Virus record (IMG/VR): IMGVR_UViG_3300048995_000008
Location: 31,653 to 95,652 of that record
Length of the DNA: 64,000 nucleotides
Reading direction: 5' to 3' (one strand)
Source of the DNA: a virus
Lineage: Duplodnaviria; Caudoviricetes
In this document: positions 1 to 64,000 of the stretch, piece by piece
Layout of the letters: each line of letters begins with the position of its first letter
Position numbering within the stretch: position 1 is the first letter of the stretch
Notes under the pieces: generated by a model
Told to the model about the DNA's origin: nothing
Seen by the model: the letters and a program-made list of their open reading frames with translations, nothing else
The model's database searches: none
Translations under genes and position numbers: made by a program

Positions 1-210
1 ACGGCGCGTGCCGCACAGGTGCGGCGCAGCGCTACAGCGTTAGTCCTCGGCGTGTCTGGGGCGCACGCGTGCCCTGGCACAGTGTGCGCCCGTGACTAGG
101 CGATGTATCCTGGCCTCAGGTCACGACGGACAGTGCCTGCCCGGCACCGCGGACTGCATAGAAGATCTATGCACGCTTGAGCGAAGAACTATAGACGTAT
201 TTGAGGCGAA

Positions 211-432
211 TTGCTGCGTGATCACCAGTGCGGACGGATGGCCGGAGATCAGCATCCCGACAACTGGTCTGCGATCGTCGATGCAGAGAATGACCTTGTT
301 TGTCTCGTCCCGCCGCATGTCTCGCAATACGCACCGCCAGCGACTGAGCAGGATCAGCAGCTAGAGTCGAGAGTCAGAGCGCAGATTATCTGTGACATGC
401 TCAACGCCGTGCAGAATAGAGAACTACGATGA
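211..432 (+). CDS. hypothetical protein
   Basis: ORF whose stop overlaps the next start (ATGA at 429-432); start uncertain. Confidence 0.4.
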   Translation: MLRDHQCGRMAGDQHPDNWSAIVDAENDLVCLVPPHVSQYAPPATEQDQQLESRVRAQIICDMLNAVQNRELR

Positions 433-1319
433 TATCAGTGATCGGTGACATCATGCTTGACGAATATATCGAAGGTGTCGTAACGAGAATCAGCCCTGAG
501 GCTCCAGTGCCGATCTTCCTAGAAATCTCACGACGATTCAGCCTTGGTGGCGCAGCCAACGTCGCTTGTGGCGTCGCCGCGATGACGAACAACGTGCGTG
601 GATTCGGTGTCGTAGGTGTAGACACTGATGCTGAGTCAGTGAGAACCCTACTACACAGAGCAACACCTAATCTCACTGCTCTGACAGAGCATGGTCGTAG
701 AACGACTAAGAAGTCACGATACGTTGTCGGTGGACATCAACTGATGCGTGTGGATGCTGAAGACACGAGTGATGTTAGTTCAACAGTGACCAGAAGGATC
801 TTAGAGACTGTCTCTGCTCAAGAGCCAAGTGTTATCATTCTATCAGACTACGCTAAGGGAGTACTGACGCAGGAACTATGTCACAGCGTGATCAAGGATC
901 GTCGCAATAGAGTAATCGTAGATCCAAAGAGACCAGACTGGACGAGATACGCAGGTGCATACTTGATCACACCAAATACTGAGGAACTGCTGCTCGCCAA
1001 GCAGTTTGAGTCTCTTGCTTGTAAGGAGAGTGAGGTAGTTAGATCACTGATGACACGTCATCAGATTGCTAACTGCCTCGTGACTCTTGGTAGTCTTGGC
1101 ATGAAACTCTACGCAGAAGACGGATCAGTCACGCACATGCCAGCTGTTTCGCGCGACGTGGTTGATGTGACCGGCGCTGGAGATACTGTTGTCGCTGTCG
1201 TGGCAGCGCGGACAGCAGCTGGAGACGATCTGAGGAAAGCTGTTAAGGTCGCCTGCGTTGCTGCCGGCATAGCGGTGACCAAGCGTGGTGTCTACACAGT
1301 GAGGAAGGAAGAGCTGTGA
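429..1319 (+). CDS. rfaE1: HldE/RfaE domain I-like D-glycero-beta-D-manno-heptose-7-phosphate kinase (PfkB family), stand-alone kinase domain
   Basis: Signature VIGDIMLDEY..G.V.RISPEAPVP, GGAANVA, SDYAKGVL, VDPK, TPN..E and PfkB motif DVTGAGDTV. Confidence 0.93.
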   Translation: MISVIGDIMLDEYIEGVVTRISPEAPVPIFLEISRRFSLGGAANVACGVAAMTNNVRGFGVVGVDTDAESVRTLLHRATPNLTALTEHGRRTTKKSRYVVGGHQLMRVDAEDTSDVSSTVTRRILETVSAQEPSVIILSDYAKGVLTQELCHSVIKDRRNRVIVDPKRPDWTRYAGAYLITPNTEELLLAKQFESLACKESEVVRSLMTRHQIANCLVTLGSLGMKLYAEDGSVTHMPAVSRDVVDVTGAGDTVVAVVAARTAAGDDLRKAVKVACVAAGIAVTKRGVYTVRKEEL

Positions 1320-2320
1320 ACAAGATATTCTCATTCGTCAAGGTCACGGATAGCTCTATAGTGGCTAGTGCTAGAATAGCCAGATTCGTGAGCGATCTGA
1401 TTGAGACGCCACTGTGCTGGGACGCTGCGATCGGTGATGATCCACTAGACGTACTAGTCATAGTCGGTGGTGCATACGCATTCGCAGGTGATGACGTACT
1501 GAGCTCACTCGGCGAAGCGATTCGACAGACGAGGCGACTTGTCTGGATCCAGAATGACTACACAGTCGTGCCACCGAAGGATCAGTCTGGCGCTGAGTCT
1601 CCATTTCGCAGAGCATTCAGAGATCGAGCATCGTCTGGTGCTGCACCGACAGATTTCTGGTCTACGGTCAAGACTATGACCAGACCCGGACTAGTGGTCG
1701 ACAAGACGAAGACAGGCTGGCGCGTCGGTGAAGACTCAAGATACGTGAACTGGAACGCACTGACGTTCGACACAGCGGATAGACGATTCGTCACAGCAGA
1801 CGTTGACACTGACAAGGAGTCACTGTTCTACTATGGTTCATATCGTGATGGACCTGGCAAGAAGTGCCGAGTCAAGTACTTTGATCAGTACTTCGTGGCT
1901 CCAATGACACGAACAGTAGTCAGCAGTCCTTCGTCCAAGTTCGCCGAGAGATACAGTGACGTGACGTGCGTGCCTAAGCTGACTGGTAGTCTGAGCCACG
2001 CGCTGTGTCGATACGGTCTTGGACTCTACGTAGAAGATCCAAGGTCTCACGAAGAGTTTCACTCACCTGCAAACCGATTCTATGAGATGCTCAGTGCAGG
2101 ACTGCCGATGATCTTTCAGCCAGAATCAAAGCGCATGCTAGCAGAGGCAGGCTATGACGTCTCAGAGTTTACAGCATGGCGCAGCGAGGTACCTGGGATG
2201 ATGGCGATCAATGCGACAATCGCCGCTAGACAGCGAGAAATGTGGTGGGAGACTGCCCTTGCCGAGAAGAAATCACTGGAGCGACTAGTTCAGTCAGCTT
2301 GGGTGAAGGTGACTGGGTGA
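1316..2320 (+). CDS. GT-B glycosyltransferase, T4 DNA beta-glucosyltransferase-like
   Basis: LFYYGSYRDG resembles BGT VIYGGSFRSG; C-terminal D..SHEEFHSPANRFYEMLSAGLPMIF resembles the BGT/GT-B nucleotide-sugar-binding R-x-x-E helix. Confidence 0.7.
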   Translation: MNKIFSFVKVTDSSIVASARIARFVSDLIETPLCWDAAIGDDPLDVLVIVGGAYAFAGDDVLSSLGEAIRQTRRLVWIQNDYTVVPPKDQSGAESPFRRAFRDRASSGAAPTDFWSTVKTMTRPGLVVDKTKTGWRVGEDSRYVNWNALTFDTADRRFVTADVDTDKESLFYYGSYRDGPGKKCRVKYFDQYFVAPMTRTVVSSPSSKFAERYSDVTCVPKLTGSLSHALCRYGLGLYVEDPRSHEEFHSPANRFYEMLSAGLPMIFQPESKRMLAEAGYDVSEFTAWRSEVPGMMAINATIAARQREMWWETALAEKKSLERLVQSAWVKVTG

Positions 2321-3438
2321 AGATACTGATTCCTACTCGGGCGAGGCCTGATCGACAGATCACAGCAGACGCGTTATGCGAAGCTGGCATCCCATACACA
2401 CTTGTTCGCACCATCGGGGATGAGACTGTCTATCCTTCTCACCACGATCAGGTCTGGGCGCCAGTGAGTGGCATCATGGACAAGCGGAACTGGATCATGG
2501 ATCAGACACTCGTGGGACAGTGGGCTGGCGGATTTTGTGCTGACGGCAAGCGCATCGATCCAGGTAATCAGAAGATTCTGGTCATAGACGACGACGTCAG
2601 ATTCTATCGTGTCGACGAGCTCACACTTGATACGCCCGGACGCGAGGTACAAGGATATCGCTTTCTACCGAGCTGTCGGCATGACTTGCGCGAGATGGTT
2701 AGCCTGATCTCTATGCGTCTTGACGACTACGCACATGTCGGTGTAGTGCGGCGCTACGGCGCGCACCAGATGACACAGCCATTCACGCTCAATGCGAAAT
2801 GTCTGCATGTGCTCGGCTACAATCTCGCAAGATTTCCTAAGCCTTTTCCGCGGTACAGACTGACTACTGGCAGTGACGTTGACTATCAGCTGCAGCTGAC
2901 GTCACTCGCCGGCAGCTGCTTCCTGACGACAGAGTTCTGTCACGAGGAGGCACCGATGCATCGCGCTGGCGGTTGTGCCCTGTGGCGAACGCCGCAGTTG
3001 ATCGCAGAAGGAATGTCAAGACTGCAGGCGCTGTGGCCTGACTATGTGTTCCTCAGGACAGACAGTGACGGCACAACAGCCTGCCGTGTTGCGTTGAAGA
3101 AACTTGCGCTGGACCATGGTCACCCGGGTGTTCCGGCTCAGATCGAGGAGGCACACCGGGCTCACGTCGCTGCGCTCGAGGCGAAGAGACGCAGTCTGAT
3201 GACTGAAGAGCAGCAGACAGAGTCTGATCGCCGACAGGCTGACGCGAGCACAGCGTCGCGCGAGCGACTGAGAGCGCGGATGGACGCGATGACTCCGTCA
3301 GAGCGCAAGGAGTTCCGCAGACAGCGACGCGAAGTAGCTGAGTTGCGGAAGAAAGCGCGCACTGAACAAATGAAGGCTGAGCTGCGTCTGCAGCTGATGA
3401 GTGAGACGACACAAACACCGATAGGAGAAGACCCATGA
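2317..3438 (+). CDS. GT-A glycosyltransferase, TAGT/JGT/GREB1-like, with charged coiled-coil C-terminal tail
   Basis: GTG start overlaps upstream stop; ILIPTRAR, KRNWI, DxD motif VIDDDV, SDVDY..Q, GGC motif. Confidence 0.75.
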   Translation: MKILIPTRARPDRQITADALCEAGIPYTLVRTIGDETVYPSHHDQVWAPVSGIMDKRNWIMDQTLVGQWAGGFCADGKRIDPGNQKILVIDDDVRFYRVDELTLDTPGREVQGYRFLPSCRHDLREMVSLISMRLDDYAHVGVVRRYGAHQMTQPFTLNAKCLHVLGYNLARFPKPFPRYRLTTGSDVDYQLQLTSLAGSCFLTTEFCHEEAPMHRAGGCALWRTPQLIAEGMSRLQALWPDYVFLRTDSDGTTACRVALKKLALDHGHPGVPAQIEEAHRAHVAALEAKRRSLMTEEQQTESDRRQADASTASRERLRARMDAMTPSERKEFRRQRREVAELRKKARTEQMKAELRLQLMSETTQTPIGEDP

Positions 3439-3590
3439 CGACAGAGCAAGACACTGATAATACAGACGAGACAAGCAGCAGCACTGACCAGGAGCCAGCT
3501 GTTCCAGAGGACGGTGATGACGAGGATGAGGAGGAGGATGAAGATGAGGAGGACGAGGAAGATGATGAGGAAGATGATGACGACGAGTAG
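3435..3590 (+). CDS. 51-aa highly acidic micro-protein (possible DNA mimic)
   Basis: Not in ORF track; AGGAG RBS at 3423, ATGA overlap, translates MTTEQDTDNTDETSSSTDQEPAVPEDGDDEDEEEDEDEEDEEDDEEDDDDE*. Confidence 0.75.
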   Translation: MTTEQDTDNTDETSSSTDQEPAVPEDGDDEDEEEDEDEEDEEDDEEDDDDE

Positions 3591-3596
3591 CTGACC

Positions 3597-4193
3597 ATGT
3601 CTCGGCGGATTCTCATACTCGGTCCTCACGGGGCTGGCAAGTCAACACTCGTGCGGCAAGTCATGTCGCTGCACGAGCGTCGAACTGTCGTTCCTGGCGG
3701 TGTCGGTGAGCTGCCGCTCGGCTACGAGCTGCGTCGCGATTACGATCAGCCTGCAGCGCAGCTGGTCGTGATCGGCAACTATGAGGAGACGCTTCGGGAT
3801 CACTACGGCATGCATCAGTTCGAGCGCTATCGGTCGAATTTCATCGCAGCGTTAGAGTACGCTACGACTGCCGAGTGCTCTGTACTGATGGAGGGTGGTC
3901 TCACACGGCGGCGAAGACTAGAGACTGAGGAAGGGAAGCGGTTCTGTGATGGGCTGCTTACGATATGGCTGTGTCCGGCCAACGCTGCGAGATGCATGCG
4001 CGTCGGACTGACTGACGAGCAGTATCATCGTAGTCATGCAGCGTCGATCGCTGTGGCGAAAACAGTTGAGGATAATGGCGCTGAGGTGCATCGCACCTGT
4101 CATCGCGAGGATGCACTGAAGTGGGTGTGCGACGTCGTCGACGATCGCCTGGACTACAGGCGAGCAGCAGTCTTTCAGACTGACTATAGGTGA
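3597..4193 (+). CDS. P-loop nucleotide kinase (5-hmdU DNA kinase / dNMP kinase-like)
   Basis: Walker A GPHGAGKST, PLGY..VIGNYE, Walker B-like VLMEG; near the TS homolog. Confidence 0.7.
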   Translation: MSRRILILGPHGAGKSTLVRQVMSLHERRTVVPGGVGELPLGYELRRDYDQPAAQLVVIGNYEETLRDHYGMHQFERYRSNFIAALEYATTAECSVLMEGGLTRRRRLETEEGKRFCDGLLTIWLCPANAARCMRVGLTDEQYHRSHAASIAVAKTVEDNGAEVHRTCHREDALKWVCDVVDDRLDYRRAAVFQTDYR

Positions 4194-4219
4194 AACAGCT
4201 GCTGTTAGACGTTCGTGCA

Positions 4220-4249
4220 TTGCTAACTACGCGGTAACCGTAGTATCCT
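4220..4249 (+). promoter_or_regulatory. putative sigma70-type promoter with internal inverted repeat
   Basis: TTGCTA-N18-TATCCT; CTACG..CGTAG inverted repeat in the spacer; followed by AGGAGG RBS. Confidence 0.4.
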
Positions 4250-4267
4250 GGCACAGGAGGCTTAGGC

Positions 4268-4420
4268 ATGTCTATTCAGGTCCTCACGCACCTCGGCCAT
4301 GCCGTGGCCACGCGCTTCGCGATGTGCGAGTCACTCGGAAGGCCGGTGTATATTCACTTGGTGCTGGACGTGTCGTGGTCTAGGGACGTGAAGAGATACG
4401 TGTACAGGACAAGAGGTTGA
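4268..4420 (+). CDS. 50-aa hypothetical protein
   Basis: AGGAGG RBS then ATG; below ORF-track cutoff. Confidence 0.5.
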   Translation: MSIQVLTHLGHAVATRFAMCESLGRPVYIHLVLDVSWSRDVKRYVYRTRG

Positions 4421-4421
4421 C

Positions 4422-4745
4422 ATGATGCTGTTGACACTGCTGAGCTTCGTTAGACACGATGACAGCTGTGACCGACTCGAGTGCGACTGTGGTCTATATG
4501 TTCTCATAGATGCGCTTACCGTCGCTGAACTGACGACGCTGGAGACCGTAAACTCAAACATCGTAGAGTCATACAGGCGCCAGAAGAAGATGACTGACCT
4601 ACACGGTCTCGCACTAGAGTGGTTCAAGGGACATGACCGTCCGTGCGAACAGAATGGCGAGTGGAGACATACTGACGAGCATAGTGAGCTAGACCGTAGG
4701 CTGCGCGAGGCAGTCGGTGCATCACCAACAGTGACCAATCGATGA
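4422..4745 (+). CDS. hypothetical protein
   Basis: ORF coupled to the TS gene by ATGA overlap. Confidence 0.55.
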   Translation: MMLLTLLSFVRHDDSCDRLECDCGLYVLIDALTVAELTTLETVNSNIVESYRRQKKMTDLHGLALEWFKGHDRPCEQNGEWRHTDEHSELDRRLREAVGASPTVTNR

Positions 4746-5881
4746 GAGTTATTCGTGCTCGCAATGTTCACGAGGCTCTGCCTCGAGCGATGCAGATTCT
4801 TGCAGATGACGGCGTCACGCAGCCGTCGCGCAACGGCGACGTAGTGCGACTGACGGAGCCGGTCTCAACTGTCTACACACGACCGTGTGAACGTGTCGAG
4901 TTTCACCCGTGGCGCGACTCGAATCCTTTTCTGCACTTCTACGAGTCACTGTGGATGCTCGCAGGTCGTCGCGACGTGGCGCCACTGGCGCGCTACGCAA
5001 AGCAGATGGAGCAGTACAGCGACGACGGGGAGACGCTGAACGCTGCTTACGGGTACAGGTGGCGTCACGCCAGCCCAGTCTCGTCGCAGGGTCGGCACGA
5101 CGGCACTGACCAGCTTCCTGTCATCTGCGACGCTCTCCGTGCTGACCCGATCTCTCGTCAGCAGGTACTGCAGATCTGGGATCATCGCGAGGATCTAGGC
5201 ACGCAGACCAGGGACCACGCTTGCAACCTGACCGCGACGTTTCAGGTACAGAATGGGCGACTCGATATGGTCGTGTTCTGTCGCAGCAACGACGCCATCT
5301 GGGGCTGCTATGGTGCGAACGCCGTACATTTCTCCATGCTGCAGGAGTACGTCGCGCGACGAGCAGGATTCGACGTCGGTACGTATACGCAGATCAGCGT
5401 GAACTGGCACGCGTACACTGATGTGTACGACAAGATGCAGGGAAAGAGACTACGCTGTGACGACATAGTCAGAATTATCAGATCTTCAACTGGAGCCAAA
5501 GTCATCGACAGCGTCAGTCCGTACGACAGTCTTCTGATGAGCGTCGCGCCGTATCCTATCGCCGCAGACAGCACAGATTTCGCCCGGTGGGACGCTCTGT
5601 GTAAAGCGTTCGTGTCTGCAGACGGTCAGTTGCCTCAGATGTGCAGGCGCCAGGACTTCATATATCCGTTCTTCCGCGATGTCGCCTGGCCGATCGTTGC
5701 GGCACATGATCTCTACAAGGATGGTGTCTATACCTCGCCGCGAGGTGACAAGAAGACACCGTGGGACGACATCTATGCGACACTAGACGAGTGCCAGGCG
5801 AGCGACTGGCGACTGGCGTGCAGGATGTGGATGATGCGAAGACAGGCTAGGCACGTGTTGAAGACTGACGCCAATGGCTAA
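4742..5881 (+). CDS. thymidylate synthase-family dUMP hydroxymethylase (5-hmdUMP synthesis)
   Basis: SRNG, YGYRWR, SRQ.V.QIWD, catalytic DHACN, RSNDAIWGCYGANAVHF with Asn at the base-specificity position, NWHAY; matches the phage hmdU-type clade rather than ThyA (RSCD..LG.PFN). Confidence 0.85.
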   Translation: MRVIRARNVHEALPRAMQILADDGVTQPSRNGDVVRLTEPVSTVYTRPCERVEFHPWRDSNPFLHFYESLWMLAGRRDVAPLARYAKQMEQYSDDGETLNAAYGYRWRHASPVSSQGRHDGTDQLPVICDALRADPISRQQVLQIWDHREDLGTQTRDHACNLTATFQVQNGRLDMVVFCRSNDAIWGCYGANAVHFSMLQEYVARRAGFDVGTYTQISVNWHAYTDVYDKMQGKRLRCDDIVRIIRSSTGAKVIDSVSPYDSLLMSVAPYPIAADSTDFARWDALCKAFVSADGQLPQMCRRQDFIYPFFRDVAWPIVAAHDLYKDGVYTSPRGDKKTPWDDIYATLDECQASDWRLACRMWMMRRQARHVLKTDANG

Positions 5882-5970
5882 TAGGACTGCTGCCGGCCTG
5901 AGCCTTGGTCCGCAGATTGGCACGGATGGCTTAGTGAGAGATCTATTTCGCTGCCTTAGAGGACACGAAG

Positions 5971-6037
5971 AGCTGGTGCAGTTGAGTACAGCTGGTGCAG
6001 TTGAGTACAGCTGGTACAGCTGGTGCAGCTGAGTATA
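5971..6037. repeat. degenerate 19-bp tandem repeat (AGCTGGTGCAGTTGAGTAC)
   Basis: Two exact copies plus one truncated and one variant copy in the TS-HD intergenic gap. Confidence 0.8.
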
Positions 6038-6053
6038 GCAAGGAGACAGTCTG

Positions 6054-6587
6054 ATGCAGACTAGCGACACCTTCCTTCATGCCCTATCTCTCCGTGCTTC
6101 CGGCTACGTCAAGCGCTGGCACACCATCCACACGATGCGCGAGCAGAGTGTTGCGTCACATTCTGGACAGGCTGTCTCGCTGCTGCTGTGTCTTCATCCG
6201 TCGCCGTCTCTGAACCTGATCAAGGCAGTACTCTGGCACGACTGTAGCGAGCGAGTCGTTGGCGACGCACCGTCACCCGGGTTGCGTGCGTTTCCGGAGT
6301 ATCGGAGGATGTACGAACAGCTAGAGATGGTCGTGGCGCTGCGGGATCACCCGTCGATGTACGACGCCATCGTCGCTCTCAATGATGACGAGCGACAGTG
6401 GCTTCGAGCAATAGACGTGCTCGAAGCATTCCTCTTCTCACAAGAGGAGGTAAAGCTCGGCAACAGTCAGTTCAGTGTAGTGACTGGCCGATTGTACGAC
6501 GCGCTCAACATGGAGGGAACGCCAGCGCCGGTGATTGCGTTTCGCGACTGGTACCTACCTGAGGGAAGAGACAGGAGCTTCGCGTGA
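6054..6587 (+). CDS. HD-domain 5'-deoxynucleotidase (YfbR/DatZ-like)
   Basis: VKRWH..QSVASHS, HD.SE..GD.PSP, D.LEA. Confidence 0.85.
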   Translation: MQTSDTFLHALSLRASGYVKRWHTIHTMREQSVASHSGQAVSLLLCLHPSPSLNLIKAVLWHDCSERVVGDAPSPGLRAFPEYRRMYEQLEMVVALRDHPSMYDAIVALNDDERQWLRAIDVLEAFLFSQEEVKLGNSQFSVVTGRLYDALNMEGTPAPVIAFRDWYLPEGRDRSFA

Positions 6588-7381
6588 TTACGACTGTAGA
6601 CTACTCTAAGACGCCGCACGTTTTCAGGGCTAGTGGCATCCCTGACACTTGTAGTCTGTGTGGAAAATCGTATGAATCTTATGCTGTGCATCTAAAATTA
6701 CCTGATGTGATGAACAGCGATGCGCAGCTCACTGCTGACCTCAATGAGGCGAGGGGGAGCTTGCGTGCGGCTAACTTGGAGATTAGACAACTCAAGGCTG
6801 ACATTCACCTCAGAGAGAAGGAGCATCAACGGACACTGATGTCCGAGTCGACCGATGTTCGTTACAGACATCACATCCAATTCGTCTCTGGAGACGATGT
6901 TGCTCATCTTCTGAAGAAGGACGAGGAGTACGGTGCTTCGTGGAAGCGTCGTGGCGGCGTCGGGGCCTACATGATGATGATCCGCAAGATCGATCGAATC
7001 GTGGCACTGATCCCAGAGCCTGATGGCCATCCGACTCACGGCTTCGACGTGTTCGCGATGCTGGCGGACGAGAGCGTAGGTGGGAGCGAGCAGCTGCTGG
7101 ACACGATGAGAGATCTGAGAGGGTACCTGACGCTGATAGAGGCGGAGCATAGAGTGCGCACGGGAGATCTCTCGAAGCAGCCAGTCACGTACGAAGAGGT
7201 GATGAGCACACCACCAGACCTCGTGTGTCCTGGCTTCAGCTGTGGCCGCATACCCGTACTACAGACTGCAGAGACTACGAGCTGCAGTGCAAGAGAAGCC
7301 AAGGCCAATAGTCAGCCAACAAGATCCGAGACCGCGACACATGGTGCCGAGCCGTCTGAAGACGACGACATACCATTCTGA
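6584..7381 (+). CDS. Nmad1/DUF1599-like (MazG-like all-alpha NTP pyrophosphatase) protein with N-terminal CxxC/coiled coil and DDDIPF tail
   Basis: KKDEEYGASW..RG..G......RKIDRI...DT.RDL.GY; ends EDDDIPF. Confidence 0.7.
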   Translation: MITTVDYSKTPHVFRASGIPDTCSLCGKSYESYAVHLKLPDVMNSDAQLTADLNEARGSLRAANLEIRQLKADIHLREKEHQRTLMSESTDVRYRHHIQFVSGDDVAHLLKKDEEYGASWKRRGGVGAYMMMIRKIDRIVALIPEPDGHPTHGFDVFAMLADESVGGSEQLLDTMRDLRGYLTLIEAEHRVRTGDLSKQPVTYEEVMSTPPDLVCPGFSCGRIPVLQTAETTSCSAREAKANSQPTRSETATHGAEPSEDDDIPF

Positions 7382-7484
7382 TGTTCATCAAGATAATACG
7401 CAGAATTCTATGCTGTCTTGGTCGCCATGGACCGCTAGACTTCTGGTGCGACAGTTGCGAGCACTGTCACAGATACGTAGATAA

Positions 7485-9557
7485 GTGACCAAATACAAGC
7501 CTTCACACTCCCTCTCCTTCGAGATGCCCGAAATGCGTCAGGAGGTCTACTATAGACCTCACTCGTCACTGCTCCCGCACGTCGACTGGACGCCGCCGAC
7601 CGCTGCCGAGATGCCGAGCTGGAAGGACGCGAAGCGTGTCTGCATCGACCTCGAGTGTCGCGATCCGCAGCTGCGCGTACTCGGACCAGGGTGTCGTCGG
7701 CGCGGCAACTATGTCGTGGGAGTGGGCTTCGCCATCGAGGATGGGCCTGAGTTCTACCTGCCGATGCGCCACGAGAGCGGCGACAACTGCGACTGGGACG
7801 TGTGGTCCTACGTGCAGGAGCAGATCAGAAACTTCAATGGCGTGATCGTCGGCAACGGGATGCAGTACGACCTAGACTGGCTCTGCCAGCCGAATGGCGA
7901 GGGATCACCGACTACAGACGCTGACCACCCTGTGTTGAAGAAGCGACACATGGACGTCCAGAATGCGGACGTCATGATCAATGAGCTGTATGACCGCTAC
8001 AACCTGGAGATTATGTGCGAGCGACACGGCCTGCCAGGAAAGGACGAGCGACATCTACGCGATGTGGCTGCGATCTATCGTGCAGACCCCAAGGTCGACA
8101 TGTGGCGCTTTCGTGGTCGCGACGTGGCCCGCTACTGCACGGTAGACGCGCGTAGGCCGCTTCAGCTGCTGAGACGACAGGAGGAGCTGATAGAGTCAGA
8201 GAAGGTGCAGTCCATCTGGGCGCTCGAGTGCAAGGTGACAAGGCTGTGCGTCAAGATGAGGCGACGTGGCGTGCGCGTCGACCTGGACAAGCTGGAGCAG
8301 GTGGAGCACAGAGCACGTGAAGTAAAGAGCGAGATGCTCCACAAGGTGTCGCACGCGACTGGTGTCAGGATCGGGATGGAGGACATCTGGAAATCTGTTG
8401 TGCTGGCTCAGGCACTGAAGGTCGCAGGCTACAGTGTGCCGAAGACTGACGTCAAGGTCAGCAAGAAGACAGGCAAGGAGACCGGTGGCGACAAAGACTC
8501 TGTCGACAAGTTCTTCTTGGCGAAGTGTGGAGAGATCGGGTCCTGGCTGCTGCGAGCACGTGGATGGGATCAGATCGAGAACAAGTTCGCTGCACAGGTG
8601 CGCAAGTACGGCGTTGATCACGGCATCGGACCAGACGGAAAGACACACTTCCGAGCGCACTGCACGTTCAACCAACTGCGTACGAGCGGAGGTGGAGAGG
8701 ACGGCAGTGAAGGTGAGGACGGCCGTGGCGTGCGCTATGGTCGGTTCAGCAGCACTGACTTCAACATGCAGGGTCAACCAGTTCGCGATGACGAGTATGG
8801 CGAGCTGTGGCGCAGCGTGTACGTGCCTGACTATAGCAGCGAGGGATGGTGCTGCAGCGACTGGTCGCAGCAGGAGCCACGCATCGGCGTGCACTACGCA
8901 GAGCTGCTGAATCTTCCAGGCGCCAAGGAGTTCGCTGATGCATACAGAGCGAATCCGCGGCTCGACATTCACCAGAAGCTAGCTGACCTCAGCGGTATCG
9001 TTCGCAAGATCGTTAAGAACTACGTCAACGGTCGCCTGTACGGTATGGGTGACCCTAAGCTCTGTCGCAGCATCAGCAAGCCTCTGGTGTGGAAGACTGT
9101 TAGGGGTGAGGAGCGCGAGGTACCAGGACCAGAGGGTCAAGCTATCATCGATCAGTTCGACAAGTTCGCACCGTGGGTGCGTGGTCTCGTCAGGGAGGCT
9201 GCACGTCAGGCTGATAAAGTCGGTCACGTGTGGACGATCCTGCGCCGGAAGTGTCGCTTTGTGAAGCTTGGTGAGGGTAGAAGCGGGCGAGGACGATACG
9301 ACAAGACGCACAAGGCGTACTCCAGGGTGGGTCAGGGTGGAGCGGCCGATCAGGCGAAGGCTACCGCCGTCAAGGCTGACGAGGATGGCATTCCACTGCA
9401 GATGGTCGTGCATGACGAGTTTGACTGGTCGTACTTTAGCTTAGAGGAGGTTAAGCACATGAAGGAGCTGCAGCTGACCACCGTGCAGTTCAATGTACCG
9501 ATGCTGGTCGACAGCGAGGTCGGCCGGTCGTGGGGTGAACTGGAGAAGATAGAGTGA
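7485..9557 (+). CDS. polA: family A DNA polymerase with 3'-5' exonuclease domain
   Basis: Exo I IDLE, Exo II N..YDL, Exo III YC..D; GRFSS..N.Q.QP, motif A DWSQQEPR, motif B K....G.LYGMG, motif C VHDE. Confidence 0.95.
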   Translation: MTKYKPSHSLSFEMPEMRQEVYYRPHSSLLPHVDWTPPTAAEMPSWKDAKRVCIDLECRDPQLRVLGPGCRRRGNYVVGVGFAIEDGPEFYLPMRHESGDNCDWDVWSYVQEQIRNFNGVIVGNGMQYDLDWLCQPNGEGSPTTDADHPVLKKRHMDVQNADVMINELYDRYNLEIMCERHGLPGKDERHLRDVAAIYRADPKVDMWRFRGRDVARYCTVDARRPLQLLRRQEELIESEKVQSIWALECKVTRLCVKMRRRGVRVDLDKLEQVEHRAREVKSEMLHKVSHATGVRIGMEDIWKSVVLAQALKVAGYSVPKTDVKVSKKTGKETGGDKDSVDKFFLAKCGEIGSWLLRARGWDQIENKFAAQVRKYGVDHGIGPDGKTHFRAHCTFNQLRTSGGGEDGSEGEDGRGVRYGRFSSTDFNMQGQPVRDDEYGELWRSVYVPDYSSEGWCCSDWSQQEPRIGVHYAELLNLPGAKEFADAYRANPRLDIHQKLADLSGIVRKIVKNYVNGRLYGMGDPKLCRSISKPLVWKTVRGEEREVPGPEGQAIIDQFDKFAPWVRGLVREAARQADKVGHVWTILRRKCRFVKLGEGRSGRGRYDKTHKAYSRVGQGGAADQAKATAVKADEDGIPLQMVVHDEFDWSYFSLEEVKHMKELQLTTVQFNVPMLVDSEVGRSWGELEKIE

Positions 9558-9723
9558 TCAGGTACGTCTTGGATCAGCTGCTGTGCTTCGTCGATTGCTG
9601 TGAGGATCACAGCTGGTGCGAGTACAAGGGCCTGCCGTGCAGACGCTGTCTCAGAGAAGATATCCGTCTCAGACGGATAAGGTCGTATGAGTCGCGCGGT
9701 CGACTGCCGAGAGCAATAGTGGT

Positions 9724-10068
9724 ATGAGATGGAGATCGTGGACTCTTGCCTCAGCACGAAGGCTTCTGCAGCAGTTAGAGCCAGAGCTCGCTAAGCGTGG
9801 CTGGCACTGCGGTCTCGTCGGCAGCGTAGTCATCAACGGCCGAAGCGACAAGGACCTTGACGTCATCGTCTATCAGCACAAGCAGACGACTCCGTGTCGA
9901 ATAGACACGATGCGTGAGGCACTGCACGTGTGTGGACTCAGGCAATTCATGACCAGAGAAGAGGTAGTCAGCACCTGGCGCAGGCAGGGCACGGCAGACG
10001 ACAAGTGGGTGGAGATCTGGACGACTGAGGACAGGCAGAGACGTATTGACCTCTTCGTGATAGGGTGA
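9724..10068 (+). CDS. minimal Pol-beta-superfamily nucleotidyltransferase
   Basis: hGS..G.S.KDLDh motif and distal IDLF third Asp. Confidence 0.65.
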   Translation: MRWRSWTLASARRLLQQLEPELAKRGWHCGLVGSVVINGRSDKDLDVIVYQHKQTTPCRIDTMREALHVCGLRQFMTREEVVSTWRRQGTADDKWVEIWTTEDRQRRIDLFVIG

Positions 10069-10134
10069 AACGCCTGAGATGGCGGACATCGCGGCTAAGA
10101 CCTGCATGGCGATGCTTGGAAGAGTGAGGTTTGA

Positions 10135-10344
10135 ATGAGTGACGATTTTCAGATTGCCGATCCTTATGGCGATGAACAGCACAAGGGACAGCGCTATACG
10201 CATCTCGTCGTAATCTTTCGCGAGCAGGAGCCGTCCGTGGTCGGCTTCTGTAGTCTCAAGGAAGCTATGAAGTACGCTGACGACGCAGGTGCACAGTGGT
10301 CGGAGACGTACGTAACACAGATTATCAAGGGGCCGCTCGTATGA
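10135..10344 (+). CDS. hypothetical protein
   Basis: GAGG RBS; ATGA overlap with the exonuclease gene. Confidence 0.55.
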   Translation: MSDDFQIADPYGDEQHKGQRYTHLVVIFREQEPSVVGFCSLKEAMKYADDAGAQWSETYVTQIIKGPLV

Positions 10345-11138
10345 CTGCCATCGTCCTCGATACGGAGACAACCGGGTTATCACCGGATAACGATCGCATC
10401 ATCGAGATCGCCATCCTTCCGTGGGATGGCTCTGACGCCTTCCTCATACACGAGCGCATCAACCCGGGTGTGCCGATCCCTCCGAAGATCACTGAGATAA
10501 CAGGTATCGATGACTCTATGGTACGGGACTGTCCTCGCTTCGAGCAGTTCGCGATGCGCATCTGTGAGATCGTCACTGCTTCTGACGCCATCCTCGGATA
10601 CAATCCTGCCTTCGACAAGTCGATGATCGCAGCAGAGCTAAAGCGATGTGGCTACGCGCCGACTTGGCCTCTGCTGGTCGACGCTAAGCGCGTGTGGGAC
10701 ATCTACGAGCCGAGAGAGAAGCGTGACCTGCAGAACGCCTACAAGCGCTTCGTCAGCGGTGACGGATTCGATGGAGCGCACGGCGCTCGGCGTGACACGT
10801 GGGCTACACGAGAGACGCTACGAGCGCAGATCGATGCGTTTGGTCTGCACGACGTCCCGTGGGACCAGCTCGATCCGGAGAGAGCGTTGTGGTGGGGGCC
10901 AAGCAATCACGTTATCGTCGTCGATAGCATTCTCGTCATGAACTTCGGCAAGCATGAGTCCAGGCCGTGTGACGAGGTAGACGTCGGATTCTGGAGATGG
11001 CTGTCCAGCAAGGACTTCCCTGACCACATGACCTTATTAGCATTGAAGTGTATAGAGCTGAGCAGAACACATCGTGGCGAGCAACTGCGTAGAGCGATCA
11101 GCGACTGGGGTATGGCGTACAAGGAAAAGATGACATGA
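10341..11138 (+). CDS. DEDDh 3'-5' exonuclease (DnaQ/ExoX-like)
   Basis: LDTETTG, GYN..FD, AHGA..D, C-terminal FGKH module. Confidence 0.92.
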   Translation: MTAIVLDTETTGLSPDNDRIIEIAILPWDGSDAFLIHERINPGVPIPPKITEITGIDDSMVRDCPRFEQFAMRICEIVTASDAILGYNPAFDKSMIAAELKRCGYAPTWPLLVDAKRVWDIYEPREKRDLQNAYKRFVSGDGFDGAHGARRDTWATRETLRAQIDAFGLHDVPWDQLDPERALWWGPSNHVIVVDSILVMNFGKHESRPCDEVDVGFWRWLSSKDFPDHMTLLALKCIELSRTHRGEQLRRAISDWGMAYKEKMT

Positions 11139-11359
11139 CTACAGACATCGATCTAGAGCTTCTTCTGCTCAAGGCGCGTACCATTACAGAATCGATGTCA
11201 GCAGAGCAACTAGCACACGAGCGTCACCTGCAGCGCATCTGCTTCGTCACGGGCAATCTCCTTCTATCTGCTGGCGAGCTCGGTGCGTCTGACGAGACAG
11301 CGCTGTGTGACAGAGTGCGCGCAGCGGCGGGACCATGCCCGTGTGGGAGATGTCTGTGA
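11135..11359 (+). CDS. hypothetical protein
   Basis: Coupled ORF with C-terminal CPCGRC. Confidence 0.5.
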   Translation: MTTDIDLELLLLKARTITESMSAEQLAHERHLQRICFVTGNLLLSAGELGASDETALCDRVRAAAGPCPCGRCL

Positions 11360-11607
11360 CCAAGACGATCCTCGACCGCTACCTGTCGCTCGATACTGAC
11401 TACGGTACTCAGGCTCATCAGGCTGCGTTCTCACGACGCATGCTTCGCCTGCAAGAGCTCGAGCCATGCTCGCGTGACCACACCGACGACTGTGTCGAGA
11501 TACGTCAGGAGGACGGCTCTAAGAAGGTGATAGTCTGGTCGACGCATACGTCCAAGTGTTACTCACAAGAGACAGTCGAGCGTGTGCGAAGAGAGGAGCT
11601 GTCGTGA
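11356..11607 (+). CDS. hypothetical protein
   Basis: GTGA overlaps on both sides. Confidence 0.5.
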   Translation: MTKTILDRYLSLDTDYGTQAHQAAFSRRMLRLQELEPCSRDHTDDCVEIRQEDGSKKVIVWSTHTSKCYSQETVERVRREELS

Positions 11608-12233
11608 CGCTCACACAGGGATGGATTAGTCACTTCTACGAGATCGCACTGCTGGTATCGACGCGCAGCAAGGATCCGTCCACCCGGGTTGGCGCGCTGG
11701 TGGTGGACGACGCACGAAGGATCGTCGGCAGCGGCTACAACGGGTTTCCTCGCGGCGTAGATGACGATCCTGCGCGCTACGCAGATCGTCCGGTCAAGCT
11801 TGCCATGGTCGTTCACGCCGAGGTGAACGCGATCCTCAACGCGGCGAAGTCAGTGCGTGGCTGTGTGCTCGTGTCTATGCGCGGTCCGTGCAGCGCGTGC
11901 AGCGGTGTGATCATACAGAGTGGCATCGACCGAGTCGTGTGTCCTGATCTGCCAGCGAACAGCAAGTGGCAGGACGACTGGATGCTCTCTCAGCAGATGC
12001 TGAGAGAGGCAGGCGTGCCAGTAGATCATGCACCACTGCCGAGACACGGCAGGACGCAAGAGGAGTACTACGTAGACGGACTGCGCGTGGTGAGCAACTA
12101 CCTGCGCCCGTCGCATCGCGCGGACTGCGACAGTGTCGGTGTGGGACCATGCAGGAATGGATGCGACATGGAGCCGATGACTGACATGGCTGAAGAGACG
12201 ATCTCCAGACTGTTACGAGGTAAATCGCTATGA
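11604..12233 (+). CDS. dCMP deaminase
   Basis: SKDPST.VGA, GYNGFPRG, HAE.NAI, PC..C zinc motifs. Confidence 0.93.
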   Translation: MTLTQGWISHFYEIALLVSTRSKDPSTRVGALVVDDARRIVGSGYNGFPRGVDDDPARYADRPVKLAMVVHAEVNAILNAAKSVRGCVLVSMRGPCSACSGVIIQSGIDRVVCPDLPANSKWQDDWMLSQQMLREAGVPVDHAPLPRHGRTQEEYYVDGLRVVSNYLRPSHRADCDSVGVGPCRNGCDMEPMTDMAEETISRLLRGKSL

Positions 12234-12616
12234 AGATCATAGACCCAGGCCATCACTACTCGCTAGACAGGCTCGACTTTGACGAGACTGAGGATCCTGT
12301 GCTGTTGCGATTCGTCAAGCGGATTGGCGACAAGTTTCCGGGCAACACAGCGCCTGCGTACGACGGCACTACGACACAAGAGGTGCTGCGAGTACTGATA
12401 GATCGTACGAAGTACGTCGATGCTCAGTCCCACTGGGAGGAGAACGATCTAGTGCTGCACCACCTGCGCACGGCGCTGCTGTGGCTCGAGTACAGGGCAG
12501 CTAAGGCTCGCAGAGACGCAGAAGCAATGCGTCTGGTGTGGAGTGATGGCAGTATCGAACAGCAGCCGACATGTAGCGTCTGCGGACACGTGCGGTGTGA
12601 CATAAAGGAACACTGA
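12230..12616 (+). CDS. Tad1-like (anti-Thoeris/CBASS signal sponge) protein with C-terminal CxxCxHxxC
   Basis: PG.H.Y..F.K..G.....L....DR........EN...L.H...AL.W...R pattern aligns by eye with Tad1. Confidence 0.6.
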   Translation: MKIIDPGHHYSLDRLDFDETEDPVLLRFVKRIGDKFPGNTAPAYDGTTTQEVLRVLIDRTKYVDAQSHWEENDLVLHHLRTALLWLEYRAAKARRDAEAMRLVWSDGSIEQQPTCSVCGHVRCDIKEH

Positions 12617-13460
12617 TGCCTCCTGGATGCCCGGTGTCCGCGTGTTCGATTCCTGCTGATGGCACACAACGTAATAAACCCTAAGGGACACTCAAATGCA
12701 AGTCAAGATCCACCACCGCTGGAATACTGAACCCTGCGCCGTCGAGATCGTTCCGGACAATTGCGACAATCCCATGCGCGCCGCGATCATCCAGGCCGTG
12801 GCGCGCGGCGCCGACCTCATCGGCGCCGACCTCACCCGCGCCAACCTCACTGGCGCCAACCTTACCAACGCCAACCTTACCAACGCCGACCTCACTGGCG
12901 CCGACCTCACTGGCGCCAACCTCGCCGGCGCCAGCCTCACTGACGCCAATTTCACCGACGCCAGTTTCACCAGCGCTAACCTCACCCGCGCCGACCTCGC
13001 CGTCGCCAACCTCACCCGCGCCGACTTCACTGGCGCCAACCTCACTGGCGCCAACCTCGCCGGCGCCAGCCTCACCGACGCCCGCCAGGACTTCCGTTTG
13101 GTGTTGGATGCTGCGCCAAACGAAGTCTCTGGGCTCCTGCTCGCACTACGCGAGGGTCGCATCGATGGCACACAGTATGAGGGCGAGTGTGCATGCCTCA
13201 AGGGCACCATCGCCAACATCCGGCACTGCGATTACCGCGATCTGGGCGATGCCGACGCGCTCAGACCAGACAGCAAACGGCCATCGGAGCGCTTGTTCAT
13301 GGGCATTTCGCCAGGACATCTTCCGAGCATCAACCACGTCGCGAAGATCGTGGAGGGCTGGATCCTGGAGTGGCAGGCCGAGCGGGCATCCGCGTAGGTC
13401 AGTCACCCTGAACGTCTGTGGACATATGCGATATAACAGAAAGGAACACTAATGTCTCCT
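12578..13460. repeat. 47-bp imperfect direct repeats (12578-12624 and 13414-13460) flanking the pentapeptide gene
   Basis: 38/47 identical, ungapped, by manual alignment. Confidence 0.8.
12696..13397 (+). CDS. pentapeptide repeat protein with C-terminal Cys-containing domain
   Basis: About 18 A(D/N/S)(L/F)xx repeats, then [17 protein letters not shown]. Confidence 0.9.
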
Positions 13461-14021
13461 CATCATGATGACTGGATCGGCGTAGATCTAGACAGAACAC
13501 TCGCTGTTCGCAGCTCAGGCGACTCACTTCAGCAGATCGGCCCTCCGATTCACGCGATGGTCAACCGTGTGAAGGCGTGGCTTCGTGCAGGCAATAACGT
13601 GAAGATCGTGACTGCACGTGTTCACCCGTCGCACGACGACGCTGATGACCAGCGTCGCCTGATACAGCAGTGGTGCGTCGGTGTGATCGGTATTGAGCTC
13701 GAGGTGACCTGCATGAAGGACCACAGGATGATCGAGCTGTGGGATGACTTGGCGGTGCGAGTGGAAGAGAACACTGGACGACAGCTTTCACCATCTTGTG
13801 ACAATCCTTCGCCACGACCACAGCACGACGTAGGTGCCCTCGGTTATATACGCGAAGCAGTCGAGCTATTGCGCAGACAGCGAGACCAGCACGGAGACAA
13901 GAGCGACAAGTATGACGAGTTGACCGTCGTCGCGCGTAATCTTCGCGATACGTTCGAGTGGCTGTATCCGCTACATTGGACCGATCCAGAGCACGTGCCA
14001 TTCAGAGAGAGGAAATGGTGA
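13452..14021 (+). CDS. HAD-superfamily phosphatase (PNK 3'-phosphatase-like)
   Basis: IGVDLDRTL, IVTAR, K, LWDD motifs. Confidence 0.8.
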   Translation: MSPHHDDWIGVDLDRTLAVRSSGDSLQQIGPPIHAMVNRVKAWLRAGNNVKIVTARVHPSHDDADDQRRLIQQWCVGVIGIELEVTCMKDHRMIELWDDLAVRVEENTGRQLSPSCDNPSPRPQHDVGALGYIREAVELLRRQRDQHGDKSDKYDELTVVARNLRDTFEWLYPLHWTDPEHVPFRERKW

Positions 14022-14446
14022 GCGAGGAGTCCAAGGTCCGCAGCGACATCGTCGCCATCCTCAAACCTCTACTGGCCTTTCCGGTAGAGAACACAGCGGC
14101 AGTTGGCTGTCCGGACGTGTGCTGTCTGCTCGGATGGGTAGAGGTCAAGCTCGCAGAGAGGCCAGTGCGACACGATACTCGTGTAGACGTAGCTGTGCGG
14201 CCTGCGCAGCGTCTCTGGATGCGCGCCTGGAGCAAGCATGGTGGACACTGCTGGTGGCTCACCAGACTGCGCGGTGGGACTGACCTGGCAGACCTGTGGA
14301 CGCTGCACATCGGTGGCGTCGGCGCTGATCATCTCGGTCACTGGACCGAGAGACAGATGATTCAGCATGCGCTGTGGCACGAGCAGCGGCTGAACAGCGT
14401 ACCGCCTGACTTCGTGAAGGTACTGCTCGCTGCGGTCAGTCGATGA
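14015..14446 (+). CDS. PD-(D/E)xK nuclease (VRR-NUC/Holliday junction resolvase-like)
   Basis: E..GCPD..WVEVK..RPAQ..W...GG. Confidence 0.8.
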   Translation: MVSEESKVRSDIVAILKPLLAFPVENTAAVGCPDVCCLLGWVEVKLAERPVRHDTRVDVAVRPAQRLWMRAWSKHGGHCWWLTRLRGGTDLADLWTLHIGGVGADHLGHWTERQMIQHALWHEQRLNSVPPDFVKVLLAAVSR

Positions 14447-14694
14447 GTGATGATCTCTATGATAAGCTGACAGACAGTGCCGTCTGGTTTCGTCTAAAGG
14501 AGATGCTGTCACATGCTATCATGAGCCTGCCAGAATCAGAGGAGAAGCAGCGATACCTTAGCTTCATGAATCATGAGTGGCCTGGTCACGCGCCGAGATC
14601 GCGCGAGATAGCTACACTGGTCAGCAGGACGACGCTGCTGCAGCGAGAGAAGGACAAGCTAGTGCTGCTGCTGACCGTTCCGGTGAAGAAGTGA
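14443..14694 (+). CDS. hypothetical protein
   Basis: Coupled ORF. Confidence 0.5.
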   Translation: MSDDLYDKLTDSAVWFRLKEMLSHAIMSLPESEEKQRYLSFMNHEWPGHAPRSREIATLVSRTTLLQREKDKLVLLLTVPVKK

Positions 14695-14767
14695 CTAACG
14701 CGGCAGACCTAGACAGGAGACTGCATGTGATCGAGTACGTAGCGAACTGGTTCAGAAGGAGACATCG

Positions 14768-15256
14768 ATGATCAAGTACTTTCTAGACAAGCCTCACTGC
14801 CCCAGCCTGGATCTTCGTCTCGAGCGTCAATCCGCTGGCGCGTCTGGCTACGATCTGATGGCCAACTTGTCCGTAGCGCGTGAGATGCAGCCTGGCGAGC
14901 GATGGTTCGTGTCGACTGGCCTGTACCTCGAGATGCCATCTGGTGTCGAGGGACAGATCCGAAGTCGCAGTGGGCTCGCCAAGAATCATGGTGTGATTGT
15001 GCTGAACGCGCCAGGTACGATCGACAGCGACTTTCGTGGCGAGGTCTGCGTGACCTTGCTGAACACTGACAGATCGCAGCCACACACGATTCACCCGGGT
15101 AACAGAGTGGCGCAGCTGGTCTTCGCGCCGGTGGTGGGTGCCGACGTCTACCAGCTGGCAGTGCAGCGCAGCTGGGAGCCTGTGCGGGTCGGCAGTCGTG
15201 GAGAGCTGTCTCTCACAGCTCGAGGTGCCAGTGGCCACGGAAGCACAGGACAGTGA
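14768..15256 (+). CDS. dut: trimeric dUTPase
   Basis: Motifs SGYDL, RSGLA, GTIDSDFRGE, RVAQL, RGASGHGSTG. Confidence 0.96.
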   Translation: MIKYFLDKPHCPSLDLRLERQSAGASGYDLMANLSVAREMQPGERWFVSTGLYLEMPSGVEGQIRSRSGLAKNHGVIVLNAPGTIDSDFRGEVCVTLLNTDRSQPHTIHPGNRVAQLVFAPVVGADVYQLAVQRSWEPVRVGSRGELSLTARGASGHGSTGQ

Positions 15257-15822
15257 TGACCACCGCCAGCGTGATCGTCGAGAGACTTGTAGCCAACGCA
15301 GGCGCTGGCCGCGGACTGTGGGTCGGTCTCGATATCGAGCGCAGTCCTCGCCACGAGCTGCTGAGGCTAGAGCTCGAGTCTACGCCGAATCCGACTGGAC
15401 GTCTTCGGCTGACCGAGGACACGCACGTCACGATCGCGCATCTTGGCAGAGAGTGCGGTAGACGCGAGGTTGAGGCAGCGGTTACTGCCTGCCATGTTCT
15501 GTCGAGGATGCTGCACGTGACTAGTGTCAGCGTTGAGGGACTCGGCAGGCTGCGAGATCATCTCGTGGCTGTCATAGCACCAAGATGGATTGACGACGTG
15601 GTGGCGCACGTCGAGCGATGTCTCGCCGACAGTCATGTTCACGCTGATCGCTCGTTTGTCGGCATTCGTCACGTGTCGATCGGCACTGTGGCAGGACAGA
15701 ACGTGACGATGATGATGCCGAGGATCAGCGGCTATACACTGCGCATGCACGAGTTGATGACGGTGTGCGGCGACGATCGCATCAGCTTTCCGCTGCTGGC
15801 CGAGAAACCGAGTGTCTTCTAG
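15253..15822 (+). CDS. 2H phosphoesterase (LigT/Acb1-like fold)
   Basis: Two HxT/S motifs, THVTIAHLG and RHVSIG, ~80 aa apart. Confidence 0.75.
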   Translation: MMTTASVIVERLVANAGAGRGLWVGLDIERSPRHELLRLELESTPNPTGRLRLTEDTHVTIAHLGRECGRREVEAAVTACHVLSRMLHVTSVSVEGLGRLRDHLVAVIAPRWIDDVVAHVERCLADSHVHADRSFVGIRHVSIGTVAGQNVTMMMPRISGYTLRMHELMTVCGDDRISFPLLAEKPSVF

Positions 15823-16060
15823 GATGCTGAGATGGCTGAGAAGAACAGTGGACGACGAATATGAGGGACTGCGTCTGCGATGCGCAGCTCTTGCGGCGGA
15901 GCTCCGCACGAGAGAAGATCTCGCACAGCGCGTAGACGATCTTGAGGTCGCCCTGAAGGACACCATAGACGTCGCACTCGGCGACGGTCGCGAGCCGATG
16001 GATCACGCTCGACAGATGCGTATTCGCATAGCGCAGCGTGTACTGCGTGCGAGGATATAG
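15812..16060 (+). CDS. coiled-coil hypothetical protein
   Basis: ORF in operon. Confidence 0.5.
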   Translation: MSSRMLRWLRRTVDDEYEGLRLRCAALAAELRTREDLAQRVDDLEVALKDTIDVALGDGREPMDHARQMRIRIAQRVLRARI

Positions 16061-16078
16061 ACCAAAGCTTATTCGCGC

Positions 16079-16231
16079 TTGTGGCGCTGCGGTGCTGGTG
16101 TACTATAGGCTGTAATGGATGAAAAGCTGCAACGGTGCCTCGACGAGCTTCGGCGTCTCCGAGAGGGATTTGCCGAGGGTTTGTATACTGAGGAGGAGGC
16201 GGCCGCGACTGCCATCGACACGGTGTATAAT
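16079..16231 (+). promoter_or_regulatory. cluster of -10-like elements (TACTAT 16101, TATACT 16184, TATAAT 16226)
   Basis: Three TG-preceded -10 hexamers in an intergenic gap before a new operon. Confidence 0.5.
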
Positions 16232-16272
16232 ACCTTACGTGAGTCTGCACTCGGACGAGGAAGGGGATAGTC

Positions 16273-16626
16273 ATGGGACAGTGGCGACTAACCACGCGCG
16301 AGGATGGACCGGCGCGCGTGATGCTGATGCTAGCGTACGGCAGTCGCACGCTAGGTGTGGTGAATATGTCGCGTGGGGAGTATGACTCCCTATGTCGCTT
16401 CGTGATGAGTAACTTCGTCGCGATGGTTGGCCAGGAGCTGTTCGACAAGGTGCAACAGAAGCTCTGGCAGGACGCGCAGCGCGCGTGTCGCGAAGATGCG
16501 GAGCTTGCGAAGCAGCGGTTGATCGACTTCGGCTGGTCCTTCGATGGAATCAAGAGCTTCGCGCATCAGATGACGCTGCATTTAGCGGAGAGGTTGTTAG
16601 GCGAGCTGCCGGAGTACCTGAGGTAA
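16273..16626 (+). CDS. hypothetical protein
   Basis: Purine-rich RBS, ATG. Confidence 0.6.
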   Translation: MGQWRLTTREDGPARVMLMLAYGSRTLGVVNMSRGEYDSLCRFVMSNFVAMVGQELFDKVQQKLWQDAQRACREDAELAKQRLIDFGWSFDGIKSFAHQMTLHLAERLLGELPEYLR

Positions 16627-16639
16627 TACGGAGGCTACT

Positions 16640-16858
16640 GTGACTAGAGAACAGGTCAAGAAGATCGAGCAGATCAACTCTGCTGCGCGCGAGGCTATTT
16701 GCTGCGCGATCGGCGCGCAAGCTGGTAGTGTATCTGCAGAGCGCTCTAGACAAAGTCTAGATGAGTTCAGAAGACTTGTCTCTGCTGACCCTGTACTGTG
16801 GCTGGATCTCACACGAGAGTGGAGCAGCGTCTCTAGTGCGTTCACAGGTGGTGAGTGA
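16640..16858 (+). CDS. hypothetical protein
   Basis: GGAGG RBS. Confidence 0.6.
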   Translation: MTREQVKKIEQINSAAREAICCAIGAQAGSVSAERSRQSLDEFRRLVSADPVLWLDLTREWSSVSSAFTGGE

Positions 16859-17157
16859 CAGCCGTCACGGTCACGCTGCAGAAGTTGTTTGAAGACTTCG
16901 CAGCCCTGACGATGGTAGGCTGGCAGGAGATGTCGCGCGAGGAGATCGAGGCTGACTATGGCATCAGGTTTGAAGAGGTCAGTCCAACTGCACGTGATTT
17001 CGCGCTTGCTGCCGTCACAGACAACGTGACTGCTGTTCGCTACGCGTGGACGCTCGCCAACTCTGTCGAGCTACTTGACGTGCATCTGTTCGTGTTTGAC
17101 GGAGAGAACTGTGCGATAGAGCGACACTATCGGGTGCGCGCGACGGAAACAATCTAG
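16855..17157 (+). CDS. hypothetical protein
   Basis: GTGA-coupled ORF. Confidence 0.55.
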   Translation: MTAVTVTLQKLFEDFAALTMVGWQEMSREEIEADYGIRFEEVSPTARDFALAAVTDNVTAVRYAWTLANSVELLDVHLFVFDGENCAIERHYRVRATETI

Positions 17158-17171
17158 CAGAAGAAGGGACT

Positions 17172-17396
17172 ATGAAGAAGACTGAAAGACCGACTGCAGC
17201 GCCAGCTGCGCCTCGTCACGAGTATCACAGCGACGGACTGCATCGCATCGTCGCCGGTGCGCTCAGCAGTGACTGGTTTCGGTATCAGCAGGTCGCCGTG
17301 CTGAAGACACCCACCAGTGTTCTGCACGCGTGCACTGACTACTACCACGGTAGTCTGCCGACCAACGCTGTGTTCACCATACAGGAGATACTGTGA
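17172..17396 (+). CDS. hypothetical protein
   Basis: RBS and coupling to the next gene. Confidence 0.5.
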   Translation: MKKTERPTAAPAAPRHEYHSDGLHRIVAGALSSDWFRYQQVAVLKTPTSVLHACTDYYHGSLPTNAVFTIQEIL

Positions 17397-17710
17397 GCGC
17401 TACATCGTCGAACAAGACGACTAGAGCTGTCTCTGGTCGACAGAAGTCAGCCGGACGTGCTCTGCAGACGTGTCGGCCGATGTCACAGGCCGAGTGCGAC
17501 GCCAAGGGCTACGGTCTGGGGCTGGCGTACGGCATGGGCGCGAAGAAACGCAGGGCACACGTCACTCGCACCAAGTCTCGACGCATCGGCCGGCGAGCGT
17601 CGTGGCTGCGTGACGCTGCGGTGCTGCTGTACACGCAGGGTGATCCAGCTGAGCACCCACTTCGCTCATTGGTCAAGGTTACGACCTACGGCCCTGCTCT
17701 GTTCAGATGA
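17393..17710 (+). CDS. basic hypothetical protein containing a PolA motif-B-like segment
   Basis: AGGAG RBS; AKGYGLGLAYGMGAKK; ATGA overlap with the ligase. Confidence 0.55.
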   Translation: MSATSSNKTTRAVSGRQKSAGRALQTCRPMSQAECDAKGYGLGLAYGMGAKKRRAHVTRTKSRRIGRRASWLRDAAVLLYTQGDPAEHPLRSLVKVTTYGPALFR

Positions 17711-18771
17711 TGGAGCTGCGCCAGCTGGAACCCGCTCGTGCGCGCCACAGGGACCCATCGAGCCTGTGGGGTCATCCGATGTGGAAACTCGAGCGCAAGC
17801 TGAATGGGTGGCGATTTCTCATGCACTTCGGGCGAGACCTGGAGCGCACGTATCTCACCGGGCGCAGGGTCAGCGAGCGCACTGGTGTGTACAGCGAGAA
17901 GGGGTTGCTGGTGCCGCAGCTGTGGGTCACCAGGTTGTCTCCACCTCATATTGCCATTCTTGTCGTTGAACCAACGACACACGCGATCTGTGCTCTGCAG
18001 GCGAGTTTTCGACCAGACGTTGGCTACACTGTCCTCGACGGTGAGATCATGCCTCCACCCGGGTGTGGCTTTCGCGACGTTGCCTCATTCATGAACAGCG
18101 ACTACCGCCAGGTGCAGGCGACGATCGCGAAGTGGGGATCACCGTCCTTTCATGCGTTCGACATACTGTTCGCCGACGGGCAGGACCTGCGGGAGCAGGC
18201 GATGCTCGACCGTAGACAGGCACTGCTCGCGACGATAGCTGGTGTCAGCAATCGACACGTCATGCTCGTTCCGCAGCTGTCGCCACAGCAGCTCACGTAC
18301 GATGAGATCGTCGCCAATGGCGGCGAGGGTGTCGTGCTCAAGCGAATCGACGCACCGTATGGCGAGAGCGGTGCGTGGATCAAGGTGAAGCGCGTCTCGA
18401 CGCTGGACGTCGTCGTGACAGGGTTCACTGCAGGGAAGGGAAAGTACTCAGGTCAGGTGGGCGCTGTCAAGGTCTCAGTATACTCATCATCAGGTGAGCT
18501 GCTCGAGATCGCGCAGGTCAGTGGAATGAGCGACACAGTGCGACAGCAGATCACCGACCATCAGAGCGACTGGCTCGGTAGAGTCGTCGAGATAGAAGCG
18601 CAGGAGTGGGGTAGAGACAGGCTGCTACACCCACGCTTCGTGCGCGAGAGACCAGACAGCGATGCGCGAGCGTGCACGTTCGACAAGATGACACAGGACC
18701 TCGGACGTGGCGTCGAGGAGAAAGCAGTCGTCGCAGCGACTGCGCGAGAGCAGACGGAGCTGAAGCTGTGA
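17707..18771 (+). CDS. lig: ATP-dependent DNA ligase
   Basis: Motif I ERKLNGWR, III LDGEI, IIIa FDIL, IV EGVVLK, V WIKVK, OB domain ending HPRF.RER.D. Confidence 0.94.
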   Translation: MMELRQLEPARARHRDPSSLWGHPMWKLERKLNGWRFLMHFGRDLERTYLTGRRVSERTGVYSEKGLLVPQLWVTRLSPPHIAILVVEPTTHAICALQASFRPDVGYTVLDGEIMPPPGCGFRDVASFMNSDYRQVQATIAKWGSPSFHAFDILFADGQDLREQAMLDRRQALLATIAGVSNRHVMLVPQLSPQQLTYDEIVANGGEGVVLKRIDAPYGESGAWIKVKRVSTLDVVVTGFTAGKGKYSGQVGAVKVSVYSSSGELLEIAQVSGMSDTVRQQITDHQSDWLGRVVEIEAQEWGRDRLLHPRFVRERPDSDARACTFDKMTQDLGRGVEEKAVVAATAREQTELKL

Positions 18772-19076
18772 CTACGCTGTACCAGTTGGCGTGTAGTCTC
18801 TGCTACTCGAAGTATGAGAAAGAGACGACGTACCAGCCGAGTCATCAGCCACACAGCTTCTGCGAGCCATGTCTAAATGAAGCCATGTCTCGGTGGAACG
18901 GCATCGCGCGACTAGTCTACGAAGCTGTAGCGCGCGCTGAACGCGCAGAGACAGAGCTGCGCAATGTTGAAGATGTTCTGCGACGTGCTGCGCCCGCCGG
19001 ATGCCTGTCAAGCACCACTGAGAACTCTGTCGTCATGGCGATGCGCGTCGTCTCAGAGCTGAGAAGAGGAGGCTAG
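18768..19076 (+). CDS. hypothetical protein with CxxC...CxxC
   Basis: GTGA-coupled; CSLC/CEPC. Confidence 0.5.
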   Translation: MTTLYQLACSLCYSKYEKETTYQPSHQPHSFCEPCLNEAMSRWNGIARLVYEAVARAERAETELRNVEDVLRRAAPAGCLSSTTENSVVMAMRVVSELRRGG

Positions 19077-19080
19077 TGAG

Positions 19081-19311
19081 ATGAACTATGCGGTCGGCTC
19101 GGTTCGTTTCACACTGCTGCTGCAGATCGCAGACGTCGAGGTGCTGTGCTCTGATGGCGAGTGGGCGATTGTCGGTATGGTGAAAATCACGCCAGACGGT
19201 CTGGCAGACTTCGTCGCTGGTGACGCTTCATGTCAGCACAGCGGCACCATCTACGACGTGATGCAGTGGCTCAATTCAGTCGGTGCGTCTCTACGCACGG
19301 ACGACCAGTGA
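19081..19311 (+). CDS. hypothetical protein
   Basis: GGAGG RBS. Confidence 0.5.
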   Translation: MNYAVGSVRFTLLLQIADVEVLCSDGEWAIVGMVKITPDGLADFVAGDASCQHSGTIYDVMQWLNSVGASLRTDDQ

Positions 19312-19697
19312 TCACACCCGGGTGTGCCACTGGTGTGCCACGCTTCGTTGCTGTGGCGAAGCTAAGGCCAGCTGCGCCAGTCGCAGCGCCAGTGCGCATC
19401 CGCAGCCTGTGCGACTGCGGCGCGTCGTGCGCGAAACGCACCGACAGCGTCTGCGCGCGCTGCAAGTTCCTGGACGGTAGCGGACACACAGACGGCCTAG
19501 TCGTGAGCATGCTGCGCGATGTGCGTCGGCTCACGCTGACAGAGCTCGTCACAGAGCTGCAGATGGACGCGCGCAGCGCGCACCGCGTGCTGTCGCGCAT
19601 GGTCTCGCGCGGTAGACTAAAGCGCGTGTTGCTGGACGTCGACATGCCGCGCGAAGGCGGTGTGAGCACGCGTTGGGAGTACCAGCTGTGCGGCTAG
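19308..19697 (+). CDS. Zn-finger plus winged-HTH DNA-binding protein
   Basis: CDC...CARC then LTLTEL..EL.MD..S.HRVL.RM...G.L.R. Confidence 0.65.
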   Translation: MITPGCATGVPRFVAVAKLRPAAPVAAPVRIRSLCDCGASCAKRTDSVCARCKFLDGSGHTDGLVVSMLRDVRRLTLTELVTELQMDARSAHRVLSRMVSRGRLKRVLLDVDMPREGGVSTRWEYQLCG

Positions 19698-20098
19698 CGT
19701 CGATTCTCAGCATAGCGGCCACACCACACAAGATCTCGACCAGAGTCGTGCGCGTTCAGGCTCACGTTGTATGACTCGCCTGCGGCGAACATCGTCAGTG
19801 CGCCGGTAGTGAGCTCCTTAGGGAACCATCGGTCGGGGATGAGAGCCATTGCCCACACAGCGGCAATCGTGGTGACGCCTGCCGTGATCAGGATGGTGTT
19901 GCTGGGATGCGGACCGACGATGGGGTTGTACTCTTCGACGTTTGGGTCCATGAGAGCCCGGTGGGTCTGTCCCACGTCGCACGCTATCGCAGCCGTAAGC
20001 TCGATGGCCAGCGCGACGTTGAGGCGACTGTGCGCGGCCTGTGACATGCAGCTGCTCGTCAGAGCGGCTGAGACTACAATCTCAATCATCCGAGCCAT
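19694..20098 (-). CDS. putative lipoprotein/membrane protein
   Basis: N-terminal hydrophobic stretch ending LTSSC, D..QT...E.NP..G motif, hydrophobic helices; opposite strand to the operon. Confidence 0.55.
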   Translation of the reverse strand: MARMIEIVVSAALTSSCMSQAAHSRLNVALAIELTAAIACDVGQTHRALMDPNVEEYNPIVGPHPSNTILITAGVTTIAAVWAMALIPDRWFPKELTTGALTMFAAGESYNVSLNAHDSGRDLVWCGRYAENRR

Positions 20099-20433
20099 AG
20101 GTTACTTCCTGCCTGTGCCAGAAGCCCGTTTCGCGTCCAGGAGCGAATCATCCGACAGATGCTGGACTTCTGAGCCTCAGCCCACTCGACTGTCGACGCG
20201 AGACCAGTCGGAGACTTAAGATGGTTACGTGCGAGGATGTTGATCGCGTCGAGTCGTGCCTCGTCTGACTCGTACGCTTTGACGATGGTGCTGTAGCGAG
20301 CACTGACAGAACCGTCTCTCTCGACGCATAGAAAGGTGACCCTAAACGATTTCAGACGCATCCTAATTCTCCTTAGCACGTGGTGCGGTACGGTGCAAGC
20401 TCGTTGATAAATTAAGCAATCCTCGCGCCGCAC
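20086..20433 (-). CDS. hypothetical protein
   Basis: ORF upstream of the membrane protein; start uncertain. Confidence 0.4.
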   Translation of the reverse strand: MRREDCLIYQRACTVPHHVLRRIRMRLKSFRVTFLCVERDGSVSARYSTIVKAYESDEARLDAINILARNHLKSPTGLASTVEWAEAQKSSICRMIRSWTRNGLLAQAGSNLWLG

Positions 20434-20727
20434 TCAATCTGCGCGCAACCGCAGGCTTTCATAGAACATGCGCTTAGCCTGTACTGAGCGCTAGCGCACA
20501 GTCTTCGCAAGCGGCACTACAAAGTATCACTCTATCCTAGCGTATTCACAGGACCTAGCCGCGACGCGTCAATACTGAGCGCTGTCGCTCACTGAGGCGC
20601 CAGCGCACGGTACGCGGCGACGTGAGAACAACAGTTTAGCGAGTCGCAGCCGCGCCGCTAGACGCGAAACCAGCACTTGCGCGGCTTCTTCGCCGCGGCA
20701 TGCAGCATGCATTTCAGGTTCTGCGTC

Positions 20728-20761
20728 GGGCGGGCAGGGCGGGCAGGGCGGGTAGGGCGGG
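20728..20761 (+). repeat. (GGGCGGGYA)n repeat with eight G3 tracts (G-quadruplex-capable)
   Basis: GGGCGGGCAGGGCGGGCAGGGCGGGTAGGGCGGG in the largest non-coding gap. Confidence 0.8.
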
Positions 20762-20929
20762 CACTGAAAACTGAAGAGACCTACCAGTAGTGACTGAGCG
20801 ACCCCGAGCGTTACGCCCCAATGGGCGGACTAGTACGGGACACCGCGAAGGCAGGTAGGCGGACCCGACGGGTCATCTGTAGTCTGAGAGAAGACAGCCA
20901 GCGGTGCTGGCAGGTTTCTCTGAGACTAC

Positions 20930-20955
20930 TTGCGCAGCGCCAGCGCTGCTACAAT
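20930..20955 (+). promoter_or_regulatory. early-type promoter motif (short-spacer variant)
   Basis: TTGCGC-N14-TACAAT with TGC extension, then AAGGAG. Confidence 0.45.
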
Positions 20956-20976
20956 TCCTCTACAAGGAGAACGACA

Positions 20977-21219
20977 GTGAACAACAAGAGTGATGACGAC
21001 AAGGTGATGCAGGCTGCAGTACAGGTTGCAAAGGCAGTGTACGAGGCCATCAAGGAGTTCGGCCCGGACGGAGTGCCGAGTGGGCACCTGTACGCTGCAG
21101 TGAGCAGCGTGTTCTCCAGCCTGGAGACGTATGAGAGCATGATCGACATGCTGGTGCGCAGCAGGATGGTACGGCGTACGAGTAATCACTGTCTGGTAGC
21201 AGTTACTGGCGAGGGTTAA
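20977..21219 (+). CDS. small winged-helix-like hypothetical protein
   Basis: AAGGAG RBS plus GTG; G.PSGHLYA motif. Confidence 0.6.
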   Translation: MNNKSDDDKVMQAAVQVAKAVYEAIKEFGPDGVPSGHLYAAVSSVFSSLETYESMIDMLVRSRMVRRTSNHCLVAVTGEG

Positions 21220-21261
21220 GGCCAGTGCGTTCGCCTACTTGGCGAGGTCCCTCAAATTCTC

Positions 21262-21290
21262 TTGCGCAACGTCTTCGGCGTTGCTATCAA
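21262..21290 (+). promoter_or_regulatory. early-type promoter
   Basis: TTGCGC-N17-TATCAA with extended TGn -10. Confidence 0.55.
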
Positions 21291-21299
21291 GGAGTCACA

Positions 21300-21620
21300 A
21301 TGAAGAACGTCATCCGCGACACCACCACCCTTCTGGCCCTTGCCACTCTCGCCGACGCAGCGACCCGCACCGTGCGCAAGGTCGGCCAGACCCTGCGGTA
21401 CAAGACCACGCTGCCGAGCGTGACCAGCACCGACGCCCAGACTGCTGCTGTGCACGACGCCATCTGGGCGCTGGCGCAGGCGGGGAGGTGCGTTCGCCTG
21501 TACGAGGGTACGGTCATCATGACCCCTGTTCTCGCCGCAGACGGCGCGCGCAGCTGGGACACCCGGGTGTCCCGTCTCGACCGCACCTTGAGCGGTGCGG
21601 TGGTGGAGGTGCGGCTGTGA
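21300..21620 (+). CDS. hypothetical early protein
   Basis: AAGGAG RBS plus ATG. Confidence 0.65.
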   Translation: MKNVIRDTTTLLALATLADAATRTVRKVGQTLRYKTTLPSVTSTDAQTAAVHDAIWALAQAGRCVRLYEGTVIMTPVLAADGARSWDTRVSRLDRTLSGAVVEVRL

Positions 21621-21979
21621 TAGACACCTGCGGCAGTTGCGGCTGTGAAGCAAGGCGTTGTGCGTGTGTGGTCCCCACCTCGCGCGTCTACGCAGCCGCG
21701 AAAGGCGCGGTTATACCGCGCAGTGACGTCACCAGCATGGCGAGGGAACTCCTCGCTGTTCGCGCTGAGCGCACCAACGACGCCCATCGCGAGCAGCTGG
21801 ACCAGGCTACCGCCACCGTTGCGCGCTCTCTGGCGCGGCAGTTCCTGCTGAAGGTTGCGAGCATCACGCTCACCGCTGACCAGCAGCATCAGCCTGACGA
21901 CCAGCAGCTGTCCGCCTTCTTCGAGGACCTCGCCCGCAATGCTGTAGGCGGTATTCAGGAGCTGATCGCCCGTGAGTGA
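21617..21979 (+). CDS. hypothetical protein with N-terminal Cys cluster
   Basis: GGAGG RBS, GTGA overlap. Confidence 0.55.
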   Translation: MIDTCGSCGCEARRCACVVPTSRVYAAAKGAVIPRSDVTSMARELLAVRAERTNDAHREQLDQATATVARSLARQFLLKVASITLTADQQHQPDDQQLSAFFEDLARNAVGGIQELIARE

Positions 21980-22347
21980 CGTCACGCGACAGGAGCTCGA
22001 GCTTCTGCATTCCTGCACTGCCAGCGTCGACGTTCGTCTCGATTGTGACCACGCGCTGCGTGGTGACGAGACAGCGCTGGCGCGCTGTGCGGAGATACTG
22101 CGGCGCGCCAGGCCGAGCGGCGTACCGCTTCGAGGTGAGCGGTGACACCGCTGTTTCGGCGTCGTACATTCTGGTACGGCGCGCCGCGCGACGCACACGC
22201 CGCGCGCGTCCTGGTGATACGCACGATGCGCGGCGTGTGGGGAGAATTCTGGTGCGTGAGCGGAGCTCTGCATGCCGGGGAGGGTTAGGCCCGGCGCGTC
22301 TGGCTGCGGTGCGCTGCGCACCCACACACAGCCAGGGTCCCTCGTAG
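21976..22347 (+). CDS. Arg-rich hypothetical protein
   Basis: GTGA overlap. Confidence 0.4.
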   Translation: MTSRDRSSSFCIPALPASTFVSIVTTRCVVTRQRWRAVRRYCGAPGRAAYRFEVSGDTAVSASYILVRRAARRTRRARPGDTHDARRVGRILVRERSSACRGGLGPARLAAVRCAPTHSQGPS

Positions 22348-22361
22348 ACAAGGACGATTTC

Positions 22362-23180
22362 ATGCAACAGTCGACGAAAAGTGTTGCGCCCGGCGCGGCG
22401 CGGGGTTACGCTGTTTCTGCCTGGACCTGCACTGCGCAGGTCCCGGACGCCCGCGGCAATCGCCGCGTGGCGTGCGAAGCGAGTAACCCGTCACAGTCAG
22501 ATCGATGCGCCGCGTGCGGCGCCCCACGTACCGACAGGAGAGATAACAACATGGCGACACCGAACAAGCCGAACAAGTCAGCTACCACTACCACGACTGC
22601 CGCCGCTGCCCCGAACAAGCCAGCGACGCCCGAGAAGGCGACCGTCGCTGCGACAACCGACCAGGAGCGGAACGGACCGCCGTTCGCCAGGCCAGACGCG
22701 GCGAAGACGTCAGCTGTCGCGACCCCCGACAAGCCTGTTGCGCCGGTCAGCGCGGTCGCCACGACGCCGGCGAAGCCCGACCCGGCCGACCCGGCGACCT
22801 ACAAGGGTCTGCCGCGGCTGCGGTTCTACTCGGTTGAACCAGGTAAGGAGGACTACTGTGTCCGGATCCTGCCGATCTTCTTGGACAAGTACGGTCCTCC
22901 GAAGGACCCGTGGGGCAACACGATGGCCCTGCGCCCCAAGCAGCTGGCCGAGATTGGCGGTGACGGAAAGCCCGCGAAGGTCCGTCGTATCGAGGCCAAG
23001 GAGGCGGAGGCGAAGCTGCTGGCGTCTATGACTGATGCCGAGAAGCTTATCTACGCCAAGAGCAAGCGGGAGGCGAACCAGGCCGCGCGTGAGGCCAAGG
23101 TCGCTGCGCAGAAGGCCGCACTGATGGCCGAGCTCCGCAAGGAGCTGGAGGGACAGGGTCTCAAGATCGTCCAGGCGTAG
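22362..23180 (+). CDS. RanBP2-like Zn-ribbon plus Ala/Lys/Pro-rich histone-like protein; internal start at 22551
   Basis: WTC..C...N......C..CGAPR, then AGGAGA RBS and MATPNKPNK; AKP-rich low complexity. Confidence 0.6.
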   Translation: MQQSTKSVAPGAARGYAVSAWTCTAQVPDARGNRRVACEASNPSQSDRCAACGAPRTDRRDNNMATPNKPNKSATTTTTAAAAPNKPATPEKATVAATTDQERNGPPFARPDAAKTSAVATPDKPVAPVSAVATTPAKPDPADPATYKGLPRLRFYSVEPGKEDYCVRILPIFLDKYGPPKDPWGNTMALRPKQLAEIGGDGKPAKVRRIEAKEAEAKLLASMTDAEKLIYAKSKREANQAAREAKVAAQKAALMAELRKELEGQGLKIVQA

Positions 23181-23225
23181 TCTGGATGGCTGACAGGGGT
23201 TAGGGTCAGCGCGTTCGCCTGACAG

Positions 23226-24044
23226 GTGACTGGTCAGGCGAGGTCCCCACAAGCAAGGAGCCACACGCATGCGGATTATCCTGACGGACGGTACGAGTCA
23301 GCAGCAAGTCAAGTCGGTAACGGCGTAGTCAACGCCGGTGTCGTCGAGTATCACGGACGATACTACGTATATCGGAGCAATAAGACGCCCGCATCGGATA
23401 CGCCAACCTTCGAGATGGTCCACTGCCACAGCGTGAGTATGGAGGCAACACACGAGCAGGACGATGCACCTGACCGTGACGTCAACTTCGGCGATGCGCA
23501 ACTCAACGTCAGTGACCTGCTCGCGGCGCTGTCTCGCTGTGAGATCACTCACAGCGAGACAGATGCCGATATCGCGCGAGAGTGCGCCGCGACAGCAAGA
23601 CGCTCTGTGGAGCGAGTTCTCAACATCGCACCTCAGATGCCACACCAGGACGCTGTCGCTCGTCTTCTCTACCACTCGTGGGCTGACGTCGGCATGCGCG
23701 TCGGACTGCCGAGCTACGAGCACCTGACCGCTAGCGAGCGAGGCTTCGTCAGTGCAGCGAAGATGACGGACATCGCTGGATGGATTGCGAGACAGGTGAC
23801 AGTGTACTGTATTCGCGTATGTATCTCGGGACCGAACCAAGTCTACGGGTGGTTGCACGCTGGTAGCGATCTTGACGCGGTGGAGATCGATGACAACGCT
23901 ACTGCGCCGTCTCAAGCTAGTGCAGTCAAGCGTATTCTCTCCTGGCCGACATGCGAGCTAGCGCAGCGCTACTGCGACAAGCTTGTCCCAGGTGAGATCT
24001 GCGAGCTGACCGTCGAACAGCTGTGGGTCGCGTGTCGTGCGTAG
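23226..24044 (+). CDS. hypothetical protein
   Basis: Long ORF; start uncertain. Confidence 0.5.
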   Translation: MTGQARSPQARSHTHADYPDGRYESAASQVGNGVVNAGVVEYHGRYYVYRSNKTPASDTPTFEMVHCHSVSMEATHEQDDAPDRDVNFGDAQLNVSDLLAALSRCEITHSETDADIARECAATARRSVERVLNIAPQMPHQDAVARLLYHSWADVGMRVGLPSYEHLTASERGFVSAAKMTDIAGWIARQVTVYCIRVCISGPNQVYGWLHAGSDLDAVEIDDNATAPSQASAVKRILSWPTCELAQRYCDKLVPGEICELTVEQLWVACRA

Positions 24045-24276
24045 AACCGCCTACGAGATAGTGCGCGACGCCGACATCGCTCACGCTGCCTCGCTAGCCA
24101 GTCACGGCCTGGTCGAGATGGCGCGAGAGCTTCTGCGGCGATACCCGGGTGAGGAGCTACCACAGTGCGTTGCAGAGGTTCGCGTCAGCGTGCCGCGCGT
24201 CCTTACACCGGTGCGACGCGCCTCGCCAGCTGTCGCGCCAGCGCGCGCCGGTGCACCCACCGCGCGGCGCCGCTAG
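24037..24276 (+). CDS. hypothetical protein
   Basis: Overlapping ORF in the early cluster. Confidence 0.4.
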   Translation: MRRTAYEIVRDADIAHAASLASHGLVEMARELLRRYPGEELPQCVAEVRVSVPRVLTPVRRASPAVAPARAGAPTARRR

Positions 24277-24436
24277 GCCGCGCCAGCTGGTCCAGGCTGC
24301 GCGTTTGCGGTGCGGGTGGCACCAAGGCAAGGGTGCGACCTGCGGTGCAACCTGGGGCAGCCTGTGCGGCCTGCGGCTAAGTAGGCGTAACTACGCGCCA
24401 CGCAGCAGTGACTGCCTGAGGACCTCAGGCAGTCGC

Positions 24437-24465
24437 TTGCGCTTTTCCACACAAATTGCTAGAGT
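24437..24465 (+). promoter_or_regulatory. early-type promoter
   Basis: TTGCGC-N17-TAGAGT, TGn extension, AAGGAG downstream. Confidence 0.6.
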
Positions 24466-24488
24466 TGTCGCACAAGGAGCAAATCACT

Positions 24489-24686
24489 GTGAAAAGCACC
24501 GACAACCAGAGCCTTTTCGAGCCAGTCTACTACACTGGCGCGGCGCGCCGCGCAGGCTGGTACGTGGCCGACCACCGTCGCGGCCTGACCGATATCTTCG
24601 TCGGCGGGCGTCACGCCACGGCTATCGAGGCACAATCCGAAGCGCGGCGTCTCGAGATCAGCGAGACACGCTTGCGCCGGACGTAG
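24489..24686 (+). CDS. hypothetical early protein
   Basis: AAGGAG RBS plus GTG. Confidence 0.55.
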   Translation: MKSTDNQSLFEPVYYTGAARRAGWYVADHRRGLTDIFVGGRHATAIEAQSEARRLEISETRLRRT

Positions 24687-24700
24687 AGCGATGCTACACC
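24672..24700 (+). promoter_or_regulatory. early-type promoter
   Basis: TTGCGC-N17-TACACC, TGn extension. Confidence 0.5.
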
Positions 24701-24716
24701 AGGAACAGGAAACAAG

Positions 24717-25001
24717 ATGACCTACCAAGTTCAGATCGTCACCAACGAGAACCATGTATTCGACGTCGGCGCGCCGTGCTCCTCGTTAGAGGAGTGCACT
24801 GCACTCGTCGCGCAGACTGAAGAAGCAGCAACCAACCTACAGGAGTGCTGCGACGCACTGCCTGTAGATCTCGCCAGACGCGTGTACGCCGCAGCGCCAG
24901 CCGCTGTGCGTCACTTCGAGGGCTGCACGCCGCACGTCCAGGCTTGCGACGGCAAGCGGTACGTGCTGGCTGACGAGGCGACTTGGGAACTGCTGCCGTG
25001 A
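24717..25001 (+). CDS. hypothetical early protein
   Basis: AGGA RBS; last + strand gene before the strand switch. Confidence 0.6.
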   Translation: MTYQVQIVTNENHVFDVGAPCSSLEECTALVAQTEEAATNLQECCDALPVDLARRVYAAAPAAVRHFEGCTPHVQACDGKRYVLADEATWELLP

Positions 25002-25017
25002 CCTTACTCTAATCAGA

Positions 25018-25260
25018 CTAGGACGCTGTGGCGTCGTCCACGATCTCCTCTACAGAGATCTCCAGCTCTGCGTCTGTCGACGGGTCGTACGCAATCGATG
25101 GTCTCGGTCGCGGATCAGCGTACGCCGACAGCGGCGCGTGCGGGTCGTGCACCGGGTGCGCGCTGCGCGGCGCAGGTCGCTCTCCTGTGCGCTCGCGTCG
25201 AACCTGCTCATGCTCCAGCTGCTGCTGCTGTTCCTGGGTCATCTCTTCAGAGTCACTCAT
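25018..25260 (-). CDS. acidic hypothetical protein
   Basis: Last gene of the late operon; GAGG RBS. Confidence 0.55.
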   Translation of the reverse strand: MSDSEEMTQEQQQQLEHEQVRRERTGERPAPRSAHPVHDPHAPLSAYADPRPRPSIAYDPSTDAELEISVEEIVDDATAS

Positions 25261-25263
25261 GTT

Positions 25264-25674
25264 CTACCTCTCTAGCGCGAATGTCGCGCCTCCTGCGTAC
25301 TTGGCGCGGTAAGACTCGAACGCGATCGTCGCCGTGTCAGCGTCTGCAGAGCGTGCAGCCACCGTCGAAGACGGGGCTGTTGTTCGGTCTGCGACGATAC
25401 GTGCGAACGCACACCCACCGACCGTCAGACCATCAGCCACAGCTGTAGTCACGACCAGAGTCCAGCGGTCTGCCGCGCCACCGTCGACAATTCGTTGTAG
25501 TTTCGCTACCTCTGCGACGATTGCCTCTGTGACAGAGGCGTCCTGCGCAGCACACGCCACCACTGCGTGCGAGATCTCCGTGCGCGTGTTGTGCGTGCAC
25601 GACAGTGTCAGCGTGCACCACAGTGTGGTGAGTAACAGCCGTGTTGTGAGTCGTGTCGTCAGTGCATGTCTCAT
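25264..25674 (-). CDS. putative lipoprotein (spanin-like position)
   Basis: Basic N-terminus, hydrophobic stretch, LTLSC lipobox-like site; ATGA-coupled to the holin. Confidence 0.5.
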   Translation of the reverse strand: MRHALTTRLTTRLLLTTLWCTLTLSCTHNTRTEISHAVVACAAQDASVTEAIVAEVAKLQRIVDGGAADRWTLVVTTAVADGLTVGGCAFARIVADRTTAPSSTVAARSADADTATIAFESYRAKYAGGATFALER

Positions 25675-25886
25675 GATGTCTTCTCCACTTTTGCTATGAT
25701 CGCTGCGCTCTTGCCTGCGTCCGCCACACCCTGCGCGCCGACGTAGGCGAGCAGTGCCCAGTAGACGTGATCGAGTAGTTGCTCGTCTACGCGTAGACCG
25801 AGTCGTCCACCGACATAGACTGCCGTGGCAGTCACTGCTGCGAGAAACTTCTTGCTGCTGATGAGGTCTATCAGAGTCTGCTTCAT
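25671..25886 (-). CDS. putative holin (2 TM)
   Basis: MKQTLIDLISSKKFLAAV...LLAYVGAQGVAD; small phage-holin pattern S.KF...Y..GQG..D. Confidence 0.7.
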   Translation of the reverse strand: MKQTLIDLISSKKFLAAVTATAVYVGGRLGLRVDEQLLDHVYWALLAYVGAQGVADAGKSAAIIAKVEKTS

Positions 25887-25900
25887 CCGTATACACTTTC

Positions 25901-26233
25901 TCACCGCAGAAAGTGCTGAACAATCAGCACGGCGATGGTGCCGGTGACGCTGCCAATCGCTGTGATGGCCCCTATGAGCCACAGAATCTTGTGCTTGAAC
26001 AGCGTCAGCGAGTCAATGTTTCTCTGCATCTCCATGTTAGTTTCCTCTAGCTTGACGATTCTGCGACTAAACGCGGCTATCTCACCGCCGTCGCCGTCAA
26101 CGCCGATCAGTTCTGCAAGTCTTAGCTCCATACCGTGCAGCAAGGCGTTACGTTGAGCCGATATCTCGGCCCTCTTCTGAGCTGCTAACATCTGCTCTAG
26201 CTGTATTCTAGTCAGACTTTCGTCGTTTTCCAT
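25901..26233 (-). CDS. coiled-coil protein with C-terminal TM helix (lysis cassette-associated)
   Basis: Heptad region then LWLIGAITAIGSVTGTIAVLIV. Confidence 0.6.
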   Translation of the reverse strand: MENDESLTRIQLEQMLAAQKRAEISAQRNALLHGMELRLAELIGVDGDGGEIAAFSRRIVKLEETNMEMQRNIDSLTLFKHKILWLIGAITAIGSVTGTIAVLIVQHFLR

Positions 26234-26286
26234 CTCATGGGATCTCCGAGTGCCACCCGAGTCCGCCCCATCGTCTTTGTTGACTC

Positions 26287-26685
26287 TCAGTAGGAGGTGC
26301 CATCCTGAACAGGCGTGACCGATGCAGTCACGGTGTTAGCTGACTTCTGCACGTACAGTGCTGCGAACCCGCCGACGTCAGGTATCATGAAGTGATACGT
26401 ACCGACTGCTAGAGCTGTGGCCACGATACCGAACTTAACGACACCGTACTGGTCCTGGAACAGACCCCAGGTGTCGTCAGACGCGTCTCCAGCGCCGCGC
26501 GTAAGCCGCACCCACAGCTTCACGTCTGACGCTCCACCCGAGATGGCGACGGTCAGCAGAACCTGTCGCCAGCCTGCCGTGTTGTACACGAAATTGGTGC
26601 CGATGTTGACGCCGACGTCGCCAGTCGGTGCCGCAGTCGTCACAGTCGGATGATCTACGCTCTTGTCGAATATCTGTCTCGGCAC
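26287..26685 (-). CDS. putative virion beta-sandwich protein
   Basis: GGAG RBS; beta-rich composition in the structural operon. Confidence 0.55.
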   Translation of the reverse strand: MPRQIFDKSVDHPTVTTAAPTGDVGVNIGTNFVYNTAGWRQVLLTVAISGGASDVKLWVRLTRGAGDASDDTWGLFQDQYGVVKFGIVATALAVGTYHFMIPDVGGFAALYVQKSANTVTASVTPVQDGTSY

Positions 26686-26694
26686 GAATAACTC

Positions 26695-27381
26695 CTAGAG
26701 CGGCGGTAGAACAGTCGCTGACGGAAATATAGAGAGTCTACTCTGAGAGACTACTTCGTACGGTTGCAGGTCAGCGTCGAAGATCGCAGCGTTCCACAAG
26801 TACGGGTCAGAGTCTCCAGTTGGCTGAAGCAGCGACGTGCGCGCTCTGACGAGCGTCGCCACAAACTGGCCAGTGTATGTCGTCTGATCGAGCACAACGA
26901 CGGCTGTGACGAGCTGTTTGGTGAATGCGTCGCCGACCTGCAGCACGCGACTGCCAGTGCCTGTCGTAGCGACGACTAGAGGACATACGACATTTGTCGA
27001 GGCAGTGATCGCACTCTCCACCAGCGCGACAGTGCTCACACCCGGGTGAAAGTGGATTGAGACGAGATTGTCGAGACTGTCGATCGTGACACCTGCAGGT
27101 GCGTCAGCCACTAGCTGCACGAGGATAGGCAGTCCGATGTTGCCACTGACCATGCGGCCGCGAAGGACGCTGTCTAGACTGCCGGCACCTACGCCGGCAC
27201 AGCTGAGCGTGTCAGACGAACTGATCGTGAACAGCGCCGGCACCTTGGCGTCTGCCGTCACGGACAGGTATGCAACGGCTGGTGGCGTGAGGGCGATCGG
27301 TGAGCCGCGAAAGTCTCGCGCAGTCATCCTGAACGGAAGAGCGCGATCCGCAGTACCTCGCATGTCCTTGGTGACTATCAC
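26695..27381 (-). CDS. putative virion protein sharing a domain with 27655..29262
   Basis: GVT...N...I.F..GVSTV...E.AITA repeated in both. Confidence 0.55.
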   Translation of the reverse strand: MIVTKDMRGTADRALPFRMTARDFRGSPIALTPPAVAYLSVTADAKVPALFTISSSDTLSCAGVGAGSLDSVLRGRMVSGNIGLPILVQLVADAPAGVTIDSLDNLVSIHFHPGVSTVALVESAITASTNVVCPLVVATTGTGSRVLQVGDAFTKQLVTAVVVLDQTTYTGQFVATLVRARTSLLQPTGDSDPYLWNAAIFDADLQPYEVVSQSRLSIFPSATVLPPL

Positions 27382-27382
27382 G

Positions 27383-27667
27383 TCATTCCTTCTGTGACGA
27401 CATCTCGACAGTTGACGAGCCGTCGACTAGGCGCGTCTGTTGTTCGTCAGTGTCGAGTACGACGGCTGCCGAAGACCCATCTTTAGTCTCTGCGTCTGCA
27501 GAGACGAGACTGGCGTGCGGCTCAATAGACTCAGAGCGTGTCTTGACAGTCGCGTCTACTGCGACGTTGGCGGCACTGCTGCCGTTGCTCGCTTGTCCGT
27601 ACGCAGACAGGCTAACGGCGTCGGCGCTGGAGCTGAGGTCTAGCGGAGAGACAGTCACAGTCCGCAC
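27383..27667 (-). CDS. hypothetical protein
   Basis: Fills the gap between structural genes. Confidence 0.45.
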   Translation of the reverse strand: MRTVTVSPLDLSSSADAVSLSAYGQASNGSSAANVAVDATVKTRSESIEPHASLVSADAETKDGSSAAVVLDTDEQQTRLVDGSSTVEMSSQKE

Positions 27668-29262
27668 GCGATCCAGAAGGTAGCCGGACCGAGCACACAG
27701 CCGTTCGGCATGTTGGTGTATCTCACCGACAGCTGTTCACACGCTGCGAATCCAGACGAAGCGTTGAACTTCGCTCTAGGCCCGCGTAGACCGTTCGACC
27801 ACACTGGTACCCCAACGGAGTGTGACGGACTGTCCCGAATCGCAGGCCCTACGTCTGGGCTGTGGAGACGCTCGAACGTAAAGGACGTTATAATCTCCTC
27901 GACACTGTTCGTGGCGTTTGCAGACGCGTTGACACCGACTAGATTCGCGGCGAGAAAGCTGCTCAGCGTCGGAGACTGTAGAGAACCAAATGTGCCGAAC
28001 GACGCGTCCAGGTTGCCGGGGTCGCGAGTCGAGCGCCATATGGAGTATCCAAGGAGTCTACCGTGACGACACGGGCACGGCACGTACAGCGTATTTGTTC
28101 CGCTCGTGGCTGTGACACTGTTTCCACTATTGGTGGTCGACCATCCTGCGACCTGCCTGTACGCCGTCGGGTCGACAGTGAATGAGCGCACTCCGAGCGG
28201 AATGCGAAGATCGTGCACTGAGACATTATTGAGTGCAACTGCGTCCTTGCCGAAGATTGGTGCGTTACCTCCTGTCGTCCAGCCATTACCAACGACGGCG
28301 TAGCCTACCACACACCCACTCTCACCGCTGACTGTCGGATCGGGGATCTGTGGACTGGCCGCAGGTGTTCCGACGACTACAGATGGCGCGCACTGTACGC
28401 GCAGTCGCTTGCTCAGCGTAGAGCTGACTGTCAGTGCGTTGACACCGCCAGTGAGATGAGTTGCTGCGAATGTGTCTGCAGGGTCAGTCAGCACGCTGGC
28501 AGGCGTGCCTGCCGACTGAATCTCGATCAACGTAGAATTCGCCGTAATCGCTGTCTCAATATTGAGCACAGTCGAGACGCCCGTTTGATAGAGAATAGTG
28601 ATCGTGTTTCCGCTCTCTGAGTACGTGACGCCGGTGCCGGTAGTTCGCTTCTGCAGTGCCATCGTGATCTGGTCACCACCAAGTCCGCTGACGATAGCTC
28701 TGACGATCGTGTTGACATGAGCCGTGAGTGTCACAAGATTGAGTGACGCCTTGACGGGCACGGTCTGCGTGACGCGCGACGTGGGAGCCGCAGAGACTGT
28801 AGTCAGTGAGATCTGTAGCAGATCGACACGCGGGTTCGTCGCATCGCCATTCGTGAGAGTCCACATGTCTTGATTGCTGACACCTCCGACCGGAAGTGCA
28901 GCCCCGTCGTCGATGAAGAATGGAGTCAGGTTAGGAAGATCGCCAGCAGGAGGGAGACTACCAACCTGACCAAGTGGCTGAAAGATTGGCCCGAATCCTA
29001 GCGCGATTTTGCTGTTCGTGGATCCTTGCTGAAGCGCAGCTACACCCGGGTGCAGACACCTGGCGAACTGGACGTCAAAACCGTGGTCAATACCCCAGAA
29101 GTCAATGTTGACGCTGCCACGAAACTGCGGTGCAAGCGTGTCCAGCGCTTGACTGAGTAGGGCGAACCTAGCGTACTGCTGCAAGGTGTTCAAGTCTGCG
29201 TGAGTGAGCTCCTCACCGTCATTGAACTGTAGTCCTGCTGGAAAGATCAGGTCAGAGCTCAT
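27655..29262 (-). CDS. tail fibre/baseplate-distal structural protein
   Basis: F.DGE.L...DLN.LQ N-terminus and NPRVDLL motif typical of fibre/baseplate attachment; follows wedge genes. Confidence 0.65.
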   Translation of the reverse strand: MSSDLIFPAGLQFNDGEELTHADLNTLQQYARFALLSQALDTLAPQFRGSVNIDFWGIDHGFDVQFARCLHPGVAALQQGSTNSKIALGFGPIFQPLGQVGSLPPAGDLPNLTPFFIDDGAALPVGGVSNQDMWTLTNGDATNPRVDLLQISLTTVSAAPTSRVTQTVPVKASLNLVTLTAHVNTIVRAIVSGLGGDQITMALQKRTTGTGVTYSESGNTITILYQTGVSTVLNIETAITANSTLIEIQSAGTPASVLTDPADTFAATHLTGGVNALTVSSTLSKRLRVQCAPSVVVGTPAASPQIPDPTVSGESGCVVGYAVVGNGWTTGGNAPIFGKDAVALNNVSVHDLRIPLGVRSFTVDPTAYRQVAGWSTTNSGNSVTATSGTNTLYVPCPCRHGRLLGYSIWRSTRDPGNLDASFGTFGSLQSPTLSSFLAANLVGVNASANATNSVEEIITSFTFERLHSPDVGPAIRDSPSHSVGVPVWSNGLRGPRAKFNASSGFAACEQLSVRYTNMPNGCVLGPATFWIACGL

Positions 29263-29750
29263 GAGTACTCCTGGACTAGAAAACTCTTAGCTGCAGCTCG
29301 CTTGGCGCGAACAGCGTCAGTGACAGCCACCAGGCAGTCAGCGCTCGCTGGAATGCGAACGATGATCATCGTGTCACCGACGTGGCTGTCTCTGTCTAGA
29401 TAACATCGCCTGTCCAGGTACAACGCGTCACGAGGTAGTTCAAGCATGAAGACCTGCCCACCGCCATTCGTATCGACGATCTGCTGCACAGCCTGCAGAA
29501 TCAGGTCTGGTGTCAGAGCAAGTGGGGGCGTCTGTACGCGAGCTCTGAGTGCGTCGTCTGTCTCACCATCTTGTCGAAAGAGACCCACTGACCTGGCCGC
29601 CAGCTCTAGATAGGCGTCGTCAGCGAATGAGACGACACCCATTCTAGACCAGTTGCGAAGCGTACCGTCAGCAATCGCCATCATTTCGGCGAGCACATAC
29701 GCGTCGTCAGTGTTGTCAGGTCGATCTGGTCGCCCCATGTCTTGAGGCAC
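29259..29750 (-). CDS. baseplate wedge protein (P2 gpI/Mu gp48-like)
   Basis: L.L.A...GL.R..GETD..LR.R motif; follows baseplate J; frame open to 29819. Confidence 0.7.
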   Translation of the reverse strand: MPQDMGRPDRPDNTDDAYVLAEMMAIADGTLRNWSRMGVVSFADDAYLELAARSVGLFRQDGETDDALRARVQTPPLALTPDLILQAVQQIVDTNGGGQVFMLELPRDALYLDRRCYLDRDSHVGDTMIIVRIPASADCLVAVTDAVRAKRAAAKSFLVQEYS

Positions 29751-29811
29751 GACTGACCTGTAGAGACCGACTAGTCCTTCGACGACGTCAGCCTCAAGCG
29801 GTATCGTGAAG

Positions 29812-30900
29812 CTAGGAATGAGTCACCAAACCGACTCTGATGACCTGTGACGACGTCGTCGGTGCCAGGTCTGCGGCTGGTACGTTGACTCTACACGACA
29901 CAATGGACTGCCTGTCGACGTTCTCTACTGCTGTCGAGAAGATGGTTCTGTAGAACGTCTCGCCTGGCTGTAGTCTTCCAACAGCAGCCCGACCAGCTGC
30001 GTCAGTTCTTGCAAACAGAGCATTGACGTCTACGCCGGCTCTGACGACGAGAGAGTAGTCCACGTCTATCGTCAGCAGCGAGGCGGCGATGACGACGACC
30101 GTGTCGCCAGCACTGCGCCACGCTGGAGGTCCGTTTATCACGGCTCTAGCTGCGTCTGCGAGCGCAGTGTTAGAGTTACCGTCAGCATCGCTTACGTACA
30201 TCGTGATGACACCACCACCGCTGTTGACCAGACTGGCTCGCTTGACGCCTGGAGTGAGCTTAGCGCCGAATATCAGAGCGTCCTCTGTACCTCTTCTTAG
30301 TACGAGAGGAAACGCAGCCGTGCGCGCCTGCAGGTCCGCGTCAGACTCAGCAGCTGATCCTCCAGCGAAGCGAACGCTGTTCGTCACGCTGATTCCTGTC
30401 AGTGTGATTGTGTCGAGGATGCGAGTTACAGTGTTCGCCTCGGCATTACCGATAGCGTCTATCTGAGTACACGTGCAGGTCACAGACTTTGACGTGTCAC
30501 TGGTGGCGAAGATAGCGTCTACGTCAGTCGTGAACGTCGGGAACGCGCCCGTGACAGAGTCTGGGTCAGTCGCGACGCGCGTACCTGAAGGAATCACGCC
30601 AACCGGGCCGGTGCCGATGCGACTGAACGTGACAGTACCTACGGCAGGATCACCAGGATCCCAGTCGACACCGCGATCGTGACTGACGACGTGGAGATCG
30701 TCTCCCTCCGCACCAAACAACAGCACAGATCTGAAGCCTCGAGCGCCGACACCTATGATGGCGTTAGCCATCGAGGCACCGGCACTCACGTACGCGTCGC
30801 TGACGTCACCTGGCCGCACGACGATCGACGGTCTTCGGGACTGTAGCGTCGCAAGACCGATGTCGTACAGATCCTGATATGACAGAACTGCACCTGCCAC
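29812..30900 (-). CDS. baseplate J-like protein
   Basis: AEG.DL, A.GTVTF, IP.GT.V, GN, GG...ESD..L..R, RGT..AL, PGV. Confidence 0.9.
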   Translation of the reverse strand: MAGAVLSYQDLYDIGLATLQSRRPSIVVRPGDVSDAYVSAGASMANAIIGVGARGFRSVLLFGAEGDDLHVVSHDRGVDWDPGDPAVGTVTFSRIGTGPVGVIPSGTRVATDPDSVTGAFPTFTTDVDAIFATSDTSKSVTCTCTQIDAIGNAEANTVTRILDTITLTGISVTNSVRFAGGSAAESDADLQARTAAFPLVLRRGTEDALIFGAKLTPGVKRASLVNSGGGVITMYVSDADGNSNTALADAARAVINGPPAWRSAGDTVVVIAASLLTIDVDYSLVVRAGVDVNALFARTDAAGRAAVGRLQPGETFYRTIFSTAVENVDRQSIVSCRVNVPAADLAPTTSSQVIRVGLVTHS

Positions 30901-31334
30901 TATCGTCTCCCGCTGAGCACTGTGAAGACTGACCTGCGTGCGCCAACTGGCTCATAGTTGATCGACAGCCCAAGGCCATGCTTGTTCGCTAATCTCACCA
31001 CGTCTGCACCGACGAATCTACCGACACGCGGATTGAGCAACATACGTCGTCTCACCCGGGTGACCATGACGTCAATCAGCGATCGAGTAGCGCTCGCGAA
31101 CACGGTGTTGACGACACCCATCCCCCACTCTGGTCGTCGTAAGAGTGAGCCAGGACTGGCCAGTGCCTCGCGCCGTACAGACTGCTCTGCTGCATCTGAG
31201 CCAGTCACAGTACGCCAGTCTCCAGCAGAGATCTCTAGGCGACTTGTGAACATCACGTCTTCACCTGACAGCTCTGTCAGTGCTGGAGGCGTAGACCGAA
31301 TCGGTGGAGGTGACGGTAGCAGGAAGACAGCCAC
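30900..31334 (-). CDS. baseplate wedge gp25/gpW-like (sheath initiator)
   Basis: GD...V.G....Q......PG.L..RPEWG.G...NPRV. Confidence 0.8.
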   Translation of the reverse strand: MAVFLLPSPPPIRSTPPALTELSGEDVMFTSRLEISAGDWRTVTGSDAAEQSVRREALASPGSLLRRPEWGMGVVNTVFASATRSLIDVMVTRVRRRMLLNPRVGRFVGADVVRLANKHGLGLSINYEPVGARRSVFTVLSGRR

Positions 31335-31335
31335 T

Positions 31336-32235
31336 CTATGTCAGCTCCCCTCCGCTGACGAAGCGGATGTCGATGTTTGAGCGCCACCACCCGCCATTCG
31401 GCAGTATTGTGATCTCGAAGGTGTTGTTAGGTAGGTTGACGACTTTAGAGTGATCGCCGAACAACGGCATCATCTGGCTGCGACTGCCGTCGTAGACAGT
31501 CCATGGTAGCGAGCCGATTTTAGCGAACACATAAGGCACGTGACCAGCGCTGCACTGCACGACACCGACGATAGGTGTGAAGCGAGCGATCCTAGGGTCT
31601 GGGCTGAGTAACGATCCGTCTGCAGGTGTCAGCGATACTAGAGAGCCAGTGCTCGCACTGACTCCTTCGACACCTTGCCACACGACAGCTGTGCCGAATC
31701 CTGCGTGTGTGTACTGAAGAATCACAGCACCTGCAGTCACGGCGTCGGCAGCGACACCCTGATAGTAGTACAGTCCAGAGCCGACAGGAACGAGTGACCC
31801 TGTCGAAGTCGTGTACGCTGCGCCGTTAGCGCTTACTTGCAGGTCAGGCGATACCGCAGTCGCCGTAGTGGCGAGATTGCCGTTTGTGTCGTATATTGTC
31901 AGCGGCAGACGTAGCAGCGTCGCATCGGTCTCTCCAGTCTTGAAGATCTGGCCGACAGGTGTCCAGTCGATCTCTGTCGCGAAGCCAGCTCGCTCGTACT
32001 TGACGGCCAGAAAGCCAGGCGTGTGTGCCTCTAGCAGCGAAGCTTCGTAGTAGTAGGAACCGCCACCCATGTGAACAAGAGTTCCACCGGCATTGACGAA
32101 TGCTGCACCATTCTGTGATACCTGCACTGCACCGGCCGGCGGTGACGACGCAGCCGTAGTAGAAAGCACGCCCGTATCGTCACGAATCGTCATGTAGATT
32201 CGTCGTAGCTCGATGTTTGGCTCGTCTATTTTCAT
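31336..32235 (-). CDS. virion protein with two tandem Ig-like repeats
   Basis: Internal duplication: QVS.NGAA......G.LV..G.G.YYY occurs twice. Confidence 0.6.
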   Translation of the reverse strand: MKIDEPNIELRRIYMTIRDDTGVLSTTAASSPPAGAVQVSQNGAAFVNAGGTLVHMGGGSYYYEASLLEAHTPGFLAVKYERAGFATEIDWTPVGQIFKTGETDATLLRLPLTIYDTNGNLATTATAVSPDLQVSANGAAYTTSTGSLVPVGSGLYYYQGVAADAVTAGAVILQYTHAGFGTAVVWQGVEGVSASTGSLVSLTPADGSLLSPDPRIARFTPIVGVVQCSAGHVPYVFAKIGSLPWTVYDGSRSQMMPLFGDHSKVVNLPNNTFEITILPNGGWWRSNIDIRFVSGGELT

Positions 32236-32242
32236 CTCTTCT

Positions 32243-33766
32243 TTACGACGGACCGAGCGCGAAGAACATCGTCTGACCTGCACCGCCTGCACTGCCAGCG
32301 ACCCCTGTGCCCGCGTTGCTGCCGCCGATGCCGCCTGGCGCACTGATTGTGAGGCCGCCTGGAATCGTAGACCCACCATAGCCGACTGAACCGTATCCTC
32401 CACCTCCACCTCCACCTCCACCACCGTTGCAGCCGACGCCGCCGGTTGTGGCTCCTCCAGCTCCGCCAGGCGCTGTCACCACTAGACTACCAGTGAGCTG
32501 TCGCATGCCGACGATGATGACGCCACCACCGCTGCCACCACCACCACCAGAGCAGACGCCTGTTGTACCGCCACCACTTCCGCCACCACCACCACCGCCG
32601 AGTCGCCCGGGGTTGCTCATACTGATTGCACCGAGCGAAGCCTGGATCCATGTCTGAGGTCTGCCTAGATCGTCCGTAACGATCGTACTAGCTACAGAAC
32701 CTGTTCCACCGGTGTGCGTGCCAGTGCCGTCGTTACCGCCGGTTCCACCTGCTCCTGCTCGAAACGACGTTGGCCAGACACCTGGGGAGAATGCGGTTGC
32801 ATTCTGACCTGCGTTCTGAATACCGGTAGCGCCAGCGCCGCTTGATCCTCCGACTGGCCCGCCACTCAGCGCGTTGCCAGCCGTCGCGCCGCTGCCTGCC
32901 AGGCCAGGTGCTGTGATCGTGGCGACGCCGCTAGTGACTACGATGCCGACTGAGGCGAATATGCGACAGCTCTCAGCACTGGTTGAGCAAGTCAGTGTTG
33001 TTCCAGATGCTAGCGTGAGAGTCGTATAGAACTTGTCACCGTTGACTGTCTGCGCGCCAGACAGCGACGCTGAACCGTCAAACCCGTCTCCAAAATTGCC
33101 CCCACCCGCCACGACTGTCGGAGCTGGAGGAGCAGTCCAGGTGCCGTCGGCTCGCAGAAAGTTGGACGTACCGCCACCACTGAGTGGGGTTAGGCCATTG
33201 AGCGTCGACGTGAACACATTCAGGGCTGCGGTAGTCTGCGCGATGGTAGACCAGGTGTTGTCTCCTCGGAGAAAGTTCGTACTGACTGAGGAGGCACTAG
33301 TTACTCCACTCGCGCCAGTGCTGAAGAGACCGACTGCGATCGTTCTGTTAGCGCTGAGATCGGCGCTCGCTCCACCACCGATCGTCACAGGTGACGTCGT
33401 CGTTATCGTGCGCGTGGTTGGTACGAAGGAGCCGCTCGCTTGCGCTGTTGTGCGCCCTTGAGCATCGATCGTGAGATTGCACGCCGTGCAGCTGCCGGCA
33501 GAGACTGACGTATTAGCGAGACTACCAGGAGAGCCGGCAGAGCCAGTTCCGTTCATGCCAGTGCCGGCAGTCCACGTTGTTAGAAGAGGATTACTCACAG
33601 TGCCGCTGCCAGAAGAGAGATTACTCGTATTCGAACTCTGTGTGATCTTGGCTAGACCACCGCCGCTAGTGAGCTGACCACCAGAGTTACCTGCCAGTGC
33701 CAGAGCAACAGCGACGGCTAGTGCAAGAAGAACACTGCCAGAGACGTATAGACTTCGGTACTTCAT
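32243..33766 (-). CDS. glycine-rich fibre-like protein with N-terminal signal/TM segment
   Basis: NFLRGDNTW/NFLRADGTW fibre repeats, poly-Gly C-terminal domain, hydrophobic N-terminus. Confidence 0.65.
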   Translation of the reverse strand: MKYRSLYVSGSVLLALAVAVALALAGNSGGQLTSGGGLAKITQSSNTSNLSSGSGTVSNPLLTTWTAGTGMNGTGSAGSPGSLANTSVSAGSCTACNLTIDAQGRTTAQASGSFVPTTRTITTTSPVTIGGGASADLSANRTIAVGLFSTGASGVTSASSVSTNFLRGDNTWSTIAQTTAALNVFTSTLNGLTPLSGGGTSNFLRADGTWTAPPAPTVVAGGGNFGDGFDGSASLSGAQTVNGDKFYTTLTLASGTTLTCSTSAESCRIFASVGIVVTSGVATITAPGLAGSGATAGNALSGGPVGGSSGAGATGIQNAGQNATAFSPGVWPTSFRAGAGGTGGNDGTGTHTGGTGSVASTIVTDDLGRPQTWIQASLGAISMSNPGRLGGGGGGGSGGGTTGVCSGGGGGSGGGVIIVGMRQLTGSLVVTAPGGAGGATTGGVGCNGGGGGGGGGGYGSVGYGGSTIPGGLTISAPGGIGGSNAGTGVAGSAGGAGQTMFFALGPS

Positions 33767-33767
33767 A

Positions 33768-34436
33768 CTACTCTACCTCGAGGACAGTTGTCAGATAGCT
33801 GGACCCAGCGCTCTTGAACGTCGCTATTGCAGTCTCCATCACAGTGAGTGCGGTGACTAACAGCGGCGTCGCTGCATTCGACGGATCAGCCACTGCCTTG
33901 ATCCCACCGACGTACGTATTGATTGCTATGAGCAGCGTATTTAGCTGAGTCAGCAGTGCATCTTCAGCTGTTCTGTACGTCTGGCCCATCACAGTCGGCT
34001 GTGTCACGCTGCTCGTGGTAGCGTGAATCTTCGAGCCAGGGCCGACCACTAGGTTGATGTCACCAGAAACATACACGTTGTGCTGCTGTGGACTCAACCC
34101 AGGTGGTGCTGTCGCATGCGAGACGTTGGTATAGCCGTAGTGTCCGATGACGTATAGCTCGCCCTCGAAGTTGCCCATGTCGCTAGCTAGCAGCACCTCA
34201 GCGCCGATGTCTGGTACAGACCACACGCCGTGACCGTTTGATAAATTAGCGATCACCGGCACGCTGTGGTGGTGCGTCTCTACGTGCACGACGAGATTGT
34301 GTTCGTCATTGACGAAGTAGTGCTTGTCTTCGCCAGGTGGCTTGACGACCGTGCCGGACAGTGTGTGGATGCTATCGTCAGCCAGAAATTTTCTGAGGTT
34401 GGCGTAGCCCACTTTACGCTGCTCCTGAGACGACAT
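33768..34436 (-). CDS. baseplate spike (gpV/gp45-like OB fold)
   Basis: G.WSVPDIGAEVLL...G......VIG motif; follows the hub. Confidence 0.75.
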   Translation of the reverse strand: MSSQEQRKVGYANLRKFLADDSIHTLSGTVVKPPGEDKHYFVNDEHNLVVHVETHHHSVPVIANLSNGHGVWSVPDIGAEVLLASDMGNFEGELYVIGHYGYTNVSHATAPPGLSPQQHNVYVSGDINLVVGPGSKIHATTSSVTQPTVMGQTYRTAEDALLTQLNTLLIAINTYVGGIKAVADPSNAATPLLVTALTVMETAIATFKSAGSSYLTTVLEVE

Positions 34437-35820
34437 CAGGAGCTACGACGGTGTTGGCTGGCTCGAAGCTATCTGCGAATGCAATCTCACGACGCTCGTA
34501 TGTGAAGTTGACAGCCTCGACCTCTACCTTCAGGCCATCCTTCTGATCGAAGTCAAAGTCGACCTTGCGCACGTAGTACGGCTGGCGAAACTGCTGAATT
34601 CTGTCAATGTTGGTAGCGACGAACGCGCAGAGACGAGGTGCGTAGCCGAGTGCCTCGAGGAATCTCACGCGACCTGCAAAGTCTAGCGCACGCATCTGGT
34701 CGCCGAGAAACGGATCGAAGTCCACTCTGATGGCGTCTCCTTCGTGCAATTGCAGAGTGTTGAACTCCTCTGAGCTGACGAACGACTCACCTGTCTCTGG
34801 TACTGTGGACACAGGACTCGGTCCCTGGAGGCGTAGGTGACGCGTCTCTATCGTGTATGTCGACTCAGCCCTCGCTAAGAGTTCCCATCGCATCTTGGCG
34901 AATCGCAGTGCACTGTCTCTGTCATGGCAGTACGCCGGGGCTGGAATAGTCTCAATCTCGTTCTTCTTAAGGCCGAGACCAGTAGTCAACTTGAGCCCGT
35001 GTGGCGGGTAGAGCACCTCGAACTTCTGACGACTCCTTGCGTCCCAGTAGATCATCTTGATCTGCGGTACGCGCTCCTTGGCTAGCTTTCGCTTTGCCTC
35101 GAAGCTGATCAGGTCACGCCCGTGTGTGATGCGTGGTGCCTGAGCTATTGACTCCTGGGTCTGCGTGCGTGGGTCAGTGATGTGAATGGTAGAGCCGCGT
35201 ATAAAAACGATGAAGCCATGCTGGATGCATATGTCATAGATCACCTCCCACGTCGTCTTGCCGGGCTTGATCCACATTCCCTTACGCTTCGTAGATCGTG
35301 CAGCGCCGGCTGAGATCACCGGGTCGATCGGCGACTCCCAGACGACGACAAACCTGAACGGACTGTTCTTCGGTGCGGCACTGTCAGCTACGAACTGCAC
35401 AGCTTCGTCAAGCGGTATGCCAGATGGCACGGTCTTGGTGGAGTCCCACTCCGGGTCCAGGACGGCAGTGTAGTCTCGACCTGAGATCACCAGCTGCTGA
35501 TCCTTGCCGATCTTGAACGTGTCGTCGTCGGCGAGGCCGCGCAGCATCTCGTTCGACTTGGTCTGCCACTCCTGGCTTCCACTTCCGGTATCGTCCCACA
35601 TGTAGATCTTCACGGCGATCGAGGCGATTCCCTCCGGATCTAGCGGCAGCACGCGCGCGTCGAACGTCATATGCCACGTGTCAGCCTCGTGATAGCCGTT
35701 GCGCGACAATCTGCAGGACTTTGGCAGCACTCTGTCTATCGTGAAGATCTTATTCGGTGCGCCGCGACCATCGAACGCGACTGTAAGCTGAGCGCCACAT
35801 CTCGGTCGGAAGATGCTCAC
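34414..35820 (-). CDS. baseplate hub protein (P2 gpD/Mu gp44-like)
   Basis: AD.W..TF, RG.AD, ISGRDYTA.L, TWEVI...C...G; C-terminal YYVRKV...F...G. Confidence 0.75.
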   Translation of the reverse strand: MSIFRPRCGAQLTVAFDGRGAPNKIFTIDRVLPKSCRLSRNGYHEADTWHMTFDARVLPLDPEGIASIAVKIYMWDDTGSGSQEWQTKSNEMLRGLADDDTFKIGKDQQLVISGRDYTAVLDPEWDSTKTVPSGIPLDEAVQFVADSAAPKNSPFRFVVVWESPIDPVISAGAARSTKRKGMWIKPGKTTWEVIYDICIQHGFIVFIRGSTIHITDPRTQTQESIAQAPRITHGRDLISFEAKRKLAKERVPQIKMIYWDARSRQKFEVLYPPHGLKLTTGLGLKKNEIETIPAPAYCHDRDSALRFAKMRWELLARAESTYTIETRHLRLQGPSPVSTVPETGESFVSSEEFNTLQLHEGDAIRVDFDPFLGDQMRALDFAGRVRFLEALGYAPRLCAFVATNIDRIQQFRQPYYVRKVDFDFDQKDGLKVEVEAVNFTYERREIAFADSFEPANTVVAPDVVSGAA

Positions 35821-36902
35821 TTGCTGACCTCTGGAATGAGCAAGTCTCTACCGACCGGTAGAAGTACAGAGTCAAGATTATTAGCATCTCGAATGAATCG
35901 CCCAGAGTCCGGTGTTCCATACCACTTCTCAGACACTCGGTCTAGCGTATCGCCCTGTCGCACCCGGTGAATACCTCGTGGCTTGCGAGAGGCGAGAATG
36001 CGAGCATCCTTCTCTGCCGCGCGTGACGAGCCAATCATCAAGTTGCATTCTGTCTGCTGCGTACGGACCCAGTCCTCGAAGTGTAGCGTGGCGACCACGT
36101 CGTGATACGCGAGCACGTCTGTGGACACTAGCTCCTGCACGTCTGCGAGGTTGCGCGACGCCTGTGTTCTGATGCCAGCGAATGCTGCACTCAGTGCTAA
36201 CAGCTTGTGCTGCGTGCTGTCGAGCATCTGAAGAAACGTCTGGTCGCCAGGGTTGTCAAACGCGACGGCGTTGGCAGCGAACCTGGCGTTGCCGACTGCG
36301 CCGCTCAGGTCGTCAATATTGTCGAGCGCGTCTGTGACGTCTTCGGTAGACAGCGGGAGCGACTTCGCTCTGTCGAGAGTCGTGTTGATCTTGTCGACGC
36401 TGTCCTGCTGGTTACGCACGTGCTGCGCGAAATTTGAGACACTCTGTTGCTCGACAGGGATCGACCTGAATGACCCGATCGTCTCGTTGTGATGCACAGA
36501 CAGCGTGAACCCATAGCCAATCTCGAACTTAGTGCGCCACTTGAGCTTGAATTTTGTGATGATGCCGACTAGAGAGTGCGTCTCTATCTCGACGCGTACC
36601 AGCGGCACGCGACCGCACATTCTCGCGAACTCGGTGTAGGTGCGTTCGGCGAAGCCCTGACCAGCCCACTGGTCTTTCCACTCACCATGCATCTCGACTG
36701 GCATCCATTCGACCGACTGGATGTGCTCTACTGGTTCGTCAGCCCCGGCTGGCATCTCGCGCGACGTGTTGACTTGTAGCTCGAGATCTAGCGTGTCCTG
36801 CATCATCGAGTGCGTTTCGGAGGTCCAGATGAATTTGACTGGAGTCTCCTCCAGGACGCTTGCCCCTACGCGGCGAAGCTCTGTGACAGTCATCTGACTC
36901 AC
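35817..36902 (-). CDS. tail tube initiator with C-terminal LysM (gpU/gpX-like)
   Basis: HRVRQGDTLDRVS.KWYG......IRDANNL...G..L.IP; GTG start overlaps the upstream stop. Confidence 0.8.
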   Translation of the reverse strand: MSQMTVTELRRVGASVLEETPVKFIWTSETHSMMQDTLDLELQVNTSREMPAGADEPVEHIQSVEWMPVEMHGEWKDQWAGQGFAERTYTEFARMCGRVPLVRVEIETHSLVGIITKFKLKWRTKFEIGYGFTLSVHHNETIGSFRSIPVEQQSVSNFAQHVRNQQDSVDKINTTLDRAKSLPLSTEDVTDALDNIDDLSGAVGNARFAANAVAFDNPGDQTFLQMLDSTQHKLLALSAAFAGIRTQASRNLADVQELVSTDVLAYHDVVATLHFEDWVRTQQTECNLMIGSSRAAEKDARILASRKPRGIHRVRQGDTLDRVSEKWYGTPDSGRFIRDANNLDSVLLPVGRDLLIPEVSK

Positions 36903-37189
36903 AGCGCCGTACTCCACCCTTGGCGTGCCGCGTGGCGTGCCGCGTGGCGTGCCGCGTGGCGTGCCGCGTGGCGTGCCGCGTGGCGTGGCCGCAGCGCGTC
37001 CGGCGCGGGTACCCCGGTGTTGGTGGGGGCAGCTGCGCCGGTTGCCGCCTGGCGCAGCTGGCGCGGCCCCACGGGGTGCCCGCCAGGGGCCAGCGCCGCG
37101 CACCGCAGCGGCCCCCTACACCAGGCGCAGCGAGACAGATCGAACAGCTCGCTACAGTCTTCCTTACTGCAGACTCGATACTCGGTCAC
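36899..37189 (-). CDS. small Cys-rich protein with RHAA repeats
   Basis: GTGA-coupled to both the TMP and LysM genes. Confidence 0.45.
   Translation of the reverse strand: MTEYRVCSKEDCSELFDLSRCAWCRGPLRCAALAPGGHPVGPRQLRQAATGAAAPTNTGVPAPDALRPRHAARHAARHAARHAARHAARQGWSTAL
36921..36987. repeat. 12-bp tandem repeat TGGCGTGCCGCG x5.5
   Basis: Five exact units plus a 7-nt partial unit. Confidence 0.95.
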
Positions 37190-39156
37190 AACCCACCCCG
37201 GGTGATGACTGAACCACGAGCCTGCGAAGGCGCGCGAATCTTGCGCTGTACCTTTTCGTCGACCTCCATCAGCCAGCGGTCAGGATCCTTTGCAGACACT
37301 TCTACGCTGATATGGTTCGTGATATTCTGATTGACCGAAGCGCCCCTGAACGGGTCGAGAGAGTCGCGCAGCAGCAGCTTCTTTATTTCCTCGGGGGACA
37401 TCAAGGCAGCGTTGAGTCCAGTCATGCCGTAGCCGCTGCTGGAGAACAGCTGCATGAACTTGGACATTACCAACTGAGTCGCCTTGTTTGCATCGATCGA
37501 GGCGCGCTGCGCTGGCGTCATCAGTTTCATTGCCTCCTCGATACCTTTGTCAGTCTCGAAGGATGCCTTATATGTTCTGGCACCGACGTCTGCGACCTTT
37601 GACTTGAGCGTGCCTATCATGCCGGCGCGAAAGTACGGATGTCCGAGTAGATTCTGTTGCTCTTCTTGATCGAACCCTGCGCTCTTGAGCAGAGCAAGCT
37701 GACTTGCTTTCCAGCCAAACGACAGCTTCGAGCTTTCGTAACGTCCTGCCTTGATGTCCTCCAGAACATTGAGCTGCATCTTGTAGAAGTCGACGCTACC
37801 GATTGCATTCTTTGCTGACTGAGTACCCTTGGCACCCTTCTCACCCTCCATGTCGTGAGAAGTCTTCTTGACCTGGTCGTCAAACATTTCCATCGACGCT
37901 TTGAGATCCTGTAGTTTTACTCTTGCTGGGTCGATCGCGGCAGTCAGCGCCCGGTGTACGCCGAGATACTCACCAAGCTCGTGTGCAGCGTAACCGATGC
38001 CTAGAATGCCAGCTGGACCGAGTGCACTAGCCGCACTACCGAGACCCATCATCTTTTGAAACATCGGCTGGAGATCCATCTTGCCGAATGGGAACCGCAG
38101 GTGAAGAGCAATCGCTTGTCCAAGCTCTTTCATCGCACCGTTGCCAGTGAAAGACCCAGTCACGGCGCTCAGGTTGCCACCACCTAGACCGAGCCCCCCG
38201 CCGAGCATACCTCCGACCTTGCCGATCGCCCACACCTTGCCGATCGCCATGATCGTGTCAGCGTGGTCGACAAGAAACTCGATCGCGCTCTTCATCAGTT
38301 TGAAGCCAGACGCCAGCTGTCCGCTGACTGTGTCTGCGAACTTGTCCATCGTGTCACGATTCTTGTCGATCCAGATGGACCAGCTTCTCACTTCCTTGCT
38401 GACTTCCTTAAAGACCCCCATGCCGAGCCGACCGCCCATCAGCTCCATGTTGTCAACGAATGTCGACATGACGCCGTGAAATGTCTCCTGCCCCTGCTTG
38501 CGCGCCATCTCGAGAATCTCAGGCGACTGCAGCGCCTTCTTGATGACCTCACCCTTGTGGGTCGTGTCCAGCTTGTTGAACTGCTCTGGCGTCAGGTTGA
38601 CAGCTCTCTGTGCCAGCAGGTTTATCGCGAAGCGATCTCTGATGTGCACACCGCGCGTCGCCATGTACTCGACGTCACGCGCTGCGAGACCAACCTCTGA
38701 GCCAAATGCCTTCGCTGCATTCGCCGCACCGAACGTCAGCTGCTCCACGTCATTCATGCTGAAGCCAGCCCGCAGCAGCGGTCGCTCTATGAGCGACGCC
38801 ATGTTGACCAGTTCCTTGGTGGTCAACGCGCTCTTGGTCGCCATGATGTTGAAGCGGTCTACTGACTCACCTGCTCGCTCCCAAGACTGCTCCATGTTCG
38901 CCTTGGTGAACAGCGTGAGCATTCCTGACATCTTCAGACGGTAGTCTTCGAGCGAGGCATTGAAGTCAAACAGGTGCTTCTTAGCCTCGTGAAAGCCTAG
39001 TCCGACACCGAGCAGTCCGAGGCCACGCTTCACCTGATCGACAGCCTTCGTAGCGGCACCCGCAGACTTCTCGATCGCTGTAAAGACAGCACTCGCCTGG
39101 TCCTTGGCGACTATCTCTGTCTCTACGCGATAGGTGCTAGTGTCTACGAGGCCCAT
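37186..39156 (-). CDS. tape measure protein
   Basis: 656-aa helical Ala/Gly-rich protein after the chaperones; N-terminal I.AKDQAS..F. Confidence 0.85.
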   Translation of the reverse strand: MGLVDTSTYRVETEIVAKDQASAVFTAIEKSAGAATKAVDQVKRGLGLLGVGLGFHEAKKHLFDFNASLEDYRLKMSGMLTLFTKANMEQSWERAGESVDRFNIMATKSALTTKELVNMASLIERPLLRAGFSMNDVEQLTFGAANAAKAFGSEVGLAARDVEYMATRGVHIRDRFAINLLAQRAVNLTPEQFNKLDTTHKGEVIKKALQSPEILEMARKQGQETFHGVMSTFVDNMELMGGRLGMGVFKEVSKEVRSWSIWIDKNRDTMDKFADTVSGQLASGFKLMKSAIEFLVDHADTIMAIGKVWAIGKVGGMLGGGLGLGGGNLSAVTGSFTGNGAMKELGQAIALHLRFPFGKMDLQPMFQKMMGLGSAASALGPAGILGIGYAAHELGEYLGVHRALTAAIDPARVKLQDLKASMEMFDDQVKKTSHDMEGEKGAKGTQSAKNAIGSVDFYKMQLNVLEDIKAGRYESSKLSFGWKASQLALLKSAGFDQEEQQNLLGHPYFRAGMIGTLKSKVADVGARTYKASFETDKGIEEAMKLMTPAQRASIDANKATQLVMSKFMQLFSSSGYGMTGLNAALMSPEEIKKLLLRDSLDPFRGASVNQNITNHISVEVSAKDPDRWLMEVDEKVQRKIRAPSQARGSVITRGGL

Positions 39157-39162
39157 AGCGCT

Positions 39163-39372
39163 CTACTCGTCAGGGTCGACGAAGATACTCTCGTTGTGTG
39201 CTGTAATGCGGCGCTCTATCTCCCTCAGGATGACTGAGCGCTGAAAATTTGTGAGATCTAGCCAGTCATCTGGGGATAGACTGGCCCCTCGTAGATGCCA
39301 GGTGACGTAGACCCACTCCCGGAGATAGTGGGCTCTGTAGCCTCGCTGGGAGCGTCGAAGTGAGCCTTGATA
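39163..39372 (-). CDS. tail assembly chaperone gpT-like extension (-1 frame)
   Basis: 70-codon open -1 frame without its own start, beginning at AAGTTTT and ending 7 nt before the TMP start. Confidence 0.65.
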   Translation of the reverse strand, partial: YQGSLRRSQRGYRAHYLREWVYVTWHLRGASLSPDDWLDLTNFQRSVILREIERRITAHNESIFVDPDE

Positions 39373-39683
39373 AAACTTTCGACCTCTTCCTCTGTCGCCT
39401 CGTTGAGTCTTGAGTACGCACGCATCACGAACTCCTGCGTGCGCAGCGACCAGTCACCCCACTGAACGAATGGCCGAATCACTGCACGACCGTCCACCGC
39501 AGATATCGACTGTGCGACCAGCTCGTTACGATGCAGCACATTGAGCTGCTGAGCGCTAGCTTTCGCGCTCGGACTAGGTCCTAGAGCTCTGGCTGCAGCG
39601 TCCAGACTGTCGCGTCCAGTCATCTCCTCCATGTCGAAAGAGCTGATCGAGACTCCTCTTATCTTGCTGAGATCGAATCGCAT
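39258..39683 (-). CDS. tail assembly chaperone (gpG-like)
   Basis: Between tube and TMP. Confidence 0.75.
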   Translation of the reverse strand: MRFDLSKIRGVSISSFDMEEMTGRDSLDAAARALGPSPSAKASAQQLNVLHRNELVAQSISAVDGRAVIRPFVQWGDWSLRTQEFVMRAYSRLNEATEEEVESFIKAHFDAPSEATEPTISGSGSTSPGIYEGPVYPQMTG

Positions 39684-39703
39684 GCTCCACCAGTTTCTGT
39701 GTC

Positions 39704-40138
39704 TCAGGTAAAGTACGAGCAGAACCCTGACCAGCTGTCGGCCAGGTATCCATCCTTCGGAACATTGGTGTCGTCGAGCGTCAAGATGAGGTCACCGTGC
39801 AGCGTGCCAGTGCGTACGTTGCCAGTTCCCTCCCGATACGCGTACGTCACCGAGATCGTGACCTCCGGAAACGGCGTACCGTTCTTGTCAGCATCTTCGT
39901 ACAGTTTAGACACTGTCTTCCAACTGTGGTCTCTCTTCTCGGACTTGAACGAGAAGTCCATGCCGAGGTAGTCGACGTCACCGACAGCGCGCTTCTGCCC
40001 GGGGAAGCGCTTCTTCTCGAGTTTCTTGTCCGTCTTGATCGACAGGTCGTGTATCGTGGCGAACGACCCGCCGAGACGCTGACCGTTGACCGTAATCTGA
40101 ACGGTCGCCTCTTTGGCCCTGATCTCTGTGGATCCCAT
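39704..40138 (-). CDS. tail tube protein
   Basis: 144-aa beta-rich protein directly after the sheath. Confidence 0.8.
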   Translation of the reverse strand: MGSTEIRAKEATVQITVNGQRLGGSFATIHDLSIKTDKKLEKKRFPGQKRAVGDVDYLGMDFSFKSEKRDHSWKTVSKLYEDADKNGTPFPEVTISVTYAYREGTGNVRTGTLHGDLILTLDDTNVPKDGYLADSWSGFCSYFT

Positions 40139-40147
40139 GGAGACTCC

Positions 40148-41725
40148 TTAGACCTGCGTGATAGTGACGCTCGTTCCGGCTTCGATCTGCAGCTGCAGGA
40201 ACAAGTTCTTTGGGATGAGCGCTACTCGTACAAGGTCTCGCTGTATTCCGCGCTTGCGATCCGTCGGGGTGTTGACCTCGTCATTGTTCTTTACCTCGAA
40301 CTGAGGCACGAGCTTGTCATCGCGATCGACGAAGCGCTCCAACTCAGCTAGCTGCGTGAGCCATCCCTCGAAGGCTCCCTTGCGCTTGGCGCGAGACAGC
40401 ACGGTGTTCGGCCGCTTCTCGTCACCGCGCATCCTGTTCGCCAGGCCAGTGATGAGGAAGTTCTTCGAGCGTTCACCGTCGATCTGCGAGTTGTTGTCGG
40501 TGAGATCGGACGTGCGTCCGTTGCCGAACAGAATGACGTTGTTGTTGCTGGTATCGACGTCACGATTGATGAACGTCGACCCTGCTGCGTCCAGGTTGTC
40601 TCTCTGAGCGTCAGTGAGTTCGAACGCCAGGCGCGTGACGCCTTGATTCAACTCTGCCGTGTCGGACACACCCGGGTGAATATCTGGCTCCGTCTGAGAG
40701 AGAACACACGCCAGCTGCGCCACTGGCGAGCCAACGGTCTCCACAGTAGTCACCGGGTCGACATAGAACGGGTGGTTGAAGACCGGAAAGATAGCTCTGT
40801 GTCGATAGCTGGCGAGCTCGGTCGCCCAAGTCGTGTCGGTCACGCTGGCGCTGTCCGGGCAGATACCCCATGCGCTCAGATACGCAGTCGGTGCTAGTGC
40901 GAAGATCTTGGTCTTGACGTTGGTGTTCGACCTGTTGCACACCATCTTGAACTCGATGCCACGCGCCGCGTGAAGCGTGTCCATCGGTCCAGCGCCAACT
41001 GTGTAGTCGGCGTCAGCGATCGCACCGTCACTGCCAGCCACGCCTGTGAAGCCAGTGACGGCCGTCTGGCCGAGCTTGACGAATCCAGTGCTGTCTGCAC
41101 CGTCTGTCGAGGCTACAGAGTTGCTGGGTCTGCCAGCTGCGAGCTTCGTGATGACGATCGGTGTCGCGTCGTCACTGCCGATCACGACAGCAGTGTTGTC
41201 GTTCGTCCCAGAGATGTCGATGTTCGGGAATACCAGCGTCTGCTTGTACAGCTTCATCGTCAGGTTGAATGACGTTGAGACGCTGTTCGATGCCGCAGAG
41301 ATGTTGATCGCGATGTCGTTGCCGTGCAGTCCGGGTGACCTAGCCGCGACGTGCAGCACTGGTGTTCCGCCACCGCCAGTCGCTGTCTCGAAGTCGAAGC
41401 TCGCCGTGGTCGCTGCTGCCGCCGCCACGCGCACGACGTAGAAGAGACCCATGCGCTTCTGCTGCAGGTCCCACCAGACGTCACCTACGATCGCGCCACC
41501 ATTCACTCCGTAGTCGCGCTCACCGAAGACCTCGGCGAATCGCTGAAAGGAGGAGCAGAAAACGAGCTTGTTCACTGGACCTCGTACGCATCTTCCGATG
41601 AAGCCAGTCGTACCGAGAAAGATGCCGCGCACTGGCGCTGATACAGCCTTGGGCTGCACGTACGTGCCTGGAGCGCCAAACTGATCAGACGTGCTGCTCT
41701 GAAAGCGAATGTTCGGCATCTGCAC
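40148..41725 (-). CDS. contractile tail sheath protein
   Basis: PG.YV, GFIG...RGPVN.....S...F...FG, YVVRV, A.SPG..GN.I, N....N.P.....G C-terminus. Confidence 0.92.
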   Translation of the reverse strand: MQMPNIRFQSSTSDQFGAPGTYVQPKAVSAPVRGIFLGTTGFIGRCVRGPVNKLVFCSSFQRFAEVFGERDYGVNGGAIVGDVWWDLQQKRMGLFYVVRVAAAAATTASFDFETATGGGGTPVLHVAARSPGLHGNDIAINISAASNSVSTSFNLTMKLYKQTLVFPNIDISGTNDNTAVVIGSDDATPIVITKLAAGRPSNSVASTDGADSTGFVKLGQTAVTGFTGVAGSDGAIADADYTVGAGPMDTLHAARGIEFKMVCNRSNTNVKTKIFALAPTAYLSAWGICPDSASVTDTTWATELASYRHRAIFPVFNHPFYVDPVTTVETVGSPVAQLACVLSQTEPDIHPGVSDTAELNQGVTRLAFELTDAQRDNLDAAGSTFINRDVDTSNNNVILFGNGRTSDLTDNNSQIDGERSKNFLITGLANRMRGDEKRPNTVLSRAKRKGAFEGWLTQLAELERFVDRDDKLVPQFEVKNNDEVNTPTDRKRGIQRDLVRVALIPKNLFLQLQIEAGTSVTITQV

Positions 41726-41728
41726 TCC

Positions 41729-42472
41729 CTAGACGGGGATTGGGTCTCCGCCTGAGTTGATTTTGTATGTCCTGAGGTCCGCCAGGTCCGTGAGGTCGTC
41801 TGGCGTCTCCACCGCAGTCTGTAGGTCCTGCGAAACGAGCAGGTACAGCTTGTCGGCAATCGGGTCGAATCGAGGAATCATGAAAGGAGCGTCGACAGAG
41901 ATCTTCATGTACGTCCATAGACGCTCGGCAAATGCGAACTCGCTATTCCAGGTCATCTCGTCTTCGAACATCACTGTAGCGATGCCGAACGGTATCTTGA
42001 CACCGCTGATCTCGACGCCAGCGACAGAGACTTGAATCCGCCCTGGTGCCTGTCTCTCGTTGTAGAAGATGAGGCTGACCTCTTGCTCCAGCTGCTCACG
42101 CTGTGCGTCTAAGCGAGCACCGACCCACAGTCGACCTTTCATTCGTACAGTACCGATCTGAGACACTGTCGTGTCTTGATCGAGCATGTAGGTGGTGCCA
42201 GTCGTGAGTGCATTCGTGACTGGGTCGGTCCTGAAGTACCCTGTTAGCTCAAATCCGTCGTCACCGATCTGCTTGCTTGGGTCGAACTCAACGTCTTCGT
42301 CATCGTTGTAGATGACGATCTCCGCACTGTCGATGAGCAGTGCCATGGCAGGATACTCGCTCTTGCGCGACGGAGGCACGTTGACGACTGTGGCAGGCTG
42401 AGCAAGCTTGATCGTGAGACGTTGCGTAATCTCCTCGACGACTGCCTTAGCTGCTGCTCGACGAATCTTCAT
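41729..42472 (-). CDS. tail terminator/completion protein
   Basis: Upstream of the sheath; EYPA motif. Confidence 0.55.
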   Translation of the reverse strand: MKIRRAAAKAVVEEITQRLTIKLAQPATVVNVPPSRKSEYPAMALLIDSAEIVIYNDDEDVEFDPSKQIGDDGFELTGYFRTDPVTNALTTGTTYMLDQDTTVSQIGTVRMKGRLWVGARLDAQREQLEQEVSLIFYNERQAPGRIQVSVAGVEISGVKIPFGIATVMFEDEMTWNSEFAFAERLWTYMKISVDAPFMIPRFDPIADKLYLLVSQDLQTAVETPDDLTDLADLRTYKINSGGDPIPV

Positions 42473-42948
42473 CGCAGCCCCGTCAGCACTCGGTTAGTCT
42501 CTTGCTCTACGAGTCTAAAGAGCCGAGGAAGTGCGTGTCGCACTGGATAGCGTGGCTCTTGACCGACCTCGCTGATCTTGCGACAGATCAAGAATGCCGC
42601 CTGACGAGCCTCAGCAGCGAACATGCCGAGCTTCATCACACACCACTGTCGGATGCTCTCCTGGCCTTCCTCTGACACGGGGTGCGGCGCACACCCGAAC
42701 TCGATGACGCCGGCGGCAGGGTGGTCGTTGCTGACCACCAGTCGTCCACTGACGTATCTAATCTCGAACCCGTCACGGTAGTCGCCAGTGACTGTGATGC
42801 CCTCTCTGTCGATCTCCTCCTTGAGATATGAGAGCCAGCGCTCAGCTGCTCGCTTGATCGCTGTATTGATAAGCTGAGGTACTCGCTTAAAGCGCTCCCT
42901 GAGCACTGGCACGAGCTGCTGCGTGTTTATGCGAATCGTCGCTGTCAC
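42469..42948 (-). CDS. neck protein (HK97 gp10-like)
   Basis: TG.YR.G...V.ND.P.A.VIEFG..PH...G..PR. Confidence 0.75.
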   Translation of the reverse strand: MTATIRINTQQLVPVLRERFKRVPQLINTAIKRAAERWLSYLKEEIDREGITVTGDYRDGFEIRYVSGRLVVSNDHPAAGVIEFGCAPHPVSEEGQESIRQWCVMKLGMFAAEARQAAFLICRKISEVGQEPRYPVRHALPRLFRLVEQETNRVLTGLR

Positions 42949-43439
42949 TGCCCACCGTCGAAATTCGTCATCGCGCTGGTCTGCTTGACGACAACTTTCC
43001 AGTCAGTCTGGTCCTGCTGAAGATCGCCGCGTCTAGTCACAGGGTCAGCCGAGATCACGTACCACTGGTCAGGCTGTCGCTGTCCACCGGTGTCTATCAC
43101 GCGCCACGCTATCTCAGTGCCATCTGGTACCTCTGGCTGAAGCTCCTCGGCACTGTACCGCAGGCTGATTTGCGTGATCGTCGCGTCGCCTTGGTTCTCT
43201 CGGCCTGCTGGGGACAGTCTGTCTCCCTCAGATCGTGTCACCAGCGGTCGCGGGTCTATCTCCAGAATGGTCACTACAGGTGTGCCCTCGCCGACGACGC
43301 CGCTGGACCAGCGGCGCGTGATGATCTGTACGCGATACTGTCGCGTACCAAGCTTGGCGTGCACCTTTCGCCGAACATTGTCGACCACATCGATCAACCT
43401 GTCCGTCAGAACACGTCCGACCTGTGCGTGACGAGTCAT
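42945..43439 (-). CDS. head closure/stopper protein
   Basis: Position in the neck module; beta-rich. Confidence 0.55.
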   Translation of the reverse strand: MTRHAQVGRVLTDRLIDVVDNVRRKVHAKLGTRQYRVQIITRRWSSGVVGEGTPVVTILEIDPRPLVTRSEGDRLSPAGRENQGDATITQISLRYSAEELQPEVPDGTEIAWRVIDTGGQRQPDQWYVISADPVTRRGDLQQDQTDWKVVVKQTSAMTNFDGGQ

Positions 43440-43451
43440 ACTGACTCAGCC

Positions 43452-43844
43452 TTATGCGTAGCCCATTCGCTGATAGCCAGCGACACCGAACGTATACGAA
43501 CCAGAGCCAGTGAAGACCGTGATCGTCGCGCGTGCGTCGCGGATCGGGAGCGGCATGCCGTGCGTGTCCGACTGCGGCAGTGCATAGGCGATGTTCGCAG
43601 CAGTGAAGTTCGCGATCGTGGCGCTCGTACCTCCACTGACCCATCCAGAGCTGTCGTATGACACCTCGAACACAATGGTCACGGTGGTGGACGGTGTCAC
43701 GGCGTTCGCCACCAGCGTCACATTGAACAGATCCTCGACGCGAACCTGCGCTCTGTCACTGACCGCGTCCAGCGTGCCGGTGGTGCCAGTGTCGACGATG
43801 ATCGTACCTGGACGAAAGATGTGCTTGCCTCGTTCTCCGAACAT
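43452..43844 (-). CDS. putative virion structural protein
   Basis: AGGAG RBS; beta-sandwich composition. Confidence 0.55.
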   Translation of the reverse strand: MFGERGKHIFRPGTIIVDTGTTGTLDAVSDRAQVRVEDLFNVTLVANAVTPSTTVTIVFEVSYDSSGWVSGGTSATIANFTAANIAYALPQSDTHGMPLPIRDARATITVFTGSGSYTFGVAGYQRMGYA

Positions 43845-43922
43845 TTGCTTCTCCTGCTTGAGATCTGCTTCCCTCGCCGAGGCACCTGGTGGAGCGGCGC
43901 TCAGCGAGGGTCGCAGAAAGTG

Positions 43923-44339
43923 TCATGTCTCGTAGGTAGGAACTCCTAGACTTGGATCGACTCGATGCTCGCTTGGATCACCTGAGTAGAACCCTTCGCG
44001 GCGTCCACCAGACGAGAACACGTCATCGCCGATCTGAATCTTGGTCCAGCGCGACAGTCGCTGAACATACTGCTTACCGACAGCGCGAAGATGAGCAAGC
44101 GTATAGTGAGCACGCAGCTTGATGCTGCCATCCTCGATGGCCGCAGACAGCGGCAGCGACTCGAAGATCTCTAGGTCTACCTTCTGCAGGTAGTCGAGAT
44201 GCTCTCGCACGATCGGCCCCATTGATGCTTCCTTGGCGTCCAGGCCGTTGATCGCACGCACTGCGGGTCCGTCGTCCTCAAACCCGGAGTAGCCGAGATA
44301 GAAGAGTAGCCTGGCCTTCTCTGCGACAGAGAACGGCAT
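43923..44339 (-). CDS. head-tail adaptor-like protein
   Basis: F...EK.R...YLGY helical N-terminus; follows the MCP. Confidence 0.55.
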   Translation of the reverse strand: MPFSVAEKARLLFYLGYSGFEDDGPAVRAINGLDAKEASMGPIVREHLDYLQKVDLEIFESLPLSAAIEDGSIKLRAHYTLAHLRAVGKQYVQRLSRWTKIQIGDDVFSSGGRREGFYSGDPSEHRVDPSLGVPTYET

Positions 44340-44639
44340 CTACTCCTCTACTGTCGCCAGAGAGGCCATGTTGGCGATCGGCCTCGGTACTCGAGGATCC
44401 GTCGCCGGAACGACTCGGCCGTCAGTCATCATGTGGATTGCCGAGGCGACCGGGTCTCGCCCTGGTTGCATCGCGTGGCGTCGCACGTACGCCTTCGGCA
44501 CACGGATGCGCTGGCCTGGCTTCAGGACGATCCTCAGGTTGTCGATGTGCAGCCTGGCCGGCATCGAAGAGATGTTGACCACCTCCTCTGAGTCATCCTC
44601 ACCATCTTGAAACTCGAATTCTACACTGTCATCGCTCAT
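44340..44639 (-). CDS. hypothetical protein
   Basis: GGAG RBS, acidic N-terminus. Confidence 0.55.
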   Translation of the reverse strand: MSDDSVEFEFQDGEDDSEEVVNISSMPARLHIDNLRIVLKPGQRIRVPKAYVRRHAMQPGRDPVASAIHMMTDGRVVPATDPRVPRPIANMASLATVEE

Positions 44640-44715
44640 CTGGTCTTCTCCACAAGAGTTTATCAGCTCTGACGACACAGCCTACGAACTGTAGCTCGCA
44701 GGCTGTAGCGAAGAG

Positions 44716-45786
44716 CTACGACTCGGGCTTGAACAGCAAGTCAGTGATCAGAAAGTGAGCATTCGGACGCACCGTCTTGGTCTGCAGCGCGCAGTCGAGC
44801 ATCCACGACTCGAAGTTGCCCTGAGACGGGAGAGCGATGACGTTGGCGACCAGAGGAATGCTGCCTCCAGGTGCGCCTTCGTAGCTCTGCTCCTGCGGCA
44901 GTCCCAGCAGAGGAACAGTCGCCATGATCTTGCCGCGCTGGACGCGCGTTGGGTTCGTCGGCAGATACTCGAGGCCGATCGAGTCCTCTGAGAAGAATCC
45001 CAGCACACCAGATGGAACAGAGATGTCCTTGAACACCGGGACACCGTTCACCTCGACTGAATGGAAGCCCATCGACATGGTCAGCTTCTGACCACGAATG
45101 TAAGCCTCCTGGTTGACGCGTCGCTCACCTCCGTTGAGCTCGCACAGAAGGCGCCAGATGTTGCTGGTCGTCAGGCCGAACGTCGGCATCTTGCCTGACG
45201 CGTTGAAAACCTGCTCGAATCCATACTGGATGAGCGAAGGATTCAACGGACGTGGAATGCCACCGTTGCCGAGCGTGATGCCCTGAAACTGCGGGTACGT
45301 GACACGGCTGAGGCCAGCGTACGTTCCAGTCAGTGACAGAGGTCCATTGGTGGACATCGTCACTCCGAACAGCTTCTGCGGTCCAGTGGCGCCGGTGCCC
45401 GTCCAGAAGTCATCGTTGACGAGCTTGCCAGCTCGCTCGCGCGCCTGGGTCATCTTGTAGAGCCACACGTTGCCGAGATTCGTGCGGCTGAACTGAGCAC
45501 TGTCTTCGGCCAGTCCAGTGATCTTGAACGCATCACCGTACTCTGCCCACGGCAGAGTCGCCAGAACTTCGACGTCAGCATTGAACGTCGAGACGACCTG
45601 TCCGTCGTCGAAGACCTGACCAGTGCCCGTGCCGACTGACACGTCCCAGGCCAGGTTCTTTCCCATGCCAATTTCCTTGCGCATGAGGTTGGTGGTCACG
45701 GTGGAGCGATTGTATTGCTTGACAACCGTCTCGCGAATGAACTGCTCGAGCGCTGGATTCAGCGCTGCGGTGTTAGTGTCTGCCAC
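44716..45786 (-). CDS. major capsid protein (HK97 fold)
   Basis: 356 aa after the scaffold; spine helix ending FWTGTG, NGVPVFKD..VP.G A-domain, RPNAH..ITDL C-terminus. Confidence 0.85.
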   Translation of the reverse strand: MADTNTAALNPALEQFIRETVVKQYNRSTVTTNLMRKEIGMGKNLAWDVSVGTGTGQVFDDGQVVSTFNADVEVLATLPWAEYGDAFKITGLAEDSAQFSRTNLGNVWLYKMTQARERAGKLVNDDFWTGTGATGPQKLFGVTMSTNGPLSLTGTYAGLSRVTYPQFQGITLGNGGIPRPLNPSLIQYGFEQVFNASGKMPTFGLTTSNIWRLLCELNGGERRVNQEAYIRGQKLTMSMGFHSVEVNGVPVFKDISVPSGVLGFFSEDSIGLEYLPTNPTRVQRGKIMATVPLLGLPQEQSYEGAPGGSIPLVANVIALPSQGNFESWMLDCALQTKTVRPNAHFLITDLLFKPES

Positions 45787-46115
45787 GTCACGACTCCTAG
45801 CTCGATGTTCCTCGGGGAACGTGTCAAGAGTTTCTCAGCTCCGCGGTCCATATCGCTGGACCGCATGCGAGTTGCTCTGTGACACCGAGCTAGGCGAGCC
45901 TTCCGAGACTTGTCGACCTTGTGAGTCTAGAGCCTGAACCGGAAGTAGAGTGACTGATCCACCAGTCAGTCTGAGTTACGAACAAGAGCAGCTAGGATAT
46001 CTACTCTACTGCGTACTGCTTGCAGGAGGCAGATGATCTTCGCCACTGTAGGCAGCACTACCGGGCGCGCCGCACTAGTTGCAAGCGCGAAGATAGTCGT
46101 CGTGTCGTTCGGGCA

Positions 46116-46808
46116 TCACCCGCCGCGCTGACCAGGAATAGACCCGGTGATCACGCTGCCGAGGTCCTCTACGGTCATCTTTCCTGGCTGAATACCGTTA
46201 GCCCCTTCAGGCCCGCGTCCGCCTCTACCGCGTGCCTCTACAGGTGGTGCGAACTCCTTGCCGACGTCTGACTTCGCCCATGAGGCGACACCATCCTTCA
46301 GTGGGAGCGTCGTACCATCGTCAGACTTCCACAGGATGGTACCGGTCTCCTCGTCTCGCATCAGGTTGCGAGCGTGAAGCTGATCGACGGCGATGTCAAG
46401 CATCTTCGGCTTGACGAATGGCCCGAGCACAGAGGACAGTGCCTGTCTCTCCTCTGCTCTCTGGCCACGAGCTCGCTCAGCTTCATACTGCTGCTGGAAA
46501 CGCATCGATGATTCGCGAAACTCCTTGTTCTCGCGATCCATGCGAAGCATCTTCGCTCTTACGTCCGGGGAAATGCGAGCCTCACCTCCGGCATCGACGT
46601 CCACAGTAGCGTCGACGTCGTCGTCTGTGTCTGCGTCCGTGCTGGCGAGCAACGTACGCAGCTCGTCAAACTTGCCTGCGAGCATTCCCTCGAACTTCTT
46701 TGCGAGGTTTTTCTCTATCCGCCCCTCACGCTCTCCCATTGCCTTGTGGAATAGCTTGTTGAACTGCGTGGTGTACTTCTCGTCCGGTTCTTCGTCATCG
46801 TCAGGCAT
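46116..46808 (-). CDS. capsid scaffolding protein
   Basis: Acidic coiled coil, GRGGRG linker, immediately upstream of the MCP. Confidence 0.7.
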   Translation of the reverse strand: MPDDDEEPDEKYTTQFNKLFHKAMGEREGRIEKNLAKKFEGMLAGKFDELRTLLASTDADTDDDVDATVDVDAGGEARISPDVRAKMLRMDRENKEFRESSMRFQQQYEAERARGQRAEERQALSSVLGPFVKPKMLDIAVDQLHARNLMRDEETGTILWKSDDGTTLPLKDGVASWAKSDVGKEFAPPVEARGRGGRGPEGANGIQPGKMTVEDLGSVITGSIPGQRGG

Positions 46809-46984
46809 TGCTCGTCTCCTAGATCGTCTTTAGTGTCCACTCGATCGCCAACTCGACGATCGTGTTAGCGAGCCAAACGTTACTCGCATTCGGAAGCTGC
46901 TGCTTGAGCGAGTCAAACACTCGCACGAAATTATCGTCTAGCCACGCAACTATTCGTAGCAGCAGTCTCGCGAACAGTCGTAGG

Positions 46985-47227
46985 TCAGGCAGGCTGCGCA
47001 TCGCGAGTCTTTCTACGCTTCATGCGTCGCTGCCTGCGCGTCAGTCCGTCTTCACCCGGGGTGAACGCTCGTGTGGTTCTGCCGTCAGTCAGCCGACTGT
47101 CACGCATGACGAGATCACCATCTACAGTGACTTCGTCGATACGGCGAATGACATGCACGATTGTCCCGAGGCAGAGTGAGCATCTTTCCGGCGACGCGCT
47201 AGGTACGTTGGAGTGCGGACAGCTCAT
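46985..47227 (-). CDS. small Cys/His protein
   Basis: CPH...CSLC; ATGA-coupled to the portal. Confidence 0.45.
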   Translation of the reverse strand: MSCPHSNVPSASPERCSLCLGTIVHVIRRIDEVTVDGDLVMRDSRLTDGRTTRAFTPGEDGLTRRQRRMKRRKTRDAQPA

Positions 47228-48822
47228 GCTGTAGGCGGCTCCTCGCTAGTGTCAGGTTCTTCTGGTGGCTGCTCTGGCTGCACTGTCCACGTCAGGTTGT
47301 CCTGCGTGATCGCTCCGGCTAGCTCGTCATGCATCTTCTGCTTGGTGTCTGGGCTGATCGCGTCTCCCAATACGGTGCACGCCATCTGAAACTTGCGCTC
47401 GACCTGGAACGTGGCTGATGGAATCGAGACCTGCTCCAGCTGTACTGCCTGTGCGACTAGAGCGTCAGCGTCGGTAATACTGAAACGTGTGTATCCTTCG
47501 ACGTTTGGAACGTCTACCGGATCCTCTTGACGTATCGCAGCTACCATCGCCACGACCTGCATGGTCGCAGACAGCAGTCGCTTGCCGATCGCTCCGAGCA
47601 AGATCATCTGAGCCTGAGCATCCTGCGCCTTGCTGTCGCCGCTTCGTCTCAGCATGGCGCCGCTGGTGTCCTGGCTGAGAGCCATCTGCGTCACCATACG
47701 CAGGATCGAGTCACGCAGGTCCTGCACTGCCTGGCGACCGGAGTCAGCGCCAGCCATGTTTGGCCCGATAAACTCAGCCTTATCCTGATGACCCCGTACG
47801 TGAACCTGACCAGGGCCGCGCTTGCCGCGATTCGCTCTGTTTGGATCTTTCTGAGCCTCTGAGACGTCGCTGTCGATACCCGGGGACTCGGGGGCTAAGA
47901 ACTCGTACAGCTGCTGAAAGTTGTACTGAGTCCACTGAAATGCCTCACCATTCGTGCGATTGAAGTAGCTGCGGCATGACGACTCGATGAAGTCACCGAT
48001 GTGCAGGTACGTTCCGCTGGCGCAGACGTCGAATCGTATCCACGGTACTCGACCAAAGGTGTGCGGCTCTGCAGGCTTTGGCGTAACCATCTCGTCATCG
48101 CCTGGTAGACGCTTGGGACTGGTCAGTGACTTCGACTCCTCTACTTCGTATACTGTACAGTCATCAGCAGTCCAGACCGTCCAGCGGTGCGTCTTGACGT
48201 CGCGGTCTGAGCTGGCGTGCTCGGCAAACTGCACGCACTCGTATGTTCGAAGCCAGAGTAGTTTGCCATCTCTCTCCTCCCAGTCAGTCACTTGATCGGT
48301 GGGCCACGTGCACAGATACGCGTTTAGCTCGCCAGAGACGTCCTGCTCTGCCCTGGACGTCGCAGTACCGCTAGACTTCGGCAGCTCTACCTGAAGCCAC
48401 GACCAACCGCACGAGACACCCTCGACACACAGGTCACGAATCACCTGGTCGAGTGAGCGATGCTCGCTACCATCTTCGTCGACAGCCGTAGCGCACTTCT
48501 GGAACGACTGCCAGAAATCAGTCACTGTGGCCCCCGGCTCTGTCGTCTGTGGCGCTAGACGAACAGGGTCCTGCGCCAAGCCAGCGCTCGTCTGATTAAC
48601 CACCAGACCGAAGAGATTCTCGTAGAACGCTCGCCGCTTGCGCTCCTCGTAGACGACGTCTTTCTCGTGTGCGTACTTGGGAAAGATAGCTGTCATGACC
48701 TGCTCGTCAGTGAGCAGGTGGCTACCGCCGCGATACAGTGCCTTGAGGATGCGTAGTCGCAGTGCGTTGAAGCTCGGATGACACTGCTTGAGACGCTTGT
48801 ATTTGATGGGAGGAGAGGGCAT
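47224..48822 (-). CDS. portal protein
   Basis: 532 aa; LY.GG, E....Y..R..RA.Y.N, H.FG.VP, SG..K..D motifs of DUF4055/SPP1-like portals. Confidence 0.85.
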   Translation of the reverse strand: MPSPPIKYKRLKQCHPSFNALRLRILKALYRGGSHLLTDEQVMTAIFPKYAHEKDVVYEERKRRAFYENLFGLVVNQTSAGLAQDPVRLAPQTTEPGATVTDFWQSFQKCATAVDEDGSEHRSLDQVIRDLCVEGVSCGWSWLQVELPKSSGTATSRAEQDVSGELNAYLCTWPTDQVTDWEERDGKLLWLRTYECVQFAEHASSDRDVKTHRWTVWTADDCTVYEVEESKSLTSPKRLPGDDEMVTPKPAEPHTFGRVPWIRFDVCASGTYLHIGDFIESSCRSYFNRTNGEAFQWTQYNFQQLYEFLAPESPGIDSDVSEAQKDPNRANRGKRGPGQVHVRGHQDKAEFIGPNMAGADSGRQAVQDLRDSILRMVTQMALSQDTSGAMLRRSGDSKAQDAQAQMILLGAIGKRLLSATMQVVAMVAAIRQEDPVDVPNVEGYTRFSITDADALVAQAVQLEQVSIPSATFQVERKFQMACTVLGDAISPDTKQKMHDELAGAITQDNLTWTVQPEQPPEEPDTSEEPPTA

Positions 48823-50291
48823 CAGCGTCGTCTAGGTGCTGACTTGTATTCAGCTGTGTGGCCAGCCATCGCCATCTCCGCCGCCTTCTGATGCTCCTGT
48901 GCTTTCTCAGTATGCGCTGCAGCCTTTCCCTCGTTACCGGCAATGCGATGCTCCGATGCTGCCTTGTCGTGCGCACTTGAGGCATCAGCGTGTGCAGCGG
49001 CAGAGGGAGCAAGCTTGGCTAGAGCCGAGATTTGCTCGGCTCTAGCGCTGAGCGCTTGACCCTTAGTGTTAGCGCGCTGACGAACAGCGTCAAATGCAGC
49101 GTCAAATTTTGTAGTCTTCTTATTGGTGTCCTTGACTCCGAATGATGCGCGAAGCTGCTCATCGTTAGACCGACCGACTGGTCCGGCGAGCTGACGGCCA
49201 ATAGCGGCAGTGTTGAGTTTCGCGTTCTCTTTCTCAGCGAGAGCAGTATGTATCTCCATTTGTTCGTGATGAAGCTTCACCATTCCAGAGTCGCCAGCGG
49301 CTCGGTTAGAGACTATAGCTTTACTGTGAGCAGCGGCAGCTTCTGTATGCTCCTCTGGCGTGCTTGCGGCGCGGCCCTTGGCGTAGGCGGTATCTGTGTC
49401 CTTCACATGCTGTGAAGCCAAGGTGCCGTGTGTGATGTTAGCCATTCGCTGATTGAGTGAGTCATACGCAGCTGCGGCGCTCTTGGCGTCAAAGTAAGGG
49501 TTGTGTGCCAAATCTTCATGTGTCTTGGCGTACTTGGCGTGCTGTGAAGCTACGTCTGGGTGGCCTGACTCCTTAGCGGCACGTTCAGCAAGTCGATGGC
49601 GAACTGCTGCCTCACGGTGATGTGACTCGAAATTACTGTTTCTTGCTCGTTCTGTCAAATTTTCATGTGTCTTGGCGTACTTGGCATGCTGTGAAGCTAT
49701 GTCTGGGCGGCCTGACTCCTTAGCGGCACGTTCAGCAAATCGATGGCGAACTGCTGCCTCACGGTGATCTGGCTCGAGATTACTGTCTCTTGCTCGTTCT
49801 GTCGCTACTTGAGCAACACGTGTAGCTTCTTGACTTTTGGCGAAGGCTGCGTCAGCTTGCTGAGCAGCTTTTCGCGAAGCTTCAAACTTTCTAGTCTGCT
49901 CGGCTACGGGACCGGTGCCGTGCGCTGTTCGTTGATTGAACGAGTCAGAAGCAGCCACAGCGGTACTGCGCGCCGCTATCGCCGCAACACTCGACTTTGC
50001 CGTGTCCGCTGCCTCCCTCGCGTATCGCGCATGCTCGCTCCCAGGTGCTATCTTCTCAGCGGCCCTGGCGTGCTTGGAGGCCATCTGGGAGGCGTGCTCT
50101 GCCACCAGTGCGTGTGAGGCAGCGTCAGCAGTCTGACCAGCGTGGTGGGCAGCGGCGTGTGCTTCCTTCGCCTTCAGCGACTCTCTAGCGAAGTGCTCGG
50201 CTCTCGCTCCTCTGTATGCGGGATCCTTGGCCAGAGTAGAGGTCTGCTGTCGAGCGCCGAATTCTCCGGCGTAGTGAGCGTGGGTAGGCAT
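48822..50291 (-). CDS. THAHYAGE-leader family protein 1 (Ala/His-rich, 49-aa internal duplication)
   Basis: MPTHAHYAGEFGARQQTSTLAKDPAYRGARAEHFA N-terminus. Confidence 0.75.
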   Translation of the reverse strand: MPTHAHYAGEFGARQQTSTLAKDPAYRGARAEHFARESLKAKEAHAAAHHAGQTADAASHALVAEHASQMASKHARAAEKIAPGSEHARYAREAADTAKSSVAAIAARSTAVAASDSFNQRTAHGTGPVAEQTRKFEASRKAAQQADAAFAKSQEATRVAQVATERARDSNLEPDHREAAVRHRFAERAAKESGRPDIASQHAKYAKTHENLTERARNSNFESHHREAAVRHRLAERAAKESGHPDVASQHAKYAKTHEDLAHNPYFDAKSAAAAYDSLNQRMANITHGTLASQHVKDTDTAYAKGRAASTPEEHTEAAAAHSKAIVSNRAAGDSGMVKLHHEQMEIHTALAEKENAKLNTAAIGRQLAGPVGRSNDEQLRASFGVKDTNKKTTKFDAAFDAVRQRANTKGQALSARAEQISALAKLAPSAAAHADASSAHDKAASEHRIAGNEGKAAAHTEKAQEHQKAAEMAMAGHTAEYKSAPRRR

Positions 50292-52060
50292 TTTCTTCAG
50301 TCCTTTTCAGATAGACGACTGCTCGCGCAGCGTCGCCAGCTTCCCGTAGTGTGCGGCCATCCTGAGTTGTCCAGCTCGCTGTCGATCCACCCTAGACGAC
50401 AGCGGAATCTTTGTCTGATCGAGACAGAACAGTCTGTCTGCGATGCACGTAGACCTGACGATGATAGGCACGTTCTGCCACCACCCGACGACGTCAGAGT
50501 CACGCTCGCCAATCACGACAGCTTCCTGCAGTCTGACGACCGACTGAAGTGCGCTCTTCACGTCCAGGTCTAGCAGCAGCTGCAGCACCACCCGGGGTCT
50601 TGCGACGAAGGCGAATCCTCCGCCGCGAGGATCACGACCGAGCGTATTCTTCATTTCGATGCATAGCAGCTCGAGCTTGGTCAGCGGATGCTGCCTGGCG
50701 CGGTCGATCACGTCCATGCGGTCGACACCGACGACGGAGCCGACCTGAGCAGGTGTCGCGGCGCTGATCGGTGGAGTCTTGAGGACGTTGCCGTCGCGGA
50801 GATCGACAAGCTCAGGAGCTTTCTTGGTTGCGTCGCTCACTTGAACTCCGTCTCTTTCCAGTGCTGATGCCCCATCGACTCGATCATCCTGTGGTGCTCG
50901 CCAATCTCATCCCAACTCTTCTCGTGACCTGGCTCTCTAGAGATGGTGTTGACGTGTGGACCACGCGACCCGTTGGGGTTGTGATCACTACTCGTCAGAC
51001 TGGTGTGGCTCTTGGCGACGTCGTGGTTGTTCATCGCACCGACGAGGTCTGCTCGAGACGTCTCGATGAGCATCTTGCGCTGCATCCCTCTGACACGATC
51101 CTTGAACTCTTGCAGAGACATTCCAGGCACGTCTGTCTGCATACCTTGAAACACACGATGGATGAACACCTTGCGATCGCCGAACCCATGCTCCACCGGT
51201 GCTCGGTTAGCTGCGTCCTTGGCGAGACGAGCGAGGTGTTCGTCGGAGATTGGAGAGGGAGCGATGGCGGGTTTCTCAGTCTTAGGAGATATAAGAGCAG
51301 CTTTAATGCTGCTAGTGTTGTGAGATGTAATCTGCGCTGCGATGTCCATAGCGGCGCTGCGCTTACCTTTAGTTCCCCGTATAGCTATGATATCTTTATG
51401 AATCTTCTCAGCAGCAGCATGAAGTTCATGTAGTTTACTGCTTATCGGTAACAGCTGCGCTGCATTTGCATGTGCACGTGCAGCTGCGCGGTGTGCAGCT
51501 GCGCTCTGTGCAGCTGTGCTATGTACAGTCGTTCGGTTAGCTTCTACAGTGAGACGAGCAGCCTTGTCAGAGATAGATTCAGAGTGAGCGATTGCTGGCT
51601 TCTCAGTCTTATCAGGACTGCTGAATCCTGCGGCATGCCGACTAGCCACCTGAGCTGAGTTAGATTTGTCATCTGCAGATATCGAAACAGCACGCACGAT
51701 AGGAATCGGCTGCGTCATCTGCTTCGACGCATCGCGCGCAGTCTGAACGTGCGCCGGAGACAGCGCTGCTGCCTCCTTATTCAGTTCAGCCATGCGCTCG
51801 TGCACCTTCGATGTCTTCATCTTCTCATCCGGCGCAAGCGACGCCGACTTCGCTCTCGGCTGAGAGGCGAGTGTCTCGCGCATAGACTGGTTGTCTATCT
51901 TCTGCGTCTGCTTAGCGTGCGGCTCTGACTCTCGCGCGAGTACGTTTTCGTGCTGTCTAGCTGCCGTGTCCGCTGCCTCCCTCGCGTATCGCGCATGCTC
52001 GCTCCCAGGTGCTATCTTCTCAGCGGCCCTGGCGTGCTTGGAGGCCATCTGGGAGGCGTG
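49998..52060. repeat. 99-bp perfect direct repeat (49998-50096 = 51962-52060)
   Basis: Identical by manual comparison; lies in the shared N-domain of two THAHY genes. Confidence 0.9.
50307..50840 (-). CDS. hypothetical protein (possible isolated capsid A-domain-like fold)
   Basis: GTGA-coupled; GWWQNVPIIV. Confidence 0.55.
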   Translation of the reverse strand: MSDATKKAPELVDLRDGNVLKTPPISAATPAQVGSVVGVDRMDVIDRARQHPLTKLELLCIEMKNTLGRDPRGGGFAFVARPRVVLQLLLDLDVKSALQSVVRLQEAVVIGERDSDVVGWWQNVPIIVRSTCIADRLFCLDQTKIPLSSRVDRQRAGQLRMAAHYGKLATLREQSSI

Positions 52061-52246
52061 TGCTACGACCAGAGCATGCGCAGCTCGATCGACGTGAGAC
52101 TCTGCCACGCGATGAGCCTCGCCAGACTTCAGCGCCTCCCTGGCGAAGTGCTCGGCTCTCGCGCCTCTGTAGGCTGGATCCTTAGCCAGAGTAGAGGTCT
52201 GCTGTCGAGCGCCGAACTCTCCGGCGTAGTGAGCATGGGTGGGCAT
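50837..52246 (-). CDS. THAHYAGE-leader family protein 2
   Basis: Same N-domain as protein 1; distinct C-terminal globular domain (FGDRKVFI...EFK...SRADLV.AM). Confidence 0.75.
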   Translation of the reverse strand: MPTHAHYAGEFGARQQTSTLAKDPAYRGARAEHFAREALKSGEAHRVAESHVDRAAHALVVAHASQMASKHARAAEKIAPGSEHARYAREAADTAARQHENVLARESEPHAKQTQKIDNQSMRETLASQPRAKSASLAPDEKMKTSKVHERMAELNKEAAALSPAHVQTARDASKQMTQPIPIVRAVSISADDKSNSAQVASRHAAGFSSPDKTEKPAIAHSESISDKAARLTVEANRTTVHSTAAQSAAAHRAAARAHANAAQLLPISSKLHELHAAAEKIHKDIIAIRGTKGKRSAAMDIAAQITSHNTSSIKAALISPKTEKPAIAPSPISDEHLARLAKDAANRAPVEHGFGDRKVFIHRVFQGMQTDVPGMSLQEFKDRVRGMQRKMLIETSRADLVGAMNNHDVAKSHTSLTSSDHNPNGSRGPHVNTISREPGHEKSWDEIGEHHRMIESMGHQHWKETEFK

Positions 52247-52253
52247 CTACTTC

Positions 52254-52520
52254 CTATATTTCTTCGACGTGAATGAACGAGCTTGCCGCCCAAGCAGTGT
52301 CAAGAGCATTAAAGAACTCCTCACCATCGTCAATCGTCAGCTTGCGCTTGCTGTTGCTTGACAGAACTCCAACGTTCTCGATACTATCCTTGAACGATTT
52401 GTTTTCATACTCAGCCATCACCTTATCATCACGCAACGTGAACGTTGCCATAGTCTCAGAGCGATCTGGTGTGATGCACCGAACGATCTTAGAGCGATCC
52501 GATGATTGTGTCGATCTCAC
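52254..52520 (-). CDS. small protein coupled to the kinase gene (possible partner/immunity)
   Basis: Overlaps the kinase gene 3' end. Confidence 0.55.
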   Translation of the reverse strand: MRSTQSSDRSKIVRCITPDRSETMATFTLRDDKVMAEYENKSFKDSIENVGVLSSNSKRKLTIDDGEEFFNALDTAWAASSFIHVEEI

Positions 52521-53940
52521 TCTTACCTCCCTTAGAGACCATGTGTCCTACATTGTGCGTGAATAGTTCCCACCCGTCGTGGCCAGGTTCACTAGACTGT
52601 GGTTGCATGATGCTGCTGTCCTCTTTGATAGCTTTGGCCCTGAGAAGACTGTGCCGGATCGCTTCCTTCTCTATGCCTGCTGCATGAAGGGTTTGCGCGA
52701 CATGGCGCAGATCGATGCTATCGATCATCTTCTGCGTATTGCGGTGTAGCTCATCTTTGATGGTCATCGAAGATACAGGTTGGATAAACCTGACTGGCTC
52801 TCCCTTTGGAAATGACAGGCCATGATCGATCAGGATAGGGTGAGGACTCCCATCCGCTTTCGTACCAACTAGCAGGTTGTGAGCATGACGATCACTGTTA
52901 CCGACTACATAGTCGAAGACTCGTATCTTCTCGCTATCCTCTTGGTTAAACTTATGACCGCTCTTCATTGAACCATCGAGTGGACCATGAAATGGATCGC
53001 TAGTGAGTTGCGTACCATCTTTCCAACGCTGCATGGACCCGACTTTACCACCATGATCTCGCACGACGGTCTCTGGAATCATATCATGCATGCCGAAGTG
53101 CGCAGCTAGGTTAGACGCAGCCACTTCGCGCTGATAGTACGTCCCAGGATCGATGTTCGGTCGTGCGCGAACTTCACCCTCAGATGGCTTGAAGACTGCC
53201 TTGCTCCCGTCCTTGAATGTGATCACCTGACTGCTATTCTGCCCTCCACCGAGGTCAGCTGCACTAGCGATCTCAGCAGTGCGCAGTGAGCCAGTCTTCT
53301 CAGACTTAGTCTCAGAAGCAACGCTCTTCTTAGCTTCTTCAGCGTGCTTCTTCGCCTCGTTCGCTTGCTTCCTTGCTTCGTCTGCGTGCTCCTTGGCTTT
53401 CGCAGTCTGTTCCTTCAGCTGTGCAACGTGCGTCGCCTTCTCCTCATTATCTTTCGCCTTCTGCACGTCGATCTTCTTGGTCTTCGCCTCTTCATGCGCG
53501 TCAGTCTTGCTCGACTGCACCTCTTCATGAGCGTGCTTCGCGATCTTTGCGTGCTTAGTCGCCTCGTCTGCCAGCTCAGAGCCCGGATGCACCTTGGTGA
53601 CGAATCGAGCGTGAACTGCGGCACGATCAGCTGCGTGAGCTATGGTGGCTTCGTGCTGCAGCTTCTCTTCTGGTGTCTTCGCCTTGGCGTGGCTAGTGAG
53701 TGCCGTCAGCGCCTCCTTGGCGAAGTGTTGGGCACGCGCAGCTCTGTAGTGAGGATCCTTCGAGTTGTCTTTCGACAGCTTCTGAGATCCGTCGACAGCT
53801 TTCGCCGCTGATTTCTCAGCACTAGCCTGATCGATCTGCTTCCCAGGTTGTCGCGCACTGCCGAACTCACCAGCGTAGTGAGCATGTGTGCGCGACTGGC
53901 CGGAGTCGCGAGTCTTGCCTGTGATCTTCTCCAGTGGCAC
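52489..53940 (-). CDS. THAHYAGE-leader family protein 3 with C-terminal HipA/PI3K-PI4K-like kinase domain
   Basis: LGGGQN P-loop, VFKP..GE, REVAA, GSMQ.W, DY..GN.DRH..N, LIDHGLSF. Confidence 0.85.
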   Translation of the reverse strand: MPLEKITGKTRDSGQSRTHAHYAGEFGSARQPGKQIDQASAEKSAAKAVDGSQKLSKDNSKDPHYRAARAQHFAKEALTALTSHAKAKTPEEKLQHEATIAHAADRAAVHARFVTKVHPGSELADEATKHAKIAKHAHEEVQSSKTDAHEEAKTKKIDVQKAKDNEEKATHVAQLKEQTAKAKEHADEARKQANEAKKHAEEAKKSVASETKSEKTGSLRTAEIASAADLGGGQNSSQVITFKDGSKAVFKPSEGEVRARPNIDPGTYYQREVAASNLAAHFGMHDMIPETVVRDHGGKVGSMQRWKDGTQLTSDPFHGPLDGSMKSGHKFNQEDSEKIRVFDYVVGNSDRHAHNLLVGTKADGSPHPILIDHGLSFPKGEPVRFIQPVSSMTIKDELHRNTQKMIDSIDLRHVAQTLHAAGIEKEAIRHSLLRAKAIKEDSSIMQPQSSEPGHDGWELFTHNVGHMVSKGGKSEIDTIIGSL

Positions 53941-53945
53941 GGCGC

Positions 53946-54212
53946 TCAGACAACCTTCTCGAAATTCAGCGTCTGCACCTTGATCGGTTTCATCTCATGC
54001 TCGAACCACAGGCCGTCGTCTAGCACGATCTCCCCATCGACTACCGAGCACGGTGTGACTACGTGCGGTCCGTGCGGCACTGAACCTTCGACCACAGTCA
54101 ATGGACCGAACACTGTAGTCTTGAACGTCGTACCGATCGGAATTGGTCGCCCTGAGTAGAAGCGAAACCCACGTATACCTGGTGGTAGCGCGCCGATAGT
54201 GATGGTAGACAT
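53946..54212 (-). CDS. hypothetical protein
   Basis: Tightly packed ORF. Confidence 0.5.
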   Translation of the reverse strand: MSTITIGALPPGIRGFRFYSGRPIPIGTTFKTTVFGPLTVVEGSVPHGPHVVTPCSVVDGEIVLDDGLWFEHEMKPIKVQTLNFEKVV

Positions 54213-54488
54213 TCAGTTAGTCTTTCTCGCAATAATCTCTACAGTGGCACCATTCGAATCAGTGTGCGTCACACAATCACCCATCTCAATAGCATGATTT
54301 GTGATCATTCTAGCGTGATACACACAGAGCAGCATCTCAGAGTCATCTGGTCTCTTACCGATTATTGTCGGTAGTCTAGGACAACCGTGGATGTAGCACT
54401 TTTCATCACTCATTCGGCATCTACTCCCCCATAACTTTTGTCTTAACTGCGTGCGTCCAGGAGTAGAAGCAAATGCCACGGACACCAA
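54213..54488 (-). CDS. small Cys/His hypothetical protein (AT-richer)
   Basis: C.IHGC...LCVYH; true start probably at MSDEK. Confidence 0.45.
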   Translation of the reverse strand: MVSVAFASTPGRTQLRQKLWGSRCRMSDEKCYIHGCPRLPTIIGKRPDDSEMLLCVYHARMITNHAIEMGDCVTHTDSNGATVEIIARKTN

Positions 54489-54519
54489 GTGGAAGAGAGT
54501 TCATCTTTGATGAGTGACA

Positions 54520-55272
54520 TCAGCCTCCTGCCTTTTTGGTATGCATCTTAGCCAGTCTGATGTGATAGTCGTATGCCTCTGGCTGTCCGCGCTTCATCGC
54601 CGACTGGGCAGCCTCGGTGTGCGCCTGCGCCGCGTCTGCGTGACTCTTGCGATCTTCAGTGATTTCTGCCGCAGAGGAGAGATGTCTTGCTGCTCTACTT
54701 AGATTTCCACTTGACTTCTGTGACTGCGCTGCATGCACATGTGCCTGTGCCGCGGCGCGAAAGTCGTTAGCAGAGACGGCAGTCTTCTGTATCTTCTCAG
54801 CACGACTGGAGAGCTTCGAGGCTGCGTGCTTTTGCATCTGCTTCGCAGTCAGCTTGATTGAACTCTCCAGATACTTGGATCTGTCCTTCAGCGCTGTAAT
54901 GGCAGACCAGTCCTTTGGCGAGACGGCAATCTTACTGAGTTTTCTGATGGCCTTGGCAAGATCAGCCATCTCACTGCGCTTACTAGACTCCTCAGACTTG
55001 GTCTTTGATTGCTTCTCTTTCGGTGCTTTGGGAGCCTTGTCTTTCGGCGCCTTGCTCTCTTTCGGAGCCTCGCTCTCTTGCGGTGCTCTCTTGGGCGTCG
55101 ACTTCGGCTTCCCAGACTCTGTCTTCAGTGGCGTACCTGATCTAACACTGTACGGATTACCGCTGCTTCCGAATTCACCTGCGTAGTGCGCGTGAGTTCT
55201 TCCACCAGATCCTCGAGATCGAGTGCCAGTGGCGTAATCCCTGGACTTGCCTATGGCCTTAGCTAGCGGCAA
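54520..55272 (-). CDS. THAHYAGE-leader family protein 4 (Lys/Ala/His-rich)
   Basis: RTHAHYAGEFGS near the N-terminus; AAQAH..AA repeats. Confidence 0.75.
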   Translation of the reverse strand: MPLAKAIGKSRDYATGTRSRGSGGRTHAHYAGEFGSSGNPYSVRSGTPLKTESGKPKSTPKRAPQESEAPKESKAPKDKAPKAPKEKQSKTKSEESSKRSEMADLAKAIRKLSKIAVSPKDWSAITALKDRSKYLESSIKLTAKQMQKHAASKLSSRAEKIQKTAVSANDFRAAAQAHVHAAQSQKSSGNLSRAARHLSSAAEITEDRKSHADAAQAHTEAAQSAMKRGQPEAYDYHIRLAKMHTKKAGG

Positions 55273-55818
55273 CTAGCTCCATGTCTGGATGACGATCTCC
55301 TCGCCACACGAGCAATCGAAATCAAACGAAGCACGAATCACCGGTCGCAGTTTGAGCACAGTGCTGCAATTAGTTGATTCACAGAGAACCATTCATGATA
55401 AAGTGAATTCCACAGCCCAATACTACAATAGACATGATAATAAGTGCAACTCCTCTCCAGAACTCCCAATCTTGGTCGGTCATGACTTAGCGTCCCTCTC
55501 GTGACTCTCCCTGAGAATCTTCACCTCTGCCTTGCTCAGCATTACACGGCTGTCGCTCGAGTAGTCCGTCCACGTCATCACCGCCTGCTCCACCCGGGAG
55601 GAGTCGCCGAGGTGGTCGAGTACGTAGCTGCTCGGCAGGATCTTAGCCTCCTGACCGAGCTGCATGACCTCTGGATCGCTTGCCTGCAGCTGCAGTGAGC
55701 GCAGCGTCGTTGAGATCCTGCCACTGCGGGCACGGCTTGCCCTCGTAGTTGAGGCCGCGACAGCTCGCCATGTAGATGGCGTAGAAGTCACGAGCGCGGA
55801 CTACGACGCTTGCGTGAG

Positions 55819-56331
55819 TCATCGACCCTTTTCTTTTCGCTGCACAGTCTTGTCGACCATCAGCCAGTAGTCTGGGTCGATTGAACGGAATTCTACGACG
55901 TCAGACTGGACTTCTACGACACAAGACTGCTCTTCTACGACACAAGACTGCTCTTGCGGATGTCTCAGCGCTTGCGGATGTCTCAGCGCTTGCGGATGCC
56001 TCAGCCAGCGGCTGTATCGCTCTCTTGGCGGTGACAGCTCGTTCGTCTTGCAGAACCGGTCGATCAAACTGGCTAGTGAGCTACAGTTCTGTGTTGCGCC
56101 GATGTCAGTGGTGGCTACTCGCATAGACAGCCAGGCGACGAATCCGTAGACAGCCTCGCTTGCGCTGAGCTCGAGTCTTGGCTTTGGACGCGACTCGATC
56201 GCGTTTGCAAACCAGACGAGCATGGTGCCGTAGTCTGGTCGCAGGCCGCTTCTCACGTGGTCCATGAACTCGTCAGCCCACTTCACAGCATCGTCGCCGC
56301 ACTCCTTGATGATTTCTGCGCTTGTCTTCAT
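55819..56331 (-). CDS. hypothetical protein with short tandem repeats
   Basis: DA.KWA.EF...M..WFANAI motif; LRHPQA x3. Confidence 0.55.
   Translation of the reverse strand: MKTSAEIIKECGDDAVKWADEFMDHVRSGLRPDYGTMLVWFANAIESRPKPRLELSASEAVYGFVAWLSMRVATTDIGATQNCSSLASLIDRFCKTNELSPPRERYSRWLRHPQALRHPQALRHPQEQSCVVEEQSCVVEVQSDVVEFRSIDPDYWLMVDKTVQRKEKGR
55890..56006. repeat. adjacent 21-bp (x~3) and 18-bp (x3) tandem repeats
   Basis: CTTCTACGACACAAGACTGCT and CTTGCGGATGTCTCAGCG units. Confidence 0.85.
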
Positions 56332-56417
56332 TGACTTGTTTCTCCACCGTGTTTGGATTGCTCGTCTGCGGCTGCGAGCCACTCGCTCATGCGTCGAGCA
56401 GCTCAGAGCCAGACGAG

Positions 56418-56723
56418 CTATTGCTCGGGATCGAACCCGTCGAGATCGAAGTGCGTGAGATCAGGCGCTGGCCCGACAATCACGGTGACGACCAGCGGAA
56501 CTACAGAGCCGATGCTGACGTCACAGGTTCCCTCACCGACGCCGTGAATAAGGGCGCGCCGGTCGTTGCCAGGATCGAGCGACACCGTCGCTACCGCGTT
56601 GTTGTTGCTCGACATGGCAGTCGTCCCTCCGGAGACTGGCGTCGTGCCGTCGATGCTCGAGAAACGGGTGAACCGCACCGGGCGATCTTTGGTCTTGTGA
56701 ACAGTAGTGCTCGCTGTAGACAT
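56418..56723 (-). CDS. small Ig-like (Big_2-like) protein
   Basis: SSNNNAVATV...I.GVGEGT..VSI; AAGGA RBS. Confidence 0.6.
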   Translation of the reverse strand: MSTASTTVHKTKDRPVRFTRFSSIDGTTPVSGGTTAMSSNNNAVATVSLDPGNDRRALIHGVGEGTCDVSIGSVVPLVVTVIVGPAPDLTHFDLDGFDPEQ

Positions 56724-56802
56724 AGTTCCTTCTTGTAGGTGTATCGACTCAGCCCAGGACCACCTCCCTGCGAAACGAGGTGAACGAAGACTTGTCGAAA
56801 GG

Positions 56803-57072
56803 TTAGAACTTCGCGTCGCCAGGCGCGGTCACGTGCGGTGGTACGATGATCGGCCATCGCCACTGGCCAGGACCGTCGCCGTTGGTCATGCTCGTCAACC
56901 AGAGCTGAGCTGGACCGTCGACCATGCACTGCACGTTGATCTTCCCGTCGTCGAACACGCGAACGACAACGGCCGGACACTCACGTGCGCCATTGTTCAT
57001 GTTAGGAATCTGCTCCAACTGAGCGTCGCTGAGCGTAACTATCACGATTCTTCCGATTGACGGTTTCTGCAC
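56803..57072 (-). CDS. conserved phage hypothetical protein
   Basis: PSIGRIV...PAVVVRV....IN..V..DG...PGQW.WP; AAGGAG RBS. Confidence 0.65.
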   Translation of the reverse strand: MQKPSIGRIVIVTLSDAQLEQIPNMNNGARECPAVVVRVFDDGKINVQCMVDGPAQLWLTSMTNGDGPGQWRWPIIVPPHVTAPGDAKF

Positions 57073-57112
57073 TGTAGATCTCCTTCTGTTGTAAGTGAGA
57101 CAGCTGCGATTC

Positions 57113-57700
57113 TTACCTGAGCAGCCAGTCTGCCAGGTCGGGCGGCATAGACGCGATCGTCTTCGGCACAGACGCTGAACCCTTCTCCACACCGACGACG
57201 AGCGCCAGGATCGACGCCATCACGTCACTGCCGACGCTGTCTGTTTCCTCAGCGGTGTCGCTGACGACCAGGCCGTACCGCGACCCGCCGAGTCGCTGCT
57301 TGAACTGGGCACTGTCGTATATCAGCACGCCACTAGCTTCACCATTGTTCGCAGCGTCTTGCTGCGAGTCGAAGATGACGACGCGATCGTGGATACTGCC
57401 GATCACGACGACCCAGTGGTCTACGCCGTCGACGCACAGAATCGTCGGAGAGCCGCGATCGAGCGAGGCGCGGATGCTCGTCAGCAGTGCGTCGAGCGGT
57501 TGTCCTCGCAACTCCTGCACGCTGTACTGTAGCACGCGCAGCGCGCATGCGATACCCTTCTCGTCTGTCCCATTCTCTTTCGTGGTGCCGGCTAGCTGCT
57601 TGATCCGAGCTATTTCCGACGTGTGGTCGTGGCCGAGTGCTAAACACGCGTTGACGATCGCGTAGACGCCGCAGGACCATGTATCGGGTTGGAGAAGCAT
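57113..57700 (-). CDS. C39-like cysteine peptidase
   Basis: Q....SCG (catalytic Cys), GT, HWVVVIG (His), IFDS (Asp). Confidence 0.8.
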   Translation of the reverse strand: MLLQPDTWSCGVYAIVNACLALGHDHTSEIARIKQLAGTTKENGTDEKGIACALRVLQYSVQELRGQPLDALLTSIRASLDRGSPTILCVDGVDHWVVVIGSIHDRVVIFDSQQDAANNGEASGVLIYDSAQFKQRLGGSRYGLVVSDTAEETDSVGSDVMASILALVVGVEKGSASVPKTIASMPPDLADWLLR

Positions 57701-58614
57701 CAGTCCTCGAGGTCGACGCTCGTTAGTGCAGCGTCAATGACAGATACGCTCTGGCAGGTTGAACCACGTAGGTGGCCGGATGAGCAGTGACAGACAGTGC
57801 TTTCGCCGTTCGTCGCGATCGCCGCGTCGTGCGTCTTCTGCAGCTCGAGCACCTTGCTCTCCATGAGATCAACGTACTCGCGCATCTTCTGAGTCGCGGC
57901 GCCCATGCAGATCTCGTCCTCTAGCGTGAGCTTCGTGTCGTCTGGCTCCTGTTCTCGCAGTGCAATCGAGCCGAGCCGTGCGTACTTCTCGACGCTGGTG
58001 TGCCCGTCCCATCCGGGTGCCTCGCGTCGCGGGAGAAAGCTGAACCACTCGACTTCGCTGTCGTGAACATGCCAGGAGACCTGACCGTAAGGTGTGACGA
58101 CGTAGACCACGTTGAGCCAGTCAGCGTCCCACTGCTCACCTTCGTGCAGTCCAACCCATGCCTTCCATCCTAGCACCACGGCGAACTTGGCGAAGAAACA
58201 GACGAGCATGTCACGCTCGCTGTAGACAGCGTCCTTATCCTTGCGGAGCACAGCGACAGTCTCTTTGAGCTCGGCATTGTCTTCTGCTGTTTGGTTGAGA
58301 GTGTCGACCAATACGTCGTCACAGGTGTTGACAGCACGTAAGCTTCGGAGACTCTCATTCTCCGTCATGAGCCGTAGGATCGTTGCTCCATAGCTGTGCT
58401 CACTGCCGTTGATCGACTCTGCGTATCGCCGAAGATCCTCGCGCTGCGTGTCTGTCAGTCTAGAGTCAGTCATTGGATTCCACCTTTGTCTTAGAGCTTC
58501 ATTCTTCGCTGCTCCCAGATGATCTCTGAGAGAAGACCGCCGAGGTCTGTTGCCTGCTTGTTGCTTAGCGTGAGCTGGTAATGCTGTTGCGGTTGCTGCC
58601 AGTCGTTCAGCCAT
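57700..58614 (-). CDS. coiled-coil plus WDGH-motif phage protein
   Basis: Y.ER..L...GQVSWH...WDGHT; alternative start at 58473. Confidence 0.65.
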   Translation of the reverse strand: MAERLAATATALPAHAKQQAGNRPRRSSLRDHLGAAKNEALRQRWNPMTDSRLTDTQREDLRRYAESINGSEHSYGATILRLMTENESLRSLRAVNTCDDVLVDTLNQTAEDNAELKETVAVLRKDKDAVYSERDMLVCFFAKFAVVLGWKAWVGLHEGEQWDADWLNVVYVVTPYGQVSWHVHDSEVEWFSFLPRREAPGWDGHTSVEKYARLGSIALREQEPDDTKLTLEDEICMGAATQKMREYVDLMESKVLELQKTHDAAIATNGESTVCHCSSGHLRGSTCQSVSVIDAALTSVDLED

Positions 58615-58785
58615 GTCTCTACACCACTATACGAGGTGTGGTGTTGATGCGGACCTCGGTGAATACACGGCTCACCGAGCTTGGGACTGATCGACGTGCA
58701 GGGAGACCAGGCGTTGCGCTCCTGCTTGGTCAACTCACGCTGGCCAGGACAGATATGTTGAGTGGCTCGCAGTCCTAGACCATCT

Positions 58786-59028
58786 TCACGACCTAACATC
58801 GCAATGAATAACGTCGCAGTTTGCACATTTGACGCACACGCAGAAGGGATAGATACCTCTACAGACACACTGCGCTTCAGGTATCGTTCGCGTGAACAGA
58901 TATGGATGGTCAGCGTGCGACTTTCCGGCATAGTGTCTCTGTTGACAGTGAGTACAGTCGATACAGATACATTGAATAAGTGGCATTCCGCAGCTTGTGC
59001 AGAAAGACATATCGAGTGCCTCTGTCAT
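58786..59028 (-). CDS. Cys-rich small protein
   Basis: Multiple CxxC/CxC motifs; AT-richer segment. Confidence 0.4.
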   Translation of the reverse strand: MTEALDMSFCTSCGMPLIQCICIDCTHCQQRHYAGKSHADHPYLFTRTIPEAQCVCRGIYPFCVCVKCANCDVIHCDVRS

Positions 59029-59036
59029 ACATTGTC

Positions 59037-60347
59037 TCAGGTCGTCGTACTGTCAGTGATCAACCCAAGCGACACCAACGCCGCGAGGAGCGACACCAAC
59101 GCCGCGCCTGCAGTCTTAGAGCCAGTGACTGTCGGCTTCGTCACTGGAGTCGCGCTGAAGAACCCGAACTTGCTAGACAGGTGGCGAATACTGCCGTCTG
59201 TGCCGAAGTCCGCGATGGTGGCGTTGTTGGTCGTTTGACGAAACCGCAGCACGCTACCCGACCCTGTCGGTTGGTCGAAGCTGTACTGGTTGCCGCCGGA
59301 TGGGTCACATAGAGTAAGCACGTGACCTGTAGCGCTCGCTTCTGCCTTGATCTTGATGCCGATGGCACCACCGAGCATGAAGAAGTCCTTGTCGATCACC
59401 CACTGAGTAGTCGGGGTGGAGTCGTGTACGGCCAGCACGTCGCCAGTCTGCGATGGTCCTCGCCGTAGACGCATCGTCGCCATCGCAGGTTCGTCATCTT
59501 GAGCAGAGACTTGAATCCTGGCCGACCCGTTTGGTGGTGTGACACCGACGCCGAACGTTGGCGACAGAGAGCCGCGATGCAGCGCGTACAGCAGATCGAT
59601 GACAGAGTTGCGCGTGATCGTCACGCGAACACCAGTTGCTGTGATCGTCGCATTTGCACTCAGCGTCAGGCTGTTGACGCTGGCGACTGACGAGACCGTC
59701 GTGCCGTTTGGAACACCTGGACCACTGACTGCTGCGCCGACGAGCGCAGACGAAAATCCTCCCAGGGTTGCACTCGTCACTGTCGGCGAGCCGCTGGTCG
59801 TCACACCATCAGTAAACGAGTAGGTGTTCCGAACGCCGACTGCGACGAAGTCACGCTCTGGCGAGTTTGCCGTGTCGATGCCAGAGAACCACGTGCCGTT
59901 AGCGCCGATGTAGTTGAGCTCTAGGCCCTGAAGCGGACCTGGCGCGCCGGTCGCGCCGACTGGACCTTGTGAGCCGGCGTCACCCTGAGGGCCAGTCGAC
60001 CCGGTGAGGCCGCTCATTGGCCAGAGACTGAGTCCAGTGCCGTCTGCGACTAGAACGCACACGCCAGATGGTGGAATAACGAGCGACACAGCGCCAGGAC
60101 ATGTCACTCTGTTGACTGCAAGGCTGCGAATATCAGCGTGCGTGATGATTACATTTCCGGTGACTGCGTCGTTTCGCAGCAGAACCAATTCGACGTTGGA
60201 GAACGAGCTGTAGTCGAAGCCAGTGATCGTCGAATCACTGCTGACTGGCAGAAGACGCCACACCGTCGGCATGCGACCTGCGCCGGTACCGAGGTTGTGA
60301 TTGAACTTGCTAAGTGTAAGTGGAGCTGTCTGCGTGCCTAGATTCAT
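59037..60347 (-). CDS. fibre/decoration-like virion protein with short collagen (GXY) segment
   Basis: GSTGPQGDAGSQGPVGATGAPGP; G.GVP.GTTV......LTLSANAT module; L..LGLITDST C-terminus. Confidence 0.7.
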   Translation of the reverse strand: MNLGTQTAPLTLSKFNHNLGTGAGRMPTVWRLLPVSSDSTITGFDYSSFSNVELVLLRNDAVTGNVIITHADIRSLAVNRVTCPGAVSLVIPPSGVCVLVADGTGLSLWPMSGLTGSTGPQGDAGSQGPVGATGAPGPLQGLELNYIGANGTWFSGIDTANSPERDFVAVGVRNTYSFTDGVTTSGSPTVTSATLGGFSSALVGAAVSGPGVPNGTTVSSVASVNSLTLSANATITATGVRVTITRNSVIDLLYALHRGSLSPTFGVGVTPPNGSARIQVSAQDDEPAMATMRLRRGPSQTGDVLAVHDSTPTTQWVIDKDFFMLGGAIGIKIKAEASATGHVLTLCDPSGGNQYSFDQPTGSGSVLRFRQTTNNATIADFGTDGSIRHLSSKFGFFSATPVTKPTVTGSKTAGAALVSLLAALVSLGLITDSTTT

Positions 60348-60381
60348 GTCTTTACTCCTACAGCGTCAGTGCTGGCTGACG

Positions 60382-62121
60382 CTACATCTCGCTGCCTTGG
60401 TCGTAGTCTGCCTCAGTCACTGGTGGACGGTCTCTGTACAGCAGATTCCACCCGTGTGCTGCAGCATCGATGATGTCGTCGTGAAGATCGTCCACGCCAG
60501 TGAACAACTTGAACTCCTCGATCAGTTCGTCTGCCCAGTCTTCGTCGATCGGCACGTGAACCCGACCTTGGTTCCACGCAGTGCTGAGAGGAATGGAGCG
60601 TGTGAACTTGTCCTTGCCACCGACTTCGACGTCTACGATCCTGAGCTTGTTGTTCGCTCGTCTGAGCATCTGCGAGACAGCGCGACCAGCGTTGGCCGCG
60701 ACTGTCTCGACAGCGATGAGCAATCTGTACTTGCGCTGTATGCGCTCGAGGATCGTAGTGACCTCGGGAACCTCCTCCTGTACGTGAATACAGTCGTAGA
60801 TCCACATCTCGCTCTCGACGCCGTAGCCTGACATCGCGACGACGAGGATGGCCGAGAAGTCAGCGCTGGTCTTAGCACTCGCCGCAGTGTCAGCTGGGAT
60901 GCAGGCGCGCTTCCTGGTCCAGGTGAACTCACTCTTGCGCAGAACTTCACTGTAGTGTCTCGCCTCTAGTGCTGTTCTGCTCTCGTCCTGCATGCAGGTC
61001 AGGCGCGCCTGAGCAGCGGCTGGAAGTGCTGCGTACTGCGTATGTGTGAAGACCCGCGCATTCTCCTTGAAGACAGTGTTCTTCTGGTAGCGCGACGGCT
61101 CGTGAAAGATCGCCTTGCCGATTGGCCGAGGCGCGCCACCGTAGAGCGCCCACCACAGCGCCTCACCAATCGTCCGACGAATGTCGTCAAGGTGTCCGTC
61201 GTGACCACAAGGCTCGGTACAGATCGCATATGGATACTTCTGAGACCAAGCGACCTCGCCATACGCTTCGTCCTTCAAGTCCTTGATCGGACCGAACCTA
61301 GCTCTCTCAGCGACTGACAGCGCGAGCCACTGGGTTTTGCTGATGATCCTTCGTCCAAGGATGTCATCCTTGGAGTCAGCCACCGTCGGAACGTGGATAC
61401 GATCCCACTTGAGGTTCTTGTTGATCCAGCCGATCAGATCGTTCTCACCCCACCGGGTGTGCAGCACGAAGATTGAGCCACCCTGCAGTCGAGTGTACGC
61501 CACTCCCTTGAATCGCGAGATCACCTGGCCGTTGATCGCGATGGAGCGAGCCTCTTGCTCGTCCTTGTATGGGTCGTCGTAGAGGATGACGCCAGGTACT
61601 CGCTGCCCAGTTAACTTGCCACGTGCGCCGGCAGCGATCAGACCACCGCGCTCTGGCGTGTGCCAGTGGCCTTTCGCCTTGCTGTCTGCCGCGAGCCTGA
61701 GACCGGCGACGCTGGCGTAGTCTAGCGCCAGCGACGACTTGTCCATCGCCTGGGCGCCGGAGTACGTGACGTAGGCGTTCTGGTCAGCAGGCGAGCGACA
61801 CAGCCACCAGATCAACAGACGAAGTAGAATCGTGGTCTTGGCGTGACCTGGACCTACGTCGATGGTGACGCGCACCGGAGCAACGCGCGCCTGCTCGATA
61901 GCGTCGACGACCGGCAGCAGGTGCGCCGGCACTGGCTCGTCCGGCCAGAGACGCGAGACGAAGTCGACTGGACACTCGCCGCCAACGAGAGACTCGAGTC
62001 CGTCTGTGAGCTCAGCGCGCTCCTGATCAGACAGGAACTCGAGGTTGGCAGGATCGTACTGCGGCAGAGCGAGACGTGTCACCAGAGCACCGATGATGAG
62101 TCTATTAGACACGACAATCAC
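60382..62121 (-). CDS. terL: terminase large subunit
   Basis: Walker A GPGHAKTT, LTG, Walker B ILYDDPYKD, TRW..NDL, nuclease DTA...DFSA, DKFTR, HDDIIDA. Confidence 0.93.
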   Translation of the reverse strand: MIVVSNRLIIGALVTRLALPQYDPANLEFLSDQERAELTDGLESLVGGECPVDFVSRLWPDEPVPAHLLPVVDAIEQARVAPVRVTIDVGPGHAKTTILLRLLIWWLCRSPADQNAYVTYSGAQAMDKSSLALDYASVAGLRLAADSKAKGHWHTPERGGLIAAGARGKLTGQRVPGVILYDDPYKDEQEARSIAINGQVISRFKGVAYTRLQGGSIFVLHTRWGENDLIGWINKNLKWDRIHVPTVADSKDDILGRRIISKTQWLALSVAERARFGPIKDLKDEAYGEVAWSQKYPYAICTEPCGHDGHLDDIRRTIGEALWWALYGGAPRPIGKAIFHEPSRYQKNTVFKENARVFTHTQYAALPAAAQARLTCMQDESRTALEARHYSEVLRKSEFTWTRKRACIPADTAASAKTSADFSAILVVAMSGYGVESEMWIYDCIHVQEEVPEVTTILERIQRKYRLLIAVETVAANAGRAVSQMLRRANNKLRIVDVEVGGKDKFTRSIPLSTAWNQGRVHVPIDEDWADELIEEFKLFTGVDDLHDDIIDAAAHGWNLLYRDRPPVTEADYDQGSEM

Positions 62122-62720
62122 ACAGCTCCCTCAGCTCGAGTAGCAGCTATCTTCTGCTGTTCAGCTAGTTGTCTCTCTAGTCTAATCGTGTCCGCTCTGT
62201 TCTGGTGATGCCCTGCCTGCTTCTCGTGCAGAGTTACGGTCTTCGCGTCACCGGTGTTAGCCTTGGCTGCCGCCCGGTGTGACGCTGCAGCGGCCTCCTG
62301 GGTCTTCACGCTCGGCGCGTCGCTGGCGATCTTCGTCTTGCCGAACGCGCTCTTCGTAGCGGCCTTCGCCGCTGCGGTGCGCGTCTCGGTCGACGTGATC
62401 GGTGGCTCAGCGTGAGCGAGACTTGCCTTCGCCAACTTGGTCGTCTCGTAAGCCTGAGCAGCATAGGTCGCGTGCTCGCTGCCAGGCGCCATCCTCTCGG
62501 CCGCTCTCGCGTGCTTCGCCGCCATCTGTACGGCGTGCTCTACGACCAGTGCGTGCGCGGCGCGCGCGCTGCCGACTGCACTGCCGTGAGCCGCTGCAGC
62601 GACCTGCGCAGTGCGTGCGAAGTGCTCAGCCCGAGCAGCGCGATAGACTGGATCCTTCGCCAGCTTTGAGGTCTGCTGTCGCGAGCCGAGCTCGCCTGCG
62701 TAGTGAGCGTGGGTGGTCAC
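62118..62720 (-). CDS. THAHYAGE-leader family protein 5
   Basis: MTTHAHYAGELGSRQQTSKLAKDPVYRAARAEHFA; GTGA-coupled to terL. Confidence 0.75.
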   Translation of the reverse strand: MTTHAHYAGELGSRQQTSKLAKDPVYRAARAEHFARTAQVAAAAHGSAVGSARAAHALVVEHAVQMAAKHARAAERMAPGSEHATYAAQAYETTKLAKASLAHAEPPITSTETRTAAAKAATKSAFGKTKIASDAPSVKTQEAAAASHRAAAKANTGDAKTVTLHEKQAGHHQNRADTIRLERQLAEQQKIAATRAEGAV

Positions 62721-62819
62721 GTGAGCCTTCTCATGGTATCATCCACTTCTCACCAGTCAGCTGGCTCTTGACGCTATCCGGAGGGCCGTCGCCCACTGCA
62801 CTATAGTTGCGAACGCTGA

Positions 62820-63050
62820 TCACTGGACGTCCTCACTATCGATACGAGCTATCATTATCTTGTTTGCGTCCGTGTTGGACACGCCAGTCGCGATCAGTTC
62901 GTCGAACTGCTTCCGCTTCTCGAGGAGACCAGCGTATGCCTTCTGAAAACATGGATCGCACGTGTAGTGCTTCAGTTCCTCACTGTCTGGCAGAACGAGT
63001 GTAACGATCTCGTCAGTTGGAGTGCCGCAGCCGAGGCAGGGAGCGCTCAT
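62820..63050 (-). CDS. small Zn-finger protein
   Basis: CLGC...CDPC; GGAG RBS. Confidence 0.55.
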   Translation of the reverse strand: MSAPCLGCGTPTDEIVTLVLPDSEELKHYTCDPCFQKAYAGLLEKRKQFDELIATGVSNTDANKIMIARIDSEDVQ

Positions 63051-63142
63051 CTCACCACTCCCATTGCTTCGTAACGGCGAAGGCCCTGATCGGTCTGCTG
63101 TCGCGAGCCGAGCTCGCCTGCGTAGTGAGCGTGAGTAGGCAC
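63047..63142 (-). CDS. THAHYAGE-leader mini-gene (31 aa)
   Basis: Not in ORF track: MPTHAHYAGELGSRQQTDQGLRRYEAMGVVR*; starts 1 nt after the upstream stop and ATGA-overlaps the next gene. Confidence 0.65.
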   Translation of the reverse strand: MPTHAHYAGELGSRQQTDQGLRRYEAMGVVR

Positions 63143-63143
63143 T

Positions 63144-63998
63144 CTACAGCCCCAGGATCCTTCTGACGATCCCAAGCTTCTTGGTCATCGTCATCTTCGG
63201 CAAGGTCACAGCCTGCGCTGCGCGACTGTCCTCTGGCGTAGCTGTCTTCTCGTACGCGACTTTCTGCGCGTTTCGCTTGACGAGTAGGTCTTCGCGCATG
63301 CGTCTTCGCCGCACGTCCTCTTGGCGCTTGGCCTGCGACGCGATCTCTTGCTCGTAGGTCTTATGCACGACTGGCGCAGGTTTGTGGACGTAGTTTGGCC
63401 GCGTGCGTGAGAGCATGTCGAGCACGCTTTCCTTGCGCGGCGCTGCGTGCACTATCGGCTCTGAATGTGCTGGATGCTCGCTCTCACCGTGTATGCGCCC
63501 CATCTGAGCACCGAAGTGCCAGGTTGGTGTCTCAGAGTGCAGTACTGCACTTGTCTCGTCCTCACCGTGTACTCGCTCGAAGCCTACGCCACGCGGGTTG
63601 AGTCTCACGACAGGTACCTTTCTTGGCTTGAACACTGACTTGCGCTCGGCCTCTGCTGCGAGTGCGCTTGCCAGAGCGTGCCTGGTCTGCGCCGCGGCGT
63701 GCGCCTTCGTGTGTCGCTCGACATCCTGCGCATGCGTGAACACGACTGCCTTAGCCTTCATGGCTCTCGCAGCCGCAGCGTCCGCCCTGCGCACGCTGTC
63801 TGCTGTCGCAGTCTTCCTAGCAGTCTGCATCGCCTTCTTCGCTGTCGCCGCTGCTTTGCTGGCTCTTTCTTCTGAGCTACGCTGCGCTGCGACGGCGCGC
63901 AGCGCACGCTCTGCGGCGAGCTGCACGGCAGCTGCAGGAGTGAAACAGAACGCATGCGCGAGCGCACGTCTCGAATACACTGTGGTGAAGGTGAGCAC
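63144..63998 (-). CDS. Ala/Lys/Arg-rich protein, probably 5'-truncated by the window edge
   Basis: Open to the window end; composition like the THAHY family. Confidence 0.55.
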   Translation of the reverse strand: MLTFTTVYSRRALAHAFCFTPAAAVQLAAERALRAVAAQRSSEERASKAAATAKKAMQTARKTATADSVRRADAAAARAMKAKAVVFTHAQDVERHTKAHAAAQTRHALASALAAEAERKSVFKPRKVPVVRLNPRGVGFERVHGEDETSAVLHSETPTWHFGAQMGRIHGESEHPAHSEPIVHAAPRKESVLDMLSRTRPNYVHKPAPVVHKTYEQEIASQAKRQEDVRRRRMREDLLVKRNAQKVAYEKTATPEDSRAAQAVTLPKMTMTKKLGIVRRILGL

Positions 63999-64000
63999 GC

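Follow-up and report, generated by a model that had tools for sequence, protein, structure and literature searches.

Does a phage that carries a heptose-phosphate kinase and two glycosyltransferases (GTs) beside its thymine-replacement genes place a sugar on its DNA, and is that sugar a heptose? The question is raised by the first genes of the window, the whole 64,000-nucleotide stretch analysed here, which is part of the 95,652-bp (95.6 kb; CheckV 100% complete) record of an uncultured phage from a soil metagenome. All genes listed in an earlier sequence-only reading were present, on the + strand and at or near the positions it gave. By direct sequence read, we found a four-gene block with overlapping stop and start codons (GTGA 1316-1319, GTGA 2317-2320 and ATGA 3435-3438): an HldA/HldE-type PfkB kinase (429-1319), a GT-B of 334 aa resembling T4 beta-glucosyltransferase (BGT; 1316-2320), a GT-A resembling TAGT and PhiJL001 gp22 (2317-3438), and a 51-aa poly-Asp/Glu ORF (3435-3590). 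The overlap of the first three had been noted before; the acidic ORF extends the chain by a fourth gene. A GT-A start at 2242 was set aside, GTG 2317 being most likely the true start. The block is followed by a P-loop kinase-like protein, a TS homologue, an HD phosphohydrolase, a weakly DUF1599-like protein and PolA, with a dCMP deaminase and a dUTPase downstream. In our best explanation the phage is lytic and the cluster is a thymidine-replacement and DNA-glycosylation module that includes kinase-fed heptose, a reading that we put, taken whole, a little below even.

It is very likely that the phage DNA contains 5-hydroxymethyluracil (5hmU). The TS homologue (4742-5881), whose start overlaps the stop of a 107-aa ORF (4422-4745), matched phrog_5131 (4.6e-111), is 45–47% identical to the Yuavirus deoxyuridylate hydroxymethyltransferase and has the RSND...YGANAVHFS motif in common with it, which bears out its assignment as a predicted dUMP hydroxymethylase. 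The Asn that had been placed at the specificity site is present within YGANAVHFS, but one residue off the column of T4 Asp179 and E. coli Asn177. The HD-domain 5'-deoxynucleotidase-like phosphohydrolase (6054-6587; PF12917 (YfbR-like), 2e-12; phrog_6047, 6.5e-39) has the position of the Yuavirus phosphohydrolase; its predicted substrates for removal are dTMP/dTTP or nucleotides of the dUMP pool. Its identity was confirmed by Pfam, as were those of the family A DNA polymerase PolA (7485-9557; PF00476, 1.7e-23; phrog_17, 1.7e-61), the dCMP deaminase (11556-12233; PF00383, 5.5e-21) and the dUTPase (14768-15256; PF00692, 1.7e-19). The gene order matches that of Yuavirus (HMUDK parts, TS, HD, PolA, dCMP deaminase). 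Going by family homology, the dCMP deaminase and dUTPase would yield dUMP, the TS-fold enzyme would turn dUMP into 5-hydroxymethyl-dUMP, its further phosphorylation to the triphosphate would fall to the P-loop kinase and host kinases, the HD hydrolase would clear competing thymidine nucleotides, and PolA would then make 5hmU DNA. With the 5-HMUDK-dependent phages M6/YuA, PaMx11, ViI, PhiW-14, SP10 and SH-Ab 15599 (PMC5889632, PMC8989533, PMC11472151, PMC13458397), the source phage shares this hydroxymethylase (at the Yuavirus identity given above), the order of HD, PolA and dCMP deaminase, and an HMUDK helical domain. Unlike them, it has no amino-acid:DNA transferase, PLP or radical SAM enzyme and no Pfam-recognisable HMUD1/HMUD2 kinase domain, and GTs occupy the transferase slot.

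The GT-B gave no match in Pfam, PHROG or NCBIfam searches, while the six best PDB matches of its AlphaFold (AF2) model (pLDDT 94.3) are all T4 BGT (TM 0.64–0.69), in agreement with the BGT-like fold proposed for it. A weak hhalign alignment with BGT (E 0.023) sets YYGSxR on the GGSFR motif and R254/E257 on BGT R269/E272, and the residues that this weak profile alignment places on UDP-contacting motifs of BGT are invariant in the family. T4 BGT (GT63; PDB 1BGT, 1C3J, 1J39) is the best structural match, whereas identity is ~12%, Pfam BGT is not matched and 5hmU would replace 5hmC as the acceptor. In the proposed chemistry a 5-hydroxymethylpyrimidine in duplex DNA would be O-glycosylated, as it is by T4 BGT and in base J (JGT), with a base-J-like product class for 5hmU; in contrast to trypanosome base J, the phage 5hmU would come from nucleotide synthesis and not from JBP oxidation. 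Homologues of the GT-B number more than 360 in metagenomes, and none was matched in 185,579 species genomes; the family is phage-only and has no curated model. The GT-A scored 32.3 bits against Pfam TAGT (PF20691; cut-off 27.5) and 1.6e-14 against phrog_842 (beta-glucosyl-HMC alpha-glucosyltransferase), and its AF2 model (pLDDT 91.2) has a GT-A fold, as the TAGT-like assignment had anticipated. It consists of a ~260-aa catalytic core with a DDD motif and an Arg/Glu-rich C-terminal tail of ~110 aa; R10 and D91-D93 are invariant. Among the 50 best PDB matches listed for either GT model, there was no GT9 heptosyltransferase.

Both GT families occur only or mainly in phages, and we found them almost only beside a dUMP-hydroxymethylase-type TS and a stand-alone HMUDK_hel gene (~100 of 119 IMG/VR loci). 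TS was present in 75 and HMUDK_hel in 71 of the 80 GT-A loci; for the GT-B, among 39 loci with flanks of at least 4 kb, HMUDK_hel lay within 10 kb in 27 and TS in 25. HMUDK_hel accompanies both families more constantly than any other partner, and the source phage has such a stand-alone gene (aGPT-Pplase1-type, 1.3e-26) 1.6–2.6 kb upstream of the window, which the earlier reading did not include. Neither the source record nor the records of five relatives (four of them at least 93% complete) yielded the amino-acid:DNA transferase ADDT (PF18724), and tblastn with the Yuavirus ADDT protein had no match in any of the GT-B or GT-A loci, so that a glycosyltransferase takes its place. By this linkage, together with the missing ADDT, a sugar on 5hmU in the DNA is well supported and likely. 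The cultured GT-A relative is gp22 of the Alphaproteobacteria phage PhiJL001, with the order gp19 HMUDK_hel, gp22 glucosyl transferase, gp23 Nmad5, gp24 dUMP hydroxymethylase and gp28 PolA. The two phages share the GT-A family (25% identity, 3e-11), the TS type, the HMUDK_hel partner and the position upstream of PolA, and neither has an amino-acid:DNA transferase. PhiJL001 differs in having neither GT-B nor sugar kinase, and Nmad5 where the source phage has the P-loop protein; we found no chemically defined DNA product of PhiJL001 in the literature. The linkage across ~100 independent phage loci suggests that GT-B and GT-A would glycosylate the hydroxymethyl group of 5hmU after replication, with HMUDK_hel as a 5hmU-recognising DNA module and probable partner of both. 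Since relatives carry one GT or the other and the source phage carries both, its DNA would bear either a disaccharide or monosaccharides of two kinds. Protection against restriction and CRISPR is a reasonable inference for its purpose.

Heptose enters through the kinase, on which basis alone we tentatively count it among the DNA sugars, at slightly less than an even chance. The kinase matched Pfam PfkB (7.5e-33) and NCBIfam rfaE_dom_I (TIGR02198; 2e-84), at 283 bits under the 345-bit equivalog cut-off, and its closest solved structure is Burkholderia HldA (PDB 4e84, 8e-44). It keeps 66 of the 68 columns that are at least 90% conserved across 117 HldE/HldA homologues, including the DVTGAGDT motif. 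As far as sequence can tell, it is a genuine HldA/HldE-type enzyme, as the HldE/RfaE-type claim had it. It is 44–46% identical to many bifunctional HldE proteins of the bacterial ADP-heptose pathway; unlike them, it is phage-encoded and stands alone, in a genome without GmhA, GmhB and HldC. The kinase would convert host heptose-7-phosphate into heptose-1,7-bisphosphate, host GmhB and HldE/HldC would complete ADP-heptose, and at least one GT would transfer the heptose. These steps are drawn from one gene, and the host ADP-heptose pathway is an assumption for a phage from a soil metagenome. The kinase sets this cluster apart from ~120 related clusters and hints that one sugar is heptose.

The strongest competitor, which we nevertheless consider rather unlikely, is that the GTs add glucose or another common host NDP-hexose to 5hmU, and that the kinase is auxiliary, with a role in the envelope or heptose metabolism of the host (LPS core supply and heptose-phosphate pools being examples) and none in feeding the DNA modification. 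This kinase was found in none of the 119 related GT-B or GT-A loci from IMG/VR, so elsewhere both GTs do without it and presumably draw on NDP-sugars that are common in the host. GmhA, a GmhB-type HAD phosphatase, RfaE domain II, CTP_transf_like and NTP_transferase were all absent from the whole CheckV-complete record, contrary to the suggestion that gmhA, gmhB or rfaE2 might lie upstream, and adding a single kinase would be a strange way to raise ADP-heptose. The GC3 of the kinase (0.475, versus 0.68–0.73 in TS and PolA) is consistent with a later add-on of possibly unrelated role, and HldE-like genes occur outside any DNA-modification context in Synechococcus phage S-CAM1 and four viral contigs (L004-L007). 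Against the hexose alternative, the kinase and GT-B genes share a stop/start overlap inside the coupled block, and the kinase groups with two other short, stand-alone metagenomic kinases (clade support 0.997) in a distinct clade whose divergence is about that of the GT-B from its nearest homologue. One clade member (P0126) and the closest GT-B homologue (P0005) each lie on a 2879-bp JGI contig, which is suggestive only. Also against it, phage BGT-like enzymes are able to use heptose (10.1101/2023.12.21.572611).

Heptosylated 5hmU had been proposed with the remark that no heptose-modified DNA base was described. The remark falls, as phage gene clusters such as 'contig 53' are reported to make mono- and di-heptosyl-5hmC (Pyle et al., bioRxiv 10.1101/2023.12.21.572611; Cell Rep 2024 per PMC13229309), a phage BGT-like GT-B and phage heptose-activating enzymes putting heptose on 5hmC. 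The proposal itself keeps its 5hmU replacement and two DNA-type GTs, while the heptose is tentative. Both systems would combine a BGT-like GT-B and phage heptose-pathway enzyme(s) with other steps from the host metabolite pool, and would add sugar to a 5-hydroxymethylpyrimidine in DNA after replication; the GT-B and GT53 of Pyle et al. are compared here by description. Their clusters make 5hmC by a methyltransferase and a TET-type dioxygenase and use a HAD/APH-like bifunctional enzyme and a cytidylyltransferase, all essential, whereas the source phage would make 5hmU by a nucleotide-level TS homologue, has the PfkB HldA-type kinase as its only sugar-pathway gene, and adds a GT-A-fold GT and HMUDK_hel.

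A phosphate-linked glycan is improbable, and depends on the P-loop protein (198 aa, 3597-4193; Walker A GPHGAGKST, with only generic AAA matches in Pfam), which is a candidate for a 5hm-dUMP kinase or for the catalytic half of a 5-hmdU DNA kinase split in two. In the latter case it would act with the upstream HMUDK_hel, the GTs would either attach sugar to the 5-phosphomethyl group or displace it, and a phospho-sugar thymidine similar to those of SP-15, YerA41 and Carin-5 would result. In Yuavirus Lydia two adjacent ORFs separately encode the HMUD1 P-loop and HMUDK_hel, the P-loop protein has an ESM-Atlas feature score of 0.92 to phage clusters with HMUDK_HMUD1 or Ploopntkinase3, homologues lie just upstream of TS in L008, L022, L027 and L031, and phosphate-plus-oligosaccharide thymidines are known from MS (PMC12686479). 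On the other side, a Pfam search as permissive as E<=5 assigned the protein to neither PF18748 nor PF18747, its BLASTP match to the Yuavirus kinase covered the Walker A only, and it could be a plain 5hm-dUMP kinase. No homologue was seen in most GT-A-class loci or PhiJL001, so the GT/HMUDK_hel pair seems functional without a kinase. SP-15, YerA41 and Carin-5 (PMC12686479, PMC5977210) likewise have sugar-decorated thymidine replacements and several GTs and sugar-activating genes near PolA, and differ in their (di)hydroxypentyl linker and phage lineage; the GT-B had no sequence homologue in these phages, the only match being Citrobacter phage Ci1 (25%).

That the GTs and kinase instead act on host LPS, teichoic-type polymers or proteins, leaving bare 5hmU in the DNA, would fit generic GT folds and the usual LPS role of HldA, but is very unlikely given that these phage families adjoin TS and HMUDK_hel and that DNA glycosyltransferases (T4 BGT, TAGT and the T6 beta-glucosyl-HMC alpha-GT) head their fold or profile matches.

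The 265-aa protein at 6584-7381, called Nmad1-like before, gave no Pfam match and retains that label through an ESM-Atlas structural lead to DUF1599 only (TM 0.60, target side), for a weakly similar core. It is conserved beside TS and PolA in relatives and ends in EDDDIPF, an SSB-tip-like tail.

The analysis covered the complete IMG/VR record (95,652 bp, CheckV 100% complete), with the 31.6 kb that precede the window, and a sequencing-run search matched it to one soil metagenome sample that is probably its source. Megablast of the cluster region against 50,697 phage records gave no match. The genes listed by the sequence-only reading were all recovered on the + strand by profile and fold searches: an HldA/HldE-type PfkB kinase (429-1319; TIGR02198, PDB 4e84), a GT-B glycosyltransferase resembling T4 beta-glucosyltransferase (BGT) (1316-2320; predicted fold), a TAGT-like GT-A glycosyltransferase with a GTG start at 2317 (2317-3438; Pfam, PHROG and predicted fold), a 51-aa poly-acidic ORF (3435-3590; read from the sequence) and a P-loop protein (3597-4193), followed in order by a 107-aa ORF, a TS homologue (4742-5881), an HD hydrolase, a 265-aa protein (6584-7381) and PolA, with dCMP deaminase and dUTPase genes downstream of the PolA block. 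The stop-to-start overlaps described for the kinase, GT-B and GT-A genes were seen as GTGA and GTGA, and an ATGA overlap extends this chain to the 51-aa ORF. Third-position GC content (GC3) is 0.475 in the kinase and 0.540 in GT-B versus 0.67–0.73 in the TS, HD and PolA genes, which hints that the kinase/GT-B end of the operon may have been acquired later.

The TS homologue, proposed to be of the dUMP hydroxymethylase type, matched phrog_5131 (4.6e-111) and is 45–47% identical to the annotated deoxyuridylate hydroxymethyltransferase of Yuavirus/M6-like phages, with which it has in common the motif RSND...YGANAVHFS. The proposal held up in both comparisons, and we infer the corresponding activity for this protein. 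Yuavirus has the same gene order as that found here (kinase parts, TS, HD hydrolase, PolA, dCMP deaminase), and phages of the M6 group make 5hmdU-derived bases (PMC5889632, PMC8989533). The DNA of this phage very probably contains 5hmU.

A gene at record positions 29,076-30,047 (13076-14047 of L003, a piece of the same record), 1.6–2.6 kb upstream of the window, encodes a 323-aa protein with the helical domain known from 5-hmdU DNA kinases (HMUDK_hel; PF18723, 1.3e-26). This ORF was considered as a complete 5-hmdU DNA kinase and rejected, as it has the helical domain alone and no Walker A motif. HMUDK_hel is probably a 5hmU-recognising DNA module, used by a kinase in M6-type phages and by a glycosyltransferase here. 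The characterised pathways of M6/ViI-type thymidine hypermodification are defined by an amino-acid:DNA transferase (ADDT, PF18724), whereas searches with PF18724, in which a Yuavirus protein scores 1.3e-46 as a control, found none in this genome or in the records of five relatives, four of them at least 93% complete. For the ADDT/Pplase2 superfamily an essential catalytic Cys has been reported in the diaminopropane-thymine paper. The family-invariant LCE-x-x-K at the C-terminus of HMUDK_hel aligns weakly with the Cys-holding region of Yuavirus ADDT (local hhalign match, shared LC-x-x-K, E = 0.04); this match is no more than a lead, by which HMUDK_hel may do more than bind DNA.

The TAGT-like character claimed for GT-A was borne out by its score against Pfam TAGT (PF20691; 32.3 bits, above the gathering threshold of 27.5), by a match to the PHROG of T-even beta-glucosyl-HMC alpha-glucosyltransferase, and by the GT-A fold of residues 1–271 (pLDDT 91.2), which hold an invariant D91-D92-D93 (DDD) motif. 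The TAGT family is TET-associated by name, whereas relatives of this GT-A associate with TS (75/80 IMG/VR loci) and HMUDK_hel (71/80) instead of a dioxygenase, mostly as direct neighbours, and Pfam scans of the genome gave no TET/JBP dioxygenase. Neither GT-B nor a PfkB kinase occurred in any of these 80 loci. The same layout is found in the cultured phage PhiJL001, with gp19 as HMUDK_hel, gp22 as glucosyl transferase, gp23 as Nmad5, gp24 as dUMP hydroxymethylase and gp28 as PolA. The last ~110 residues of GT-A form an Arg/Glu-rich tail. In the ATGA-coupled 51-aa ORF, Asp or Glu fills 29 of the final 30 positions; this ORF and the tail could pair electrostatically or serve as a DNA mimic.

GT-B gave no Pfam, PHROG or NCBIfam match, and was instead recognised by its model (pLDDT 94.3), which has the two-Rossmann-domain GT-B fold. 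A PDB search returned T4 BGT at ranks 1–6 (E = 5e-8 to 1e-6, TM 0.64–0.69), in keeping with the BGT-like assignment that the sequence-only reading had offered for a fold check. In a weak hhalign alignment (E = 0.023, probability 2%) GS-R of GT-B falls on S189/R191 of BGT and R254/E257 on R269/E272, so that the GGSFR stretch and the R269/E272 pair of T4 BGT coincide with family-invariant GT-B residues. From BGT structures we take S189/R191 and R269/E272 to be UDP-binding residues; the alignment would fit, but does not prove, a nucleotide-sugar donor for GT-B. The family has more than 360 metagenomic homologues, all unnamed (P0005 being the closest listed), no relative among 185,579 species genomes of bacteria and archaea, and Citrobacter phage Ci1 (25%) as the sole, distant tblastn match among the 50,697 phage records.

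Linkage of GT-B was counted for partners within 10 kb, in the 39 IMG/VR loci where the gene has flanks of 4 kb or more in both directions. HMUDK_hel was found in 27/39, a TS homologue in 25/39 and a radical-SAM/SPASM gene in 16/39 loci, and ADDT and PfkB kinase in none; the unlinked loci were almost all those of the most distant GT-B relatives (no more than 28% identity). L061, L070 and L074 are the sole other loci with both GT families. The radical-SAM/SPASM gene adjoins the GT-B homologue in, for example, L010, L019, L027, L031, L036, L061 and L074, a SAM methyltransferase takes its place in L008, L039 and L041, and this phage has neither gene. The pattern suggests that tailoring of the sugar or base may vary across the clade. 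GIY-YIG and NUMOD3 homing-endonuclease-type genes lie between HMUDK_hel and GT-B in two relatives (L009:9160-9774 and L027:8069-9004), indicating mobile-element traffic in this slot.

Taken together, the linkage of both GT families to 5hmU genes and the fold and profile results are best read as a sugar on 5hmU in DNA, which we consider likely. Sugar-decorated 5hmC is textbook phage biology, the parts found here are of known kinds, and glycosylating a hydroxymethylpyrimidine is an old strategy. In the literature searched, we found no chemical demonstration of a sugar directly on 5hmU (base-J-like) in phage DNA; SP-15-type phages differ in having a pentyl linker. The two GT families mark ~100 phage loci, and thus a large, chemically unmeasured class of candidate DNA modification. 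What is particular to this phage is the presence of both families in one operon together with an HldA-type kinase; the heptose claim that sets it apart depends on that single gene.

The HldE/RfaE-type assignment of that kinase stood in its fold and motifs but fell short of the profile cut-off. RfaE/HldE is the sole strong family match (TIGR02198 rfaE_dom_I, 283.4 bits, E = 2e-84; ribokinase next best at 64 bits), although below the 345-bit equivalog cut-off; among solved structures, Burkholderia HldA (4e84, 8e-44, residues 2–296) comes nearest. The protein has the PfkB fold, with DVTGAGDT (catalytic GAGD) and DPK motifs, and of the 68 columns with at least 90% conservation across the 117 HldE/HldA homologues nearest to it, it retains 66. 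As another possible substrate, arabinose-5-P was considered and dropped, since its kinase in the RB69/HY126 route is APH/protein-kinase-like and not of the PfkB type. In the tree, the kinase groups with two further short kinases that also stand alone and come from small contigs of metagenomes (support 0.997; closest homologues listed, P0125 and P0126). The contigs of P0126 and of the GT-B homologue P0005 are equally long (2879 bp), which is a hint at most: P0186 and L037 also agree in length (28,577 bp), yet that record does not hold the kinase. When the alignment of these three kinases was used to seed a metagenome scan, bacterial HldE loci alone came back (no more than 45% identity), none with cluster genes.

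Heptose on the DNA of this phage is a tentative reading, held somewhat short of even confidence. The conservation of the kinase, including its catalytic motif, and its grouping with stand-alone kinases would both speak for it; the kinase is translationally coupled to the GTs. By analogy, a further point in its favour may be the phage BGT-like GT-B that, with phage heptose-activating enzymes, places one or two heptoses on 5hmC (Pyle et al., bioRxiv 10.1101/2023.12.21.572611). This precedent also overturns the statement that no heptose-modified DNA base had been described. Against heptose, the kinase is alone, with neither phosphatase nor nucleotidyltransferase, scores under the equivalog cut-off, and is unusually low in GC3; no GT9 heptosyltransferase is among the fold matches listed for either GT; and ADP-heptose would have to come from an assumed host pathway. 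The suggestion that gmhA, gmhB and rfaE2 might lie upstream failed: the rest of the ADP-heptose route gave no hit at E ≤ 1 in the complete record (TIGR00441, TIGR01656, TIGR02199, PF01467, PF00483), and Pfam scans of ~60 ORFs gave no GmhA, GmhB-type HAD phosphatase, RfaE domain II, CTP_transf_like or NTP_transferase.

Co-occurrence with the dUMP hydroxymethylase-type TS was thus recovered for both GTs, and the expected co-occurrence with an rfaE1-type kinase was not, the kinase being absent from all 119 related loci, a further point against heptose. Both GTs must therefore use other donors elsewhere, and, as each occurs without the kinase, heptose use is not assignable to either one. A rival reading, which we hold to be rather unlikely, is that the sugar is a hexose and the kinase acts in the envelope metabolism of the host; the absence of the kinase from related loci would fit it, its coupling to the GTs would not. 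An improbable alternative is a split DNA kinase, formed by the P-loop protein and HMUDK_hel, that would yield a sugar linked through phosphate, of the kind seen in SP-15, YerA41 and Carin-5. Yuavirus Lydia encodes the P-loop domain (HMUDK_HMUD1) and the helical domain on separate adjoining ORFs; by ESM features (0.92) the P-loop protein is similar to phage HMUD1/Ploopntkinase3 clusters. Its closest listed homologue is P0397, on a 21-kb contig, and homologues directly precede TS in four relatives. However, neither Pfam (PF18748/PF18747) nor BLAST supports this resemblance, and a complex prediction of HMUDK_hel with the P-loop protein scored 0.00, which is evidence neither way.

Very improbably, a GT would use heptose-1,7-bisphosphate directly, phosphorylase-like, or the 7-phosphate would stay on the sugar; as no nucleotide activation would be needed, this would explain why the kinase stands alone. 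If true, 5hmU would carry an anionic heptose-phosphate, a new DNA base made by a donor logic new to DNA glycosyltransferases. Given the linkage of both families to 5hmU genes, we put hardly any weight on the GTs and kinase acting on non-DNA targets.

The phage is a useful entry point to this predicted glycosylation of 5hmU, as it combines both GT families and is the sole case seen with a heptose-pathway kinase, which gives a concrete mass prediction on 5hmdU (+192 versus +162). If true, heptosylation would extend from 5hmC to thymidine analogues, the enzymes would offer a new way to label 5hmU in DNA, and the result would bear on phage escape from restriction and other DNA-targeting defences.

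Elsewhere in the record, an Amidoligase_2 protein (16,107-16,934) and a GATase_6-like protein (14,344-14,817; match under the Pfam threshold) are encoded upstream of the window, a pairing common in phages and with no obvious tie to the DNA-modification block. The 265-aa protein of the cluster was compared directly with the Yuavirus gp1.7-like nucleotide kinase and rejected as such, showing no similarity; it has a CxxC...H zinc-ribbon-like stretch at its N-terminus and a C-terminal EDDDIPF resembling the tip of bacterial SSB, and its central core alone is conserved among relatives. Among the replication genes, a pentapeptide-repeat protein (window 12696-13397; Pfam 9e-31) belongs to a kind of protein that can mimic DNA.

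Follow-up and report, generated by a model that had tools for sequence, protein, structure and literature searches.

A portal-linked family of decapeptide-bearing proteins in a soil phage and its possible function as injected head cargo

The head module analysed here contains five genes (A to E) of a lineage-specific protein family, in which a flexible invariant peptide precedes a His-lined three-helix bundle and a variable C-terminus. Family genes are linked to the portal gene, their products carry kinases or ADP-ribosyltransferases (ARTs) as well as His/Ala-rich helices, and the N-terminal module and MuF were found to exclude each other. Given the common peptide and helical domain, the differing ends (toxin-like enzymes in relatives) and the position by the portal, the proteins are probably carried in the head and injected. 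We therefore give a little better than an even chance to the reading that A to E are head-loaded, injected cargo, comparable to MuF proteins and to the T4 proteins with a capsid-targeting sequence (CTS); encapsidation, ejection and a function of the peptide in loading are what we infer from gene position and from the analogy to these systems.

The decapeptide and the genes that carry it

The source phage is uncultured, originates from soil and has a 96-kb (95.6-kb) genome, which includes 5-hydroxymethyluracil DNA-modification genes. The window, i.e. the whole 64-kb stretch of DNA that was analysed, contains exactly six copies of THAHYAGE[F/L]G in six-frame translation, all on the minus strand, and these correspond to the six genes listed in the preliminary description. 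The peptide starts at residue 3 in A, D and E, at residue 18 in C and at residue 26 in B. Within the 30 encoding nucleotides, seven of the ten codons differ synonymously and the sole replacement is F/L, so it is the peptide that is conserved rather than the DNA; motif and module are thus under purifying selection. A degenerate 24-nt pattern of the motif gave only 3 matches in all 2.9 million IMG/VR contigs, the third of which (L002) looks like chance. The domain of ~95 residues that follows the motif (KDP.YR.ARA.HFA...PGSEHA) is common to A, C, D and E, four genes as had been reported. B and the smallest open reading frame (ORF) have only the decapeptide in common with the other motif genes, apart from an N-terminal extension of 17-25 residues that B shares with C. 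What had been described as a bare leader is better defined as a conserved unit of peptide plus three-helix bundle. The proteins are basic (pI 8.6-10.2) and contain 4-7% His, versus 2.9% for the proteome.

The C-termini are unrelated, as first described. Gene E (48822..50291, minus strand; 489 aa) has the decapeptide at residues 3-12, followed by the module and by His/Ala helical repeats, within which a 147-nt tandem duplication is found (49506-49799). Its stop overlaps the start codon of the portal gene, and orthologs occur in relatives (P0010, P0029, P0041). Gene D (50837..52246, minus; 469 aa) likewise combines the decapeptide at 3-12 with the module and repeats, and ends in a 'GDRKVF...RADLV' domain that is also present in P0004, P0006 and P0011. 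A perfect repeat of 99 bp (49998..50096, identical to 51962-52060, exact and without extension) sits where, in E and D, the shared module gives way to divergent C-termini, which indicates gene conversion or cargo swapping. Gene C (52489..53940, minus; 483 aa) is of the long form: an extension, the decapeptide (18-27), the module and a Lys/Glu linker precede a PI3/PI4-kinase/HipA-like kinase, which matches the Pfam family PI3_PI4_kinase (PF00454, 2e-9) and has the motifs GGGQN, VFK, DRHxxN and IDHG. The 88-aa ORF after the kinase (52254-52520) had no homolog in any fetched locus. Gene B (54520..55272, minus; 250 aa), also of the long form, consists of a basic extension of 25 residues, the decapeptide (26-35), a Lys/Pro-rich linker and His/Ala helices, without the three-helix module; its only match in Pfam and PHROGs was a weak SNAP hit (residues 143-236, E 0.0022, 18 bits, below the 25-bit cutoff).

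Gene A (62118..62720, minus; 200 aa) has the decapeptide at 3-12, the three-helix module and a C-terminal 'PITSTETRT...' domain that is common to P0001, P0003, P0004 and P0009, the latter adding an ART. Its stop overlaps the start of the gene for the large terminase subunit (TerL). A role as small terminase was rejected: the ortholog in L006 lies away from TerL, the domain is also ART-fused in P0009, and a better candidate is found at the other end of the contig. The leader-only ORF (63047..63142, minus; 31 aa with a GTG start, 42 aa if TTG at 63175 is the start codon) had been counted as a sixth family member. Over its first 51 nt it matches the 5' end of gene A at 94% identity, and its stop codon overlaps the start of a zinc-ribbon ORF of 76 aa (62820-63050); it is a duplicate of that 5' end rather than cargo, and probably a recombination footprint.

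The identification of TerL (60382..62121, minus; phrog_38, 6.7e-57) and portal protein (47224..48822, minus; 532 aa; phrog_145, 6.6e-30) was corroborated by the PHROGs matches. The portal protein has 121 homologs, several of which carry a C-terminal C39 domain. The same strand encodes the major capsid protein (44716..45786; phrog_9953, 3.9e-10; 86% identity to L004) and an acidic, scaffold-like protein of 230 aa (46116..46808; 53% identity to L004 and 44% to L014), which takes the same place before the capsid gene in the window, L004 and L014. Three further small genes lie on the minus strand: a zinc-finger protein (46985..47227; 80 aa), kept right after portal or leader genes in relatives; a 177-aa accessory protein (50307..50840), conserved beside leader genes in L005 and L006 and encoded between the TerL and portal genes in L014; and an 88-aa accessory protein with the signature 'GxRFYSGRPxPxGT' (53946..54212), which immediately precedes leader genes in L006, L007 and L009.

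A rare family with variable C-termini

The polymorphic family that the preliminary description anticipated was recovered in an exhaustive profile search of 1.84 billion proteins, which gave 39 clusters with varied cargo; in every cluster but one the module is at residue 1. The family had no match in Pfam, PHROGs, the PDB or cultured phages, and is thus both rare and unannotated. A tblastn search of cultured phages with A, the C39 peptidase (see below) and the portal protein gave nothing close, and prophage copies of the family were absent from 185,579 species genomes. The consensus peptide reads T-H-x-H-x-x-x-E-F-G; T3, H4, H6, E10, F11 and G12 are invariant, as are H45, H66 and H74 in the bundle. 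About half of the members have a basic extension of 12-17 residues ahead of the peptide. The residues after E-F are G-[GAS] in about two thirds of the members, and the position three residues ahead of E10 shows no conservation. In the AF2 model of gene E the peptide is a coil (pLDDT 54-60) in front of a confidently predicted three-helix bundle (pLDDT 93-98), as would be expected for a short linear motif. The leader does not belong to a known fold: searches with the module using Foldseek gave only generic helical bundles in the PDB (best E 0.64) and in BFVD (best E 0.32), the ESM Atlas gave no usable match, and Pfam and PHROGs searches of A, B, D and E returned nothing specific to the N-terminal module.

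With respect to cargo, 16 of 41 members carry a C-terminal ADPrib_exo_Tox (ART) domain, which resembles VIP2/C3/iota-type structures (5e-13), and 2 of 41 a PI3_PI4_kinase-like domain. The catalytic R / S-T-S / E-x-E residues of the ARTs and the kinase motifs are visible in the member sequences. Many other members end in His/Ala helical repeats and have no enzyme domain there; nuclease cargo was not seen among the family members. P0004 combines an A-type middle with a D-type end and P0009 an A-type part with an ART, and to judge from such sequences domains are shuffled between family members.

Gene order in relatives and comparison to known systems

Every family locus that was recovered had head-module neighbours. 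In L004 and L010 the portal stop codon coincides with the start of a family gene, which thus occupies the MuF slot, and in L010 the gene after the portal is the leader-kinase ortholog of gene C; start/stop overlap with the portal gene was observed in three genomes. The absence of a visible MuF gene, remarked upon earlier, extends to the entire 95.6-kb genome, A to E included (no match to PF04233 or PF06152). The suggestion that the family may replace MuF is in line with a mutually exclusive distribution (the module without MuF in this genome and the L004 record, MuF without the module in four sister records), but the sample of two records versus four is small.

The MuF polymorphic toxins of temperate phages, with SPP1 gp7 as the studied MuF protein, are encoded right after the portal; 14% of them are ARTs, and delivery with the DNA has been proposed but is largely untested (Jamet et al. 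2017; PMC5576092). Like these toxins, the family connects a conserved N-terminus to variable C-terminal toxin domains, with ART as a frequent cargo, and is encoded immediately beside the portal in the packaging module (gene E, L004, L010). Unlike them, it has a three-helix bundle instead of a MuF domain, a flexible invariant decapeptide and five paralogs per genome instead of one; moreover, the phage has DNA-modification genes, and the family has no prophage copy and no nuclease cargo. It also differs from classical polymorphic toxins in that a cognate immunity gene directly downstream is lacking: in L007 the next family member directly follows the ART gene.

In T4, the internal proteins IPI-III carry a CTS of about 10 residues that attaches to the scaffolding core and is removed by gp21 (S77) cleavage after Glu, and the ADP-ribosyltransferase Alt is packaged as well (PMC3012670, PMC5512222). 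The likeness lies in a short N-terminal peptide on otherwise unrelated basic proteins, to which most family members add the bundle, and in cargo that includes host-modifying or anti-defence enzymes, ART being a packaged effector in T4. The differences are the conserved bundle after the peptide, the location of the peptide, which can be 12-25 residues from the N-terminus, its internal or C-terminal occurrence in other phages, and the lack of an S77 protease (PF03420) in the genome. Given the latter and the unconserved position three before the Glu, a T4/phiKZ-like cut after A-G-E was rejected. The family further resembles the polyvalent proteins and the effectors fused to portal or MuF (Iyer et al. 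2017; PMC5512222) in having kinase and ART modules among virion genes, predicted to be injected, and in cargo that varies by recombination; effector domains fused to the portal are a further common feature. In the polyvalent proteins the modules are joined in one giant polypeptide, whereas here separate genes are each tagged; LPD-type Pfam domains had no match in the family.

Proposed loading and release, and alternative roles

In the head-cargo reading, the N-terminal unit (optional basic extension of 12-25 residues, peptide and basic, His-lined bundle) would bring the proteins into the procapsid at or near the portal and so fill the role of MuF or the T4 CTS. The variable C-termini would be delivered with the DNA and act on the host early in infection: a PI3/4-kinase-like kinase in this phage and C3/VIP2-type ARTs in relatives. 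The His/Ala-rich basic helices may be merely internal head protein, and new cargo would arise via recombination where module meets cargo. Counting against this reading, other N-terminal peptides (DHG[RK]FA, NPDQARDSSGKW) are used by sister phages whose portal, scaffold and C39 proteins are homologous to those of this phage. Homology of the module to the N-terminus of L024, a sister ART or His/Ala protein, was too weak to be accepted (probability 38%, E 3e-4), and none was found in L025, L014 or the 284-aa protein of the window.

In the known C39 systems, which are peptide exporters, a peptidase attached to the translocation channel cuts an N-terminal leader off the cargo after Gly-Gly/Ala/Ser, and the cargo then passes the channel. 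The head module encodes a free-standing C39-type cysteine peptidase (57113..57700, minus; 195 aa; PF03412, 25.9 bits at a cut-off of 22 bits), whereas S77, S78, ClpP and DUF2213 proteases were not found in the genome. Across 9 sequences Q4, C10, H95 and D111 do not vary, and its fold and catalytic Gln/Cys/His/Asp set match those of the exporter peptidases ComA PEP (3k8u; E 3e-7, TM 0.77), PCAT1 and LahT150 (6mpz), with TM values of 0.71-0.78. It is 37% identical (9e-20) to residues 596-724 of P0053; sister phages carry the orthologous domain as a fusion to the portal C-terminus, which faces inward, and in L014 the C39 gene adjoins the scaffold gene. Both the occurrence of C39 in this head module and the portal fusion are new observations, and the product is a candidate head-internal leader peptidase. 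If the proteins are head cargo, the peptide could tentatively be seen as a docking or cleavage leader for this peptidase, with a cut after hydrophobic-Gly. The more specific version, in which the peptidase is tethered at the inner mouth of the portal, covalently in sister phages and non-covalently here, where it would dock the cargo via the leader and free it at maturation or ejection, we consider rather unlikely. The portal channel would then take the place of the exporter channel. Unlike the exporters, there is no ABC transporter, and the candidate leader, for which cleavage is proposed by analogy, lacks the amphipathic LSxxELxxI helix and ends in hydrophobic-Gly (E-F-G) rather than Gly-Gly, so that a canonical double-glycine site fits only partly. 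A Pro directly after E-F-G in about 8 of 36 members counts against the cut.

Proteins of the DUF2213 type act inside procapsids. In L003 the decapeptide (10/10 identical) and the module are embedded in a DUF2213 head-maturation-protease/scaffold polyprotein, and in L001 the peptide (9/10 identical) terminates a DUF2213 protease. The portal, capsid and scaffold proteins of these two phages are not BLAST-similar to those of the present phage, and no C39 was seen in their partial records. Consequently no partner of the peptide can be named, and a phage-specific docking partner or protease poorly explains its conservation. In L003 the protein already holds a scaffold part, so the module is not needed there for targeting. 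These two proteins, with similar helices in the polyprotein, also fit a role of the family as internal head or assembly proteins instead of delivery vehicles: bundle and His/Ala helices would be scaffold-like, core or DNA-condensing filler, the decapeptide a maturation cleavage or assembly motif, and the enzyme ends secondary, acting if at all in the producing cell. The basic character, the many members with only His/Ala helical repeats and the orthology of gene E across relatives point the same way. Nevertheless, around 44% of the members have intact toxin-type enzymes with cytoplasmic substrates, C-terminal shuffling is a habit of effectors and not of structural proteins, and five divergent paralogs in one genome are unusual for a scaffold; we regard this role as rather unlikely.

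Less probable still is that the proteins are toxins or host-manipulating enzymes expressed late and left unpackaged, active in the infected cell or released at lysis against other organisms, with a regulatory, oligomerisation or metal-binding N-terminal unit and a position among head genes that reflects late timing only. C3/VIP2-type ARTs are classically exotoxins acting outside the producing cell, no tag partner was found and the module is a generic helical bundle. The portal overlaps in three genomes, the exclusion of MuF from one slot, the motif within procapsid proteins of other phages, and the lack of a signal peptide and of an adjacent immunity gene (L007) nevertheless argue against it. 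Least probable is that T-H-x-H-x-x-x-E is mainly a metal-binding hook closing onto the His-lined bundle, which would be compatible with packaging and would explain by chemistry, not by a protein partner, why the peptide is identical in phages without common head proteins: the 2-His/1-Glu spacing of cupin motif 1, the X-T-H start of the short forms after Met removal, resembling an ATCUN site, the invariant residues of peptide and bundle and the high His content fit, but the reading derives from sequence pattern, the peptide stays unfolded in the AF2 model, the equally invariant F11 and G12 are no metal ligands, and long-form and internal copies have no free N-terminus.

Ten residues are conserved almost perfectly between phages whose head proteins are unrelated, and the C39 peptidase linked to the portal hints at a head-internal protease of a kind not studied so far. 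If a C39 peptidase tethered at the portal does process the leader, the system would be the phage counterpart of peptidase-containing ABC exporters (PCATs), with a new head-protease class and an address code from which injected proteins could be read. If the head-cargo reading is correct and the proteins are loaded and injected, peptide plus bundle would be a new address, readable from the sequence, of phage-delivered enzymes in a MuF-less lineage. Early-acting ADP-ribosyltransferases and kinases would then be predictable from metagenomes, and the unit would provide a compact handle to load foreign proteins into capsids.

Decapeptide genes in the late head module

The window covers bases 31653-95652 of a viral record of 95,652 bp (completeness 100% according to CheckV) and has a late module on the minus strand of its right third. 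In the direction of transcription, TerL (60382-62121) is followed by a block of small genes and the portal gene (47224-48822), and then by genes for a zinc-finger protein, a scaffold-like protein (46116-46808), the major capsid protein (44716-45786) and the tail. As the preliminary description had it, a six-frame translation yields six copies of the decapeptide THAHYAGE[F/L]G, all on the minus strand: in genes A (62118-62720), B (54520-55272), C (52489-53940), D (50837-52246) and E (48822-50291), and in a leader-only ORF of 31 amino acids (63047-63142). The copies differ synonymously in 7 of the 10 codons and show one conservative change (F/L), so selection acts on the peptide. A degenerate 24-nt pattern of the motif gave three matches only in all of IMG/VR. 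The longer shared region that had been claimed was also recovered, as the next ~95 residues are common to A, C, D and E; gene B has only the peptide in common, together with an N-terminal extension like that of gene C. The leader-only ORF is a 51-nt duplicate of the 5' end of gene A (94% identity) and continues into a zinc-ribbon gene, and a perfect 99-bp repeat is common to D and E, exactly at the border between their common and divergent parts. The encoded family proteins are basic and rich in His. Within gene E, a 147-nt tandem duplication (49506-49799, 93% identity) gives two His/Ala helical units of 49 amino acids.

Several other features of the module and its surroundings were recorded. 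Two fibre-like genes occupy the interval between TerL and portal, an unusual site for such genes; the product of one is a WDGH-domain protein (57700-58614; PF25311, 3.4e-11), and that of the other has 436 amino acids and a short Gly-x-y stretch resembling collagen (59037-60347). A 187-aa ORF (55819-56382) has short tandem peptide repeats near its C-terminus (ALRHPQ three times, EQSCVVE twice) and matched no family. Three small Cys-rich ORFs of the head module, zinc-ribbon or CCHC-like, are found at 46985-47227, 62820-63050 and 58786-59028, the first of which is kept beside portal or leader genes in four other phage loci (L004, L008, L010, L014). The contig start (G000:C1:1-130) repeats ~130 nt of the window (~63144-63270), and if the two contig ends are connected, a His/Ala-rich ORF of 284 amino acids (63144-63998) reads in frame through to a small CxxC protein, which suggests that the genome is circular or permuted and was cut at a repeat. 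In this arrangement a TerS-like gene (G000:C1:1020-1841), whose homolog precedes TerL in L014, comes to lie upstream, and TerS and TerL are separated by inserted additional genes.

The N-terminal module, its homologs and their cargo

In an AlphaFold2 model built on a 33-sequence alignment, residues 1-17, including the peptide, are predicted as coil (pLDDT 54-60) and residues 24-124 as a three-helix bundle (pLDDT 93-98), in which conservation falls mainly on Ala and His (H45, H66, H74). A Foldseek search of PDB and BFVD yielded no specific relative. Word-seeded searches recovered nine homologs. A profile search run exhaustively over 1.84 billion representative proteins gave 39 clusters with E <= 1e-3, of which 33 reached <= 1e-10 and 17 reached <= 1e-30; with a single exception among the 39, the module begins at residue 1. 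No copy of the family was present in 50,697 phage records or 185,579 species genomes. The consensus peptide reads T-H-x-H-[YFRK]-x-[GE]-E-F-G. In about half of the members the protein begins with M-x-T-H; the others have a conserved basic extension (type MPL[ST]K..GK...) whose last residue before the Thr is Gly or Arg.

The C-terminal domains are shuffled among the members: the last domain of gene D is found again in homologs P0004, P0006 and P0011, and the middle domain of gene A in P0001, P0003 and P0004, as well as joined to an ADP-ribosyltransferase (ART) domain in P0009. Among 41 members, Pfam assigned ADPrib_exo_Tox to 16, ART to 3, PI3_PI4_kinase to 2 and DUF2213 plus DUF6582 to 1; the remainder had no Pfam family, many of them being His/Ala helical repeats. 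The ART domains belong to the C3/VIP2/iota type (match to 1qs2 at 5e-13) and show the R, S-T-S and E-x-E motifs.

The family is linked to the portal in relatives as well. At L004 (portal 66% identical) and L010, the portal stop codon coincides with the start of a family gene, which in L010 is the kinase-bearing one, and at L007 a leader-ART gene is directly followed by a leader-His/Ala gene. The family is accompanied by the window's small accessory genes 50307-50840 and 53946-54212 and by the zinc-finger gene. Of 77 IMG/VR loci whose portals are related, the window and L004 alone matched the module profile. The reported lack of a MuF gene was borne out: neither the window genome nor the L004 record has a Pfam MuF match; the L014, L016, L024 and L025 records contain MuF and all four are without the module. 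In this small sample, the records that lack MuF have the module in the MuF slot.

The peptide is also present in two IMG/VR phages (L003, L001) that are otherwise unrelated and have no portal, capsid or scaffold protein with BLAST similarity to those of the window. A 953-aa protein of L003 (P0027; module profile E 1e-21), encoded between portal/MuF/topoisomerase IB and the capsid gene, consists of DUF2213, THAHYAGEFG plus module, DUF6582, His/Ala helices and an acidic scaffold-like tail, and a 319-aa DUF2213 protein of L001 ends in DDTHAHYAGEYG and 14 further residues. Both are head maturation proteases according to PHROGs (2.6e-74 and 8.1e-93), so the motif occurs in proteins of a kind that works inside procapsids. 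The L003 polyprotein also has two GNQH[IA]GG motifs at module borders. Between MuF and the polyprotein gene, L003 encodes a type IB DNA topoisomerase (3133-4086; PF01028, 2e-24) with an N-terminal KHPRGDHGRFAASG tag.

A C39 peptidase at the portal

The gene at 57113-57700 matches Peptidase_C39 above the Pfam cut-off. Seven sister portals (P0053, P0055, P0056, P0060, P0063, P0068 and P0088; 53-55% identical) have a C-terminal C39 domain behind a Pro/Gly linker, to which the window protein is 37% identical (9e-20). The window C39 is a separate gene with an extra helical tail of ~50 amino acids and the only recognisable peptidase of the head module. Structures of SPP1 gp6, P22 gp1 and T4 gp20 have the C-terminal crown of the portal facing the capsid interior, which puts the fused peptidase on the inside of the head. 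Q4, C10, H95 and D111 are invariant in the C39 alignment, and the AlphaFold2 model is structurally closest to the peptidase domains of ComA, PCAT1 and LahT150, which remove leaders (E 3e-7, TM 0.71-0.78). At L014 a free C39 copy adjoins the scaffold gene, and the window phage genome contains no S77, S78, ClpP or DUF2213 protease. Given this combination of fold, catalytic residues, portal fusion, scaffold neighbour and lack of another protease, the C39 enzyme is a candidate both for a protease inside the head and for the factor that reads the N-terminal peptide.

Such a reading role is supported by the core G-x-[FLY]-[GA], common to the leaders and the different tags of sister phages (DHG[RK]FA in L014), and by the A-L-G inserted in the two members without Gly after E-F. 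Against it, some members have G-P, and the peptide is present in phages where no C39 was seen, the partial records of L003 and L001. A tag of the type H-D/P-x-x-G-[RK]-F is present in L003, L014 and L024. Between the scaffold and C39 genes of L014, a gene that begins with MGSFDESKHPRDHGKFAESAG is carried on, in a different frame, by the C-terminal half of an ART (EKEILLPRG; 14735-15277 and 15003-15173), which looks like a tagged ART gene with a frameshift or sequencing error.

Relation to known packaged effectors

Three known systems come closest to the decapeptide family. The polymorphic toxins of the MuF type are encoded directly after the portal, 14% of them are ARTs and their delivery has been hypothesised (PMC5576092), but the family lacks the defining MuF domain. 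In T4 a capsid-targeting sequence is found on diverse internal proteins and Alt is packaged (PMC3012670, PMC5512222), but the window phage has no protease of the T4 (S77) type. Polyvalent proteins carry portal- or MuF-fused effectors (PMC5512222). With neither the MuF domain nor the T4 protease, the family is a member of neither of the first two systems, though it seems to work like the known ones. The packaged-effector interpretation proposed earlier was supported in part: polymorphic C-termini, portal linkage and the absence of MuF favour it. Cargo that is loaded into the head and injected is the most likely reading, which we hold with moderate confidence. Decapeptide and module together would then probably constitute a new, putative N-terminal carrier unit for head-loaded, injected and recombining cargo in a phage lineage without MuF.
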